A stretch of DNA of 46,075 bases from a virus. The position numbers were made by a program, and so were the translations under genes. Shown in pieces: positions 1 to 46,075 of this stretch (positions are counted from its first letter, which is position 1; the number at the start of each line of letters is the position of its first letter). The stretch spans positions 1-46,075 of IMG/VR virus record IMGVR_UViG_3300002461_000377; one strand, written 5' to 3'. Below the pieces are notes generated by a model that did not search any database, was not told where the DNA came from, and worked only from the letters and a program-made list of their open reading frames with translations.

Positions 1-94
1 AAGAAGACGCTTACTCGCACTCCTCGCACCGATCCTTTCGAGGGCTCGTACTTCGAAGCTCATGGCATCAAGTGGGTAGTTGTGCCGCCGGCAG
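1..94. repeat. Copy 1 of a 94-bp exact direct repeat at the window ends (copy 2 at 45982..46075). Indicates circular closure or terminal redundancy.
   Basis: Bases 1-94 are identical to 45982-46075. The offset of 45981 is divisible by 3 and the polymerase frame is continuous across the junction. Confidence 0.95.
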
Positions 95-2064
95 AACAAC
101 TTGTCAGCGTGTCTTACGGTAGCCATTGGTATAAGCGCTGCTTCTCTAAGCTGACAACGCCCGAGAAGTGGTTCGCGCAAACTCCTTTCATATGGGATAC
201 AGTAGATGAGTTCTCCGCAAAAGGTGCATATGACGCTTTACACACGGCGCGTGCTATTGCCATCGATATTGAGACATCTCGTGATGGGCTCCGGCGAATA
301 CTCTGTGTCAATTACACCGGCATTTTCTTTAACAATAAAACAAGATGCTTCTATACAAGAGGATATGTTCTCCCTATCAACTCCATGCGCGCTGTGGGTT
401 GGATGCGTGCGTTCAACAGGCTTGACCCTCCAAAGATATTCCAGAACGGAAAGTACGACAACGCATACTTTACCCGCTACGGATGCCCAGTAACTAACTG
501 GTTCTTCGATACGCTGCATGGCTTTCACTGCTGGTATAGTGAGATGCCAAAGACTTTGGACTATCTCACAGCGTATCTGATACGAGACGTAGTGTACTGG
601 AAGGACCAGAGCGGCGAGGATCTTTATCAGTACAATGCCCGCGATGGTTGGGCTACTGCGAACGCATGGCTTGCGCTCATGAAAGAAGCGCCGGCGTACT
701 GGGAAGGTAATTACCAGCAAGAGTTCCCGCTAGTATTCCCGTGCTTGCAGATGGACCTGGACGGCCTAGCTGTTGACGAAGAATCGCGGGCCGGCTTATC
801 TATCACGCAACATGCACAGCTTGACGAGTCGCTGCTATCTCTGCGCCGCAGGCTCGGTGTGCCTAAGTTTAATCCTAGCAGCCCCGTGCAATGTAAGAAG
901 TTGTTGCAGGTACTATCGTGCTCCGGTAAAAAGCCGCTACCTCAAGAGCTTGCGAAAGTAACTAGCTCTGATAAGCGGGCAATGCAACTCTGCGCAGACA
1001 AGCACCCCCTTAATCAAATACTTATTGAGGCCCTCCTTGACTACCGCGAATCGCGTAAACTACTTAGTGACTACCTTGAAGCCGAACTCTATCACAGGCG
1101 CTTCTTGTATTCTCATAATCCCGGGGGCACCGATACTGGGCGGCTTGCTAGCAACGAGTCTTACTTTTGGTGCGGGCACCAGATACAAAACATGCCGGCG
1201 TACTGTAAGCAAATGCTCGTTGCCGATCCAGGATACCACCTCTGCGAAATTGATAAGGCTCAATCGGAATCGTGGTGTACTGGGTATCTTTCCGGCGACA
1301 CTAACCTCATCGCTGCCTTACAGTCCGGGCGAGATTTCCATTCAGTTAACGCAAGCGCTTTCTTTGGAATATCTTACGAAGATCTTTGGGATGTGGACGG
1401 AAACGAAACCAAAAACAAGCCCATCAGAGACTTAAGCAAGCGCACGAATCACGGCGCTAACTACAACATGCAAGAGAACATGCTACTAATAACAATGGGG
1501 GCGAAGAATGTCATTAAGGCCAAGGTTCTCCTCAAACTGCCAGCTGAATGGAGTCTTAAACGAGTATGTCAGTATCTGCTCCAACAGTTTGATAACACTT
1601 ACCCGGTGGTACGAGGAGCTTGGTATGAGCACGTGCGTTATTGCATACGTGCCACCAAGCTTTTGGTCGGGCCTACCGGCTGGACACGATACTGCTTTGG
1701 CGACCCGGATAGAAATAAACGGCACCTTAATGCATACGTCGCGCATCCCCCACAATCGTTGTCCGTTATGGTTGTTAATAGGGGGCTCACCAATATCTAC
1801 CGCGAACTTCAAGGTCCTGATCTGCGACTCAAGGCTCAGGTCCACGACTCAATTCTCTTTCAGTATCGAATTGGGCGACTCGATCTCGTACAACGAGCTG
1901 AAGAACTCATGCGAGTTACCGTCCCAGTCACCGATTGTTTTGGTACAACGAGAGAACTTACGATCCGTAATGATGTTAAATGTGGAGCGCGGAAATGGAG
2001 CGACTTAAAGAGCTTTTCGAAAGTACTAAAAGAGCAGCAATCGCAGTCTGCGTTATTGATGTAA
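1..2064 (+). CDS. DNA polymerase, family A (PolI-like) with 3'-5' exonuclease domain. The 5' end is cut by the window linearisation.
   Basis: Frame 1 is open from base 1. Exonuclease motifs: AIDIETS, QNGKYDNAYF, YNARDGW. Polymerase motifs: CEIDKAQSES (A), RDLSKRTNHGANYNM (B), QVHDSILF (C). Confidence 0.9.
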   Translation, partial: KKTLTRTPRTDPFEGSYFEAHGIKWVVVPPAEQLVSVSYGSHWYKRCFSKLTTPEKWFAQTPFIWDTVDEFSAKGAYDALHTARAIAIDIETSRDGLRRILCVNYTGIFFNNKTRCFYTRGYVLPINSMRAVGWMRAFNRLDPPKIFQNGKYDNAYFTRYGCPVTNWFFDTLHGFHCWYSEMPKTLDYLTAYLIRDVVYWKDQSGEDLYQYNARDGWATANAWLALMKEAPAYWEGNYQQEFPLVFPCLQMDLDGLAVDEESRAGLSITQHAQLDESLLSLRRRLGVPKFNPSSPVQCKKLLQVLSCSGKKPLPQELAKVTSSDKRAMQLCADKHPLNQILIEALLDYRESRKLLSDYLEAELYHRRFLYSHNPGGTDTGRLASNESYFWCGHQIQNMPAYCKQMLVADPGYHLCEIDKAQSESWCTGYLSGDTNLIAALQSGRDFHSVNASAFFGISYEDLWDVDGNETKNKPIRDLSKRTNHGANYNMQENMLLITMGAKNVIKAKVLLKLPAEWSLKRVCQYLLQQFDNTYPVVRGAWYEHVRYCIRATKLLVGPTGWTRYCFGDPDRNKRHLNAYVAHPPQSLSVMVVNRGLTNIYRELQGPDLRLKAQVHDSILFQYRIGRLDLVQRAEELMRVTVPVTDCFGTTRELTIRNDVKCGARKWSDLKSFSKVLKEQQSQSALLM

Positions 2065-2183
2065 TCGATATCATTCCGTTCATCATAGCAGCTTGCGGCT
2101 TCATTGTTGGTGTCTTAGTAACTGCCGCCGTCACGGGGTATAACACAGGGAGGAACTGGGTATGTCATCGGGTAACGGAGTAG
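1995..2183 (+). CDS. Small hypothetical membrane protein (62 aa)
   Basis: ATG at 1995 lies 7 nt after GGAG. Hydrophobic segment IIPFIIAACGFIVGVLVTAAV. Overlaps the 3' end of the polymerase gene. Confidence 0.35.
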   Translation: MERLKELFESTKRAAIAVCVIDVIDIIPFIIAACGFIVGVLVTAAVTGYNTGRNWVCHRVTE

Positions 2184-2383
2184 AGAGCGGGGAATGTAAG
2201 GAGTGTGGGGTTACTATTAGCGGGCCGGCGGCACTCTTGCATGAAGGTACGAAGGACTTACCTGGTAAGTATATCCGCGATCGTATCTGCTTGGTGCGTG
2301 AGGTAGAAGAAAACATTGATACCGGAGCAATCATTACCCGCTGGTATCTCGACGAGATGCATGTGCCGGAGACTCCGAGATGA
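2162..2383 (+). CDS. Hypothetical protein (73 aa) with a CxxC motif
   Basis: ORF lies in the plus-strand gene series. CKEC motif. Its stop overlaps the next start (ATGA). Confidence 0.4.
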   Translation: MSSGNGVESGECKECGVTISGPAALLHEGTKDLPGKYIRDRICLVREVEENIDTGAIITRWYLDEMHVPETPR

Positions 2384-2640
2384 GAATCAAGATGCACCAA
2401 GCGCGCTCAGGTAGCCAAGTAAATCGCATAACCTTGGAGTGGCGCACGCAGGAATTAGCTGATGCTTTGGAACTTGCCGGCCCTGTAAGAAAAGACGCGC
2501 TGAAGACTGCATCCGAGTTAGATAGCGCCGCGGGCCGCATATTTCGGGCGTATCTCATAGCCTCAGTTATCGAGGACTCTGTGCATGCTAAGAGATCCCC
2601 GGAGCCCCCGCCGCCGCTGATACTACCTCCTGGGTACTGA
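2380..2640 (+). CDS. Hypothetical protein (86 aa)
   Basis: ATGA start/stop overlap with the upstream ORF suggests translational coupling. Confidence 0.45.
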   Translation: MRIKMHQARSGSQVNRITLEWRTQELADALELAGPVRKDALKTASELDSAAGRIFRAYLIASVIEDSVHAKRSPEPPPPLILPPGY

Positions 2641-2646
2641 CTCATC

Positions 2647-3870
2647 ATGGCAAAAGACGCCTCATTTTTTGACGCGTACTTTGCCTATACTGCCGGCGAT
2701 GAAGTACCGCTTATCTATCATCGGTGGTGTGCAATAGCTGGAGTCGGCGCCTTGTTAGGTCGCCGGTTCTGGCTTAAGCACGGGCGTAGTACCATATGGC
2801 CAACGCAGTACCTGATGCTTATTGGTGGTCCCGGTGCCCGCAAAGATACAGCGATAGCATGCATTCGCGGGTTACTAAAAGCTAGCGGGTATGAATCCTT
2901 AGCAGCTACTAAGACAACAAAAGAGAAGTTCCTCTTGGACTTAGAAGGGCTCCCGGAGGGGCAAATAACGGCGGAGCAACTAGATGAATTCTTACGAGAA
3001 GACTCTGACCCTCGGGAAGTTTTTATCATGGCAGGGGAGTTCGGAGAATTCCTAGGCTATGGTAACATAGAGTTCGTATCCCTGCTGACAGCGTTGTGGG
3101 ATTATACGGGTGTGTTTGAGTCTCGTCTTAAGAACTCGCGCTCGGTTAAGATACAAGATCCAACTGTCAGCATACTCGGAGGTAACACGCCCGCGGGATT
3201 TGCACTTACTTTCCCGCCAGAAATCATCGGGCAGGGATTCTTTAGCCGCTTACTACTTATCTACGGAGAGCCGACAGGGAGACGTATCACCTGGCCTACA
3301 GTACCATCAGAAGCAGATGTCGCTGCTATGGCTAAACTGATGAGGGATATTCAATATGCTATCCATGGCGAAGCTATCCTTCCGCCTGACACACAGCTGG
3401 CACTTGATGAGATTTACCAGGGCTGGAGTGATTTGGAAGATGCTCGGTTTCTTAATTACAGCAACAGGAGACTTACTCATCTATTTAAGCTGTGCCTTAT
3501 TTGTGCTGCTTGCCGTCTTTCAAGAACTGTCGAGTTACAGGATGTTACCCTTGCCAATACCATTCTTACACACGCTGAAGGACTTATGCCTAGAGCACTG
3601 GGCGAGTTTGGTAAAAGCAGGCATGCTGATGTTAGCGCTAAGGTGCTATCTTTTTTGGAGACAGTAGGGAAGCCCGCGACTATCACAGATATTTGGAAGG
3701 CCGTCTCCACGGATCTTGAGAAGCTCAATGACTTAGGTAATATCCTCATGAACCTGGAGCAGGCGGAGAAGATTCAGCGCGTAGCTAAGCAAGGATTCCT
3801 GCCGCTGAAGAAGGCCCGCGGAGTTAATAGTAAGTACGTAGATTTTTCGTTGTTACCTGAAGCACGTTAA
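2647..3870 (+). CDS. P-loop NTPase, putative replicative helicase (DUF3987/VirE-like by motif impression)
   Basis: Walker A-like LIGGPGARKDT, acidic FIMAGEFGEF, and an ILGGNTP block. Lies next to the DNA polymerase. Confidence 0.5.
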   Translation: MAKDASFFDAYFAYTAGDEVPLIYHRWCAIAGVGALLGRRFWLKHGRSTIWPTQYLMLIGGPGARKDTAIACIRGLLKASGYESLAATKTTKEKFLLDLEGLPEGQITAEQLDEFLREDSDPREVFIMAGEFGEFLGYGNIEFVSLLTALWDYTGVFESRLKNSRSVKIQDPTVSILGGNTPAGFALTFPPEIIGQGFFSRLLLIYGEPTGRRITWPTVPSEADVAAMAKLMRDIQYAIHGEAILPPDTQLALDEIYQGWSDLEDARFLNYSNRRLTHLFKLCLICAACRLSRTVELQDVTLANTILTHAEGLMPRALGEFGKSRHADVSAKVLSFLETVGKPATITDIWKAVSTDLEKLNDLGNILMNLEQAEKIQRVAKQGFLPLKKARGVNSKYVDFSLLPEAR

Positions 3871-3893
3871 CTCATAGTACGACTGGAGCTAAG

Positions 3894-4412
3894 ATGAATA
3901 ACTACGATAAAGTTGCACTTTTCTTGCGCGTCGGCGGCATTAAGCAAGGGGAGCTGGCAGATATACGCACCGATGCTACGGCACGAAGTACGGAAAGAAG
4001 CTACGCTCTTATCATGGAGGAGTTCAACGAGCTAGAAGAAGCTATGGAGAAGTTTCGGGCGGACCGCAGCTTGCAAACTCTCATCGATGTTACTGACGCA
4101 CTCATTGATATCGAGTACGTTATTAACAACATGCACTACGAGCTGGGCTTGCCCGCGATGAAGCTCTTTAACGAGGTGCATGAGTCTAACATGCGGAAGC
4201 TTCTACCTTGCCCGTCGTGCCAGGTTAGCAAGGAAGACGGGTGCGCGATGTGCAACTACACCGGCTTCGTAGTAAGGAAGAGCCCCGTTGGCAAGATCCT
4301 TAAGCCGGAAGGCTGGCAAAAACCTGATATATCTAAAGTGCTTTGCCGAGCCTACGAAGAATCTGTAGACAGGGTAACCGAACTTCGTGATGTGAAAGGA
4401 GCAGGGGAATGA
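3894..4412 (+). CDS. MazG-like nucleoside triphosphate pyrophosphohydrolase with an inserted Cys4 element
   Basis: EEFNELEEAME and DALIDIEYV acidic helices typical of all-alpha NTP-PPases. CPSC...CAMC insertion. C-terminal GKILKPEGWQKPD. Confidence 0.65.
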   Translation: MNNYDKVALFLRVGGIKQGELADIRTDATARSTERSYALIMEEFNELEEAMEKFRADRSLQTLIDVTDALIDIEYVINNMHYELGLPAMKLFNEVHESNMRKLLPCPSCQVSKEDGCAMCNYTGFVVRKSPVGKILKPEGWQKPDISKVLCRAYEESVDRVTELRDVKGAGE

Positions 4413-4804
4413 AAGCAAAATACGAGATCGTCGTAACTCGGATCACGCTGGAGAAGGAGATGGTTGCAGAGAAGTGGCAACCTATCGGCTCGCACGTAGT
4501 AGAAGGTAGCGACAAGCTTGGCACTACGTATGGCTATCCGCCAAGCCGAAAGCAGGAAGTCGAGAAACGGGAACAGATATTTCACCAGACGTTGGAAGCT
4601 CTGGATCTGTCCCGGCTTGTGGTGGCGATTCAGAATGAAGCTAAGACGCCCGCGCCTGTTATCTACGACCCGCAAACTCATACTTACGTAGAAGGCGTCG
4701 GGCTTGTAGAGCGCAAGCCGTGGACCGATCCACAGAAACTAGTGGAGATGCTTAAAGGTGCTCCTAATGACCTTCCTAAGGACCTAGATCTTCCGCCCGT
4801 GTAG
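4409..4804 (+). CDS. Hypothetical protein (131 aa), the last gene of the plus arm
   Basis: ATGA overlap with the MazG stop. Its 3' end overlaps the convergent minus-strand ORF by 29 nt. Confidence 0.5.
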   Translation: MKAKYEIVVTRITLEKEMVAEKWQPIGSHVVEGSDKLGTTYGYPPSRKQEVEKREQIFHQTLEALDLSRLVVAIQNEAKTPAPVIYDPQTHTYVEGVGLVERKPWTDPQKLVEMLKGAPNDLPKDLDLPPV

Positions 4805-7800
4805 TTCCGCCACTCATGAAATCAGGAAGGCGTTCACCACCCATGATCTCTTGCAATCCTTGTGCTAGCGGATTATTTAGCTTATCCCGCAGCACATTGA
4901 CTTGGCTGGTGTTCGCCATCCGCATCTGCGTTACCATGAACTTGGAGAACTGATCTTGCCTGCCCCCACTCTTAGCGTAAGCCAGCGCAAAGTCTTGTAC
5001 TTCGTCGTCAGACGGATTACCGCCCGCGACAAGCGTTGTCTTGATTGCACTTCCAAGCTTCTCACGACGTGCCCGGTCCTTGGCTTGATACGCTTTGATA
5101 CGGTAGAGCGCATCGAGAGCGACAGCCTCATCAAAGGGCTTGCCACCAGCCATCCGCGCTGCATTAGAAATATCGAACAAATCGATGCTACTAAGGAGCG
5201 AGCCTTTACTCGTGGTCGTATACCCATTGAGTACTTGTGCAATGCCAGCAAGAGGTCTATTAAGGCCGTTATGTTCCAGACCTTGCAGGATAGTATCTTT
5301 GAACTCACCCCCTTTAGAGAGTTTACTGGCAGTGTCAAGCAGATTGCCAAAGAAGCCCGCAGTTGCTTTAACAAGCGGGATTTCAGCTGGATCTACTGGG
5401 AGCACTGTTATCTGCCGGGGGTTGATATCCCCTCTGCTATACAGATTAAACTTGAGGTCCGGATGGAGCAGGCCGAGAGCATTACTAGCAAGGCCGTAGA
5501 GGAGCCAATCGCCAGCCTCTTTGCCCGCGACGCTATAAGCAGCATGGTAGATATCCTTGTGAGCGGGGTTCCCATCTGCATTACCGACGAGATGCGTGTT
5601 GATAGCGTGGAAACCAGGGAGGCCCTGAAGTCCATAGATAGTACCCTGCATCATAAGTAAGTTAATAGCGCCTCTGCTTTGCTCCGTACTTACATACCGA
5701 AGTAAATTCTGCAGGAGGTTGAATTGATAAGTCTGGAACAGCCCGATAGCCTGCCCGATGACGCCCTGAAATACGATTGGTCGTTGGCTGGCGAGATAAT
5801 TTCCTGCCACACGATTGGTAAAAGTTTGTATATATGCGGCTGCTTCGCGGCTACTCATGAGGCCGTTGGTGGTTGCAATATCGGTAAGCTGCTTCATACT
5901 GGCAGCAGCTACGAACCGGGTAAACTCCTCCGAAAATTTATTCCCAGTTATCTTACTGCCAAGTTCAAGAGCGCTGGTAACCCGCGCGTCGAGAGCTGCA
6001 GCAGTTTCATTTCCGCGCACAGTAAGATTGTCAAGCATCTGCCTGTGCTGATACAGGAAGTCGCTTACCACATTCATGTTGCGGAATTCGTTAAGCAGTA
6101 CCCCTCCAGCGCGCGCATCTTCAAAGTACATCTTAATACTATTGCCGAGCAGCTTCCATGTCGTTGGCATGGCGACCTTACCATTAGTGCCTGGCACTAT
6201 CACTTCTCTGAGGCCGGCCAGCTGCCCGACGACATCAGCGTTTCCGTTTTTAATGGCTCTGAGTACATGCGACATCTCAGAACTATAGAGTATTGGAGTG
6301 CCGACGATGTTGTTAAGTGCATTAAGCGGGTCTAGCCCGAGGATAGTACCGCTGAGAATAGCCTGTGCCTTAGCTACGAATCGTCCAAGGTACGGCTTCT
6401 CAGCAATCTCGTTTGCCAGCAGTCGCTCCATCCCATCACGGTAAGGCTGCCCGAGGCCGTAGTCACTGGCCATCTTATTAAAAGCTGTAGCCTCCGCGTC
6501 CCCGAATTTGCCAAGACCTATAAAGCCCTCGCGAATTATCTTGGCACTCTTGCTTACTGAGTCTTCTACCCAAGTATTGATAGACCTCCAAGGCCCGTAC
6601 TCGCTGCTCCGACTGATATTGAGCATCGTCTTAATGATGTCATTGTACGGGTTGTCCGCGCTATCTACTACGGACTGAGCAACGGAGCGGAACTGCGAGG
6701 ATTCCACAGCGCCATAGCGAAGACCAAGCTGGCGTAGCTCCTCCGTAGTATGAGCATAGCGCATCTCTACGCCTTCCCGCACCAGCTTTATTTCCTCCCG
6801 CATGTGCCATTCCATGAACTCCGTGGAAATCTTCTCACTAGCTCCCTTGCCCGCGGGTGGGATAACATCGCTAAGAGCGCCGGCTCTGCGCAGGGAAGTA
6901 TCAACGAAGTTCTCATTAAGCCCGAGAGAGTATTCGTAATCTCCGCGCGCCTGGTGATAGAGCTTGCTATCAAACTTCGTTATCACCTGCCCGGAATGCT
7001 TACCCTCGAAAGTATCCTTGCCTGTCTGCCGCATGAATACCATGCGTTGAAACTCGGGCCGCCTCGACATCTCGTCGATCTTAGCAGATAGTCCTTCAGC
7101 AGTCTGACTTACGATGACACCGACATGGGGCTGTGCTCCAATGCCATCGTGCTGACGTACTAGGGCAAAGAACTTAAAGTCGCGAGTGTTAACAGGCGGA
7201 AAGTATAGCAGCGGGAGCCCGCGTTTTTCTGCGTCAGTAACGTCTCCGAGACCGCGGGCAGCTCTAGCATTTCTATAGTGCGTCCTACGACCTTCGTTAA
7301 TATTGATATGCTGGTCTAGGAATGCGTAAACATCCTTGGACACGTCGAGACGTATTGGAGTGCCCGCGAATACTGGCGCGTAGTCTTCCTTCAATATTGG
7401 CACGAGACTACCATCCGCCCCCTTAACCCACTTCTCGATAGCGTCATGCATGACAAGCTGGTTATTAGCACGGTCGAGCATGAACTTCTCTGGCGACCGC
7501 TGCACCATGCTCTTGATGAATGACAGCTCTGCCGTAAGTTTCTCGTCCCGCAGGATAGGAGCGAGAGTGCTAGTTACCTGCTTAGTAACCTCATCGATCT
7601 TTGCCTTAGACGCACGATCGACAAAGGAGCCAATGCGTTCCGCCATTGATGCGATACTTCCGTACTCTCCGCTGGCAAAACTGATGAAGCCGGCGCCCGC
7701 GCCTTCTCTGCTAGCATCTCGAATGAGATAGTAGAGTTCTTCCGGAGACGGGATCGCACTGACGCCGGCCTCGCCGCTAAACATATTTGCGAAGACATTC

Positions 7801-9827
7801 TCGAACGACTGCATGGACTTAAGAATCTGCGCATTGACAAGTGCCTCGCCACGCAATACGTTACCATCAGTATTGATGGATGCAGTATCGTACACCATCC
7901 TGCCGTGAGTAGGCTTGAGGAAACTGCGGGCCTCATCCAGCCCCTCACGTATGTACCCCTTAGATACGTCCGTCAGGAATTCCGGAGTAATGTTGAGCCG
8001 GTAGGCTATCTCCAGCTCATCCATGTTCTTCTTAATCATTTGCAGCGCAAGGTCACTCTTAACTTCGGCAATGTAATCCGACAGGGCTTCTACGCTGCGC
8101 AGTGCCCGGCTTCCTTCTGCGATATATACCAGCTGTGTATTATCACGAAGCGCCTTCTCAAGCATAGGGATGTCGTACTTACTGATAGTTGCCGACATGC
8201 CAAGAGGCGTCTCATCTAGCAGTGTATAGATATGGCGGGCATTAAGATCGAGCGCATCATCTGTCAGAGGATTGAGCGCCGTAGCTGCCTTAGTGTAGAT
8301 CTTGTCACCGATGCGAAGTCCTTGAGCAACTCGCTTAATCTCGTCAGCATTCTTAGCGAGATCAACGACTGTAGGCATTGCCCGCGTCAGGTACTCGCCA
8401 GTTTTGAAGTTAACGATGAGCGCGCTAGTAGCGTCATCATCGCCGGCAAGGATTGCAGCGCTAGACAGCGGCTTCTTTCTACCCGCGTACAACGGGTCTA
8501 CGAAGTACTCGATGTTAGGCTTACGCGCAAACTGCGCGGGCTCCAAGCCATCGGCAAGTGTGGCACCATAAGTAGATGCCTTATAGCGCTCAGCTAGCTG
8601 CGTCGGCACATCAACGTAGACAATCTTACCGTCAGGATAGTCTTTCTGCAGGTAGCCTTTAGCTTCCTCCAGGTTGCTGGTAAACCAACGGCCGCCGGCA
8701 GCAGATCCTTCGCCAAGCTCCTCGGCACCTTTAGCAGCTTCAGCACGAAACAGTCTAGTAACGTTCTTCCCGGGATCAGTAAACTGCGTACCTTGCTTAG
8801 GCGCATCTGCTAAGGTGATGCGCTCCAAGCTCTTCAGGTTAGCAAGGTTATCTGCTACTTCATCGACGCTCTTGCTAGCAAGGATTTGCTCGCGCAGTGC
8901 GTTACCAAGAGCCGCATCCCCGCCTGCCAGCTTCTGCGCCTCGATGCCGATAAGGTTATCTGCCGTATTGTTAGCTTCGAGCGCGAGCTGCAGCTGCTTA
9001 TCAGTGCCATCCACGGGGCGCCGGAATTTGCTGCCCGCGAGTAAGATGATATTCTTCTCGGGTGTTGCGTTCCCTGCTAGGTAGGAGTTATGGCGATAGA
9101 TGAAGTCGCCCGCGTCAACCTCCTTCGTAACAGAGCGCAGCTTCCACCAGTCCTTACCTCCTTGTATCGAGCCGCCGATAACACCGCCAAGAGCCATACC
9201 TCCGAGAGCATTCCAGAATATGTCCTTAGCAGACATCTGATCTAGCATCGGAGATTGATTCATTGTAGCGACCACGGCTAGTTCAAAGGCAGCAGCCTCT
9301 AGCGCCTCGTTACCAAAGCCGGCACCTAGCATCTTTGCCCGCGTGGCAGTCAGCACCTTGAAGGTATTAGTGCTATCTGCGATGTCCATCTTAGCTTTGA
9401 GCAGTAGCTCTGCGTGCTTGTTCTTGAATAGGCCCGTAGCAAGATAGCCATTAGCGCCATGCCCACCAGATTGCATAAGGCGCAGAGCCTTAATACCAAG
9501 CATCCCGGGCACCAAGCTGGACCCGACAAAGCCTGCGATATCAATGCCCTCTTTATTCTGCACGTAGTAATTCGCGAGGTCATCATCGAAGCTTCGAAGT
9601 GTACTCTCGACATTCATCTTTTCGATGTTGGCGTTAGTAGCCCAGTTGATGCCCGCGATTGCTGTGTTAACAATACCGCTAATACCACTCACGCCAGCAC
9701 CGAATACCCCGTAAGTAGCAGCTTTACCAAGCTCCTCAACCCACGAGGTTTTACCGCCGGCAACGTTGTGCGCGTCAGCCGACATAATAAGGGGGTTGCT
9801 TGCAGCATCTTCGTCTGTGAGGGCCAT
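4776..9827 (-). CDS. Large internal virion / DNA-ejection protein (1683 aa)
   Basis: Uninterrupted 5 kb ORF at the distal end of the structural arm. Position is analogous to T7 gp16-type proteins. Confidence 0.6.
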   Translation of the reverse strand: MALTDEDAASNPLIMSADAHNVAGGKTSWVEELGKAATYGVFGAGVSGISGIVNTAIAGINWATNANIEKMNVESTLRSFDDDLANYYVQNKEGIDIAGFVGSSLVPGMLGIKALRLMQSGGHGANGYLATGLFKNKHAELLLKAKMDIADSTNTFKVLTATRAKMLGAGFGNEALEAAAFELAVVATMNQSPMLDQMSAKDIFWNALGGMALGGVIGGSIQGGKDWWKLRSVTKEVDAGDFIYRHNSYLAGNATPEKNIILLAGSKFRRPVDGTDKQLQLALEANNTADNLIGIEAQKLAGGDAALGNALREQILASKSVDEVADNLANLKSLERITLADAPKQGTQFTDPGKNVTRLFRAEAAKGAEELGEGSAAGGRWFTSNLEEAKGYLQKDYPDGKIVYVDVPTQLAERYKASTYGATLADGLEPAQFARKPNIEYFVDPLYAGRKKPLSSAAILAGDDDATSALIVNFKTGEYLTRAMPTVVDLAKNADEIKRVAQGLRIGDKIYTKAATALNPLTDDALDLNARHIYTLLDETPLGMSATISKYDIPMLEKALRDNTQLVYIAEGSRALRSVEALSDYIAEVKSDLALQMIKKNMDELEIAYRLNITPEFLTDVSKGYIREGLDEARSFLKPTHGRMVYDTASINTDGNVLRGEALVNAQILKSMQSFENVFANMFSGEAGVSAIPSPEELYYLIRDASREGAGAGFISFASGEYGSIASMAERIGSFVDRASKAKIDEVTKQVTSTLAPILRDEKLTAELSFIKSMVQRSPEKFMLDRANNQLVMHDAIEKWVKGADGSLVPILKEDYAPVFAGTPIRLDVSKDVYAFLDQHININEGRRTHYRNARAARGLGDVTDAEKRGLPLLYFPPVNTRDFKFFALVRQHDGIGAQPHVGVIVSQTAEGLSAKIDEMSRRPEFQRMVFMRQTGKDTFEGKHSGQVITKFDSKLYHQARGDYEYSLGLNENFVDTSLRRAGALSDVIPPAGKGASEKISTEFMEWHMREEIKLVREGVEMRYAHTTEELRQLGLRYGAVESSQFRSVAQSVVDSADNPYNDIIKTMLNISRSSEYGPWRSINTWVEDSVSKSAKIIREGFIGLGKFGDAEATAFNKMASDYGLGQPYRDGMERLLANEIAEKPYLGRFVAKAQAILSGTILGLDPLNALNNIVGTPILYSSEMSHVLRAIKNGNADVVGQLAGLREVIVPGTNGKVAMPTTWKLLGNSIKMYFEDARAGGVLLNEFRNMNVVSDFLYQHRQMLDNLTVRGNETAAALDARVTSALELGSKITGNKFSEEFTRFVAAASMKQLTDIATTNGLMSSREAAAYIQTFTNRVAGNYLASQRPIVFQGVIGQAIGLFQTYQFNLLQNLLRYVSTEQSRGAINLLMMQGTIYGLQGLPGFHAINTHLVGNADGNPAHKDIYHAAYSVAGKEAGDWLLYGLASNALGLLHPDLKFNLYSRGDINPRQITVLPVDPAEIPLVKATAGFFGNLLDTASKLSKGGEFKDTILQGLEHNGLNRPLAGIAQVLNGYTTTSKGSLLSSIDLFDISNAARMAGGKPFDEAVALDALYRIKAYQAKDRARREKLGSAIKTTLVAGGNPSDDEVQDFALAYAKSGGRQDQFSKFMVTQMRMANTSQVNVLRDKLNNPLAQGLQEIMGGERLPDFMSGGTTRAEDLGP

Positions 9828-9829
9828 GA

Positions 9830-11563
9830 TTATCTACCCGTTTCAGATCTAAAGGTGGAGAATGTCGGAGGCGTAGCTGCTGCCTCCGCAGCACGTTCCG
9901 CCTGCCGCGACCCAGGAAATGGCTGCGTGCTGCCAGGAAACAACGTCTCTGCGAATGGCTGGCTACTTCCTGCTACTGGCTGCCCTTGCTGCCCGAATCT
10001 GCGCAGTAAGTACAGCTGTACCTGCTCCGGTTTAGTAAGGTCCACAGTCATCGAGCGATTACCGCTAGTAAGAACAACAGAGTAGCTGCGGGGTAGTTCC
10101 ACTTTGAACGCCGCCGCATTGCTCTGCTTATTACGCTCTGCTACGTTCGCTGCGTAATACTGTGCGATTGCGTATGCCTGCCCGGTGGTAGGGACACCCT
10201 TAGCAGCAAGCCCAGTTGCGATAGTCTCCACAACTGTCGCGGTAGTGGGATTCGTGACTGTCATCAAGGGAGCGAGGACCGTGCCCGCGACGCTCTTATT
10301 AAAATTCGTGAACGTGCCTGCCATAACTGCGGGCGGCAGCTCTTTAAGGAAGCTAGTAGCTTCTGTCACGGGCTCAGTTGCAAGCTTCACTAGCCGCTCG
10401 GTAAGTCTGCGGGCAACGTAGCCTTCCTTGTCCTTGTTATACTCCTCGTAATCTCGGATATTTTCCGGCTTCACGCTGCTCGTGATCTGATGCACGAGGC
10501 CAGTAATTTGACGTTGCCACTCTCTTGTCGTAGCAGGTAGATTTGGGCCCCCGAAAGTATTGATATTCTTCCAGGCATCGTAGGGATTCACGCCGTAGTT
10601 GCCTGCCATAGCGCCGGACATGAATCTAAACTGCTCTTTCGCGGGCAGCCTCTCGAACATGCTCATGGTAAACATCTTAGGGTCATGTCCGTAAGCAGCT
10701 GCTGCAATAGCAATCGCCTGCTTCTTAGCATTGAGATCCGTAAGCATCTCCGTGGCCCGCGCTGTTTCTGCTTCCCGGCGCGTAGAGCTTTCAGCCCACT
10801 TGATAGCCTCAATGCGAGATTGGAAGTTAGCGCTGGCAGCAGTCATTTGCTGTGCTGAGAGCCCCTGCTCACTCATCATGTACTGGTGCGTGTTAGCCAT
10901 AGCTTGCTGGGCGTAACTTACGCGCGTATTGATAAGCTCGAGATCTATGATGTTGTTTCTGCGGGCAGCCTCTGCCATGGATTTCTTAGCAGCAGCAGCT
11001 GCCTGCTCTGTGCTGATCGCAGGAATAGTGGCGTGCGCCATAGTAGTTTGCGCCGCACTGCGGGCCTCAATGCGCTTAAGATCAGCGTTCATTGAATCAA
11101 TCTTCGTGGCCCGCGTATTGTAGTCAGCAGCGATCTGCGGCAACTCGATAGCATTAATGATGAACGACAGCGGGTCATCAAGTACGCTGGTCGAAGAGCG
11201 TCGCCGAATATCTTCCAGCATGCTATTTGCTTTGTCACTCTCCTCGCGGATAGAAAGTGCTAGGCGTGATGCTACGCTGGCAGGATCTTGGGCGTTGCCC
11301 CCGAATCTAGCTTGGACTTCCTTAGCTGCGTCTGCACGCACTTGAGCTTGCTGCTGATCTGCAGCGCGGGCAGCTGCCTCACTCTCCCCGATTTGCGTCT
11401 CTACTTGCTTACGCTCTACTGCTATGCCTTCCTGCGCTTTAAGCATGTCGCGGAGCAGCTGGTTAGCATCTACCTGCGCAGACTTGAAGTCCCGCTGCGA
11501 CTGTACGTAAGCAGCGCTAGGGCCGATATTTAGCGTAGGTAATGCTACGGGATTCTGAGCCAT
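9830..11563 (-). CDS. Internal virion protein, Ala/Gln-rich and coiled-coil-like (577 aa)
   Basis: Long ORF packed tightly between two other large virion ORFs. Composition is rich in A, Q, E and R. Confidence 0.5.
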   Translation of the reverse strand: MAQNPVALPTLNIGPSAAYVQSQRDFKSAQVDANQLLRDMLKAQEGIAVERKQVETQIGESEAAARAADQQQAQVRADAAKEVQARFGGNAQDPASVASRLALSIREESDKANSMLEDIRRRSSTSVLDDPLSFIINAIELPQIAADYNTRATKIDSMNADLKRIEARSAAQTTMAHATIPAISTEQAAAAAKKSMAEAARRNNIIDLELINTRVSYAQQAMANTHQYMMSEQGLSAQQMTAASANFQSRIEAIKWAESSTRREAETARATEMLTDLNAKKQAIAIAAAAYGHDPKMFTMSMFERLPAKEQFRFMSGAMAGNYGVNPYDAWKNINTFGGPNLPATTREWQRQITGLVHQITSSVKPENIRDYEEYNKDKEGYVARRLTERLVKLATEPVTEATSFLKELPPAVMAGTFTNFNKSVAGTVLAPLMTVTNPTTATVVETIATGLAAKGVPTTGQAYAIAQYYAANVAERNKQSNAAAFKVELPRSYSVVLTSGNRSMTVDLTKPEQVQLYLLRRFGQQGQPVAGSSQPFAETLFPGSTQPFPGSRQAERAAEAAATPPTFSTFRSETGR

Positions 11564-13074
11564 TAATCTCTCCTAAAGAGCTGCAGGCACTTGGAAGCTA
11601 CGGCATTGATACCGTAAAGCGCTTTGTAGCAGGCGTAGCCTAGCCACGGGGTAGGTAGATTGCGTTGCTTGCTGCGAATGTAGAGTGCCCGCAAATTAAA
11701 CACAGTACGTGCGAAGTTGAACGCAAGGCGCGAATGCTTCATGAGGCGCAGGTAACGAGAGGCAATTGCGTAGTAGCCCCGGACATCATGAGTGCGAGCG
11801 TAGCGTGCGAAATCGCGGGAACTGTAGCGATACAACTCTCGCGGCATCTCCCCGTGAATATACAGCGCCGTGCAGATAACGCTTCCTTCGAATACGTCAC
11901 CGATACCTTCGAAGGCGGTGCTAATTCCCTTGTTAATTCCGCCGAATAGATCCTGCACCTCGTTGATATCGAAGGCGTCGCCGGCAACTCGTAGCGCTGT
12001 CATGTACGGGAAGCCCATACTGAATCCTGCATCAGTAGCAAGATCAGTAGCAGCGCTGCCCGCGAAATCGAAGCCAGCATCAAGGCCGTAATCGAGCGCA
12101 CCATCAAACCCAAAGTCTAGCGCGCTATCAAAGCCAAAATCGAGCCCGGCGCTAGATGCAAAGTCAGTGCCAAAATCGAAGATGCCAGTAGCTGCGTCCA
12201 GCGCTGTGTCGCCGAATAGGTCTAAGCCGCCGAATCCCAAATCTAAGCTCGGCGAGAATGCGTCAGATATCAAGTCAGAGCCGAAACTCCCAAAGCCGCC
12301 GAAACCACCGAAATTACCAATGCCCGAAAATAGATCATCGGAAGCAAGAGAGTAGTCAATGCCTCCGCCGATTGAGCCTAGGGACTTACCTAGCACATCA
12401 CTGAAATCAAGAGAGCCTCCGCCGGGAGCAAAAGCCCCTGGCAGTGAGCTGGTGAAACTATTCAGCGCGGCTAACGGGTTGGTAGTAATACTTCCCGCGT
12501 CAGAGCCGAATAGGCTGCCCGCGGCTGTAGTTAACGCCTTACCTCCGGTCTTCTTCCCAGGCTCTGCTAGCATCCTCTTAAGCAAGGACATCAAGCCGAT
12601 GCCGCCGGCCTGCGTGAGGATGGCAGTAGGATCAATCTTAGTTTGCGGTTTTGTTTGTACACCACGCGTAGCTTGTGCAGCAGTCCCCGCAGCGTTAGCT
12701 GCTACTGATCCATACTGCGCATTTGCCTGCATCAGCGTGCGAGCAAGCTCACCAGCTCTGGCGACAGCCATCTGGTCTGCCTGCAATCCAGTGCTGCTAA
12801 CGTTAGCCATGCCGGCAGCGCGCTCCTTACCAAGGATAGGAGCAAATTCGCGGGCCGCAGACTGCATCGCAGCTTGAATAAGTGCGTTAGCATCGATGCC
12901 CGCGTTCTCTTTCGAGAAGCCGCTAGCAATCTGCGCCAACGCTGCCAAGGCTCCGGGGTCTGCAGTCCCTGTTTGTTTCTGGCCTGTCGTAGTAAATCCT
13001 TTGAACAGCCCCATCAGCTGGGTAAGCTGACTCATCTGATCAGGAACTTGTACTTTTGTGGTAGTTTCAGCCAT
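11563..13074 (-). CDS. Internal virion protein with Gly/Asp/Phe-rich (L/I)DFGFD-type repeats (503 aa)
   Basis: Central low-complexity run ...LDFGFDSALDFGFDGALDYGLDAGFDFAGS..., followed by a basic, aromatic C-terminal domain. Confidence 0.5.
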   Translation of the reverse strand: MAETTTKVQVPDQMSQLTQLMGLFKGFTTTGQKQTGTADPGALAALAQIASGFSKENAGIDANALIQAAMQSAAREFAPILGKERAAGMANVSSTGLQADQMAVARAGELARTLMQANAQYGSVAANAAGTAAQATRGVQTKPQTKIDPTAILTQAGGIGLMSLLKRMLAEPGKKTGGKALTTAAGSLFGSDAGSITTNPLAALNSFTSSLPGAFAPGGGSLDFSDVLGKSLGSIGGGIDYSLASDDLFSGIGNFGGFGGFGSFGSDLISDAFSPSLDLGFGGLDLFGDTALDAATGIFDFGTDFASSAGLDFGFDSALDFGFDGALDYGLDAGFDFAGSAATDLATDAGFSMGFPYMTALRVAGDAFDINEVQDLFGGINKGISTAFEGIGDVFEGSVICTALYIHGEMPRELYRYSSRDFARYARTHDVRGYYAIASRYLRLMKHSRLAFNFARTVFNLRALYIRSKQRNLPTPWLGYACYKALYGINAVASKCLQLFRRD

Positions 13075-13100
13075 GATCGCGGGCCTCGTCCTGGATAGGG

Positions 13101-13400
13101 TTAATCTTTGCCGCCGTTATGCATATTCTTTAACAGGAGCATCTTAAGCTCGTCTATTTTATTATAGATATGGACGACGTTATCACGCAGTTCGCTGCGA
13201 CTTTGTTCTGCGCGAGCTTCGTAGGCGCTAAAGTCGTGCTTAGAGACAGTGTCTTGCAGCATCCGAACCTCTAGTTCTGCCACTTTTTTCTCCGCGTCGG
13301 AAATCCGCTTATGTGTGCTAGTCCAGATCCAGCCAACGAGCGCTGTAATACCAATGGCAACAGCGCCTTCAATGCGCTCAAGAAAAGACAGGTCAGCCAC
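13101..13400 (-). CDS. Membrane-anchored coiled-coil protein (99 aa)
   Basis: N-terminal hydrophobic helix AVAIGITALVGWIW, followed by a heptad-like charged region. Confidence 0.45.
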   Translation of the reverse strand: MADLSFLERIEGAVAIGITALVGWIWTSTHKRISDAEKKVAELEVRMLQDTVSKHDFSAYEARAEQSRSELRDNVVHIYNKIDELKMLLLKNMHNGGKD

Positions 13401-13424
13401 GATCCCACGCTCCTTAAGCGCCTG

Positions 13425-14858
13425 TTATGGCATGTATGAATTGCGTCGCAGACCATAAGGAGCTACGATGCCCGAGGGCGTGAATACAAATCCGTTACTT
13501 TTATCTATCAAGTCAGGCCCTACGTCCTCACAGTCTAGGTTAATTACTGTAGTAAGTTCCGCAGGCTGCTGCCCTTTAAGATACCACTCCCGCATCGCAG
13601 CACGCGAAGGCATTGACGATGCGTAGAACAAGTTGAAATCATCCAAACTACCCGGCCATTCAGTACCGGCTCCACCGCCTAGGATAATTTCATTAGCGCC
13701 CCTGAATATATTCCAGCTATTCTGTGTCCAGCCAGCTACGTTAGACAGCCTCGCAACTAAGACGCCATTCACATAACCTTCGAAAACTTTTGCCTCATAG
13801 TCACACAGCATATCAAACTTATGCCAGGTGTTCGGAGTAATAGTGGGAAAGATCCCAGGCTGGGGTGAATTCATTGATTGAAAACTATCTGCCGCATCTG
13901 ATCTTGCCGCAAATTCTACCCGCCCAGATGCCACCACCGATAACAAAAGACCTGCAATGGCCGAGCTAGTAGGCACATAAAACATCCTGCGAGAGTTAGC
14001 GGTAGCAGTATACCCAGTCATGTGAGCCCAGATAGACCCTCCAACAACCCGGCGGCCTTGCAGCATATTATACGGCCCATCTGTAGCATGCCGATAGAAT
14101 CCTGCGCTCCCAGATGTAAATACGCATGTACCGCCCTTGCGAGCTGCGATATTAGCAGGTACTGGAGTTTCAAAGCTCCACATTGCCGACGAAGCCAGCG
14201 TACCGCTAAACGCTTCTTGGATAACTCCGGGAACTCCCGAAGTATTTATACATCTGGCAACAGTCCCTCGGCCCTCGTCTAACGGCCATAGGAATCCGAT
14301 ATCGCAGGCAGGGAACTGACCTTTAGCATATAAGTCTGCGATATCTACTTGCGATACGCGGGAAGATCTGCGCTGGATAAATACGTTAGCAAGATGTCCC
14401 TCAAATCCAGACGCCCCACTATCCCCAAGCAGCGACGTTACTGAAGTTACTGACGCAAAATTACGTGGAAATGTGGCGGCGTAGTCCATAACTTGCACCC
14501 CGTTTACCCACATGCGTGTGCGCAATCCAGGGATATCAATCTCACCGACAACATGAGCCCAGCTATTTATTAACGCGGGAAATACCCCGCTTCCGGCTCC
14601 CAATCCTGCCACAGCAAAATCGTTGCTTACGTTATTGACGAAGAGCCCTGCGAACATAGATGAGCCGCTATCCCCGCGAAAGACAAGAAAGTCTCTCCAG
14701 TTAACGCCATCAGCTCTAGTCGTAGGTTTTACCCAGCAGCCAAAAAGCAAGTGCGTTGCGTTCAAGAATGGTGTAGACAAGCCCGCAGGAATAGTAATAT
14801 TCGTAGTTCCTGCGCATCTTGCGGAACATGGAATATCCTGCCGTGCAATCGTAGTCAT
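13425..14858 (-). CDS. LamG/concanavalin-like domain protein, putative tail fibre or receptor-binding protein (477 aa)
   Basis: Two segments of the W-H-hydrophobic-NG-V type (WAHVVGEIDI...MWVNGVQV and WHKFDMLCDY...GYVNGVLV), as seen in Laminin_G_3-like phage proteins. Confidence 0.5.
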   Translation of the reverse strand: MTTIARQDIPCSARCAGTTNITIPAGLSTPFLNATHLLFGCWVKPTTRADGVNWRDFLVFRGDSGSSMFAGLFVNNVSNDFAVAGLGAGSGVFPALINSWAHVVGEIDIPGLRTRMWVNGVQVMDYAATFPRNFASVTSVTSLLGDSGASGFEGHLANVFIQRRSSRVSQVDIADLYAKGQFPACDIGFLWPLDEGRGTVARCINTSGVPGVIQEAFSGTLASSAMWSFETPVPANIAARKGGTCVFTSGSAGFYRHATDGPYNMLQGRRVVGGSIWAHMTGYTATANSRRMFYVPTSSAIAGLLLSVVASGRVEFAARSDAADSFQSMNSPQPGIFPTITPNTWHKFDMLCDYEAKVFEGYVNGVLVARLSNVAGWTQNSWNIFRGANEIILGGGAGTEWPGSLDDFNLFYASSMPSRAAMREWYLKGQQPAELTTVINLDCEDVGPDLIDKSNGFVFTPSGIVAPYGLRRNSYMP

Positions 14859-15580
14859 CGCCCAAAGCCTCCAAATAGCCTGTGTTTCGGTCCATAAGGA
14901 CTCGCAATACTAACACCTACGACAGGAAAGGCGTTAGGACTCCTGTCTACAGGACTCACGATGTCAGGAATCTGCAAGTTAACTACTTCCGTACTGCCAA
15001 CAGGTAAGTTACCTGTAGCGTGAAGTTGCCAAGCATCTTCTGGTGTCATGGGCGCGCGAGGCAGGAATATTTGGAGCGGACCTAAACTGCCCGGCCAGAA
15101 ACCAGAGCCAAATCTAACGTCACCAGCTGCCGCAGGTGTGCAAGAAAACGTGGAATCTTCCCATGCCACGGCTGTATTCATGCCCACAAGCTGGCCATTT
15201 AGCCATAATCGATGAGTGCTATTTCTGTAGTCAGCCTCAGCCAGAATATGAAACCACTCGCGTATTAACGGCCTGTCTGCCCAACCAGTTGTCCCTGGAA
15301 CAATTGTAGAGACTGTGCCCGAATCCCGCGATCTAGCAAATGCCCGCAAAAGTCCGGAAGCCTGGACATTGACGGAGAACCCGCTAGCATTAGCTGCATC
15401 TGGGATAAAGATAAGTCCGCGCTCAGACGCCGGATAGCCAGTCAAGTATCCCCAGCCGGAAGCTGCGATAATAGGCGCTCCGGCCAGCAAGGGATTTACT
15501 AAGGCGTCACTGATAAAATAAAAATCTGCCGCCCCGTCGAGCATGATATAGTTATCAGCTATATCCGCAACGCGCGACAT
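14855..15580 (-). CDS. LamG-like domain protein, paralogue of the downstream gene (241 aa)
   Basis: WFHILAEADY...LWLNGQLV block. C-terminal ASPYG motif resembles the APYG end of 13425..14858. The two genes overlap by 4 nt. Confidence 0.5.
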   Translation of the reverse strand: MSRVADIADNYIMLDGAADFYFISDALVNPLLAGAPIIAASGWGYLTGYPASERGLIFIPDAANASGFSVNVQASGLLRAFARSRDSGTVSTIVPGTTGWADRPLIREWFHILAEADYRNSTHRLWLNGQLVGMNTAVAWEDSTFSCTPAAAGDVRFGSGFWPGSLGPLQIFLPRAPMTPEDAWQLHATGNLPVGSTEVVNLQIPDIVSPVDRSPNAFPVVGVSIASPYGPKHRLFGGFGR

Positions 15581-15582
15581 AA

Positions 15583-15876
15583 CTAGTCTCGCTCCGCATC
15601 TACAGCCGGAGCTGCCAGCAGCGCGGTCTGCTCCTCAGCAGTAAGCGCGGGCACATCAGGCTGTTGTCGCATTTGCCGCGCAGCGCGTGCGCCTTGAGCA
15701 AAAGCCCTGACATACTGGCGTAATTGCTGCGGGAACTCAGCGCTCCTGGGATTAAGGTGCGTGATGTTCTTCGTTATAGTTCCTAGAGGGCCGCCAAATA
15801 CCATTTCTACCGTGATAAATCGCCGGCCTCCATTAGGTTCGCGCCCCACAGCAGTAACTTTGAAATCTACAGCCAT
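15583..15876 (-). CDS. Hypothetical virion-module protein (97 aa)
   Basis: ORF packed tightly in the structural operon. Confidence 0.45.
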   Translation of the reverse strand: MAVDFKVTAVGREPNGGRRFITVEMVFGGPLGTITKNITHLNPRSAEFPQQLRQYVRAFAQGARAARQMRQQPDVPALTAEEQTALLAAPAVDAERD

Positions 15877-15913
15877 GACTATCTCCTAGAATTCTATTAT
15901 CTACGGGAGCCGA

Positions 15914-16339
15914 TTACTCGACTTGCACCAGGATTTCGGCAGTGCCCGCAGAGTACACGCCAGCAGCTGCGCCGTAATCGATGAAGACACCGAGGGAGAA
16001 TTCAAGCTCCAAATCATTGATAAGGGAAGCTGCCCCCGTGTTAATCAGGTCTCCGCGCCACAGCACGTTGCCAGAGGCAGCCGTATTGTCGAAGATAGTA
16101 ACCGGCACTGATGTAACGCCTGTCATGCTAGATCTGTTAACGATGACAGTGCGAAGAATCCCGGGCCCGGATTTAACAATCTCATCTGCGGGCGGTGTGC
16201 CAGTAGACATCTGCCGGTAGAATGGCGCACATGCACGCGTAGTACGCAGCGGCTTAGTAACGCCAACAGCGCCCTCGCCAGAAAGCAGTGATCCAAACAG
16301 CACCCAGAAGGTTTTGAAGTCCTCGAATACTTTGAACAT
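15914..16339 (-). CDS. Hypothetical virion-module protein (141 aa)
   Basis: ORF in the structural operon. Confidence 0.45.
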   Translation of the reverse strand: MFKVFEDFKTFWVLFGSLLSGEGAVGVTKPLRTTRACAPFYRQMSTGTPPADEIVKSGPGILRTVIVNRSSMTGVTSVPVTIFDNTAASGNVLWRGDLINTGAASLINDLELEFSLGVFIDYGAAAGVYSAGTAEILVQVE

Positions 16340-16351
16340 AATCCCGGCTCC

Positions 16352-16927
16352 TTAGTGCTGCACCCACTGCAGCGAAGTATCAAATAGCAACTCTGTCGCA
16401 CTTAGCGCAAACCCTATTACTTGCGAGATGTTGCCCGCGGCTACTGGAGCTGTAGCAGTAATAAGGCCGTTAGTGGTAGAGAGAAAGTACCTCGTGCCAG
16501 GCGTTAAGCCAGTAGTAAGCACAAGGCCCGAAAGTACAATTACTTCTGTAACAGCGCCGCCACCGACAGTGCCCGCAGCTTCTCCGCAATACCCATGCGC
16601 CATTTTCGTATTATTTGTGGCGTTAGCATTGCGGGCATTAAGAACTCCGGCGTTATTATACAGGTTAACCATGCCCCCGTAAACAATAGCCTCGCTCGCG
16701 GGCACGTACAACCTATGCATGTTCTCGGGATACACAGTATCTCGGGGCCGTAATGTAGCCCAATCCCCACGAACACGCTGCGCTACGCCACAATACTGCG
16801 TAAAGGCTACTTGCAGCTGTATTAGCGCATTGTATAGCGGAGATAAGAGATTGTATAGCCGGGGATCTTGGGTATCAGGTGTGTCGCCAAGGCCAAGGCT
16901 AAAAGGAGAACTAAAGCGCTGTGCCAT
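16352..16927 (-). CDS. Putative tail or fibre-associated protein (191 aa)
   Basis: ATG at 16927 lies 2 nt after the upstream stop (MAQRFSS...). C-terminal YFLSTTNGLITATAPVAAGNISQVIGFALSATELLF resembles fibre-type C-terminal segments. Confidence 0.45.
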   Translation of the reverse strand: MAQRFSSPFSLGLGDTPDTQDPRLYNLLSPLYNALIQLQVAFTQYCGVAQRVRGDWATLRPRDTVYPENMHRLYVPASEAIVYGGMVNLYNNAGVLNARNANATNNTKMAHGYCGEAAGTVGGGAVTEVIVLSGLVLTTGLTPGTRYFLSTTNGLITATAPVAAGNISQVIGFALSATELLFDTSLQWVQH

Positions 16928-16929
16928 AA

Positions 16930-18591
16930 TTAACGATCCCCGGCCTGAATGCCTGATATTTGAATGCTGCACATGGCAAATACTCCCTTAATTACAAGAG
17001 AGTGATTGATGCCAGTAACACGCCCCTCGTATACACGCAGATTCTCTGCTTCCTCTACCAGCACTGGCGATGTTTGCAAGCTAGCTAGCGTCTTACCGTT
17101 ATATGAAGTCCACCAGTAGTGCTCGAAATTGCTTCCTTCGGTAGTCATCGGGGTGCTTTCCAGCTCGACCTTGTGCAAGGTAAAGTCTGAATTGCGGGCA
17201 AGCTGGAATTTCCCTAGGATGAGTACGCCCTCGGAATCTGTAGGCGCGAAGGAGAAGTCCAGAAGTACGACAGTGCCATCCTTCTGCAGAAATGCTATGT
17301 CTCTGCGGGCCTGCGTTACGAGTTTCTGCTGTGAAAGCAGGTCCGCGTACGATGTATGTAGCAAGTCCTCGTACATCGTATTCGCAGCCAGCATCATCTG
17401 GTAGGTAATCACACCAAATAGGTTAGGCGAGTTCCAGGGGAAGCAATCCAAGTGCTCGATCTTAAGCTTACCCCAGCGCTCCAGCGTCTCATCATAGATA
17501 AGAGCGTGCGTATACCCAGTCTTACCGTAGCTAACGATGAGATACCTATTACCTACGTGAGTGAGTTTTACGCTGAGGTTCGCTGTTAGCTTCTCAGCCG
17601 TGAGTGTATTCGCGGCGTAGTCAAAGTCTTCGAAGATCTGCGATGTCAAGAAGTCTGTGACTTGCGGGTACGCGTTAGCAGCAACGCTTTTCTCTACCTT
17701 GAGTAGCCCGTTAGAAGTCCAAGCATAGTGATAATGCAGGTTCTCCTCAAAGGTTACGTGCTCCGCATGAATAACGCCGCCGCTGCCCGGAATTTCTTTC
17801 ATATTCCACGGGATCTGCAAGTTGCCTGTATAGGTAGCCTGCACTGCGTTGGCAGTACTATATACGATGAAGCCGTTAGTAATCGGAAGGTAAGCGGTTT
17901 GCTGCCCGCGAAGATCGAGGACAGTTCCGCTGCCTGCGCCAGTAACGAGACTTGTGACAAAATCTACAGGATCTGTTAAGCTGCTCCAGTACAGGTTATC
18001 TTGGCCGCCGAAAGCAAGCAGATAGCCAGACGACGCTGCAATCCCGGTGACAGCTGTGTTAGACAGCCCAGTCATAGGAACGTTAGTTAGCGTGTTAGCA
18101 ACAAAGTTATACTCGTATAAGCCGTAACTCTGGAAGCAGATAAATTGCCGGCCCTGTACAAATGCAGTTGTGACTACCGTAGTAGTCCCGATCTCATCAG
18201 CAACGAATAAATTGAAGCGGTACCACGCTGCTTGTACAGCATTGTATACGTAAGCAGCTCCGCCCGCGGGCACGAACACACCTCTGCGGCCCTCAGCATC
18301 TCTGATAGAGAACGCGCGGTCAAAGTGCGTAACAGCAGGAATCGCAGCTTCGATAGCAGAAGAATACGAGACACTAGCAAAGCCTTCTTGCGTAGGCACG
18401 ACATTCTGCATGAATAGCGCCTGCGGGATACCAATATCCCTGTCAAGATCCCGGCCGCCAAACGAGTTGAACTTGCTGGCGTTAGTATCCAGCTGCCCAA
18501 CAAGTACTGTACGCCCCTGCTGCGAAGATATCAGGGGCCAGTTAGCTGCATTCAAGTTCCCGCGGAATACGATGTCGGCCATTGCTAGCAC
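16930..18591 (-). CDS. Putative tail (tubular/nozzle-type) structural protein (553 aa)
   Basis: Size and position in the tail module. An alternative start is the ATG at 18582. Confidence 0.45.
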   Translation of the reverse strand: MLAMADIVFRGNLNAANWPLISSQQGRTVLVGQLDTNASKFNSFGGRDLDRDIGIPQALFMQNVVPTQEGFASVSYSSAIEAAIPAVTHFDRAFSIRDAEGRRGVFVPAGGAAYVYNAVQAAWYRFNLFVADEIGTTTVVTTAFVQGRQFICFQSYGLYEYNFVANTLTNVPMTGLSNTAVTGIAASSGYLLAFGGQDNLYWSSLTDPVDFVTSLVTGAGSGTVLDLRGQQTAYLPITNGFIVYSTANAVQATYTGNLQIPWNMKEIPGSGGVIHAEHVTFEENLHYHYAWTSNGLLKVEKSVAANAYPQVTDFLTSQIFEDFDYAANTLTAEKLTANLSVKLTHVGNRYLIVSYGKTGYTHALIYDETLERWGKLKIEHLDCFPWNSPNLFGVITYQMMLAANTMYEDLLHTSYADLLSQQKLVTQARRDIAFLQKDGTVVLLDFSFAPTDSEGVLILGKFQLARNSDFTLHKVELESTPMTTEGSNFEHYWWTSYNGKTLASLQTSPVLVEEAENLRVYEGRVTGINHSLVIKGVFAMCSIQISGIQAGDR

Positions 18592-19688
18592 CTCATCAGG
18601 GAGTAGTAAAGCTGCGCCCCAATAGTATGATGGAATGCCATGATGTTGTTAGCCGTTATGCCCAAAGGAAAGCGGCCATTAAGCAGCGTAGGAGACTCTG
18701 CTACCGGAGACGCGCTGCTAACGGTGCAAGCAAATACCTTGGGCGTAGATCCATTAGTGGCGTGTACCCACACTTTACCTCTGGTATCTATTAGCAGCGC
18801 AGCTGCTGTGGACACAGAATTGTACCCAGACGGCAGCGACACTGTGTGAGTAATAGCGCCCGTGCTAGGATCGCGCTGTGTTACAGTGACAGGAGTTCCG
18901 TTCTGCGCAGTCCAAAGAGAGCTGTCAAATCCAGGGCGCGCAGGCTCTAGATCATCGTAGCGGCGCAAGCCCGTGACACCGCGGCAAGCAAACGCAGGCG
19001 ATACGCCACTTATGACATCTACGAGGCTGCTAGTAATATAATTGTAGTACTTAATATTGTTATTGGAGGCTCCCGTCTGCAAATAGCAGCGCTCCGGATT
19101 CTGTCGGAATGCCCCATTGAAGAAACGGTAAGTATCTCCAGAGGCCGCAATAGTATTAGATGCGATGCTTGTGCCGCCAATGCCAACGTCAAGCCTACGC
19201 AAGCGATTTGCAGATGTCTGATCGCCAATCGCCATAAGACTAGTACCGCCATTCCCGGCAGCTATACCTCCAGTACCGACAATATTGTCCCCTCCTGCGA
19301 GGGTATTAAATGTGCCGCTGCCCTGCGCAAGCATCAAGCCAAGCTCGCCGCCAAAATTAGAGTACCAGCATCCGCGCGAGTTTGCCCACCATGTATACGG
19401 ATTAGCATAGTGTGTACGGGGAAAGAAGCCCCAGGATACTTTTGTATAAGTCTCCTTAACTGCGCCAGAGAGATCTAGCACGTTAAATCTGCGGGCAGTA
19501 TTACCAGTACGCGCGCACCAGAAGTCTCCCCACAAGCTTAGATGGTCATAAACTCCTGACGACGGCGCTGTAAGATCTGCAGTGCTGCCATAGTTAACGT
19601 CAGCTGACATCGGGCGCACACTGGAAAGATCAAGCGCAGCTCGCCCGTAACTAAGCAACATCGCATGGTGAGGGCCCGGAGAACTCAT
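18585..19688 (-). CDS. Putative tail structural protein (367 aa)
   Basis: ORF in the tail module, overlapping its neighbours by a few nt. Confidence 0.4.
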   Translation of the reverse strand: MSSPGPHHAMLLSYGRAALDLSSVRPMSADVNYGSTADLTAPSSGVYDHLSLWGDFWCARTGNTARRFNVLDLSGAVKETYTKVSWGFFPRTHYANPYTWWANSRGCWYSNFGGELGLMLAQGSGTFNTLAGGDNIVGTGGIAAGNGGTSLMAIGDQTSANRLRRLDVGIGGTSIASNTIAASGDTYRFFNGAFRQNPERCYLQTGASNNNIKYYNYITSSLVDVISGVSPAFACRGVTGLRRYDDLEPARPGFDSSLWTAQNGTPVTVTQRDPSTGAITHTVSLPSGYNSVSTAAALLIDTRGKVWVHATNGSTPKVFACTVSSASPVAESPTLLNGRFPLGITANNIMAFHHTIGAQLYYSLMRC

Positions 19689-20125
19689 GATATGCCAGTA
19701 CCGTTAATGTACCAGAGGGTTGCGGCAACTTTGATAGCTGTTGCCAAGCCGTTAGCCGCTATTACGCGAGAGCCAGTAGCAACGCCTCCAGCAAGCCGCA
19801 TCACATCGCTGGTGATGGCAATGGTAAGATCGCCGGCACCGCTGCCATTAACGAACGTAATGCACGTACCTATCGGGTATGCAACTGCGCCGTTCGCGGG
19901 AATGGTAAACGTGTGCGGGGTGCCCGAAGTATGATAGAGGTGGTAATTAGCGTCAGCTAATACTAGCCCGTAGTCAACGTTAATAAGCTGCTGCGGGATG
20001 CCAATCGGGGCGCTAGCGAGGCCCGCTACACGAATCTTAAGGAGCCGGATTTCGTCAGCTGCTACTCCCGCGGGATCGCCAAGCTGAGGTTTGCTAAGGT
20101 CAGTGGCAGACGCAGTGTAAGTCAT
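19685..20125 (-). CDS. Hypothetical virion protein (146 aa)
   Basis: ATGA-type overlap with the downstream ORF. Confidence 0.4.
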   Translation of the reverse strand: MTYTASATDLSKPQLGDPAGVAADEIRLLKIRVAGLASAPIGIPQQLINVDYGLVLADANYHLYHTSGTPHTFTIPANGAVAYPIGTCITFVNGSGAGDLTIAITSDVMRLAGGVATGSRVIAANGLATAIKVAATLWYINGTGIS

Positions 20126-20134
20126 GAGGAATCC

Positions 20135-20755
20135 TTATTTCGCTGCGACAGTCGCAAAGGACGTCAGCGCATCCGTGTAATTTTGCAAGTCCAGCGCTGC
20201 AAGTGTTTTAGTCTTGCCCGCGTCGGACGCAAGAATGGCAATGCGAAGCGCCGCATTTACTGCGAGCAACTCGGGCATCTTATCCATAAACCAGCTATTG
20301 AATGCCGTATACGGATACAGTGTCGGCCACGCAAGATAGCTGTACTTAATGCTGTTAATCTGCGTAGTGCTAATGAACCGGATATTACTCCCTAGCTCAT
20401 AATAGACGTTAGCAAGCTCGCGCCCGTAGCTATCAAGGATTGCGCTAGCGTCTGCGTTCCGGAATAGCGCGCCAGCAGCGCCACTCATAAGGCCCGTGTA
20501 AGGATCTATGCCCGCGGGATCCCACTTACGCATCCACTCGAACACGCGCAGATTTGGCCAAACAGTGTCCTTGTCCAGGTTGATAGTAAACGCCGGCGCG
20601 GGCAGCGTATACACTGCCTCGACCCTATCATTGCCCCAGTTCTCTACCGAGTGGTAGTGGCGAGCAGCACTAATAAGCGCCTGCCTGGTTTCCGCTACCC
20701 AGGCGCGCCTATTAGTAAGTGTGTATACTTCTTCCTCTAGCTCTGCGAAGATCAC
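20135..20755 (-). CDS. Putative head-tail adaptor or tail tubular A-like protein (206 aa)
   Basis: GTG at 20755 lies 6 nt after GGAG. The longer ORF starting at 20920 would overlap the upstream gene by 86 nt and encodes an Arg/Ser/Pro-rich N-terminus. Confidence 0.4.
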   Translation of the reverse strand: MIFAELEEEVYTLTNRRAWVAETRQALISAARHYHSVENWGNDRVEAVYTLPAPAFTINLDKDTVWPNLRVFEWMRKWDPAGIDPYTGLMSGAAGALFRNADASAILDSYGRELANVYYELGSNIRFISTTQINSIKYSYLAWPTLYPYTAFNSWFMDKMPELLAVNAALRIAILASDAGKTKTLAALDLQNYTDALTSFATVAAK

Positions 20756-20834
20756 TGCAAGCTCCAAAAAAGCTGCCAGCGCATTACACGCCGGCAGCAA
20801 ATCCCAGAAGGAAGGACATGCGCTACTGGGAGGA

Positions 20835-21371
20835 CTAGACGCTGCCCGGCGCGGGAGGATCGATGTTGAACTGCGACAACGCTGCCAGGGCGGCAGTAGT
20901 AGCGTCAGGATCTGGCGCACTGTTATCTACAGGTGCCGGCGGCACGGCATTAGGATCGATCTGAAGCGCCAAGAGTTGGTTCATGCGCTCCAGCAGTGCC
21001 GGGGTGGCAGCTGCCCGCACGTTGTCAGGAAGGGCGTCGTATACAAGCTGCTGCTTATTCTCCGCCGCGTGCGCAACAGCAAGAGAGAGTGCGAACATCG
21101 CGTCAGCATCATCAGCGGTGCGGGCACTCGATTGAATCTGAAATGCCTGCGGAGATGCGCCAAACTGAGGCACTTCGCCGTCGCTCTTGAAGATAAGCGG
21201 GTTAGTACCAAAACGGCACAGCGCGTTCAGTTCTTCTATCTCCAGCCGGTCCGAGGTCTCGAAATAGTGATTGGGGAAATAGCAGTCGTGCCCGTCCTTG
21301 AAAACAAAGCGGGCACCTGCTACGCGAGAGTAGAAACGTTCCGTGTTAACTGCCTGCGATCCTTGACTCAT
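20835..21371 (-). CDS. Hypothetical head-completion-module protein (178 aa)
   Basis: ORF located between the capsid and tail genes. Confidence 0.45.
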   Translation of the reverse strand: MSQGSQAVNTERFYSRVAGARFVFKDGHDCYFPNHYFETSDRLEIEELNALCRFGTNPLIFKSDGEVPQFGASPQAFQIQSSARTADDADAMFALSLAVAHAAENKQQLVYDALPDNVRAAATPALLERMNQLLALQIDPNAVPPAPVDNSAPDPDATTAALAALSQFNIDPPAPGSV

Positions 21372-21424
21372 GATATGTCCTTTCGTAGTTATAGATAACC
21401 CTACCGCAGTGTCAAGTCCTTGCG

Positions 21425-21742
21425 CTAGCCAATCACCAAAAACGGGCCCTGGTTGGCGCGGAGGAACTGAGTCAGCTGTATTGCCGGCACGTTAGTAATT
21501 ACGCCGGCGGTTGGGGTGTAAACAACCGAGTTGATTGTAATACTGGTGATCACCGAGGGAAGTCTGATTTCTCCCGGGCCCGAGTTTGCCTGGATTAGCG
21601 AAGGGCGTGTGCGTTCCAAGCATAGTTCCGTAGCTTCATTTGCTGTAATGCCAGTAACCAAGCCCGCAGCGTCCGGAGCTTTCACCCCGGACGTTACGAA
21701 CGTGATACTTTCGACATTCCGCGGCACGCGAACATCTGCCAC
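21425..21742 (-). CDS. Hypothetical protein (105 aa)
   Basis: ORF immediately downstream of the capsid gene. Confidence 0.4.
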   Translation of the reverse strand: MADVRVPRNVESITFVTSGVKAPDAAGLVTGITANEATELCLERTRPSLIQANSGPGEIRLPSVITSITINSVVYTPTAGVITNVPAIQLTQFLRANQGPFLVIG

Positions 21743-21762
21743 TTGCAGTCTCCTTCGTGCGA

Positions 21763-22980
21763 TTAACCTGCGGCGCCGGCCGTGAAGTTGTAGAAGACCC
21801 CGAAAGCTGCAGGGTTCTTCACGGTGCAGGTAAGCTCCGTGGTAAGAGTTCCACCGACAGCGTCAATGCCGTTATCTTGCGCGACACTGCCACTAGCGTT
21901 GAACTCTTTGCTCTCCGTACGCCGGTCGCCAAGGTAAGCAACGTTGAACGTAGAGAGATCGACAGCAACTGCCATCCGCGCCCAGGTGCTAGCAGTACCG
22001 AAGGCGTTAAACAGCGGGTGCTCAATCATCGTGAACTTGCCGCGGGCAATCTTAAACTGCGAGAATTGCAGGCCGAAGCTAGTTTGCCCGTCCATGATCT
22101 GATACTGGCCATTGAGGCGGCCGATAGCAGTAATCACGCGGCGGGCAACACCACCGACGAAGAGAATGCGCTCATTAGGTGCCCGCGGATCTGCTACCAC
22201 GTTGAACAGCGGGTCCATCGCAGTTTCCATCTGCGTGAAGTTGGTGGTAGCACCAAAGGTCGTGATGTTCGCCGGAGCGTTGTTGACCACGAGGTTGATG
22301 AGGCCATCCATCAGCGAGAACGGTTGACCGTTGCGGGAACCCTGGAACTTCTGGCCCCAGAACAACGCCTTCTCGATATCCACTGCGTGGAAGAGCGCGC
22401 AGTCTTGACGATTCTCAGCAACAGTGCTGTCGCCGGCAATGACCTGCGTAGCACGCATCGAGTTGGAAAGCGCCCAGGTATTACGGAAGATCTGGGTGAA
22501 GTTCGTAATACGCACGGGAGCGATACTGAGAGCTTGCGGGCGCAAAGACGACTGCTCGAAAGCATTGCCGATCATAAACAGCGAGGTAGAAGCGCCCATC
22601 GCTGCCGCACCGATAGTACCAACTCCGCGGGCAGCCGTTACTTGCGTCGGGCTGATAACGGCGTTGATAATAATATTCTCGCCGGTAACATCATGACGGA
22701 ACATCATGCCCGGGATCACATTGGCGGTGCTAAGGCAGGTGAGGGTGGTATCACCAGAAGCCTGGCCGGCGCCTGTCAGCGTGATTGACGGGAAGATCAT
22801 GGTTTTCGTGAAGAAGCCATGCTCTTGCTGAACAGCAGTCTCGCTCTTGAGCATGCTGGTAAGCCCGAAGAGCGGTGCTTGCCCTGCGGGGAACAGCCGT
22901 GTGATCATGCCCGCAAAAGATTTGCGTGCGTAATCTGCGGGCATGTGGATGCTGCTAGTATTTGCAACGCCGACTGGCAT
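21763..22980 (-). CDS. Major capsid protein (405 aa)
   Basis: Size, position after the scaffold-like gene, AGGAG upstream of the ATG, and even codon usage that produces a long antisense shadow ORF. Confidence 0.6.
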   Translation of the reverse strand: MPVGVANTSSIHMPADYARKSFAGMITRLFPAGQAPLFGLTSMLKSETAVQQEHGFFTKTMIFPSITLTGAGQASGDTTLTCLSTANVIPGMMFRHDVTGENIIINAVISPTQVTAARGVGTIGAAAMGASTSLFMIGNAFEQSSLRPQALSIAPVRITNFTQIFRNTWALSNSMRATQVIAGDSTVAENRQDCALFHAVDIEKALFWGQKFQGSRNGQPFSLMDGLINLVVNNAPANITTFGATTNFTQMETAMDPLFNVVADPRAPNERILFVGGVARRVITAIGRLNGQYQIMDGQTSFGLQFSQFKIARGKFTMIEHPLFNAFGTASTWARMAVAVDLSTFNVAYLGDRRTESKEFNASGSVAQDNGIDAVGGTLTTELTCTVKNPAAFGVFYNFTAGAAG

Positions 22981-23042
22981 GGTTGCGATCTCCTAAGTTT
23001 CGAAGTATGCTACTGATTGTTAATGAGAGGCAAAGATGCCAG

Positions 23043-23699
23043 TTACGCGGTGCCGGCGAAAAGCCCGCTGATGTTAATTACCGGCGAGTACACCTGAGCA
23101 ACTCCGGTAGCAGTTGCACTAGCGTTAGCGCTCAGCGTGAGAGTGCCCGCAGAACGGTTGATAGCACTGATGAGCGTGCCGGCGGTGATACCTGCGCCGC
23201 TAACCATCATGCCGACACTAAGCGTATCCAGCTGCGCAGCAGTAAGACCGCCGACAGTCGGAGATGCGTTCGTGGTATTTACGTTGTATGCTTGGCGGGG
23301 CGTATCATTCAGCACCGTCAGCAAGTACGTACGAATCACAGAAGCTGCAACGTTGACGTTCGTGCCCAGCTGGATACCTTCGCCGGCGGCCGCAGTCATA
23401 GCCTGCGCGACACCATTGATGAAAGTAAAGCGCCAGCTAACACCTTGCTTGGCATCGAATCCGAACTGCGGAGCGCCCGAAAGTGCCGTCAAGATGTTCG
23501 TGGCAGTATCGAAAGTATCCGTGTAGCCAACACCAGGCCCAGTGCGACGAAGGATGCCCGCAGCAATCGAAGCTGCAAGGATTGTTCCAGCGCCGGCGGT
23601 AGTAAGAGTGTCGATTCTCTCGTTAGTAACTGCGAGATCACCAGCCTCCGCAAGCCGGGCGTGCCCACTTGCCATAATCAACGGACGTGCGATAGTCAT
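23043..23699 (-). CDS. Ala/Gly/Thr-rich structural protein, possibly a capsid decoration or accessory protein (218 aa)
   Basis: Lies between the scaffold-like gene and the capsid gene. Confidence 0.45.
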   Translation of the reverse strand: MTIARPLIMASGHARLAEAGDLAVTNERIDTLTTAGAGTILAASIAAGILRRTGPGVGYTDTFDTATNILTALSGAPQFGFDAKQGVSWRFTFINGVAQAMTAAAGEGIQLGTNVNVAASVIRTYLLTVLNDTPRQAYNVNTTNASPTVGGLTAAQLDTLSVGMMVSGAGITAGTLISAINRSAGTLTLSANASATATGVAQVYSPVINISGLFAGTA

Positions 23700-23735
23700 T
23701 GTTGCAACTCCTGTGAAGTTATACTACCGTAGAAA

Positions 23736-24599
23736 TTAAGAACCTGGTATTGCAGCTGAGAAGAAGCCTTCCCAGTCGTCAGTAGAAGTGCCCGCGTTTT
23801 GCGTGGTACTCCGGCCACCGTTGTTGTTACCTGCCGAGCCCTTAGCAGCATTCGCAGTTTCGCCGGCACTGTACATATCCAGCATGCCTTTGAGATACTG
23901 CTTCGCCATGCTCTGAAGTTCACTAGCAGTGGCGTTCGGGTGCTTGTTTTGAATTTGCTTTTGGAGAGCGGTGAGGACAGGAGCGGCGCCAGGATGAGAA
24001 AATACCGGGTTTTCCGATATCAGCTGATCGCTTGTCATGTGCTCTTTGACCATCCCAGGAAGCCGCGAAGTGAGATTCGCGTCCTGCTTCTTAAGGGCGT
24101 CTTCCATCAGCTTAACTGCACTCTGTGCTGCCAGCATGTACGTATTACGGCCGACAGAGTTCATTGCATCGATGAAAGCTTGCTGGTCGCCACCAAGAGC
24201 TTTGGCAACTAGGTCAGGCGGGACGTTACTCGCAAGATTAACTTTGCTGAGAGCTTCGCCCATCTTCGCAGGATCAAATGCGATGCTGACCGCGTTATTC
24301 GTAGGCGGCAAAGGATTGCCTTTGTCGTCTTTAGCAGTATCCCATAGCGCCGTGAAAGCGTCAAGCGGGGATTTATTGTCGCCAGTGCCGCCAAGATCTC
24401 CCGTGCCACCAGCACTAGCAGGAGCGCCAGTACCAGCTCCAGGATTTGGGGCTCCCGTACCAGCAGGGGCGGAGTTCCCGCCAGGACCAGCGCCAGGAAT
24501 TCCGGTCGTGCCAGCAGTAGGTGTCGCGGGCTGCCCCGCAAATGACATTCCAGCGTTCGGGGCCAGATTGAACATGCTCATAATACTAGCTTCGGACAT
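23736..24599 (-). CDS. Scaffolding-like protein (287 aa)
   Basis: Gly/Pro/Ala low-complexity N-terminus followed by a helical charged region. Lies between the portal and capsid genes. Confidence 0.5.
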   Translation of the reverse strand: MSEASIMSMFNLAPNAGMSFAGQPATPTAGTTGIPGAGPGGNSAPAGTGAPNPGAGTGAPASAGGTGDLGGTGDNKSPLDAFTALWDTAKDDKGNPLPPTNNAVSIAFDPAKMGEALSKVNLASNVPPDLVAKALGGDQQAFIDAMNSVGRNTYMLAAQSAVKLMEDALKKQDANLTSRLPGMVKEHMTSDQLISENPVFSHPGAAPVLTALQKQIQNKHPNATASELQSMAKQYLKGMLDMYSAGETANAAKGSAGNNNGGRSTTQNAGTSTDDWEGFFSAAIPGS

Positions 24600-24624
24600 G
24601 ATTGCCTTCCTTCTCGATTAATTA

Positions 24625-24963
24625 TTAAGGATGTGCTTTGGGAACATCGGGAGCAGATTTGCGGGCCGCACCTTCCCGCTCCTGCCGTTGCTGGGCGATC
24701 CTAGAAAGTAACTCGGGCAGCGTAGTTTCCTCCTCGGTAAGCAATTCTAGAAGTACGTCTATCTTCCCGCGAATGTATGCCTCATTCTGCATGAATTCGT
24801 GAGACTTCGTAGGATCGTAAAAGATATTAAGCTTCTGTACTGCGTACTGTGATACCTTTGACTGCATATACAGGCGCTGAAGATTGTTGAAAGTTACAGC
24901 TACTTTCAGTTCCTCATCCGTGAGCACATACTCGTCAAAGATACTAGCTATTTGTTGTGGCAT
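24625..24963 (-). CDS. Hypothetical protein (112 aa)
   Basis: ORF downstream of the portal gene. Confidence 0.45.
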   Translation of the reverse strand: MPQQIASIFDEYVLTDEELKVAVTFNNLQRLYMQSKVSQYAVQKLNIFYDPTKSHEFMQNEAYIRGKIDVLLELLTEEETTLPELLSRIAQQRQEREGAARKSAPDVPKAHP

Positions 24964-24994
24964 CGCGCATGTCCTTTGATGTTAGATATTGTTA

Positions 24995-26899
24995 TTACGC
25001 GGGTGCTGCTTGGCCCGCGGCTGCTGCTGCTTGCTGGTCCGGAGGAGTTTCTGCTTGCGTTCTTGCTGCAAGCTGCTGCATCATCTGCGCCTTTTCCTCC
25101 GGCGATCTCTTAAAGTCAGAGAGCGTGATACGCATTCCCTGCTCGCGGTAGAAGTACGCAAACATCCCCATGAGATCGTACTCCATTGCCATCTCCGGGA
25201 TTGCAACAGCTGTCTGCATAAAGACCTGCATGAAGTCGCTGTTAAGTACCTTATCCGCGGGCAGGAGTCCATCGGTAATCGTATACTGGAAACTCTGGTC
25301 CCGCAAAGTCTCCGGGTTGATTTCGACGCGCTCTTTATTATTGAGATTGTAATAACTAGCCGCTTGCTGGTACTGCAGGATATTCAGCTTGATGATTTCC
25401 TTCAGCGGAGTAAGTGCCTGCGCTTGAATGAACAGTGCCATCATCTGCAGGCGCGAGTTGCTGTTACTCATCACCGTCTGGAATTCCCGCAGCGTTTTAT
25501 TCCCGCGCTGGAACTGGCCTTCCTGCACCTTGTTAATACCATTGATGTAGCCGGCCATCTCCCATACGGACTGCGATTCCTGCGTAAAGAATTGCGCGTT
25601 CCTGTCGTCGAAGGGGAACTGATAAACGGCGTCATTAACGCTCTTACCGTAAAGCCCGGGCCTTACAGGTATCTTCGCCGTAACTGATGGGCTATTGATA
25701 TCAGCTTCGCGAATACGTGTAGGATCATAGAGCACCCTATCAGTAAGCCGGCGACGGGCAGAAGCAATACGAGAGTTCCACAACGCAGAAGCAACGTCTT
25801 GGCTATTAACAACATTCTGTGCGAAACTCTTCGTTTGATAGCCAAGACCCAGACCATCTTCAAGAGGCTGAGAGAAGATAATAGGAAGGAGATTATGCGC
25901 ATTGGTCTTACGCTCCGCGTAGACAACAACGCTGTTATTGATGATGACGAATTTCCAAATCTGCGGCAGATTGCGCGCGGGCACATTCATACCAAAATCC
26001 GCGGGAATGATACGAGCATACAAGGTCAGGCGCTCGTACATATTATTATACTGTATTCCGCTTTTCTGCTGGCCCGCAGTTGCCCACGCCATCCAGTTAG
26101 TAGATGCCCGCGGGTTATGTTGCAGCAACGGATCAGGATTCACGCTGGGGATATAATAGTTCTCATATAGCCCATAAGGAGCTTCGAAAGCTTTTACCTT
26201 ATTTGATGCTATACCGTCGGGCAGATTCTCGAGATACTGCTTGAGTTCGATGCGAGATACCAGCTCGACGTAGCCCGCAAATTCTCCCTTGGTATGAACT
26301 TCCGCGGGCGCCACTCTGGTATCCCAAAGCGTATTATACATGTCCATACGCTTGAGCTTATTACCTTGCCAGAGCAAGTCTTTGGGCCGGCCAACCTTCG
26401 AGTTAAATGTCAGGTCCGTAATAGGCTGATAGATTGTTTCCTCAGCCCAATCGCATTCGATAGCGTTGATGTTATACTTAAGACCGTCACGGAACCATAG
26501 CAGCAAGTGGCGTATCCAGCCCTGCCGGATGCTATTCTCCATGAGAATCGTCTCCGCCATAACAGCGGCCTCATCGGGCACTGACGGCTTAGCTACGATG
26601 CCGAAGATGGGGTTGCCCGTGAGAAATACGCTGGCAAGATACGCAAGCGCAGTTTCTGTCTGCGTATACACGATAGGGACAACGACATCTTGTATCTTGC
26701 TCTTGTCGCCGACCCGATTTGCGGCCCTGCTAGCTCCGTCGTCGTAACCGTAGTTACCTTCGCGCTGATACGCAATGTCGATATTTTCTAGTTTCGGGCG
26801 CACATCCCAGTGCTCCCCAAGCATGTTAGTACAATTTCGGGCAAAGTCTAGCACTGAGTCTTGCGACTTGGGTGCTAGCGCGGACGGATAATCGGGCAT
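24995..26899 (-). CDS. Portal protein (634 aa)
   Basis: Size and position in the terminase/head-morphogenesis module. Acidic, Gln/Ala-rich C-terminal tail. Confidence 0.7.
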   Translation of the reverse strand: MPDYPSALAPKSQDSVLDFARNCTNMLGEHWDVRPKLENIDIAYQREGNYGYDDGASRAANRVGDKSKIQDVVVPIVYTQTETALAYLASVFLTGNPIFGIVAKPSVPDEAAVMAETILMENSIRQGWIRHLLLWFRDGLKYNINAIECDWAEETIYQPITDLTFNSKVGRPKDLLWQGNKLKRMDMYNTLWDTRVAPAEVHTKGEFAGYVELVSRIELKQYLENLPDGIASNKVKAFEAPYGLYENYYIPSVNPDPLLQHNPRASTNWMAWATAGQQKSGIQYNNMYERLTLYARIIPADFGMNVPARNLPQIWKFVIINNSVVVYAERKTNAHNLLPIIFSQPLEDGLGLGYQTKSFAQNVVNSQDVASALWNSRIASARRRLTDRVLYDPTRIREADINSPSVTAKIPVRPGLYGKSVNDAVYQFPFDDRNAQFFTQESQSVWEMAGYINGINKVQEGQFQRGNKTLREFQTVMSNSNSRLQMMALFIQAQALTPLKEIIKLNILQYQQAASYYNLNNKERVEINPETLRDQSFQYTITDGLLPADKVLNSDFMQVFMQTAVAIPEMAMEYDLMGMFAYFYREQGMRITLSDFKRSPEEKAQMMQQLAARTQAETPPDQQAAAAAGQAAPA

Positions 26900-26904
26900 G
26901 ACTA

Positions 26905-27369
26905 TTAATCTCCTCTTAGCAGTAATTCAACATTACGCTCGCGGCGTAATACTAATCCTGGGAGTTTCTGTCCTCCGCCCCAGACCCAGAGCCGCAATTG
27001 CGCCGCCGCACCCTGCCAATCACGCGCGTTAATACGACGACGCAACGTGCTAGCAGCGAGTCTGCCGTGGCCAAGATTGAAAGTAAAATCAACGATGGCA
27101 GCGAGACGTGAACTTTTCTCGAAAGACAGCACAGGACAAAGCGTAATCGTAGATACGAGAGCCGAGCGCATATCTTTCGCCAAAAGCGCTTCGCCTTGCA
27201 TCTCAGTAATCGCCGGATGCGTCTTTGCGCACAGATGCCCGTAACCAATAGTCCAAAAATTAGCTGGACACAAATATGGAACAGCCATGATGACAGGCTT
27301 TCTCTGCACGATCCTATGAAAGCCTTCGCTGATTTTGCAAAGGTCGATAGCTTCCTGAGGAACTTCCAC
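26905..27369 (-). CDS. Endolysin, GH24 (T4-lysozyme-like) muramidase (154 aa)
   Basis: ISEGFHR ... FWTIGYGH ... AIVDFTFNLG blocks characteristic of phage lysozymes. Confidence 0.8.
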   Translation of the reverse strand: MEVPQEAIDLCKISEGFHRIVQRKPVIMAVPYLCPANFWTIGYGHLCAKTHPAITEMQGEALLAKDMRSALVSTITLCPVLSFEKSSRLAAIVDFTFNLGHGRLAASTLRRRINARDWQGAAAQLRLWVWGGGQKLPGLVLRRERNVELLLRGD

Positions 27370-27378
27370 GAGAACTCC

Positions 27379-27864
27379 TTATCCAATACGCTTCATTACA
27401 CGATCAAGGAACCAGAAGCTGAGGATGCCCGCAAGTATCCCCGCATCTTCCGGCCCGTAAATCTGGGTAATAGCTGCGGGAGCAGACAATCCGCCGCCTT
27501 GATAAGCTAGCCAGAAGCCGGCAGCCTTACTTGACATGTACAGTGCTACGAGCATGTAAGTAACCATCGGGCGCACCGACGCTGAAAGTTTCGCGGACCA
27601 GCCGCCAGCAGCTACTGACATGTCTGCCTGCCCGCGAAGTGCTGCGGTAACAGCGTCAAGAGACGCAAGGACGTTAGCTCCTTCAGTCGCTATTAGCAGC
27701 TGTTTCTCCGCAGCATCTGCACGCTGCCGATCCATTTCAAGTTGCTTATCGAACATGCGGACTTCGTGCTCCCGCTCATTCTTCTTATCGAAGTGTTTTA
27801 TCACATCGGGAGCAAGACGAAAGACGCCGCCGAGGAAGCTGCCAAGAATAGTTTCAAGGATCAT
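27379..27864 (-). CDS. Putative holin, 3-TM type (161 aa)
   Basis: N-terminal amphipathic segment, a charged coiled region, then hydrophobic helices (MVTYMLVALYM, ILAGILSFWFL). Directly upstream of the endolysin. Confidence 0.5.
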   Translation of the reverse strand: MILETILGSFLGGVFRLAPDVIKHFDKKNEREHEVRMFDKQLEMDRQRADAAEKQLLIATEGANVLASLDAVTAALRGQADMSVAAGGWSAKLSASVRPMVTYMLVALYMSSKAAGFWLAYQGGGLSAPAAITQIYGPEDAGILAGILSFWFLDRVMKRIG

Positions 27865-27891
27865 AATTACCTGCTCCAGGAGATAGAAAAA

Positions 27892-29493
27892 TTAAATTGC
27901 GGACGTTGCAGCTTCACTGCGTACACTAGCGTGATACGAATCGTCAATGCCGGCCATCATGATTGGCATAGTAAGCAAGTGCCAATACACTTCGATGATC
28001 TTTCTTACGTATCCCAGAATGTCCAGGATATCGTCTTTGTTCTTCTGTGATAGCGGATCGAATGCAGCGATCTGCCCAAATACCTCGGCCCGCACGGTCT
28101 GCGCTATTAACGTCTCGCCGGCAATGAGTTCCTGGAAGACACGCTTGATGCGGGCATTCTTACTAACACCTTGCGGGTCCACAGGCTGAAATGCGATGCC
28201 TTCCAACTGCAGCTTCTCAGCGAAGAAGTTAAACCAATACAGTAGCGTATCCTGATACGCAACGTTCTCAACGCATATCAGGGGCGTCTTATGTACAAGC
28301 GCCATTACCAGCGATCTCTTTATCGTATCGCCTGGCGATAGCACCTCATTGACCAGCTCGACGAGGTACGGTTTCCCGTCGTATACAGAGAACCTACCAA
28401 TGACGGTATTATCGCTTTTCTTCCTTTTCCCGCCGGGGTCGATGATGATAAAACTTCCTTGCGGAAGTTCTTTGAAAAGTGCCGGATTGGGGTTAGGCAT
28501 CTTTCTAACATCAATGCCGCTTCTACCCCCTGATGTCTCGTCATTTTGTACTTCTGCGAAGAATATTTCTGGATGTCCAGCTTCGACGTCATGCTTAAGC
28601 TCCTGCAGTAACTGCTTGATAGGCTGCAGCTCTTCCCAGAGGGAGGTGAAGTTAGCAAGGATGCCGCCGGTAATTAGCTTAACCCACTGAGTGTTGCTTT
28701 TCAGCTTCCGTAGAATCGAGCCTTCATACGGATACATGTTACCGATGAAGATATAAAGACATCCCAGGTGTGAGCGTGTTTTCATCAGCGTAGAGAGCAT
28801 CCACTGGTACAGTGCCCGCGCTTCGATGTCACTAGCAGCGCCTTCGCGGGTCTGTATATCCTCCATGATGATGAGATCGGGCCTATTATGCTTGAGGTTA
28901 AGACCCCGCAGGGAACTGCCGGCACCGAGGGCTGCGATAGTAATGCTTCTATTACGATACCCGAATTTCTTGAGAGCTTGCGAATCTTTCTCTAAGCCAA
29001 GGCGCCAATTACCAAAAAGCGTCTTGATATTCTCCTCATCTAGCATGTCTGCGATGTCAGCAAGGATGTTCTCTGCCAATGTCGCTGTTGAGGCAACTAT
29101 CAAGATCAACTTCTTGTTCGTAAAGAGTACGCAGTAGACTACAAATATCTTTATGAACGTAGTTTTAGCGAATCCCCGCGGGATGCCAATAGCAATCTTG
29201 CTGAAATCCCGCACCATATTTACCTTCTCCAGCAGCAAGTGCCAGATAGCAAGGTAAAACGCGGGAAAGAGCATGGTAATTACTGAAGGCAGTATCAGGC
29301 CCGAGAAGAAATTAAGATCTTTCTTCGCAATCTCAGTTACTTCCCGGGCATCGAAGGCACTTTCCTGCTCGATGCTCTCCGGATTACCAACATCCTGCGA
29401 AAATCCCGGGTAACTACCAGGCAACGGCGGCACAGAACTATCTGCGCTCGCGCCGGCACCCAGTTTACCGAGGATATCGTTGATATTAGGCAT
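27892..29493 (-). CDS. terL: Terminase large subunit (533 aa)
   Basis: Walker A-like GIPRGFAKTT, Walker B LIIMEDIQT, and C-terminal nuclease-like FIIIDPGGKRK. Confidence 0.85.
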   Translation of the reverse strand: MPNINDILGKLGAGASADSSVPPLPGSYPGFSQDVGNPESIEQESAFDAREVTEIAKKDLNFFSGLILPSVITMLFPAFYLAIWHLLLEKVNMVRDFSKIAIGIPRGFAKTTFIKIFVVYCVLFTNKKLILIVASTATLAENILADIADMLDEENIKTLFGNWRLGLEKDSQALKKFGYRNRSITIAALGAGSSLRGLNLKHNRPDLIIMEDIQTREGAASDIEARALYQWMLSTLMKTRSHLGCLYIFIGNMYPYEGSILRKLKSNTQWVKLITGGILANFTSLWEELQPIKQLLQELKHDVEAGHPEIFFAEVQNDETSGGRSGIDVRKMPNPNPALFKELPQGSFIIIDPGGKRKKSDNTVIGRFSVYDGKPYLVELVNEVLSPGDTIKRSLVMALVHKTPLICVENVAYQDTLLYWFNFFAEKLQLEGIAFQPVDPQGVSKNARIKRVFQELIAGETLIAQTVRAEVFGQIAAFDPLSQKNKDDILDILGYVRKIIEVYWHLLTMPIMMAGIDDSYHASVRSEAATSAI

Positions 29494-29519
29494 TGCGGGG
29501 ATACCGCTTACAGGACTCG

Positions 29520-30140
29520 TTAAATTCCATACTTTGTTTCGAGCTCTCCTTCAAGCACTCTGCCAGCAATTCTTGCTCGCGCTGCCTCCTTAAGAGCTGC
29601 AACTGCCTCAGTTTCTCCTCCTCCGGTGCCGGCGGCGTCTGTGAGCAGCTTATCGATGTCTTCACCTTGTACCTCCTTCATTAGTACATTAGATGGCATA
29701 GTTGCGAGTTCTTGGGAATCGACCCCGATGACAATGCCGCTAGCATCAACTTGAAAGCGGGCAGTGACTATATTCGGCATCGATAGTTTAACGATAGTCT
29801 TGAATTGCTGCCCGCTCGTAGGATCGGAACTCCCACGACGCTGAGCCTTATTAAGAAGCATGAGGGCCCGAAATACTTCCCCAGGCTTTACGAAGAAATC
29901 CTTGATATCATCGAGCTTCTCAAGGAAGTAATCTTCGAGTTGATCATAGCGCTGATCCCGCAGTGTAGCACTCTGCAAGTTCTGAAAGCGCAACTCCGCT
30001 ACTTTCTGCGCAAAATCATCCTCTGATAGCAGCTGAGAAACGCGGGAGATGTCAATACCGAGTGCAAGCGCTACCACGGTAGGAGATTGTCCATTACCTA
30101 ACAACTGCAATGCTCGATCCCGGGTACTATTACCACTCAT
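29520..30140 (-). CDS. Terminase small subunit candidate with a helix-turn-helix (206 aa)
   Basis: ATG at 30140 lies 8 nt after AAGGGAG. HTH-like SPTVVALALGIDISRVSQLLS. Immediately upstream of terL. The longer GTG start at 30305 lacks an RBS. Confidence 0.5.
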   Translation of the reverse strand: MSGNSTRDRALQLLGNGQSPTVVALALGIDISRVSQLLSEDDFAQKVAELRFQNLQSATLRDQRYDQLEDYFLEKLDDIKDFFVKPGEVFRALMLLNKAQRRGSSDPTSGQQFKTIVKLSMPNIVTARFQVDASGIVIGVDSQELATMPSNVLMKEVQGEDIDKLLTDAAGTGGGETEAVAALKEAARARIAGRVLEGELETKYGI

Positions 30141-30378
30141 CGCGGGCGCTCCCTTCGCTGTTACGACTGACTTTACTACTAACTTAGAACGCGGGCCACC
30201 GGCCTTTTTCGAAAACGCGCTTACGTGGCCCGCCACCTGCGTATCATACGCTGCCCGCGATGAAAGAGATAAGGAGGGATCTTGATACGTGCAGGCTGCT
30301 AACACTAGCGCTAACAGAGTGAAAAATTTTTTAGGAAAATTAGCGAGGGAGTTAAGGAGTATGTTTGGACGACGACTT

Positions 30379-30400
30379 AAAAAGCCCGGTACCCCCGGCT
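30379..30400 (-). terminator. Rho-independent terminator candidate ending the leftward early unit
   Basis: The minus strand reads AGCCGGGGGTACCGGGCT followed by TTTTT. This is a GC-rich stem with one bulge and a 5-nt loop. Confidence 0.5.
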
Positions 30401-30466
30401 GTGTTGCTCTGTCCTGCTCTTACCTTCGAGCGCAGCGAGCTGTGCTTGCTCTTAGTTGTTGGTGTT

Positions 30467-30545
30467 GCGCGCAGTGATCGCCGGCCTATAGTACAGATAG
30501 CACTATCATCTGTGCTATAGGCTGGGGATCACCGCAGTTGCGCGC
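30467..30545. promoter_or_regulatory. 79-nt extended imperfect hairpin/palindrome upstream of terS
   Basis: Outer stem GCGCGCA/TGCGCGC and GTGATC/GATCAC. Inner 14-bp stem CCTATAGTACAGAT/ATCTGTGCTATAGG (one T-G pair) with a 9-nt loop. Confidence 0.7.
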
Positions 30546-30561
30546 TCGTCGTGCGAAGCAC

Positions 30562-30600
30562 TGTTGATGCTGGGTGTTGATGTTGGGGTTGGGGTTGATG
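30562..30600. repeat. Short direct repeats: GTTGATG x3 and GGGGTT x2
   Basis: gttgatgctgggtgttgatgttggggttggggttgatgttgc, read directly. Confidence 0.6.
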
Positions 30601-31011
30601 TTGCTTTTAGCAAGCGGAGCGCGCAGCTATGCGATTGACACTGTGTATTCATAGCACTGATGTACAATGCGCATCCATAGGATACTGGAGGCACTGCCCT
30701 TGCTTGTGGTGTTGATTCTGCCTGGGACCTTGCTTGTGCCTTGGCAGGAGTAAGCGCAGCGCATGCCCTTGTTGTTACTGTCACTGACGCCTGGGCTACA
30801 AGCTGTGCTCTTGCTAGCTCTTACCTAGCTGTTACAGGATTGCGCTAGCAATCACTATCCGAGTGTAACGAGGGCGAGCCGTAAGGCGAGGCTAGCGCTA
30901 GCGGCAGTCCTAGTTGTTGCACTTACTATGAGCGAAGCGATCTGGATAAAGGTGTTAACGCGAGCGAAGCGAGCGCCGCAGCGCACCATAATGGTGCACC
31001 GCAGCAGGTTA

Positions 31012-31278
31012 TTAGCAGGCTTGATAGCGCAACTGGCAGCAAGCGTGCGTGTAGGTCTTGCTAGTGTCGAGCCACACGATGCGCAGCAGCACCACGAGGC
31101 GGATTTGCGGGCCGATGATACGCTGCGCCATGTAAGCTCCGCACTTACGAGCTATTGCCAGCGCGTAGTAAGCGGCGTTCGTTGTCTGTCCGGTGTTCAT
31201 GTAGAACCAGAAATTACCTTTAAGAGCCGCGATGCTTTGCGGGCGGATGTACTCGTGGTAACTTTGCGACAGTGACAT
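31012..31278 (-). CDS. Hypothetical protein (88 aa)
   Basis: ATG at 31278 lies 8 nt after AGGAG, in the same orientation as the upstream genes. The competing plus-strand ORF 30928..31275 is Arg-rich and shadow-like. Confidence 0.3.
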   Translation of the reverse strand: MSLSQSYHEYIRPQSIAALKGNFWFYMNTGQTTNAAYYALAIARKCGAYMAQRIIGPQIRLVVLLRIVWLDTSKTYTHACCQLRYQAC

Positions 31279-31351
31279 GATGCTAACTCCTGGGATTAGT
31301 GGGATATTTAGTAGGGAGAGGGGTGTTAGCCCTACTCCCCAGGGCACATTG

Positions 31352-32002
31352 CTAGATGAGTTCCTCCAGGTCGAGCGCTTCAGGCTGCAAGATAAGATCG
31401 AGCTTCTTGGCGATGTCGTCTCGCATAGAGGACGCGGGCGCTAGTTTCTTCAGGAGGTCGATTAGTTTCTGCGCGTCGGTCTTGTTTATCTTCGGAGCTA
31501 CGGATGCAAGTTTTTGGTAGGCTTCTGCGTAGTTGTTGCAAGTCGCAGCAATCTTAGCTTCATCGGTGATGCCCTTGGCAACGAGTGCTTCAGTGATGCC
31601 GGGGAGCATATCGCTATCGAACCAAGCTGCGATGCCTTCCTTGTTCATGCGGCGCTTGCTGTTCTCGGCGTTGGCGTATGCTATGATAGCATCAAGGGTG
31701 ATCTTATCGCCGTGAATGTCTTGCGCGCCCCCGGTGTCAATGAGCGTCTTGATGATGCTATCTTGCCAGTCGTTAATTGCACCTTGCAGCGCCTTGATTG
31801 TAGCGGCGCGGGTGAGGTCGTTGAGCTTCGGCAGTTCTGCGCCGATGTCAATCGTTGGTATCTCAACGAATTTGTTTTCCTTCTTCGCCTTCTTGGCTTT
31901 CTTGTCTTCCTCGGTCTGGCGGTAGGTGAGGATACTCAAGCGATTACCTTCTGCGGGTGTTTCCTTGCCTGTGTATGCGCGCACGCTGTAAGAGGTAGTC
32001 AT
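31352..32002 (-). CDS. Hypothetical early protein (216 aa), a possible distant paralogue of 38659..39393
   Basis: Clean ORF with Lys-rich N-terminal segment KKAKKAKKENK. By-eye similarity to the other gene in blocks such as GI..W.D...P..AL...GI....IA. Confidence 0.55.
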   Translation of the reverse strand: MTTSYSVRAYTGKETPAEGNRLSILTYRQTEEDKKAKKAKKENKFVEIPTIDIGAELPKLNDLTRAATIKALQGAINDWQDSIIKTLIDTGGAQDIHGDKITLDAIIAYANAENSKRRMNKEGIAAWFDSDMLPGITEALVAKGITDEAKIAATCNNYAEAYQKLASVAPKINKTDAQKLIDLLKKLAPASSMRDDIAKKLDLILQPEALDLEELI

Positions 32003-32007
32003 GATGA

Positions 32008-32208
32008 TTAAATCTCCTTGTGGTAGAGGTCTAGGATTTCAAAAGGCGTATCGATCGGGTCTTGCTGCATTGCTAGGATATACACGACATGCGAGCGGAT
32101 TGTGTGATCGCCGGTCGTAACATCAGGCTTATGCGGGTGTGTCACCTTTACTTTCTGATGTGGCTTGGTAAGGTGCTTCAGTAGTACGAGGATCGTTATA
32201 TAGTGCAT
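32008..32208 (-). CDS. Hypothetical small protein (66 aa), the first gene of the leftward unit
   Basis: ORF ends 5 nt before the next start. RBS is weak. Confidence 0.35.
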   Translation of the reverse strand: MHYITILVLLKHLTKPHQKVKVTHPHKPDVTTGDHTIRSHVVYILAMQQDPIDTPFEILDLYHKEI

Positions 32209-32303
32209 GGTGCTTGTGTTCCTTTCTTGCTATCCTCGGGGGCCTGCCGAGGCAGGTGGTGCGGTACTGCACCTATATAGTAAGCAGAGATCATGCCACG
32301 GAG

Positions 32304-32331
32304 ATTATATTTTACCATCCTTGATTATTAA
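32304..32331 (-). promoter_or_regulatory. Sigma70-like leftward promoter candidate
   Basis: The minus strand reads TTAATA, a 16-nt spacer, then TATAAT (perfect -10 at 32304..32309). It is followed by a structured leader containing CCTCGG/CCGAGG and GGTGC/GCACC stems. Confidence 0.45.
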
Positions 32332-32470
32332 GGGTTTTTTCTGGCATGCTGGTTGCTAGGTGTGGCGGTGCGTCGTCGTTGTTGTCGAGATCTCAGCAGG
32401 TAAGCTGGCACGATCTTTGCCGCCGCCGCCCCCTTTGCCGAGCATGGGGTTGGTGTTAAGGAGGTATGTT

Positions 32471-32563
32471 ATGAGCGGAGATGGTAGCACCTCAAAGCGT
32501 GTAGCTGCCTCACATTTCTGGTTCTTACCCTGCGAATGCAATGAGCACTGGTTAGCGCAGTAG
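32471..32563 (+). CDS. Small ORF (30 aa) behind a strong Shine-Dalgarno sequence
   Basis: TAAGGAGG lies 6 nt upstream of the ATG at 32471. Peptide: MSGDGSTSKRVAASHFWFLPCECNEHWLAQ. Confidence 0.3.
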   Translation: MSGDGSTSKRVAASHFWFLPCECNEHWLAQ

Positions 32564-32823
32564 ATGCGAGCGCTGTTGGTTCTTATGAGCGGAGTCGATG
32601 CTATTGTCCGTATTCGTGGTCAGTGTCTTCGCAGCGCGACGAATCCTAGCTCTTTCCCTCAGCCTCTTGTGAGCTTGCGAAACAAGACTCGATAGCTCTT
32701 GACCTTGCGCGGGAGTCTGAGGGAGCGCAGCGGCCCCTCAGCGGACTGGCTTCGGTATTTAGACAAGCACTGGGATCACTGATATTAGCAGTAAAGACTA
32801 AAGGCAATGAAGCGGGTAATGGC

Positions 32824-33084
32824 ATGAATAAGATAGTATCTCAAGTGAATGAAGATCCCTGCGATGTACGAGATGTACAAGAAATACAACGAATACACGC
32901 ATACACCCCACCCTCTCCCCCTATATATGAGGCTTGGGGATCTTCACTATCTACCCTTAGCTTTCTTTTTCTTTACTTAAAGTGGGGGTATAAATATGAA
33001 GGTCGATCATGGAGCGAGTTGGTAAATAAGAAGGAGAAAAACAGGGAAGTGAAGATCCCCAAAGGCCGAAATAGGGGGTGGTAG
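32824..33084 (+). CDS. Small ORF A (86 aa) reading through arm 1 of the inverted repeat
   Basis: Encodes S.VN.DP...RDVQEIQRI...TPPS.P.Y..WGSSL, which is paralogous to ORF B. Differences between the arms are in-frame indels and several synonymous changes. Confidence 0.3.
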   Translation: MNKIVSQVNEDPCDVRDVQEIQRIHAYTPPSPPIYEAWGSSLSTLSFLFLYLKWGYKYEGRSWSELVNKKEKNREVKIPKGRNRGW

Positions 33085-33152
33085 AGGGGGGTGTTATGGT
33101 GTTTTCTGGTATTTTGCGTATTTCTTGTATATCTCGGGGATCTTTGACTGAG
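32840..33152. repeat. Imperfect inverted repeat (quasi-palindrome). Arms are about 32840..32948 and 33047..33152, with centre near 32998.
   Basis: Arm 1 aligns with the reverse complement of arm 2. Shared blocks: GATCCC, CGAGAT(G/A)TACAAGAAATAC, CACCCC..CCTCT, CCCCCTAT, TTGGGGATCTTCAC. The centre contains the AT-rich TATAAATAT. Confidence 0.85.
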
Positions 33153-33280
33153 CGTGATAGTTTCTCTTCTCCTCGTAGCACTGGGGAAAACAGCACTATG
33201 AAAGTAAGAAAGCCCTTAAAGCGAAAATTTCTCTTGACACTGCCCGCGATTTCCGGCAAAATCGGGATTGGTTCGGGCAT
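32957..33280 (-). CDS. Small ORF B (107 aa) reading through arm 2 of the inverted repeat. It is convergent with ORF A and overlaps it.
   Basis: Encodes S.VK.DPRDIQEIRKI...TPPS..PYF..WGSSL. See ORF A. Confidence 0.3.
   Translation of the reverse strand: MPEPIPILPEIAGSVKRNFRFKGFLTFIVLFSPVLRGEEKLSRSVKDPRDIQEIRKIPENTITPPSTTPYFGLWGSSLPCFSPSYLPTRSMIDLHIYTPTLSKEKES
33234..33262 (+). promoter_or_regulatory. Sigma70-like rightward promoter candidate
   Basis: TTGACA (33234..33239), a 17-nt spacer containing TGCCCGCG, then CAAAAT (33257..33262). Confidence 0.4.
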
Positions 33281-33397
33281 CCGCCTGGGCCGTGGTAAGA
33301 GAAGTCTTAGTAAGACCTGAAGGCAGGAACACTGAAGGCAAGCAAGTCATAAGACGAGTCACTTACGAGATGCTAGATAACAACTGGAGATACTACG

Positions 33398-33565
33398 ATG
33401 CCCCGGATACCTCATGGCTTTGCTGTAATGTACTGGCTGGACGATGAGAAGCGAATGGTTGCCCGCGTTTTCCCTACAGAAGTAGCCGCGGTTCTTTACG
33501 CTGATAGCATGTCAGCAAGCTTGCACCCACAGGTTGTCGCACTGTTCATTCGCAGCACCAACTAG
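33398..33565 (+). CDS. Small hypothetical protein (55 aa), below the ORF-track cutoff
   Basis: ATG at 33398 lies 7 nt after GGAG. MPRIPHGFAVMYWLDDEKRMVARVF.... Ends 24 nt before the next gene. Confidence 0.35.
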   Translation: MPRIPHGFAVMYWLDDEKRMVARVFPTEVAAVLYADSMSASLHPQVVALFIRSTN

Positions 33566-33589
33566 ATACTAAGCTCAAGGAAAGTAACC

Positions 33590-34591
33590 ATGCAGATACT
33601 ATGTCGTTTCAGTGCGCTCACACTGTCCAGATACGAGCACTTCAAGGGCCTGCACATTGCTGATGTGCATCCTATCTTCGAAGTAAAGAGTAAGATCCTC
33701 TGGAAGATAGCACGGAGCTTCCTCGATGAGCGCACTACGAAGGAAGAGCGGAGACTGATCTTCCTTGCTATCGCTAACTCCACCGGCCTCATGCGCTTTC
33801 AAGTGCCCGCGGAACCTAGCGATAATACCATACTGAATTGCTTCCATCAGCTGCAAGCAATCGCGGGCTGGATTGAACACCTGCAAGCACCTGGCGTCAG
33901 GTTCCCGGCTTACGTCGTAAGAACTGAGAATAGAAACCTTCATAACTTCAAAGACTGGCTCAAGGCCCTTGAGGAAGTTAAGAAAGCATTCTACGAGGGC
34001 CAGGCAACACAAGAGCATAAGCACCGCATGACGCTGCTCGAAGATAAGCTGACACGGCTGATCCTCTCGCAAGTAACACAAGGTAGCCGAGGCATTACTA
34101 ACCTCATGGCCACCTGGGCACTTGATGCTAGCGAAGCACCGCGGGAATGCAAGCCTACATGGATGAAGATCCTAAATACACCGCGGGATAGGATCTACAC
34201 GATCAGCAGCACTGACATCAAGTCACTGATATCACACCTGGAGGAGAACCTTCCCCACGGATCAATTGCTGCTACTGCAGTCATGCGGCGAGTGCGGGAA
34301 CTACTACAGCAGCAAGCTGATGGCCTAGGTCTCTATGAGATCCTTACTGACGATGATAGCGATGCGAGTCCCAACGGTGCGCAGAGAAATGAGGCTATCA
34401 CCAGCGAGATAGCGAATACGCCCGCGGCGATAACAGCTGCTATCATGGCCCCGATCGCTGAGCCAGTGCCCGCGAATTACGGTAGCAAGGTATCATACCT
34501 TATTGCTAAGGCACAGTGGAACCTCGCACAGAACGCACTGGCTAATGCTGCAAATAACACAGTGAAAGCTGAGAATAAGGAGCAATCATGA
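33590..34591 (+). CDS. Hypothetical early protein (333 aa)
   Basis: AAGGAAAG RBS. ATGA overlap with the next ORF. Confidence 0.55.
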   Translation: MQILCRFSALTLSRYEHFKGLHIADVHPIFEVKSKILWKIARSFLDERTTKEERRLIFLAIANSTGLMRFQVPAEPSDNTILNCFHQLQAIAGWIEHLQAPGVRFPAYVVRTENRNLHNFKDWLKALEEVKKAFYEGQATQEHKHRMTLLEDKLTRLILSQVTQGSRGITNLMATWALDASEAPRECKPTWMKILNTPRDRIYTISSTDIKSLISHLEENLPHGSIAATAVMRRVRELLQQQADGLGLYEILTDDDSDASPNGAQRNEAITSEIANTPAAITAAIMAPIAEPVPANYGSKVSYLIAKAQWNLAQNALANAANNTVKAENKEQS

Positions 34592-34941
34592 TGACCTTCG
34601 ATGCCGATACTGTGCGCCTGAAGCTCATGCCCGGAAGTCTCCGTGTTAATGGTGAGCTGCTTTCTCGCAAGGAAATAACAAACACGCTGCGCTCCATCTG
34701 GAATCTGTCGCCGGCGCTGACAAAGGAAGCTAAGTTCTCTCCGTTCTTGCGAAGCTGGGAAGGCCCGCACCTCATTACGCAAATCAAGGATGGCAGGATC
34801 TTCTACCAGCAGAAGTGGTGGGTCGTCGTCTGGAATGTAACGCCTGAGCGCGCATACGCTGCTAAGCAACTGCTGCTATCTTTCCGCGGTGACGACACCT
34901 ACGGAAGATATGTAATCATCAGAATCAAGGGCGAGCACTGA
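34588..34941 (+). CDS. Hypothetical protein (117 aa)
   Basis: Translationally coupled to both neighbours. Confidence 0.5.
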   Translation: MMTFDADTVRLKLMPGSLRVNGELLSRKEITNTLRSIWNLSPALTKEAKFSPFLRSWEGPHLITQIKDGRIFYQQKWWVVVWNVTPERAYAAKQLLLSFRGDDTYGRYVIIRIKGEH

Positions 34942-34942
34942 T

Positions 34943-37264
34943 ATGACAATCGGAATGGGAAAGATACTAGCTGCGATAGCAGCAGCGAAGGCGAAGCGAG
35001 AGGCGGAGCAGCAGCAGGCAACTGAACAGCCAGAGCCGCCGCTGCCCACAACCTTCTATCTCGCAGATCCTAACTTCGCAGAAGCGCCTGATACCACAGA
35101 TACCACAGATACCACAAATGCTAACATCGTCCTGCATGGCAAGGAGTATAACAAGGAGCAATCCGAGGCAATACGTCGCGTTGCTGCCGGCGAATCTATC
35201 TGCATGATCGGAGCTGCGGGCACTGGTAAGACCACAGGCACCCACGGCATGGCTCACTATCTCATAGATCGCGGGCTAGGATCTATTGGCGCTAGTACAA
35301 AGTGGCTATCGCACGATGCTCCCGGGGTTGTTATCCTATCCTTCACTCGGCGTGCTACAGCTAACATTAAGCGTCAAATGCCCGATGATCTTAAAGGTAA
35401 CACCCTTACCTTTCATAAGATCCTGGAGTATAGGCCGGTCATCTACGAAGAATACGATCCGGCAAAAGGTAAGCTTGTTAAGAAGCGCAGGTTCGAGCCT
35501 TTTCGCAATCGTAATAATCCTCTGCCCGCGGGTATTAAGGTTGTCATCGTCGAAGAATCTTCGATGCTTGGCCTTGATCTTTTCATGCGCTTTTACGAAG
35601 CTCTCCCCTTCCCTGAGAAAGTGCAGTGGGTCTTCCTTGGTGATATCAATCAGCTGCCTCCTGTCTTTGGTAAGAGCATCTTCGGGTACAAGCTCCTCGA
35701 ACTGCCTGTTGTCGAGCTTACGCAGATTTACAGGCAAGCTCTCGAATCTCCGGGCCTGCGACTAGCTCACGCAATTAAGGACGGCGCTATCATTCCTTCG
35801 GAACTAGAGAAGGGCCGGCACGTTGTCCCTAAGGAGTGGCATCATCCGGGCAAGCTCACGATACGCTACTGGCAGCGTGAGATACAAGAGGACGAGGCGC
35901 TACTTACAGCGTACGGTTTCCTTAAGAAAGGAATCGAAGATGGCTACTACGATCCTTATGCCGACATGGTGCTCCTACCTTTCAATAAGCGCTTCGGTAG
36001 TATCGAACTCGGTAACTACATCGCTAATTACCTCGGGAAGCAGCGCGGTGCGGTAGTGCATGAAGTGATCGCGGGCTTCAATAAGCACTACCTCGCTGAA
36101 GGTGATAAGCTGCTCTATGATAAGGAAGATTGTATCATCGAACGTATTACTCCGAACGAGGGTTACATGGGGGTGCCCGCGCAACTTGCTAGTATCCACA
36201 TGGATCGCTGGGGCGTAGTTCACCAGGCAAGCGATGTCAGTGAGATAGAGAGGAAGAAAGCGCTAGATACTGGCCCCACTGATGTCACTGACATTGACTT
36301 CCTCCTCGCACAGACTGACGTAGAAGATAGAGTACACGCAGCATCGCATACTATCGTGCTACGCATGACTGGCATGAGCGGTGCCGCCGGCGGCTCTAAG
36401 GTAGCACAGAGCGACGATGACGATCTTGATAACGACGATGACGATGCACGCACTGTTACGATAAGCGATGCAGCTGAGATTAACAAGCTCATTAGCGGGC
36501 ACGTCATGACAGTGCATAAGAGTCAGGGCTGCGAGTGGAGGAGAGTATTCTACTTCATTCATCGGTCACATAGCATCATGGCTTGCCGGGAGATACTCTA
36601 CACTGGCACCACACGCTTTCGTGAAGAGCTTGTCATGATAGTGGAGCCGGATAGGGGCACTCCTGGTACTAAGAGCTTCAAGGCAGGTACTTTCCGGAAA
36701 GGGATCGAAAGCCAGCAAATCCCTGGTAGCAATCTCCACGAGAAGCTAGAGCACTTCCGGGAAGAACAGCTTAAGGCCCTCTCGCAGCTTAAGAATGAAG
36801 AGGATAAAGATGAGATAGCAAAGCTCCTCTTTATCATCGGAGATAAGATTAAAGCTCGTATCAAAGAGCAGGTAGAAGTACATCGAGAAGCTGTGGAGAA
36901 GGCTGCCCGCGATGCCTGGGAGAAACTCGTAGCACTCGATCCTGCTAAGCGATACATCCCGCGGTATCAGGTAGATATCAGCGTCTCGTTCGGAGATACC
37001 GCAGGCACTGCGCAGTCGAAGCCCGGCACTAGCATCATCACCATCGACAGCACTTACCTTATTAAGAACCCCAAGGAGTGCATCGAGCGTACTGTGCCGC
37101 ACGAGGTAGCGCATATTGCTAATACCTGCTGGAACGAAGGAAGCGGGCACGATCGCGGGTGGAAGGCACTGATGAAGGAACTTGGCTTCGTTCCTGATAA
37201 GGAGATCTTTCATCACATGGGCTCCAGGCAAGCAGCCCTGCAAACCGTAGCGAAAGGAATGTGA
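34943..37264 (+). CDS. SF1 (RecD/Dda-like) DNA helicase fused to a C-terminal SprT-like zinc metallopeptidase domain (773 aa)
   Basis: Helicase motifs: GAAGTGKTT, VIVEESSML, GDINQLPPV, LTQIYRQ, VHKSQGCEW. Acidic insert DDDDLDNDDDD. C-terminal VPHEVAHIANTCWNEGSGHDRGWKALMKELG (HExxH plus GH..W). Confidence 0.8.
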   Translation: MTIGMGKILAAIAAAKAKREAEQQQATEQPEPPLPTTFYLADPNFAEAPDTTDTTDTTNANIVLHGKEYNKEQSEAIRRVAAGESICMIGAAGTGKTTGTHGMAHYLIDRGLGSIGASTKWLSHDAPGVVILSFTRRATANIKRQMPDDLKGNTLTFHKILEYRPVIYEEYDPAKGKLVKKRRFEPFRNRNNPLPAGIKVVIVEESSMLGLDLFMRFYEALPFPEKVQWVFLGDINQLPPVFGKSIFGYKLLELPVVELTQIYRQALESPGLRLAHAIKDGAIIPSELEKGRHVVPKEWHHPGKLTIRYWQREIQEDEALLTAYGFLKKGIEDGYYDPYADMVLLPFNKRFGSIELGNYIANYLGKQRGAVVHEVIAGFNKHYLAEGDKLLYDKEDCIIERITPNEGYMGVPAQLASIHMDRWGVVHQASDVSEIERKKALDTGPTDVTDIDFLLAQTDVEDRVHAASHTIVLRMTGMSGAAGGSKVAQSDDDDLDNDDDDARTVTISDAAEINKLISGHVMTVHKSQGCEWRRVFYFIHRSHSIMACREILYTGTTRFREELVMIVEPDRGTPGTKSFKAGTFRKGIESQQIPGSNLHEKLEHFREEQLKALSQLKNEEDKDEIAKLLFIIGDKIKARIKEQVEVHREAVEKAARDAWEKLVALDPAKRYIPRYQVDISVSFGDTAGTAQSKPGTSIITIDSTYLIKNPKECIERTVPHEVAHIANTCWNEGSGHDRGWKALMKELGFVPDKEIFHHMGSRQAALQTVAKGM

Positions 37265-37266
37265 GC

Positions 37267-37524
37267 ATGGACAAGATATTCGTAGTGCATTGTTGTGGCG
37301 TATATATCCAAGGCATCGTCGGCGTATTCAATACGCTCGAAGCAGCGAAGGAGGTAGCAGAGCGCTTTCAGAAAGCAGAGAACGAAGAGGATGGCTACCA
37401 CTTCTATGAAGTAGTAGAAGTCCCTGTTAATATGCCCGCGAAGTGGGAGGTACGAGGCAGTACCGGAACTCGCTTCGCTGAGTTTCCTACCGTTCACCGC
37501 ACAATAGAGCAAAGGTGGAGATAG
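37267..37524 (+). CDS. Hypothetical protein (85 aa)
   Basis: ATG at 37267 lies after AAGGA. Confidence 0.45.
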   Translation: MDKIFVVHCCGVYIQGIVGVFNTLEAAKEVAERFQKAENEEDGYHFYEVVEVPVNMPAKWEVRGSTGTRFAEFPTVHRTIEQRWR

Positions 37525-37525
37525 C

Positions 37526-38311
37526 ATGCCCGCGACAATTAAGGAAGCAGTGGAAGAGCTGATAATGGTAGTTGACACCGGCAAACTCAGTGCTAAGGAC
37601 CACGACTTCGGGATCAGCCTCTGCGAGTACTATCGCAAGCATGGAAAGCTCAGTGATAAGCAGCTCTACTGGGTAATGAAGTTCATAGCTGAAGCTTCCG
37701 GCGCGAAGGTGTCGCTGCCCGCGGTTGCTGCTAACAAACCGCAAGCAACAGTGGATACCATGGCATTCGATGCCGAGCCACTAAGGGCTATTTTCGACAA
37801 GGCCCGCAGCTTCCTGAAGTACCCATCGATAACCTTATCAGGCGCGCCAATCACAAGCGGGAAGCTGCGCATCTATCTTAGCACGCATTCAACTAACTAC
37901 GCTAATCACCTCATGTTTAAGTCTGCTACGTCAGACCTAGATAAGCTGCTCTATGCTTCTGTCGATCCCATGGGCAAGGGCACCCTGTACTTCTATCCTC
38001 TGCGCCAGCGGCTAGCACTAGGATCTTATAAGAAGGAGGATAACACGGAGCTTGTCAATCTTATCATCGGCATTTCCCTAGATCCGACCCGCGTTACCAA
38101 GATGAACGGCATCAAGTTCTCGCACTGCTGCTTCTGTAATAACGAACTCACTAATGCCAGTAGCCTCTACCATGGATACGGACCGGTGTGTGCAGAGCAC
38201 TACGGACTTCCTTGGGGAGAGGTGCCCGCGAAGTTAGAAGATATCAGCGCTCCCGAAGCACCTACTACAACTACCAAGGCTAAGGATACTAAGTATGCAG
38301 GCCCCTTCTGA
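37526..38311 (+). CDS. Hypothetical protein (261 aa) with a C-terminal Cys motif
   Basis: AAAGGTGGAG RBS. The start codon is embedded in ATGCCCGCG. C-terminal CCFCNNELTNASSLYHGYGPVCAEHYGLPW. Confidence 0.5.
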   Translation: MPATIKEAVEELIMVVDTGKLSAKDHDFGISLCEYYRKHGKLSDKQLYWVMKFIAEASGAKVSLPAVAANKPQATVDTMAFDAEPLRAIFDKARSFLKYPSITLSGAPITSGKLRIYLSTHSTNYANHLMFKSATSDLDKLLYASVDPMGKGTLYFYPLRQRLALGSYKKEDNTELVNLIIGISLDPTRVTKMNGIKFSHCCFCNNELTNASSLYHGYGPVCAEHYGLPWGEVPAKLEDISAPEAPTTTTKAKDTKYAGPF

Positions 38312-38564
38312 CCCCGAAGCTAGCTTACACATCGCGGGCATTAACACTGTCACCATTGACACGACCATACCATCGATGCTTGTCGAGGGCATGAATAACA
38401 TTCACGTCATTATCGATAGGACAAACAACCTCCTGACAGTGAACTCTGATGCCGGCGTTATCTTATCTGTTAAGGGAATCACCGGTGCTATAGGCATTAC
38501 GTTTCAAGATCTTGCTAAGGCGGCTATTGCAAGAGGTCTGCAATCAGGCAAAAAAACCCCTTGA
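38295..38564 (+). CDS. Hypothetical protein (89 aa)
   Basis: ORF overlaps its upstream gene by 17 nt. Confidence 0.4.
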   Translation: MQAPSDPEASLHIAGINTVTIDTTIPSMLVEGMNNIHVIIDRTNNLLTVNSDAGVILSVKGITGAIGITFQDLAKAAIARGLQSGKKTP

Positions 38565-38589
38565 CGCGGATTCGGCCTTGCGGTATAGT
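38561..38589 (+). promoter_or_regulatory. Near-consensus sigma70 promoter
   Basis: TTGACG (38561..38566), a 17-nt spacer, then TATAGT (38584..38589), about 70 nt upstream of the ATG at 38659. Confidence 0.7.
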
Positions 38590-38658
38590 TGATGTTCCTC
38601 TGAAGCAAGAGGCCCACAGGTTATTAGTAACTCCAAACAACCAAGGACATTTGCAGAA

Positions 38659-39393
38659 ATGACTGACAACACCAACGAAGGACAAGCACTCGCACACCCC
38701 GCACTGGTATCTACCAGCGTTGCGATGAAGCCGATTACCTTCTTCTTCAAAGAGAAGAAAGATGCTAACGGCAAGAAGACTGGCTATCGCCGGCCCGCGT
38801 TGAACCTTAATATCCCGATCCCGTCGGCAGTCTTCCTTGCTTCCGTCATCAGCAACGGCATCACTGCGTACCGGCAAGTCATCCCGGAAGGTGCTGCTAT
38901 CCCCAGCGATGTTTCCAGCGCCCGCAACATGCTGGACTTGCTCCTGAACGCTAGCGCTGACATCGTTTACAACGCGGCCCGCCAGCAAGTCAACGACAAA
39001 GACGATATCTCGCAAGAGACTCTCGATATGTCGAAGATCAGCTGGGAACACATCGCTAACATCCCGCCGGCGGAACGCAAGGGCACTGGTATCAACGAAG
39101 AAACCTGGGAAGACTTCGTCAAGGACTACGTTGCTGTCATGCCCGCGGCGCTGTCTTCGCAAGGTATCAGCAAGACCGAGGAGCAGATTGCTACGCAAGC
39201 TGAGATCCTCAAGAAGAAGTTTGCTGCTTACCGCCAGCAGAAGAAGATCGTCGGTTACATGCGCCAGATGCTGGCTCTCTGGTATCAGCACACGCAGCAG
39301 AAGGAAGACTTTGCCAGCGTGTACGAGTACCTCGATGGGCGGGCCGAAGTTCTGCTGAAGGCCGACGAACAAGCTGTGCTTGAGAACATCTAA
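38659..39393 (+). CDS. Hypothetical, probably abundant early protein (244 aa)
   Basis: Has its own promoter and a downstream hairpin. Strongly biased codon usage gives a 282-aa antisense shadow ORF. Confidence 0.6.
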   Translation: MTDNTNEGQALAHPALVSTSVAMKPITFFFKEKKDANGKKTGYRRPALNLNIPIPSAVFLASVISNGITAYRQVIPEGAAIPSDVSSARNMLDLLLNASADIVYNAARQQVNDKDDISQETLDMSKISWEHIANIPPAERKGTGINEETWEDFVKDYVAVMPAALSSQGISKTEEQIATQAEILKKKFAAYRQQKKIVGYMRQMLALWYQHTQQKEDFASVYEYLDGRAEVLLKADEQAVLENI

Positions 39394-39421
39394 GCATCGG
39401 CTCAGCTAACTAGCAAAGCTG

Positions 39422-39463
39422 AAGGGTATCTGGGGGCGTTCCCTAGGTACCCTTTGTCATTTC
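39422..39463 (+). terminator. Hairpin terminator candidate
   Basis: 14-bp stem AAGGGTATCTGGGG/CCCTAGGTACCCTT (two G-T pairs), loop GCGTT, and a weak T-containing tail TGTCATTTCT. Confidence 0.4.
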
Positions 39464-39488
39464 TAGTGGTAGCGAAAGGGGTGGTATT

Positions 39489-39788
39489 ATGAGTGAGAAA
39501 GCAGAGCTGTCGGTGCCCGAGATTGTTGAGAAGCTATTCGAGGGCAGCGAAGTAAGAGTACCTCTAGGTTTGTTTACGGGCTCAACAGCAGTCGAAGCCT
39601 TCCTCTCTCACGTGCGTACTACGAAGTCCCGCACTGTTAAGAAGTTCCGTGCTGTTGGCTTCGAGTTTTGCGGCGACCAGATGAGTCTCAGTGTTGCGCA
39701 TGACCCAGTAACTGACAGTATGACTCTTAAGCTAGTGCCGCCGAAGGTTCCGAAGTACACAGTCATCGTAACTCCCGCGGAAGAATAG
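39489..39788 (+). CDS. Hypothetical protein (99 aa)
   Basis: GGGGTGG RBS-like sequence upstream. Confidence 0.45.
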   Translation: MSEKAELSVPEIVEKLFEGSEVRVPLGLFTGSTAVEAFLSHVRTTKSRTVKKFRAVGFEFCGDQMSLSVAHDPVTDSMTLKLVPPKVPKYTVIVTPAEE

Positions 39789-39796
39789 GCGCAATC

Positions 39797-40039
39797 ATGC
39801 CTAGAATGTACGAGCCTCTTTGGGAGCAGCTTTCGACCGCCGGCATGGTGCGCATACGCTGTGCGCCGGATGCTGTCAGTCGTATTAAGAAGGCTGTTAT
39901 CAAGGAGAAGGACATGGCAGCTGACCCGAAGTGGAGGCATCGCCGGCTCCTTATCTCGATCAGCAAGGGCACTGAACCTAATACCTCTGACGTAGAGTTC
40001 AGGCTTGTCGCTAAGCTCTCGTCAATAGCTAATATATAG
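39797..40039 (+). CDS. Hypothetical protein (80 aa)
   Basis: ORF in the plus-strand series. Confidence 0.45.
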   Translation: MPRMYEPLWEQLSTAGMVRIRCAPDAVSRIKKAVIKEKDMAADPKWRHRRLLISISKGTEPNTSDVEFRLVAKLSSIANI

Positions 40040-40048
40040 GGGCGCAAG

Positions 40049-40303
40049 ATGTACCTTGAGATGTACCCGGAAGAATACTGGAAGTGGCAGCAGCGCATGC
40101 GCCGTAGTTTCCCGGAGCACTGGGAGAAGATTAAGGATGCGACCAGCGAGGAAGCAGTGATAGATTACATGAACTGGTGGCTTGGTTCATCTGTGTCACT
40201 GGGTACGTCGATAACAGATAGCGTTGCTGTCTGGATGGAGCGCATGGATAGAGTTGCCGGCGGTTCTAGTATCATCCTTCCGCCCGGCGTTCGGCTTAAT
40301 TAA
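40049..40303 (+). CDS. Hypothetical protein (84 aa)
   Basis: ORF in the plus-strand series. Confidence 0.45.
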   Translation: MYLEMYPEEYWKWQQRMRRSFPEHWEKIKDATSEEAVIDYMNWWLGSSVSLGTSITDSVAVWMERMDRVAGGSSIILPPGVRLN

Positions 40304-40456
40304 GGAAACCTAGAGACAGCAATACCAGGGAGATACGCCCCGGCTTGATTAGCCGCGGTTGCACGGCAGACTAATCACCTGACAGTGCATTAAAGATGTC
40401 TCCCGCGTTTTGCTGTTTCCTGCGTATGACTTACATTGGTACCGAGGAGAAAGACA

Positions 40457-40735
40457 ATGCCTGAAGCACTATCCGAAAGCGAGCAGATCCTGCAAAGAAT
40501 CGGCGACCTTGAGAAGCTCTTACTAAGCGGCCACCCGCAGCTTGGCATGGAGCTGGCCCGGATTCACAAGAACGTAGCAGAGCAGCCGGAGTTGCTGCAT
40601 ATCCTATCAGATGAGCAGATCGCGCTGATAGTAAAGAGCCAGTCGAGAGTAGCGCAAATCGATATCCTGCAGGATAAGGTATCAAGCAAGTCTGCAAGCA
40701 AGCCCAAGAAGACTGTTACGCTCGACGATATCTAG
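40457..40735 (+). CDS. Hypothetical protein (92 aa)
   Basis: ATG at 40457 lies after GAGGAGAAAG. The track start at 40436 is a TTG without an RBS. Confidence 0.45.
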   Translation: MPEALSESEQILQRIGDLEKLLLSGHPQLGMELARIHKNVAEQPELLHILSDEQIALIVKSQSRVAQIDILQDKVSSKSASKPKKTVTLDDI

Positions 40736-40740
40736 GAGTC

Positions 40741-41040
40741 ATGGCAATGACTGGATATAGAGTGCTGCCACCGTATCGTCCGACACGCCCGCGAAAACTA
40801 GCGCAGCAGTATAACAGCATCATTCGCAACGTAGCCGGCGCGCTCGCACAGGCATCTTACATATCTAATATTGTCAATGCGTCCTATCGTGCCGGCGAAC
40901 TTGATGGCGTAGACTACACGGCGATGTGCCTGAGCTTGGATAACTTCCGCCTGGCATGCAGGAAGCTTAAGCACCAAGCTGGTATTACGCGGGATCAGGC
41001 AATAGCAAGTGCCCGCGACAAAGAACCAAAGGTTAAGTGA
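40741..41040 (+). CDS. Hypothetical protein (99 aa)
   Basis: ORF in the plus-strand series. Confidence 0.45.
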   Translation: MAMTGYRVLPPYRPTRPRKLAQQYNSIIRNVAGALAQASYISNIVNASYRAGELDGVDYTAMCLSLDNFRLACRKLKHQAGITRDQAIASARDKEPKVK

Positions 41041-41573
41041 TGAGCACCGCGAGTAAATACGATAGGATAGTCATGGCTAGAGTTCTTAGCTATCGCTATT
41101 TTAATTCCGATATCACACCGACGTCGCTCTACTACGACCTGCACACTACAGTCTGCCGGCAGCCGTGGGTAGAGAGTATCGTAGCTAAGTGGAATCGCCA
41201 CTTGCACGGTCCCGTGCCCGGTAATAGTATCTGCTGGGGATGCAAGGAGACGCTCAGGAACTGGGCAGTTCGTGGGATTGTTGATACCTGCGCTTATTGC
41301 AGCCCGCATTTTCGCGACTTGTATCCCGGCCCGCAAGCAATGCTGCTAGCTACAGCGCACGATGCGAGGCTTTTGCTGTACACCTTCTCTTGGCAAGATC
41401 AAGATTATATCTACGGCATACTCTACCATCACATGAGAGTGCAACCTGATCATGGAATACTTCCGCAATCCTACCAGCGGCGCGTATCGCAAGAAGATGT
41501 CCAACCCGCGTGCAATCTCGTACTCAACTCGCCGCACGTTACACTCATGCCCGCGGCGCTTCGAGTTGGATAA
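41040..41573 (+). CDS. Cys-rich (CWGC...CAYC) zinc-finger-like protein (177 aa)
   Basis: Start overlaps the upstream stop (TGATG). Cys4 pattern. Its 3' end overlaps the nuclease gene. Confidence 0.45.
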   Translation: MSTASKYDRIVMARVLSYRYFNSDITPTSLYYDLHTTVCRQPWVESIVAKWNRHLHGPVPGNSICWGCKETLRNWAVRGIVDTCAYCSPHFRDLYPGPQAMLLATAHDARLLLYTFSWQDQDYIYGILYHHMRVQPDHGILPQSYQRRVSQEDVQPACNLVLNSPHVTLMPAALRVG

Positions 41574-42426
41574 GCTGAAGAATGCTGATGTCTTTAGCGA
41601 GGATGAAAACGCGGGCCTGCAAGATAACATCGACTTTGCCTACGGTAGCAGTTTTGCTGCTGGCATCCAGCAGTGTCTCATTAAGCGGGACAGGACTGCT
41701 ATCATCTTCTCTGCCTGGCTTGCCTGGGATACGGACCTGCTGGCATCGAAGCCTGATAAGCGTAAGAGTTTCTCTTATGTTGTAGCGGCACTCGATAACT
41801 TCCTAGCTCACTATCAATCCTTCATGGGGAATTGGGAGCTTGCGTATATCGAGGGGAAGCCCGCGGTTGAGTTGTCAGTACGTGTCGATCTTGGCAATGG
41901 ATACTATTACTACCTGCACATCGACGGCGTACTACGGCATAAAGTCTCGGGCAAGTTCCTTATCCTGGAGCTGAAGACAACAGGCTTTAATAATATCCAT
42001 CCCGCGATCTTTCAGAATAGCGATCAAGGTCTCGGGTATTCTATCGTGCTCGACTCGCTAGTCGAAGATAAAGAGAACCTAGTTTACGAGGTACTGTATC
42101 TTGTGTATAAGACAAGCCGGCAGGAATTTGAACCTATGTTCTTCACGAAGCGACGTCTTGAGCGCATTAGCTGGATTAGAAACCTACTATTTGATTGCGA
42201 AGACATCGAGAAGTTTAAGAGCGCCAAGCACTTTCCCCAGCGCGACAGCGGCTGCTACTCTTACTTCAGAGCTTGTCCTTATTTCGAGATGTGTGGGATG
42301 AGGACTAGCAGCTTGACGAAGTATAACACGCTTAGTGATATGGTCGAAGGGGAGCTAGCGCCAGCGGATTTCGAAGTTAGCTTGCAGCAGATTATCAATG
42401 ACCAAGCAGCAATGATCGGAGGCTAG
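41452..42426 (+). CDS. PD-(D/E)XK nuclease of the Cas4/RecB-like type with a four-Cys cluster (324 aa). Start uncertain: 41452 or 41497.
   Basis: N-terminal SCPRRFEL, core HIDGV...LILELKTT, and C-terminal CYSYFRACPYFEMC. Confidence 0.7.
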   Translation: MEYFRNPTSGAYRKKMSNPRAISYSTRRTLHSCPRRFELDKLKNADVFSEDENAGLQDNIDFAYGSSFAAGIQQCLIKRDRTAIIFSAWLAWDTDLLASKPDKRKSFSYVVAALDNFLAHYQSFMGNWELAYIEGKPAVELSVRVDLGNGYYYYLHIDGVLRHKVSGKFLILELKTTGFNNIHPAIFQNSDQGLGYSIVLDSLVEDKENLVYEVLYLVYKTSRQEFEPMFFTKRRLERISWIRNLLFDCEDIEKFKSAKHFPQRDSGCYSYFRACPYFEMCGMRTSSLTKYNTLSDMVEGELAPADFEVSLQQIINDQAAMIGG

Positions 42427-42431
42427 CAGCA

Positions 42432-43337
42432 ATGAACCTTAATGAGTACAACGGCCAGGCATTTCAGAAGATACTTATATACGGGCCGGCGAAGATGGGT
42501 AAGAGCGCACTCGCAGGCACACTAGCGGAGTTCTTTAATGTCACGTATAACGACGCGGAAGATGGTGTCAAGACGCTCTTGCAAATGCCATCGGAGTGGA
42601 AGGCCCGCGTGGATCTCGTGCAGTTCCCTGACACGCAGGATTACCCGATATTTGCAGAGAGCGCACTTAAGATCCTGCGTGGCGGCGAAGTTACGATCTG
42701 TAATACACATGCGAAGGTAGACTGCATGTTGTGCAAGGCTAATAAGAAGCCTCTGACCACGGAGCATCTTAATGCCCGCGACCCGCAGCGTGTTTATATC
42801 TTCGACAGCTGGACTCAGTTTCGTATCAGCTGCATGTGGCAGCGCTATCGTACGGCGTACAAGGGTAAAGAGCCCGAAGACTGCAAGTTCGAGTGGGATG
42901 ACTGGCACTGGCTTAAGATGGTAAATGAGAAGGCAGGCAGTTACATACAAGCTGCCCGCGGCCATCTTGTTGTTGTCAGCCACGAGGAGATGGTAGAGCA
43001 GGAAGATAAGCGGAAGCAGGTCGTGCCAGTCGCGGGCAGCGAGAACACTAACAAGACCTTTGCCCGCTACTTTGATCATGTTATCTACGTGACGAAGCGC
43101 AACAATAAGATCCGCTATATCAGTGAAGCTACCGGCAGCAACGATGCAATGTCCGGGTCTCGTGCGTCCTTCTCCATCGAAGGCATGAAGCAAGAGACTC
43201 TCTCACTTGCCCCGTTCATTGATCCCACGCTTATTAACAAACCCCGGAAGGGTATCAGCGGCTTTGCTTTCGCAGCTCAAGCAGCTAAGAACGCAGCTTC
43301 CGGTAAAGCTGATGACAAGGAGAAGTCTGGTGAGTGA
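42432..43337 (+). CDS. RecA-fold ATPase of the AAA_24/Sak4-like type with a Cys4 insertion (301 aa)
   Basis: Walker A ILIYGPAKMGKSALAG, Walker B VYIFDSWT, and insertion CNTHAKVDCMLC. Confidence 0.65.
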   Translation: MNLNEYNGQAFQKILIYGPAKMGKSALAGTLAEFFNVTYNDAEDGVKTLLQMPSEWKARVDLVQFPDTQDYPIFAESALKILRGGEVTICNTHAKVDCMLCKANKKPLTTEHLNARDPQRVYIFDSWTQFRISCMWQRYRTAYKGKEPEDCKFEWDDWHWLKMVNEKAGSYIQAARGHLVVVSHEEMVEQEDKRKQVVPVAGSENTNKTFARYFDHVIYVTKRNNKIRYISEATGSNDAMSGSRASFSIEGMKQETLSLAPFIDPTLINKPRKGISGFAFAAQAAKNAASGKADDKEKSGE

Positions 43338-43599
43338 GAATCAAGAGTTCGATATACACGACCCTCTGACAAGGGTTGCCATCGTGGATACGATGAAGGC
43401 CCTGGTAGCACTGCCCGCGGGAGTTACTGCTACGGAGTTCCTCGCGCTGATCCGTCCGCTGCAAGAGCAGCACGGATTTAAGGCTGTAATATACTGCGTA
43501 GTAGCAGCACTGCTGGCGCAGAAGGGAGTAATTAAAGCAGCTGAGACACATATCGAGAGCGCCTTGGCAGCACTCGCTACTTTCAAGGAGCCGAGATGA
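43330..43599 (+). CDS. Hypothetical protein (89 aa)
   Basis: GTG at 43330 lies 7 nt after AAGGAG. ATGA overlap with the next gene. Confidence 0.4.
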   Translation: MSENQEFDIHDPLTRVAIVDTMKALVALPAGVTATEFLALIRPLQEQHGFKAVIYCVVAALLAQKGVIKAAETHIESALAALATFKEPR

Positions 43600-44243
43600 A
43601 GTCCTTTAAGGACATCGGACTCGATAGAGTCATCGGTATTTGCGGGCAGGCTGGCACCGGCAAGACTACGGCAGCTGTAGCAATAGCGCAGTCGCTTCCT
43701 TATTGGCGGTATAGCTTTGCCGGCCCGCTGAAAGACGCAGTATCAGGTCTATTCAGGATTCCTCGCGAGGATCTCGATGATCCTATTAAGAAGTACGTAC
43801 CTCAAGGACGCTGGAGGAATCTTGCGCCGCGTAAGATCATGCAGCTATTCGGCACGGAGTGCATGCGCGACGTATTCTTTGACGACTTCTGGACGCGAGT
43901 AGCAGAAGATCACTTGGAGCACTTAGCAGCTGCGACACTTACCAAGCGTCTTTGCGTTGTCATCGACGACGTTAGATTCCCTAACGAGATTGAGTGGGTT
44001 AAGAATAACGGCGGCCGCATCATCTATCTGTTTACGCCGCGCACTGGGGAAGTGCAGGAAGGTAAGCTGCACTCCAGCGAACGTATCAATATCCCGCGGG
44101 TACTAGGTGCTAATGAGGCGACAGTATGCAATGTACAAGGCGCCCAAGGCAAGTTTGTTAACGATGTTCTTCGCATAGCAAAGAGGTGGCACTACGAGAA
44201 CGATGATCTGGAACTGACTCGGCAGCAAGATAGTAAGAAGTAG
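43596..44243 (+). CDS. Deoxynucleoside monophosphate kinase-like protein (215 aa)
   Basis: ICGQAGTGKTT P-loop, FAGPLKDAV, LFGTECMRD, and VVIDDVRFPNEIEWV blocks typical of phage dNMP kinases. Confidence 0.65.
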   Translation: MKSFKDIGLDRVIGICGQAGTGKTTAAVAIAQSLPYWRYSFAGPLKDAVSGLFRIPREDLDDPIKKYVPQGRWRNLAPRKIMQLFGTECMRDVFFDDFWTRVAEDHLEHLAAATLTKRLCVVIDDVRFPNEIEWVKNNGGRIIYLFTPRTGEVQEGKLHSSERINIPRVLGANEATVCNVQGAQGKFVNDVLRIAKRWHYENDDLELTRQQDSKK

Positions 44244-44250
44244 TATTGGG

Positions 44251-44290
44251 TAATAGTGAGCAGCACTGAGTAATAGCCAGCAGCACTTGT
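44251..44290. repeat. Two tandem 20-nt imperfect direct repeats
   Basis: TAATAGTGAGCAGCACTGAG and TAATAGCCAGCAGCACTTGT match at 15 of 20 positions. Confidence 0.6.
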
Positions 44291-44323
44291 GTTTTACCTC
44301 ACCCTAATGGAGCTATACGCATC

Positions 44324-44797
44324 ATGAATACCAAAGTCAAATCTGAAGTTACCGCCTCCGACGAAGAAGCAATGGCCGCACTGCTCGATGATAACTTGGA
44401 AGATGTTCCTGATCTTCCTGAGTTTGGCACTCCGCCGAAGGGCACGTATCGCCTGCTGCACAAGGGCTACGAAACCAAGAAGATCAACGACAAGCTGGCA
44501 ACGGAGTGCCGCTTCAGCATCGTCGAAACCATCGAGCTTGCTAACGAGAACGATACTCCTCCGAAGGCCGGCATGGAGTTCTCGGAACTCGTGTGGTTTC
44601 ATAATGACCCCATGAAGGCGAAGGGCGTTCTTAAGCGGCAGGTGAATAACTTGACCGGCGAGTTCGGTACCACCAACTTGGCGGAACTGATGGCTAAGGT
44701 CAAGGACATGGAAGTTATCGCGGTCGTTAACACGCGGCGTGACAAGGAGGACAGGGAGCGCTTCTATGCGTCCGTTGAAATCCTCCGGCTGGCGTAG
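44324..44797 (+). CDS. Acidic hypothetical protein (157 aa), probably highly expressed
   Basis: Preceded by an 80-nt intergenic region and followed by a hairpin with a T-tract. Biased codon usage. Confidence 0.55.
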   Translation: MNTKVKSEVTASDEEAMAALLDDNLEDVPDLPEFGTPPKGTYRLLHKGYETKKINDKLATECRFSIVETIELANENDTPPKAGMEFSELVWFHNDPMKAKGVLKRQVNNLTGEFGTTNLAELMAKVKDMEVIAVVNTRRDKEDRERFYASVEILRLA

Positions 44798-44813
44798 TTA
44801 GTATTTGCAGTGC

Positions 44814-44865
44814 CCGCGGGAGCCTATGGTAGCACTGTCCGGCCGTAGATAACTCCCGCGGTTTT
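44814..44865 (+). terminator. Rho-independent terminator candidate
   Basis: 9-bp stem CCGCGGGAG/CTCCCGCGG with an internally paired loop (CTATGG/CCGTAG), followed by TTTT. Confidence 0.45.
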
Positions 44866-44908
44866 CCTTGCAGTGCCCGTAGTTTCTATCAACGAGAGGT
44901 AATGAAAG

Positions 44909-45286
44909 GTGAATGAACATGAGAGCAATGCAAAGTATGCAGCTTCTGGGAGCGCTGCTGGCAACAATGTGCTTGGCGCTAATGCAGCATGCGACAAGGG
45001 TACCCCTGATGTGCTATCAGCAAATATTGCGCGAGCCGATGAACAAGTTGCGCGCAACATCAACGAAGCGATGGATGACATGGCTTGCGGAGTTATCAGC
45101 ACGCTGCTGCGTATGCATCTCTATCGCTGTAGGCTCGCTGGCAAACATGGTTGGTACTCGTACAAGGCGTGTTCGTACAGCGATCTACGGACCCGCCTGC
45201 AAGAGTGTGTTACCAGTCACAACTGGCTCGGTGTTGTGGCATACGCAACCTTCCTGCTAATGCGCCAGCGCATCGGCACCGATTAA
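44909..45286 (+). CDS. Hypothetical protein (125 aa)
   Basis: AAAGGTG RBS. Preferred over the overlapping frame 44913..45260. Confidence 0.45.
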   Translation: MNEHESNAKYAASGSAAGNNVLGANAACDKGTPDVLSANIARADEQVARNINEAMDDMACGVISTLLRMHLYRCRLAGKHGWYSYKACSYSDLRTRLQECVTSHNWLGVVAYATFLLMRQRIGTD

Positions 45287-45293
45287 CGAGCAA

Positions 45294-45569
45294 ATGAGAA
45301 AGGTGAGGAAAGGTGAAGTTACTTGCTATTGTCGCGCTTACACTTTTCCTCACCGCACTGGCGGCGGCAAATGCACCTATAAACGGTGGGTTGCGAGATA
45401 TTTTAATAGCAGTGGCGCTGTGGGCGGCAATAGTTGTCACCATTGTAACTGCTTCTCTGGCGATGCTTGTAGTGTGAATGATGGTTTAGAAAGCCCGCAG
45501 TATTGTGAGGCACTCGCGGATTTTCTAAACTACCATGAGGTTAAGGTAAATTGGAGGAAGCAACGGTGA
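45294..45569 (+). CDS. Cys-rich small protein (91 aa)
   Basis: CYCRAYTFPHRTGGGKC ... CHHCNC ... C pattern. Confidence 0.45.
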   Translation: MRKVRKGEVTCYCRAYTFPHRTGGGKCTYKRWVARYFNSSGAVGGNSCHHCNCFSGDACSVNDGLESPQYCEALADFLNYHEVKVNWRKQR

Positions 45570-45778
45570 AGATAGTAACAGCGGCTGGGAGAAAGTTTGA
45601 TGTAGAGATAGGGGCAAAGCTCTGCGGCATGCGCATCGTAGAATTTACAATGACAGCTGAGGAATTACAAAAAGCCGTGCGGCGTCATGGGTCTTCGTTG
45701 GTATATAGCTGGCTATTTCAGCATTTGTATCTTACATTCCCTCCAGTGGCTAGCGATCCTAATAGGATCATTCCATGA
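45566..45778 (+). CDS. Hypothetical protein (70 aa)
   Basis: GTG at 45566 lies 7 nt after GGAGGA. GTGA overlap upstream and ATGA overlap with the polymerase start. Confidence 0.4.
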   Translation: MKIVTAAGRKFDVEIGAKLCGMRIVEFTMTAEELQKAVRRHGSSLVYSWLFQHLYLTFPPVASDPNRIIP

Positions 45779-46075
45779 AAACACAGCTCATCCCAGATTT
45801 TCGAGACCAGCAGTTCTTGCCGTTACTAAAGCCGGTACTCTCCGGGTATAACATCAGCGTCAGCTCGAACCTAGCGCCGAGTACCTTATCAGAGGCAGCC
45901 TTGCGAGCACAAGCTAACGGCTGCGATTCTGTTATTACAAGCAACCCGCTGGTACTTAAGCTCTTACTCCAGCATCATTACAAGAAGACGCTTACTCGCA
46001 CTCCTCGCACCGATCCTTTCGAGGGCTCGTACTTCGAAGCTCATGGCATCAAGTGGGTAGTTGTGCCGCCGGCAG
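45775..46075 (+). CDS. DNA polymerase, family A: N-terminal part, continuing across the circular junction into 95..2064
   Basis: ATG at 45775 overlaps the upstream stop (ATGA). The frame is open to the window end (MKTQLIPDFRDQQF...) and is in frame with ORF 82..2064 once the 94-bp repeat is collapsed. The joined protein is about 756 aa. Confidence 0.8.
   Translation, partial: MKTQLIPDFRDQQFLPLLKPVLSGYNISVSSNLAPSTLSEAALRAQANGCDSVITSNPLVLKLLLQHHYKKTLTRTPRTDPFEGSYFEAHGIKWVVVPPA
45982..46075. repeat. Copy 2 of the 94-bp exact terminal direct repeat
   Basis: Identical to bases 1-94. Confidence 0.95.

Follow-up and report, generated by a model that had tools for sequence, protein, structure and literature searches.

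The DUS of Neisseria and the USS of Pasteurellaceae are words of 9-12 bases that occur equally on both strands, are often paired as terminators, and accumulate in a competent host via uptake and recombination. The stoperators of cluster A mycobacteriophages are 13-14 bp long, mostly intergenic and bound by the repressor of the temperate phage, and the EcoP15I sites of T7 lie in a single orientation, an evasion of Type III restriction. In cyanobacteria, HIP1 (GCGATCGC) has alternate GC-rich counterparts, namely GCCGGC within RCCGGY, GCSGC and GGCGCC (Elhai 2015, PMC4390886). Chi-rich lambdoid phages without Rec modules have also been published (Zheng et al. 2025, PMC12315714; Bobay et al. 2013, PMC3784561); in the lambdoid phage LLS (23 Chi, 20:3), the Pseudomonas phage MD8 (32:0) and P1 (50 Chi over 95 kb), host Chi is the most frequent octamer and occurs about once per 1.4-1.9 kb (PMC12315714).

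The window, i.e., the whole 46,075-nucleotide stretch analyzed here from IMGVR_UViG_3300002461_000377, holds 85 dispersed copies of GCCCGCG across 636..44819, 54 of which are the 8-mer TGCCCGCG. Its closest resemblance is to Chi, the host recombination signals that have accumulated in some phages. Like LLS, MD8 and its relatives, and P1, the phage has an octamer at about one per 1-2 kb that is the most frequent of its genome, with non-random orientation, frequent one-off octamers, and intragenic copies that codon usage does not explain; however, TGCCCGCG matches no known Chi, and the polarity is weaker (3:1 vs 7:1 up to 32:0) and not conserved in one relative. HIP1 and its alternates are likewise GC-rich 6-8-mers at about one per kb in all frames, gained by point substitutions and with variants at end positions, and two alternates resemble the GCCGGC/GCCSGC core of the window; the window word, however, is non-palindromic and orientation-biased, it lies in a phage and not in a cyanobacterial chromosome, and no associated methyltransferase was found in the phage. 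DUS and USS are also short, hyper-abundant, lineage-specific intragenic words at about one per kb, but the window word is shorter and strand-biased, and only one overlapping inverted pair of GCCCGCG occurs in the window, so that there are no terminator pairs like those of uptake sequences. Stoperators share tens of copies of an asymmetric site that are spread over the genome and oriented with transcription; here, however, an 8-bp word lies within genes in either orientation, in a phage for which neither a repressor nor an integrase was found. The T7 sites are a strand-biased, short asymmetric word across a whole phage genome as well, but one orientation is missing there, whereas the window has an excess with 13-27 copies in the minor orientation.

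Genome layout and abundance of the word

The window represents a complete, circularly assembled environmental podophage genome that is related to Fredfastierviridae; because its terminal repeat is an assembly overlap (Table 1), the genome closes as a circle of 45,981 bp. One and the same sequence was recovered in three independent assemblies of a single sequencing run (NCBI LNFM01, ENA and Logan). Inverted repeats and promoter-like sites are present in the divergence region between the two arms, where the ENA record of the phage has no gene calls either, and this is likely the early promoter/origin region. The equivalent region is the start and end point of the PaP2 and Tiera records, and by analogy the physical genome ends would be placed there. 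Annotation of the phage genes revealed no methyltransferase, other modification enzyme, HNH nuclease or nickase, and no canonical primase domain, the "primase" gene encoding a DUF3987 helicase-like protein. Nor was a Gam-like protein or any other known inhibitor of nucleases detected, which is weak evidence for a Chi-like signal given that many phage genes are without annotation.

Table 1. Coordinates of the word and of genome features in the window.
Feature	Position	Strand	Remarks
GCCCGCG, 58 copies	637..44818	+	starts 637, 3189, 3672, 3814, 4151, 4648, 5022, 5523, 6849, 7217, 7362, 7695, 8380, 9033, 9108, 9337, 9651, 10283, 10755, 11109, 12058, 12517, 12898, 16433, 17904, 18262, 20216, 20510, 22181, 23790, 25013, 26106, 27630, 28814, 30253, 33242, 33461, 33805, 34420, 34468, 35524, 36175, 36905, 37434, 37528, 37717, 38224, 38793, 39141, 40787, 41011, 41549, 41859, 42603, 42774, 42954, 43413, 44812
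GCCCGCG, 27 copies (CGCGGGC on +)	785..43037	-	starts 785, 2529, 7253, 8535, 10640, 11365, 12849, 13078, 15646, 16697, 18265, 20597, 22041, 22626, 24525, 25256, 25976, 26303, 30141, 30190, 31433, 33862, 35270, 36070, 38333, 41610, 43031
Exact repeat of bases 1-94	45982..46075	+	94 bp, assembly overlap
Early/replication arm	33590..46075	+	runs on across assembly junction to 4804
Remainder of plus-transcribed arm	1..4804	+	
Family A DNA polymerase	82-2064	+	
DUF3987 primase/helicase-like protein	2647-3870	+	
MazG-like pyrophosphohydrolase	3894-4412	+	
Structural/late arm	4776..32208	-	
1683-aa protein	4776-9827	-	
SU10-like major capsid protein	21763-22980	-	
Portal	24995-26899	-	
Endolysin	26905-27369	-	
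Large terminase	27892-29493	-	
Divergence region between the two arms	32209..33589		no confidently called genes
RecD/Dda-like helicase with SprT domain	34943-37264	+	
Recombination module of the phage (exonuclease and Sak4-like annealase)	41452..43337	+	
PD-(D/E)XK exonuclease	41452-42426	+	module matches phrog_1218, phrog_124; PF12705, PF13479
Sak4-like annealase (single-strand annealing protein)	42432-43337	+	module matches phrog_1218, phrog_124; PF12705, PF13479
dNMP kinase	43596-44243	+	
Proteins conserved within the clade only, function unassigned	31352-32002; 33590-34591; 34588-34941; 37526-38311 (DUF6011); 41037-41573		

A preliminary description had counted by hand about 58 copies of GCCCGCG and 27 of CGCGGGC, with about 41 copies preceded by T, and a machine recount returned exactly these numbers. 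It also recovered the example copies on the plus strand (637, 4151, 9651, 22181, 26106, 30253, 33242, 37528, 39141, 41549 and 44812) and the minus strand (7253, 22041 and 43031), the palindrome at 18262-18271 (GCCCGCGGGC), and a 16-mer, TCATGCCCGCGGCGCT, present in exactly two copies (39137 and 41545). The most frequent octamer of the genome, TGCCCGCG, occurs 41 times on the plus strand, with 13 copies of CGCGGGCA, and is about 30-fold over expectation in the phage and its closest relatives; 0.9 copies per strand are expected from base composition, 1.5 from an order-2 Markov model and 3.9 from an order-3 Markov model. In 500 synonymous-codon shuffles, the 7-mer reached 9.5±2.5 (plus) and 4.6±1.9 (minus) copies, with maxima of 17 and 12, and the 8-mer reached means of 5.4 and 1.4, with maxima of 10 and 7; whole-codon shuffles gave lower counts. 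The observed counts lie 3- to 6-fold above every one of the 500 shuffles, and the claim of an excess beyond chance therefore stands against both Markov models and shuffles. The minor orientation is enriched about 10-fold over the synonymous shuffles (27 vs 4.6±1.9 for the 7-mer; 13 vs 1.4 for the 8-mer), and the strand biases of 41:13 and 58:27 correspond to two-sided binomial p values that are estimated at roughly 2e-4 and 1e-3.

The word belongs to a wider family than previously described. The variants TGCCCGCA (n = 10) and TGCGGGCA (n = 11) are present in the window, as are 10 and 13 copies of the sister words TGCCGGCG and CGCCGGCA, respectively, and GCCGGC occurs 62 times (about 20 expected), which widens the consensus to YGCCSGCR; the palindromic sister word YGCCGGCR is likewise enriched. 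One-off variants cluster at positions 1 (T/C) and 8 (G/A), plus position 5, and C-to-T precursor words of TGCCCGCG are not depleted in the window. Spacing of GCCCGCG is Poisson-like (CV 0.91-0.97 vs 0.97 for random placement), at about 0.8-1.1 kb between plus-strand copies, and the largest gaps between 8-mers are 3.5 kb on the plus strand and 12 kb on the minus strand. Eight copies lie in 1..4804 (1.68 per kb), 30306-33589, which includes the divergence region, is word-poor (3 copies, 0.91 per kb), and no clustering toward a genome end was seen in the window. Head-to-head pairs are abundant, 13-27 copies being in the minor orientation. Among the 58 plus-strand copies, T precedes 41 and C is rare at +1, with no conservation of the flanks beyond this, and no second motif co-occurring with the word was found.

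DNA-level selection, orientation and turnover among relatives

The word is present in all three frames and in both coding orientations, and it fills 10-77% of compatible peptide contexts, vs approximately 2-3% expected from codon usage. In the early arm, the 8-mer occupies 17 of 22 sense-compatible contexts (0.7 expected) vs 2 of 21 antisense contexts; per-opportunity use in the late arm is 11/29 in sense and 21/72 in antisense. Furthermore, synonymous differences from orthologues create the word (e.g., GCCCGCG vs GCTCGTG). The use of all frames, the survival of the signal in codon-preserving shuffles and the synonymous origin of copies together support selection at the DNA level and not at the protein level, as had been proposed. 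Occurrence in non-coding DNA, which had been proposed as well, does exist, but it is marginal, since all but 3 of the 85 copies fall within called ORFs.

In the plus-transcribed arm, GCCCGCG has 29 copies on the plus strand and 8 on the minus strand; the minus-transcribed arm has 29 and 19, respectively, precisely as previously counted. Polarity is strongest in the early arm, where 20 copies of the 8-mer lie on the plus strand vs 2 on the minus strand; the late arm has 21 on the plus strand (antisense) vs 11 on the minus strand (sense). The minus-transcribed arm offers 2.5 times as many antisense as sense contexts, X-Ala-Gly being common. After normalization to contexts in four genomes, there is a preference for the sense strand (odds ratio 3.5, p = 3e-8) and a weaker molecule-wide preference for the plus strand (odds ratio 1.9, p = 0.007). 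Polarity is thus made of two parts, and the earlier view that it follows the molecule and not transcription holds for the weaker part, but not for the stronger. The plus-strand excess is seen in raw counts of both arms in the window and in relatives A and C; relative B has a ratio of 19:22, i.e., the whole-molecule preference is absent there. Along the window, polarity had no demonstrable shift. The orientation bias points to a reader that moves along DNA rather than to a symmetric binder.

The enrichment is common to relatives A, B, C and L139, which come from other samples and share 80-90% capsid identity with the window. Only 20-36% of copies are at orthologous positions in relatives of about 70% nucleotide identity, and swaps between CGCGGGC and CGCCGGC are frequent at such positions; it is the density of the word, and not the positions of its copies, that is maintained at the DNA level in the clade. 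The enrichment is absent from sister clades (57-68% capsid identity), among them L262, whose G+C of 53% equals that of the window, and the sister lineages have no comparable enrichment of any other word, indicating that hyper-abundant words are no common trait of the family. The G-rich reading CGCGGGCA is distributed 41:13 on the terminase-sense strand of the window, and in a cultured relative, Polaromonas phage Tiera, it is on this strand that GCTGGCGC, a word taken as Pseudomonas Chi in PMC12315714, is found (7:0 vs 0.7 expected, in both arms).

A proposed Chi-like signal and its alternatives

Among the roles put forward in the preliminary description, a Chi-like signal is the best supported, with published phage precedents (PMC12315714); sites for a primase or nickase, targets of modification and organizer-binding sites remain candidate roles. 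We tentatively suggest, with considerable doubt, that TGCCCGCG or its complement 5'-CGCGGGCA-3' may be a polar signal of this type for a host helicase-nuclease (RecBCD/AddAB type); recognition by the nuclease, the strand that is read and the position of the ends are what we infer. The enzyme would enter at double-strand ends, be they genome termini, tails of rolling-circle replication, collapsed forks, or DNA cut in concatemers or by restriction, and degrade DNA until the word is met from the correct side; from then on it would load RecA and take part in recombinational repair. For a phage lineage that does not block or avoid the enzyme, a correctly oriented copy near any possible end would be of benefit, and selection would therefore hold the density near one per kb via synonymous changes while single copies turn over. 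Sense-strand orientation in each arm would be in line with ends or forks located in the divergence region, the additional whole-molecule bias would agree with rolling-circle replication or packaging in one direction, and copies in the minor orientation could serve breaks processed the opposite way. The shuffle-proof enrichment, the near-saturation of synonymous opportunities in the early arm, the orientation bias, the density kept despite turnover and the oriented Pseudomonas Chi in Tiera argue for a Chi-like signal, the enriched one-off variants parallel the Chi-related octamers of LLS and P1, and the lineage specificity of the word may parallel that of host-specific Chi sequences. On the other side stand the enrichment of the minor orientation, whereas LLS and MD8 carry the inactive orientation at close to background level; the absence of whole-molecule polarity in relative B; the enriched palindromic sister word, unusual for Chi; the lack of end clustering, unlike LLS; a density of one GCCCGCG per 0.85 kb, twice that of LLS or P1; the exonuclease and Sak4 annealase that the phage itself carries; and the sister lineages without an enriched word.

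That last point would fit a reader encoded by the phage clade itself, which would have gained it and then filled its genome with sites, an explanation that is unlikely yet worth serious attention. Such a reader could act in replication (with priming or loading sites spaced like Okazaki fragments), in packaging or condensation, or through a self-mark that protects phage DNA against a phage nuclease; several function-unassigned proteins are conserved in the clade only (Table 1), enrichment of both orientations and the quasi-palindromic YGCCSGCR are expected of a DNA-binding protein with relaxed symmetry, plus-strand spacing matches Okazaki-fragment size, and a canonical primase domain is absent. 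However, small phage proteins diverge so fast that their presence or absence at this distance is indecisive, known primases recognize 3-5 bases and not 8, and spacing is random, with long gaps, and not regular. No candidate reader protein was found: the product of 38659-39393, which has a weak SeqA-C match (E = 0.01), failed as a SeqA-like reader in a profile search and in AlphaFold2 with Foldseek. It is less probable still that the word is imposed by the host, as with HIP1, its GC-rich alternates or DNA uptake sequences, and that the excess is largely a by-product and not an adaptation; near-matches would then be turned into the word by a biased mismatch repair linked to methylation, or else by a bias in uptake and recombination. 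A density of about 1-2 per kb in all frames, origin by point substitution, the lack of positional conservation and a GCCSGC core close to GCCGGC and GCSGC agree with this (Elhai 2015, PMC4390886), as do the variants at end positions reported for HIP1 (here plus position 5), the enrichment in both orientations and the common CGCGGGC/CGCCGGC swaps. HIPs and uptake sequences, however, are without the orientation bias of the window word, C-to-T precursors are not depleted, a lytic-looking phage with its own polymerase spends little time under host repair, and the phage encodes no methyltransferase. A Microcystis phage has only 2 HIP1 copies, indicating that a host HIP is not necessarily mirrored in lytic phages, although this is a single example with an uncertain host assignment, and a weak test among unrelated IMG/VR phages found none with a dispersed excess.

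Virion-DNA nicks occur in T5 and in the Pseudomonas phages tf and LUZ24, and the word could mark strand-specific nicks or targets of site-specific DNA modification, enriched because many sites are needed. A strand-biased, short GC-rich consensus in a mid-GC genome is compatible with this, as are the dNMP kinase and MazG-like genes, frequent companions of altered nucleotide metabolism; nevertheless, it is improbable, because none of the requisite enzymes was found, many copies lie on both strands, short-read assembly was trouble-free at the sites and identical in all three assemblies, and we know of no nick or modification consensus with a 30-fold over-representation. Lastly, a by-product of base composition, of codon or dipeptide usage, or of assembly could be suspected from the G+C of the enriched clade (52-55%, vs 43-45% in the sister clades), the somewhat more numerous Ala/Gly/Pro/Arg contexts of its core proteins, and the 2:1 strand ratio that synonymous shuffles also give, though the copies themselves supply the reused codons. 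This reading is effectively refuted and may be set aside as extremely improbable: the counts exceed those of all shuffles, relative L262, with a G+C of 53% like the window, contains 0 and 1 copies over 11 kb, only 0-1 of the 20-45 compatible contexts are used in motif-negative relatives, and the same excess recurs across independent samples and assemblers.

Abundance and anatomy of the word

The heptamer GCCCGCG had been reported in the preliminary description to occur 58 times on the plus strand of the window and 27 times as its complement, and a machine recount returned exactly these numbers; the coordinates of the example copies, the palindrome at 18262-18271, the counts per arm (29:8 in the plus arm and 29:19 in the minus arm) and the double occurrence of an exact 16-mer were likewise correct on machine check. 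Preceded by T, the heptamer forms the octamer TGCCCGCG, the word, which was counted 41 times on the plus strand, with its complement CGCGGGCA present 13 times; TGCCCGCA and TGCGGGCA were counted 10 and 11 times. The G+C content of the window is 52%, and the number of octamers expected per strand is 0.9 from base composition, 1.5 from a second-order Markov model and 3.9 from a third-order model. A coding explanation was tested with two types of shuffle, 500 of each, in which either synonymous codons within a gene or whole codons were permuted. The synonymous shuffles yielded 9.5 ± 2.5 and 4.6 ± 1.9 heptamers (maxima 17 and 12; observed 58 and 27) and 5.4 and 1.4 octamers (maxima 10 and 7; observed 41 and 13), and they are generous because the codons supplied by the copies themselves are reused. 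Similar counts in codon-preserving shuffles had been named beforehand as a ground for refutation, and the shuffles did not reproduce the counts. TGCCCGCG occurs more often than any other octamer in the genome, all runners-up overlap it, and, as in the Chi class, it is a top octamer with an excess beyond codon usage. These data demonstrate that the abundance of the word is a real and striking finding.

T precedes 41 of the 58 plus-strand copies, C seldom follows at +1, and the remaining flanks are random; a second motif or longer consensus was sought around the copies, and nothing common beyond the core was found. The spacing of copies was indistinguishable from random placement (CV 0.91-0.97), with no periodicity or regular spacing found. 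Copies lie inside ORFs in 82 of 85 cases, and they fall in each frame of either coding orientation, xxG-CCC-GCG and xxC-GCG-GGC being the commonest. Only three single-base variants are enriched, namely C at position 1, G at position 5 and A at position 8. The palindrome GCCGGC, mostly within YGCCGGCR, occurs 62 times versus about 20 expected, and GCGCGC and CGCGCG showed no enrichment when tested. The word family is therefore YGCCSGCR, in which TGCCCGCG is dominant.

Alongside the excess of GCCGGC, several other 6-base palindromes are strongly avoided (GGATCC 1 versus 11 expected, GAGCTC 1 versus 11, CTCGAG 2 versus 12, AGGCCT 0 versus 7), as are TGCA and GATC; the same palindrome avoidance is seen in relatives B and C, and it is ordinary phage restriction avoidance. 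The exact 16-mer TCATGCCCGCGGCGCT lies at 39137-39152 and 41545-41560, with about 0.01 such pairs expected among 41 copies. Its copies possibly encode a shared short peptide, His-Ala-Arg-Gly-Ala, and they share a frame only if the gene at the second site is ORF 41037-41573.

The phage genome and its relatives

Bases 1-94 are repeated exactly at 45982-46075 as a 94-bp terminal direct repeat, and the record therefore covers the whole genome, closing into a circle of 45,981 bp, in which the polymerase ORF probably starts before base 82, across the junction. The source is an activated-carbon filter metagenome (run SRR2905843, project PRJNA301005), and the same sequence is held as NCBI LNFM01 and ENA ERZ922817; no near-identical phage was found in GenBank. 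The gene order is that of Pseudomonas phage PaP2 (Fredfastierviridae) and Polaromonas phage Tiera, with proteins 22-39% identical, and the genome has the make-up of a Fredfastierviridae-like podophage: two arms, SU10-type capsid and portal, terminase, family A polymerase, DUF3987 protein, Dda-like helicase, a giant C-terminal structural protein and Pfam PF17236. The genome yielded no tRNA, integrase, methyltransferase or nickase and no known inhibitor of nucleases, and many small genes lack annotation. The SprT-like metalloprotease domain (PF10263) of the RecD/Dda-like helicase (34943-37264) is C-terminal, and the fusion is kept in many relatives in the protein database. The region of divergence between the arms is a candidate for the early promoter, the origin or the terminus; the word sits in the spacer of the promoter-like copy at 33231.

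Coordinates of features in the window and of repeated words in two related phages
Feature	Position	Strand	Remarks
Plus arm	~33.6 kb through junction to 4.8 kb	+	replication/recombination genes: RecD/Dda-like helicase fused to SprT domain, PD-(D/E)XK exonuclease, Sak4-like annealase, dNMP kinase, family A DNA polymerase, DUF3987 primase/helicase-like protein, MazG-like enzyme
PD-(D/E)XK exonuclease	41452-42426	+	
Sak4-like annealase	42432-43337	+	
Minus arm	4.8 to 32.2 kb	-	terminase, SU10-type portal and capsid, endolysin, tail proteins, 1683-residue protein
Divergence region	32209-33589		gene-poor; several repeat features
Long imperfect inverted repeat	32852-32923 with 33082-33144		arms 36-55 nt
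Perfect 15-nt inverted repeat	32934-32948 with 33048-33062		
Promoter-like element CTCTTGAC..TGC(C/G)CG(C/G)GA	32696 and 33231		two copies
GCTGGCGC in Tiera (L148)	6863, 8153, 19094, 27730, 37049, 40063, 45304	terminase-sense	both arms
~25-nt element GATGCGGCCGCTTGTATCTGATAC in L149 (EBPR podovirus 3, JF412296.1)	9398, 9436, 13813, 29050, 29093, 38969		

Four relatives from other samples were reached through capsid homologues: contigs A (SRR30862795), B (SRR29476932/4) and C (a JGI contig), and the short contig L139. Their capsid identity is 80-90% and their G+C content 49-55% (52-55% in the four large contigs, 49% in L139). Samples of the relatives also include SRR35794994 and JGI 3300050184. 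A lack of enrichment in related phages had been named as counting against the word, and all four of these relatives are enriched in it, contig A in TGCCGGCG as well. The relatives share about 70% DNA identity with the window, and only 20-36% of copies stand at orthologous positions; non-shared copies face synonymous alternatives such as GCTCGTG, and CGCGGGC and CGCCGGC replace each other at several orthologous positions. In this clade the density is preserved, with turnover of the individual copies. Zero or one copy was counted in lineages whose capsid is 57-68% identical or whose terminase is 42-51% identical, and likewise in Tiera, PaP2 and EBPR podovirus 3. One such word-poor lineage, L262, has the same G+C content (53%), and composition alone therefore does not yield the word. 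For eight core structural proteins, the compatible peptide contexts used by motif-negative relatives number 0-1, and such contexts are 1.3-1.5 times commoner in the core proteins of the clade than in those of sister clades. Composition or artefact is excluded by the synonymous shuffles, by this low use of contexts and by L262.

Orientation of the copies

Plus- and minus-strand counts were 41:13 in the window, 36:16 in A, 24:15 in C and 19:22 in B, and the minor orientation is enriched about 10-fold in the window. Counted per arm, they were 27:8 and 31:19 in the window, 15:4 and 21:11 in A, 12:8 and 12:7 in C, and 13:8 and 6:14 in B, the plus strand being favoured in both arms of the window, A and C; a change of polarity along the window was tested and was not significant (P = 0.41). 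Because coding opportunity is unequal between orientations, every peptide context able to host the octamer by synonymous choice was counted, and used contexts were scored against those available. In the plus arm, 17 of 22 contexts were used in sense, i.e., with the word on the coding strand of the arm's genes (0.7 expected from codon usage), and 2 of 21 in antisense (0.4 expected); in the minus arm, 11 of 29 were used in sense (0.6 expected) and 21 of 72 in antisense (1.9 expected). Both orientations are thus far over expectation. In a logistic model of the octamer across four genomes, the sense-strand odds ratio was 3.5 (p = 3e-8), an effect that the opportunity normalisation inflates if many copies came by amino-acid change, and the plus-strand odds ratio was 1.9 (p = 0.007), an effect that reached significance in the window (4.9) and was missing from B (0.6); for the heptamer, the respective values were 2.6 and 1.7. 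What can safely be concluded is that orientation has an effect, one component of which is tied to the arm and another to the whole molecule, and the earlier proposal that polarity follows the molecule holds for the second component but not for the first.

Possible readers of the word

An oriented, dispersed, DNA-level word whose number is kept over its position points to a reader travelling along DNA. Chi sites are recognised by host RecBCD or AddAB, which attenuates its nuclease and loads RecA, and in the host they occur in excess within the core genome and are co-oriented with replication. By analogy, we tentatively regard the word as a possible oriented, host-type (Chi-like) recombination signal built up by the phage, with host and reader both putative. 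The sense polarity in two divergent arms can be read in two ways. It is compatible with Chi lying on the leading strands when replication proceeds bidirectionally out of the divergence region; if the complement is what is read, it is compatible with Chi facing nucleases that enter at ends in that region, and the PaP2 and Tiera records start and finish at the equivalent place. The closest documented case is that of phages accumulating host Chi, in which LLS carries 23 Chi (20:3, one per 1.9 kb), MD8 carries 32:0 and P1 carries 50 in 95 kb (PMC12315714). GCTGGCGC, the word taken as Pseudomonas Chi in that study (PMC12315714), occurs 7:0 in the cultured relative Tiera (OQ067478.1) versus 0.7 expected per strand, which looks like a modest Chi-like polar accumulation in a phage of a betaproteobacterial host; the G-rich reading of the window's word (41:13) is on the terminase-sense strand, as is GCTGGCGC in Tiera. 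E. coli-type Chi words were checked in the window and are not enriched, and a mismatch to known Chi carries no weight because for most Proteobacteria no Chi has been found (Buton and Bobay, 2020). Against the Chi-like reading, however, the minor orientation and the palindromic sister word are strongly enriched and enriched as well, respectively, polarity is weak and incompletely conserved, copies do not cluster toward an end, their density is very high, and comparable enrichment is missing from sister lineages; furthermore, published Chi-rich phages have no recombination module of their own, whereas the window phage has its own PD-(D/E)XK exonuclease and Sak4-like annealase. Altogether, the finding is best placed with the accumulation of an oriented host-type recombination signal by phages, as a variant of that phenomenon, and the probability of its being something different is considerable.

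A clade-specific phage protein that reads the word would account for the sharpness of the phylogenetic boundary and for the quasi-palindromic family, a reading we consider somewhat unlikely. The word would then be a phage-autonomous genome mark, a proposal we hold just as doubtfully, in which a putative clade protein reads an oriented 8-mer filling most available synonymous positions, either for discrimination of self from host DNA or for organising DNA for priming, packaging or protection from the phage's own nucleases. Early proteins specific to the clade are encoded at 33590-34591, 34588-34941, 37526-38311, 38659-39393, 41037-41573 and 31352-32002. No such reader was found in the phage, however; the sole lead was a weak SeqA-C match of the early, conserved 244-residue protein at 38659-39393 (clade homologues 56-84% identical, one at 30%), and it failed profile and fold tests. 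The phmmer match (E = 0.01) was unconfirmed by a profile of 8 homologues, and the AlphaFold2 model (pLDDT 71), in which a beta region at the N-terminus is followed by a long, helical C-terminal half, gave a best Foldseek E of 1.6; significant sequence or fold matches to this protein were sought and none was found. A HIP-like or uptake-like host word, an unlikely reading, would account for the density and turnover of copies and for the end-position variants, and GCCGGC/GCSGC resemble Elhai's alternate HIPs; as with HIP, copies stand in every frame at about one per kb, and their positions are little conserved. The orientation bias and the non-palindromic main form are nevertheless left unexplained: HIP1 and its alternates are palindromic GC-rich octamers or hexamers, whereas TGCCCGCG is not a palindrome and only the minor YGCCGGCR is. 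A HIP-type word would have a cognate methyltransferase in the genome that carries it; none was found in the window phage. The lytic cyanophage Mel-JY34, checked for copying of host HIP1, held only 2 copies, and a drive of the very-short-patch repair type was rejected, the C-to-T precursor words not being depleted.

Hosts with DUS/USS are naturally competent, with uptake biased to the word; DUS/USS use both strands equally and frequently form inverted pairs as terminators, whereas the window's word is strand-biased and has a single overlapping inverted pair, at 18262-18271. Stoperators are mostly intergenic, in one orientation relative to transcription and bound by a phage repressor, unlike the word, which lies in ORFs in both orientations per arm and for which no convincing repressor was found. 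Nick sites of the T5/tf type are single-strand interruptions at a consensus in virion DNA; that the word marks modification or nick sites is very improbable, and no enzyme candidate was found in the phage genome.

Should the word be the Chi of a host not yet cultured, a recombination signal unknown for most bacteria would be revealed by phage sequence alone, and phages and hosts could be linked in metagenomes by the same skewed octamer in bins. The recently described Chi-rich strategy of temperate lambdoid phages without recombinases would extend to a virulent-looking podophage with its own annealase, and this would question the proposed trade-off between Chi accumulation and own recombinases. 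If the reader is phage-encoded, the word would be a self-mark of a new kind, spread over the genome, and an autonomous mark would mean self-recognition in a virulent phage without base modification. Either way, the filling of 17 of 22 synonymous opportunities is unusually clear DNA-word selection overriding codon choice, and such words are to be weighed in analyses of phage codon usage, restriction-site avoidance and host prediction.

The literature held only incidental primer or sequence matches to the word. IMG/VR pattern scans were swamped by high-GC genomes and tandem protein repeats: among the matches listed, the two-copy scan gave mostly high-GC noise, and the complete three-copy scan gave 116 stretches, almost all tandem protein-coding repeats, and these included no unrelated phage in which an excess is dispersed. 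A capsid-protein search of genome contigs gave no host clue; it recovered three relatives (L261, L262 and L263) in MAGs labelled Saccharibacteria, Nitrososphaerota and Coxiella, a placement that almost certainly reflects mis-binning and calls for caution when a host is inferred from MAG membership. A metagenome search with the polymerase returned five loci. In one of them, the relative L143 (ERZ1370068 contig-3869; polymerase identity 60%), an apparent oriented word, CCGCGCC (10:1), was discarded, as no stop-free stretch exceeds 792 nt in 22 kb, the contig probably being a long-read assembly riddled with frameshifts. A separate GC-rich word for each lineage was likewise considered and rejected, because the six GCGGCCGC of EBPR podovirus 3 all lie in one 25-nt linker-like repeat. 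This element contains a NotI site, some copies are paired in inverted orientation and one stands at the end of the record, and the repeats look like a linker or adaptor left in the deposited assembly.

Follow-up and report, generated by a model that had tools for sequence, protein, structure and literature searches.

A conserved element of mirrored short iterons between the two gene arms of an uncultured podophage

An inverted repeat between the late and replication gene arms

The sequence analyzed here (46,075 nt, positions 1 to 46,075 of IMG/VR virus record IMGVR_UViG_3300002461_000377; hereafter, the window) contains a long imperfect inverted repeat, located in a 1.6-kb gene-poor gap between the late gene arm, on the minus strand, and the replication gene arm, on the plus strand. 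The inverted arms that had been noticed in a preliminary description of this DNA are borne out: they extend from about 32831 to 32976 and, in the opposite direction, from 33165 to 33022, with ungapped segments that are 71–75% complementary and a perfect inner pair of 15 nt (32934-32948 and 33048-33062). The local score of the inverted repeat, 66, is far above chance (shuffle mean 16.8, s.d. 2.3), and the repeat is unique in the genome, where the next-highest adjacent-window inverted repeat scores 24. The center had been described as AT-rich, which holds moderately, its GC content being 0.38–0.42 compared to about 0.51 genome-wide.

The repeat consists of two mirror-image modules that face each other over a core of ~100 bp, such that two mirrored iteron arrays lie ~190 bp apart. 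A GATC-containing box, 4–5 short iterons in tandem and a tract of C-runs (or G-runs) make up each module, and in four of the six phages compared here (the window, L002, L003, and L004 only) an inverted inner box is additionally present. The features of the locus are, by position in the window and strand:

32716..32788 (+): flanking conserved module, hairpin CTGAGGG-N11-CCCTCAG followed by GCTATTTRGACAAG and a TGnTAnTAn element
32824..33084 (+): mini-ORF1, 86 aa, a chance open frame over the left arm and core that is not conserved in the relatives
32851..32860 (+): outer box of the left arm, GAAGATCCCT, with an ATCCC core invariant in 12 of 12 arms of six phages
32863..32906 (+): left iteron array, five tandem units of ~9 nt, in order GATGTACGA GATGTACAA GAAATACAA CGAATACAC GCATACAC, core GTACA/ATACA, core spacing 9, 9, 9, and 8
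32906..32921 (+): C-run tract CCCCACCCTCTCCCCC, G-runs if read on the minus strand
32934..32948 (-): left-arm inner box, TTGGGGATCTTCACT, a perfect inverted match to 33048-33062
32950..32988: core of the element, comprising the conserved block TTTCTT(T)ACTTAAAGTG(R)GGG and a degenerate box of the GATCCCTAT type
32957..33280 (-): mini-ORF2, 107 aa, a chance open frame over the right arm and early promoter, its only homolog being itself
32975-32983: small palindrome ACTT-A-AAGT inside the conserved core block
32989..33047: variable A-rich spacer, GC ~0.38
33048..33062 (+): inner box of the right arm, AGTGAAGATCCCCAA
33074..33091 (+): G-run tract GGGGGTGGTAGAGGGGGG, which mirrors the left C-run tract
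33092..33135 (-): iterons of the right arm in inverted orientation, five GTAT/GTGT units repeating every 8–10 nt
33136..33145 (-): right-arm outer box, which reads GGGGATCTTT on the plus and AAAGATCCCC on the minus strand
33222..33262 (+): sigma-70-type early promoter, with an A-rich upstream tract, -35 TTGACA (33234-33239), a 17-nt spacer, and -10 CAAAAT (33257-33262)

The element ends about 90 bp upstream of the early promoter, in which TTGAC and AAT are invariant in the six phages. On the other side, the stem of the hairpin in the flanking module is compensated in L004 (CTGAGAACG..CGTTCTCAG); GCTATTTRGACAAG together with the TGnTAnTAn element may constitute a rightward promoter into the left arm, judging from the motifs. 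A scan for a GATAGTAGCA-type motif as a phage promoter was not informative. The neighboring 333-aa protein is specific to the clade of the window and has no match in Pfam, PHROGs, or the PDB, and neither a Foldseek comparison of its AlphaFold2 model (pLDDT 67) to the PDB nor a profile search of the PDB sequences retrieved a match.

We rejected the possibility that the locus is a MITE/IS or an invertible segment because the element is single-copy, occupies a fixed syntenic position and is always in the same orientation, the core being oriented identically relative to the neighbor gene in all six phages; no recombinase was seen among the proteins of the genome that were scanned. Clustering of Dam/GATC sites was likewise rejected as a signature of the element, given that GATC is neither rare genome-wide nor clustered uniquely here. 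The assembly closes as a circle, with a 94-nt overlap located away from the element, and the contig breaks, which fall in low-complexity tracts and not at the element, were rejected as indicators of physical ends.

Open reading frames across the arms

The preliminary description interpreted the locus as two convergent, overlapping paralogous mini-proteins that are subject to purifying selection and coupled through antisense transcripts. Both open frames indeed exist in the window genome and overlap by 128 nt, and the peptides can be aligned over the portions that the arms encode (17 of 40 residues identical, with two gaps). The shared peptide motif, however, is a translation of 9-nt tandem DNA repeats: read in frame, GATGTACGA GATGTACAA GAAATACAA CGAATACAC yield DVR DVQ EIQ RIH, that is, the “RDVQEIQRI” peptide is the translation of the iterons. 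The length differences between the arms, which had all been counted as multiples of three, are such in the peptide alignment only, whereas the nucleotide alignments contain several mutually cancelling gaps of 1 and 2 nt. Mostly synonymous or conservative differences had been reported as well, but mismatches between the arms affect first, second, and third codon positions alike (6/33, 6/34, and 7/35, respectively, in the ORF1 frame, and 8/34, 5/33, and 6/35 in the ORF2 frame), with no third-position bias.

The comparison to related phages points in the same direction. In L002, L003, and L004, the corresponding frames contain stop codons or lack a start codon, the 8-nt iteron period of L005 and L006 cannot be read in a single frame, and the convergent ORF pair is found in none of the five relatives. 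No credible protein homolog was detected for either ORF. Among 5.8 billion cluster representatives, the sole match to ORF2 is the identical 107-aa protein itself (P0008, from a JGI source), whose longest contig, 46,075 nt, equals the window in length; this entry is a point in favor of a protein. The database search with ORF1 yielded a single weak match, to seven stretches of a 1138-aa protein (E = 1e-4), and neither ORF has a match in PHROGs. On a near-identical Logan contig, the gene caller called neither ORF, and the N-terminal third of the minus-strand ORF2 runs antisense over the sigma-70 promoter that is kept in all six phages.

Thus, with no third-position bias, with frame-breaking indels of 1–2 nt, and with stops or missing starts in relatives, the interpretation of the locus as a pair of selected, antisense-coupled paralogs is refuted by the criteria that had been set for it in the preliminary description, and we regard it as extremely improbable. 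The two open frames are by-products, chance frames over a conserved DNA element, because 9-nt iterons are read as three-residue repeats and the C-rich tracts are poor in stop codons. Two spurious “genes” are accordingly removed. The segment 32851-33145 is, almost certainly, a cis-acting non-coding DNA element rather than a gene pair, and its architecture suggests that it is most likely bound by protein.

Conservation of the element and analogous loci in cultured phages

We compared the window with five diverged relatives (L002–L006) that were obtained by protein-cluster search and contig look-ups, for a total of six phages and 12 arms. Searching the phage genomes of INPHARED with the DNA of the region and of half the genome produced no match, and scans of IMG/VR and the JGI metagenomes with the neighbor proteins, their alignment, and the box-core DNA pattern produced no further relatives.

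The same modular architecture is present at the same syntenic place in all five relatives, in which the neighbor protein is 44–67% identical to that of the window, and the 12 arms can be aligned module by module. The C-run tract, in the inward reading, is found in every arm of every relative. The conserved T-rich core block, with its small palindrome ACTTAAAGT, can be recognized in all six phages and ranks among the best-conserved parts of the locus; large indels are present in the core in L005 and L006. Four phages (the window, L002, L003, and L004) have plus-orientation boxes of the form GAAGATCCCY at a distance of 200–205 bp, a spacing that does not hold in L005 and L006.

The iterons fall into two subgroups, 9-nt units with the core GTACA/ATACA in the window, L002, L003, and L004, and 8-nt units with the core GAACSG in L005 and L006, such that the iteron core and the period change together in both arms. 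Across genomes, the left and right sides have stayed symmetric, with changes on both of them at 33 positions, compared to 20.1±3.3 in shuffles. This paired switch, together with the kept symmetry, is what two arrays that are read by one co-evolving protein would show. The arms group by side, not by genome (the right arms are 67–78% identical to one another, whereas the left and right arms within a genome are 54–64% identical); therefore, the duplication is old and both copies have been maintained. The conserved feature of the locus is the DNA architecture, not a protein.

Analogous, unannotated intergenic loci were found in Pseudomonas phages of the Fredfastierviridae, to which the PaMx41-type matches belong, and in Polaromonas phage Tiera:

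PaMx41: 43290-43490 and 1-250
20Aug470: 736-1128
Tiera: 44.6-45.1 kb

These phages are related to the window phage by the large terminase (35% identity) and the portal protein (32–34%). As in the window, their loci combine inverted iterons, G-tracts, ATCCCC/GGGGAT boxes and an AT-rich center, directly upstream of the replication module; Tiera has GGGGAT-type boxes only, on one side only, and the center is palindromic in PaMx41. PaMx41 also shares the gene order, with genes for proteins of ~340 aa and ~110 aa and for a Dda-like helicase. The iterons differ in sequence (CAAGGT/ACCTTG or ATGTAC/ATGTTCG) and in number, the G-tracts differ in polarity, and the 333-aa neighbor protein of the window shows no detectable homology to gp54 of PaMx41, which occupies the same gene position. 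The GenBank records of PaP2, 119X, and PaMx41 are all linearized within 1 nt of the center of a 10-bp palindrome, CTTAT|ATAAG (the bar marking the center), in the analogous core. No function is assigned to these loci in the records, and gene callers placed small hypothetical ORFs there; in the cultured Pseudomonas phages, these ORFs are probably spurious as well.

Possible functions of the element

The element could well be a bidirectional iteron-type origin of replication, a reading that we favor tentatively. The idea of a bidirectional origin had been raised in passing in the preliminary description and survives, given the mirrored iterons, the AT-richer conserved core, and the location next to the replication module; the accompanying suggestion that the origin had captured coding potential is unsupported. 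Several observations argue for an origin: the inverted repeat is unique and highly significant, its modular architecture is syntenic in five relatives, coding is excluded, and a structured RNA is not supported. Tandem replicon-specific short repeats are present, with 4–5 units per arm and with a core and period that are conserved within each subgroup, and the core, with its conserved T-rich block, is a candidate unwinding region. The paired iteron switch, the kept symmetry, the old and maintained duplication and the composition of the core would all fit an origin, and the analogous loci directly upstream of the replication module in the Fredfastierviridae and Tiera suggest the same by analogy.

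Mirror-symmetric initiator sites around an AT-rich core are characteristic of the archaeal ORB-DUE-ORB origins and of the core origins of SV40 and other polyomaviruses, where this arrangement implies head-to-head loading of two helicase assemblies; the archaeal ORB elements, in addition, carry a G-rich string. The resemblance is architectural only, as the replicon here is a bacterial-viral one and no Orc/Cdc6 or large-T homolog was seen. Replication origins in general include iterons, an AT-rich unwinding element and transcriptional activation, and in lambda ori and the origins of P1, F, RK2, and R6K, tandem initiator-binding repeats adjoin an AT-rich unwinding region near the replication genes, with nearby transcription able to activate the origin (PMC5043065). 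By comparison with these origins, the element has two mirror-oriented arrays of 8–9-nt units (core of 5–6 nt), additional G/C-run tracts and GATC boxes, and no recognizable initiator gene was found. Most plasmid iterons are in phase with the DNA helix (PMC5043065), whereas the periods of 9 nt (window, L002–L004) and 8 nt (L005 and L006) are out of helical phase. The absence of a recognizable initiator and this phasing, along with the only modest AT-richness of the core and the lack of special enrichment of GATC at the element, count against an origin.

If the element is an origin, a phage-encoded sequence-specific protein would bind the iterons of both arrays in opposite orientation, and the resulting nucleoprotein complex would distort and melt the core, so that the replication machinery could be loaded in both directions. 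Candidates for this machinery are the DUF3987 primase-helicase or, together with the Dda-like helicase, the two neighboring proteins of 333 aa and 117 aa; transcription from the flanking promoters possibly assists. The core block with its palindrome is a candidate site of DNA melting or, alternatively, of cleavage. A PaP2-like phage, Shea, is reported to persist as an episome (PMC13348215), which requires an origin.

Cleavage at the core is the essence of the main rival reading, which we take seriously but consider rather unlikely. The iteron arrays might bind the small terminase around a central cleavage site, at the core palindrome or the boxes, in which case packaging would begin here or the site would delimit a short terminal repeat. 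The models are pacL-pacC-pacR of SPP1, a terminase recognition region in which repeats lie on either side of a central cleavage zone, and the repeat boundaries of phages tf and LUZ24; in these systems, too, protein-binding-type repeats flank a central zone, ~300 bp across. The position of the locus fits this reading: a gene arm begins on either side of it, the two arms meet again on the opposite side of the genome, and podophages whose ends are defined (tf and LUZ24, for example) have their termini at the corresponding place. Moreover, the dyad center of the CTTATATAAG palindrome in the analogous core coincides, to within 1 nt, with the point at which the PaP2, 119X, and PaMx41 records are opened, so that the core could, by analogy, be a terminase cut site, which also weighs against the origin; these records, however, contain no terminal repeat and were possibly opened merely to match one another. 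PhageTerm reports terminally redundant ends for Shea, but Tiera has no reported termini despite a PhageTerm run. The terminal repeats of LUZ24 and tf span 184–186 bp, with GATATCCC / GGGGAATATCCC at the boundaries, near which ATCCC-containing boxes and twin G-runs are found (PMC3517423). The 200–205-bp box spacing of the window and L002–L004 is close to this length, but fails in L005 and L006. The analogy to LUZ24 and tf had to be downgraded, because the DNA similarity to their junctions is not significant and no relationship of the large terminase to its tf counterpart could be detected (E 0.68), only one to that of PaMx41 (35% identity). The locus is also far from the terminase genes, 2.7 kb from the candidate small terminase gene (29520-30305), and in PaMx41, four genes and a terminator intervene between the analogous locus and the terminase genes. 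A composite of the two readings, in which a single element serves as a bidirectional origin and as the site of the first terminase cut, at the core palindrome, thereby coupling the initiation of replication (or episomal maintenance) to packaging, appears improbable to us; under it, the architecture would be common to the uncultured clade, Tiera, and the Pseudomonas Fredfastierviridae, and the combination of mirrored very short iterons, G/C-run tracts, ATCCC/GGGGAT boxes and a palindromic AT-rich core would be a previously undescribed one.

We assign a similarly low likelihood to the possibility that the iterons bind a phage regulator of the divergent early and late promoters, acting as a temporal switch, or else an adaptor for partition in the episomal state, in the manner of parC of plasmid R1, where two iteron arrays flank a promoter. 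The conserved sigma-70 promoter 90 bp to the right, the possible promoter just to the left that would read into the element, the similarity of the Fredfastierviridae iterons (CCTTGAC) to -35 hexamers, and the reported episomal persistence of Shea are compatible with such a role, but the conserved promoter lies outside the arrays, no ParA-, ParM-, or repressor-type protein was recognized among the genes scanned, and the palindromic core and the G/C tracts would have no obvious role. It is very unlikely that the functional entity is a nucleic-acid structure, for example an extended imperfect hairpin or cruciform serving as a single-strand origin or primer hairpin, or a folded RNA transcribed across the arms. 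As single-stranded DNA, 32836-33160 does fold into one long hairpin (-64 kcal/mol, z = -9.2), and the left-right complementarity is kept across genomes above shuffled or slid controls. Nevertheless, 26–30% of the proposed pairs are mismatched in any single genome, most of the double changes trace to one split, between the two subgroups, and large core indels are tolerated in L005 and L006; RNAalifold found no consensus structure, with 0 pairs predicted on the 12 arms, the box-box stem has no excess covariation, and Rfam and tRNA scans were empty.

Whether as an origin, a packaging start, or both, the element likely represents the cis-control center in a podophage lineage that has received little study and counts therapeutic-candidate and pseudolysogenic Pseudomonas phages among its members. 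It is most likely an ordinary kind of cis element, here in a little-studied group of phages, and, as the mechanism itself would be a familiar one, it is of modest general interest. The coordinated change of iteron sequence that separates the subgroups, in turn, provides a natural specificity swap for finding the binding protein.

The inverted repeat and its two open frames

The window, whose first 94 nt recur at the end, is a circularly closed assembly; the phage genome itself measures about 45.98 kb. Two gene arms diverge from a 1.6-kb gene-poor gap (32002-33590) that contains the inverted repeat. Proteins of 333 and 117 aa are encoded in the plus-strand gene arm, along with a Dda-like helicase that is fused to an SprT-like domain. 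This arm also has genes for a PD-(D/E)XK nuclease, Sak4-like annealing protein, family-A DNA polymerase, DUF3987 primase-helicase and MazG-like enzyme. In the Dda/RecD-like helicase (34943-37264), the SprT-like metalloprotease domain is C-terminal (residues ~672-750), and the fusion is common to three related phages (L003, L005 and L006).

Features of the window surrounding the inverted repeat
4776-32002, minus strand: gene arm with the large terminase, portal protein, SU10-type capsid protein and tail genes
33398 across the window end to 4804, plus strand: gene arm with the replication genes (see text)
32851 (+), 32936 (-), 33051 (+), 33136 (-): inverted copies of the GAAGATCCCC box bounding each arm of the repeat
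33234-33262, in the region 33222-33310: sigma-70 early promoter (TTGACA, 17 nt, CAAAAT) with an A-tract upstream

The preliminary description of this locus was largely right in what it observed. The inverted repeat is real. Its ungapped matches are 55 nt long at 71% complementarity and 36 nt long at 75%, and the inner pair of 15 nt is perfect; in the gapped alignment, 32831-32976 is matched with 33165-33022. The local score is 66 compared to 16.8±2.3 in shuffles, and all other adjacent 200-nt window pairs in the genome score 24 or less. The outer box is separated from a C-run tract by five tandem 9-nt units (iterons). The two convergent mini-ORFs, ORF1 (32824..33084, plus strand, 86 aa) and ORF2 (32957..33280, minus strand, 107 aa), also exist and overlap by 128 nt.

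The interpretation of these frames as a pair of paralogous mini-proteins fared differently. Mismatches between the arms are evenly distributed over the codon positions in the frames of both ORF1 (6/33, 6/34, 7/35) and ORF2 (8/34, 5/33, 6/35), and those between orthologous arms are likewise equal over the three positions. The length differences, all claimed to be multiples of three, include many 1- and 2-nt gaps in nucleotide alignments. The shared peptide D-V-R-D-V-Q-E-I-Q-R-I-H is the 9-nt iterons GATGTACGA GATGTACAA GAAATACAA CGAATACAC read in frame, which explains why the arms resemble paralogous peptides with in-frame length differences. Among five diverged relatives (L002-L006), none has the convergent ORF pair. 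The homologous frames of L002, L003 and L004 contain stops or lack a start codon, and the iteron period of L005 and L006 is 8 nt, unreadable in one frame. Database searches with ORF2 recovered solely the identical 107-aa protein itself, and those with ORF1 a single weak, multi-stretch match to a 1138-aa protein; neither matched PHROGs, and gene calling on a near-identical Logan contig predicted neither. ORF2 runs antisense to the sigma-70 promoter in its first third. The codon-position evenness, the 1-2-nt gaps, the stops or missing starts in relatives and the lack of credible homologues rule out two paralogous mini-proteins; judged from the sequence, the coding interpretation is wrong.

Architecture of the locus in related phages

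The five relatives were located via the neighbouring 333-aa protein (44-67% identity), and the same modular architecture occupies the same place in all six genomes; the twelve arms can be aligned module by module. In each arm, an outer box whose ATCCC is invariant is joined by four to five iterons, a tract of C-runs (G-runs in the other arm) and a short T-rich stretch; an inner box in inverted orientation is present in the window, L002, L003 and L004. The core between the arms contains a GATCCCTAT-type box and a block, TTTCTT(T)ACTTAAAGTG(R)GGG, that is recognisable in 6/6 phages, is among the best-conserved stretches of the locus and includes a small palindrome, ACTT-A-AAGT (CACT-AAA-AGTG in L003). 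Four phages (the window, L002, L003 and L004) have GTACA/ATACA iteron cores that recur every 9 nt, and those of L005 and L006 are GAACSG and recur every 8 nt; within each genome, the two arms agree in this.

Right arms are 67-78% alike between genomes compared to 54-64% for the two arms within one genome; therefore, the duplication is ancient, with both copies kept. Left-right symmetry is retained across genomes to a greater extent than in shuffled and slid controls, with 33 positions changed on both sides versus 20.1±3.3 in shuffles; the signal is weaker among the four closest phages alone. Because a single iteron switch between the subgroups accounts for much of this signal, and 26-30% of the proposed arm-arm pairs are mismatched in any genome, we read the symmetry as a sign that both arrays follow a single DNA-binding specificity, and not as base pairing between the arms. 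A hairpin or cruciform as the functional entity is a minor alternative: RNAalifold gave no consensus fold in the arms, the box-box stem showed no covariation, and Rfam and tRNA scans yielded no matches.

The closest large terminases and portals (32-35% identity) belong to PaMx41, PaP2 and 119X, which are Pseudomonas phages of the Fredfastierviridae, to EBPR podovirus 3 and to Polaromonas phage Tiera. PaMx41 shares with the window the gene order ~340-aa protein, ~110-aa protein, Dda helicase. Directly upstream of this module, PaMx41 and Pseudomonas phage 20Aug470 have an unannotated region with five CAAGGT(A) iterons, a G-run tract and three ATCCCC boxes; next come an AT-rich centre, boxes of GGGGAT/GGGAAT, a G8/C4 tract and iterons in the inverted form ACCTTG. 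At the divergence point of Tiera, ~400 bp separates inverted ATGTAC/ATGTTCG iterons, and the locus also has G-runs and GGGGAT boxes. These similar loci indicate that the architecture is a lineage-wide feature. By its sequence organization, the element (32851-33145) is an iteron-bearing cis element of a podophage clade that is uncultured, and cultured relatives carry counterparts that are unannotated. The small 'hypothetical protein' CDSs annotated over the iteron arrays of 20Aug470 (L018 706-840, 1090-1344) are probably spurious, like the two mini-ORFs of the window. Tiera carries an exact 72-bp tandem duplication (L020 5429-5572) over the G-run/GGGGAT part of the analogous right arm.

A possible replication origin or terminase site

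The leading explanation, which we hold tentatively, is that the element is a replication origin, a secondary idea of the preliminary description. It is consistent with the iterons and AT-richer conserved core, with the adjacent replication genes and their promoter, and with the PaMx41 locus, which adjoins the replication module. The locus features match general iteron-origin anatomy (PMC5043065), the PaP2-like phage Shea is reported to persist as an episome (PMC13348215), and the mirror symmetry of the arrays would imply bidirectional loading. However, no recognisable initiator was found, and the 8-9-nt iteron periods are out of helical phase.

A terminase recognition or terminus site appears somewhat less probable. 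The locus lies where podophages with convergent transcription units, such as tf and LUZ24, have their ends, but it is not significantly similar to the junctions of these two phages, and the large terminase is not detectably related to that of tf. For PaP2, 119X and PaMx41, the records open no more than 1 nt from the midpoint of a palindrome, CTTAT|ATAAG, in the analogous core; these records, however, lack a terminal repeat and were perhaps opened to match one another. The ends of Shea are terminally redundant by PhageTerm, although no termini are reported for Tiera. The plus-orientation boxes are 200-205 bp apart in four phages, yet the terminase genes are distant from the locus, in PaMx41 with four genes and a terminator in between. 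Operator or centromere arrays are a minor possibility.

Promoter, hairpins and other repeats

TTGAC and AAT of the strongly conserved early promoter are invariant in 6/6 phages, and in the relatives, the leader downstream contains a conserved GC hairpin, CCAGGG-AGCC-CCCTGG. Another conserved hairpin (window 32716-32770, L002 ~3330-3400, L004 ~2560-2665, L003 ~985-1050) has a compensated stem, CTGAGGG..CCCTCAG versus CTGAGAACG..CGTTCTCAG, with AGCGCAGCGG(C) as its conserved loop; GCTATTTRGACAAG and a TGnTAnTAn element come after it. This module, situated on the right side of the inverted repeat in L003 and on the left elsewhere, may represent a leader or a terminator-promoter unit. A second long-range inverted repeat is present in L002 (2848-2884/3077-3113) and L006 (2487-2526/2692-2731), where it occupies the gap's left part, with arms of 37-40 nt, 84-85% complementary and 165-192 nt apart; no counterpart was found in the window.

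The gap of the window also contains a low-complexity tract, CCGCCGCCGCCCCC (32420-32436), at which the near-identical Logan contig terminates in a run of 27 C (L001 1-27); the contig behind L003 begins in a (GTGCTGC)n repeat (L003 1-30). Such contig ends are probably assembly break points rather than physical ends.

The octamer TGCCCGCG occurs 54 times in the whole window (for example, at 636, 4150, 33241 and 33460) versus 2.4±1.7 in shuffles, with a strand skew of 41 plus to 13 minus (20 to 2 inside the plus-strand gene arm). All clade relatives (L002-L006) have it at ~1 per kb; the Pseudomonas and Polaromonas phage loci have no copy. Possible readings of the octamer are a Chi-like, an uptake-like or a nick-site-like motif, and one copy lies inside the early promoter spacer.
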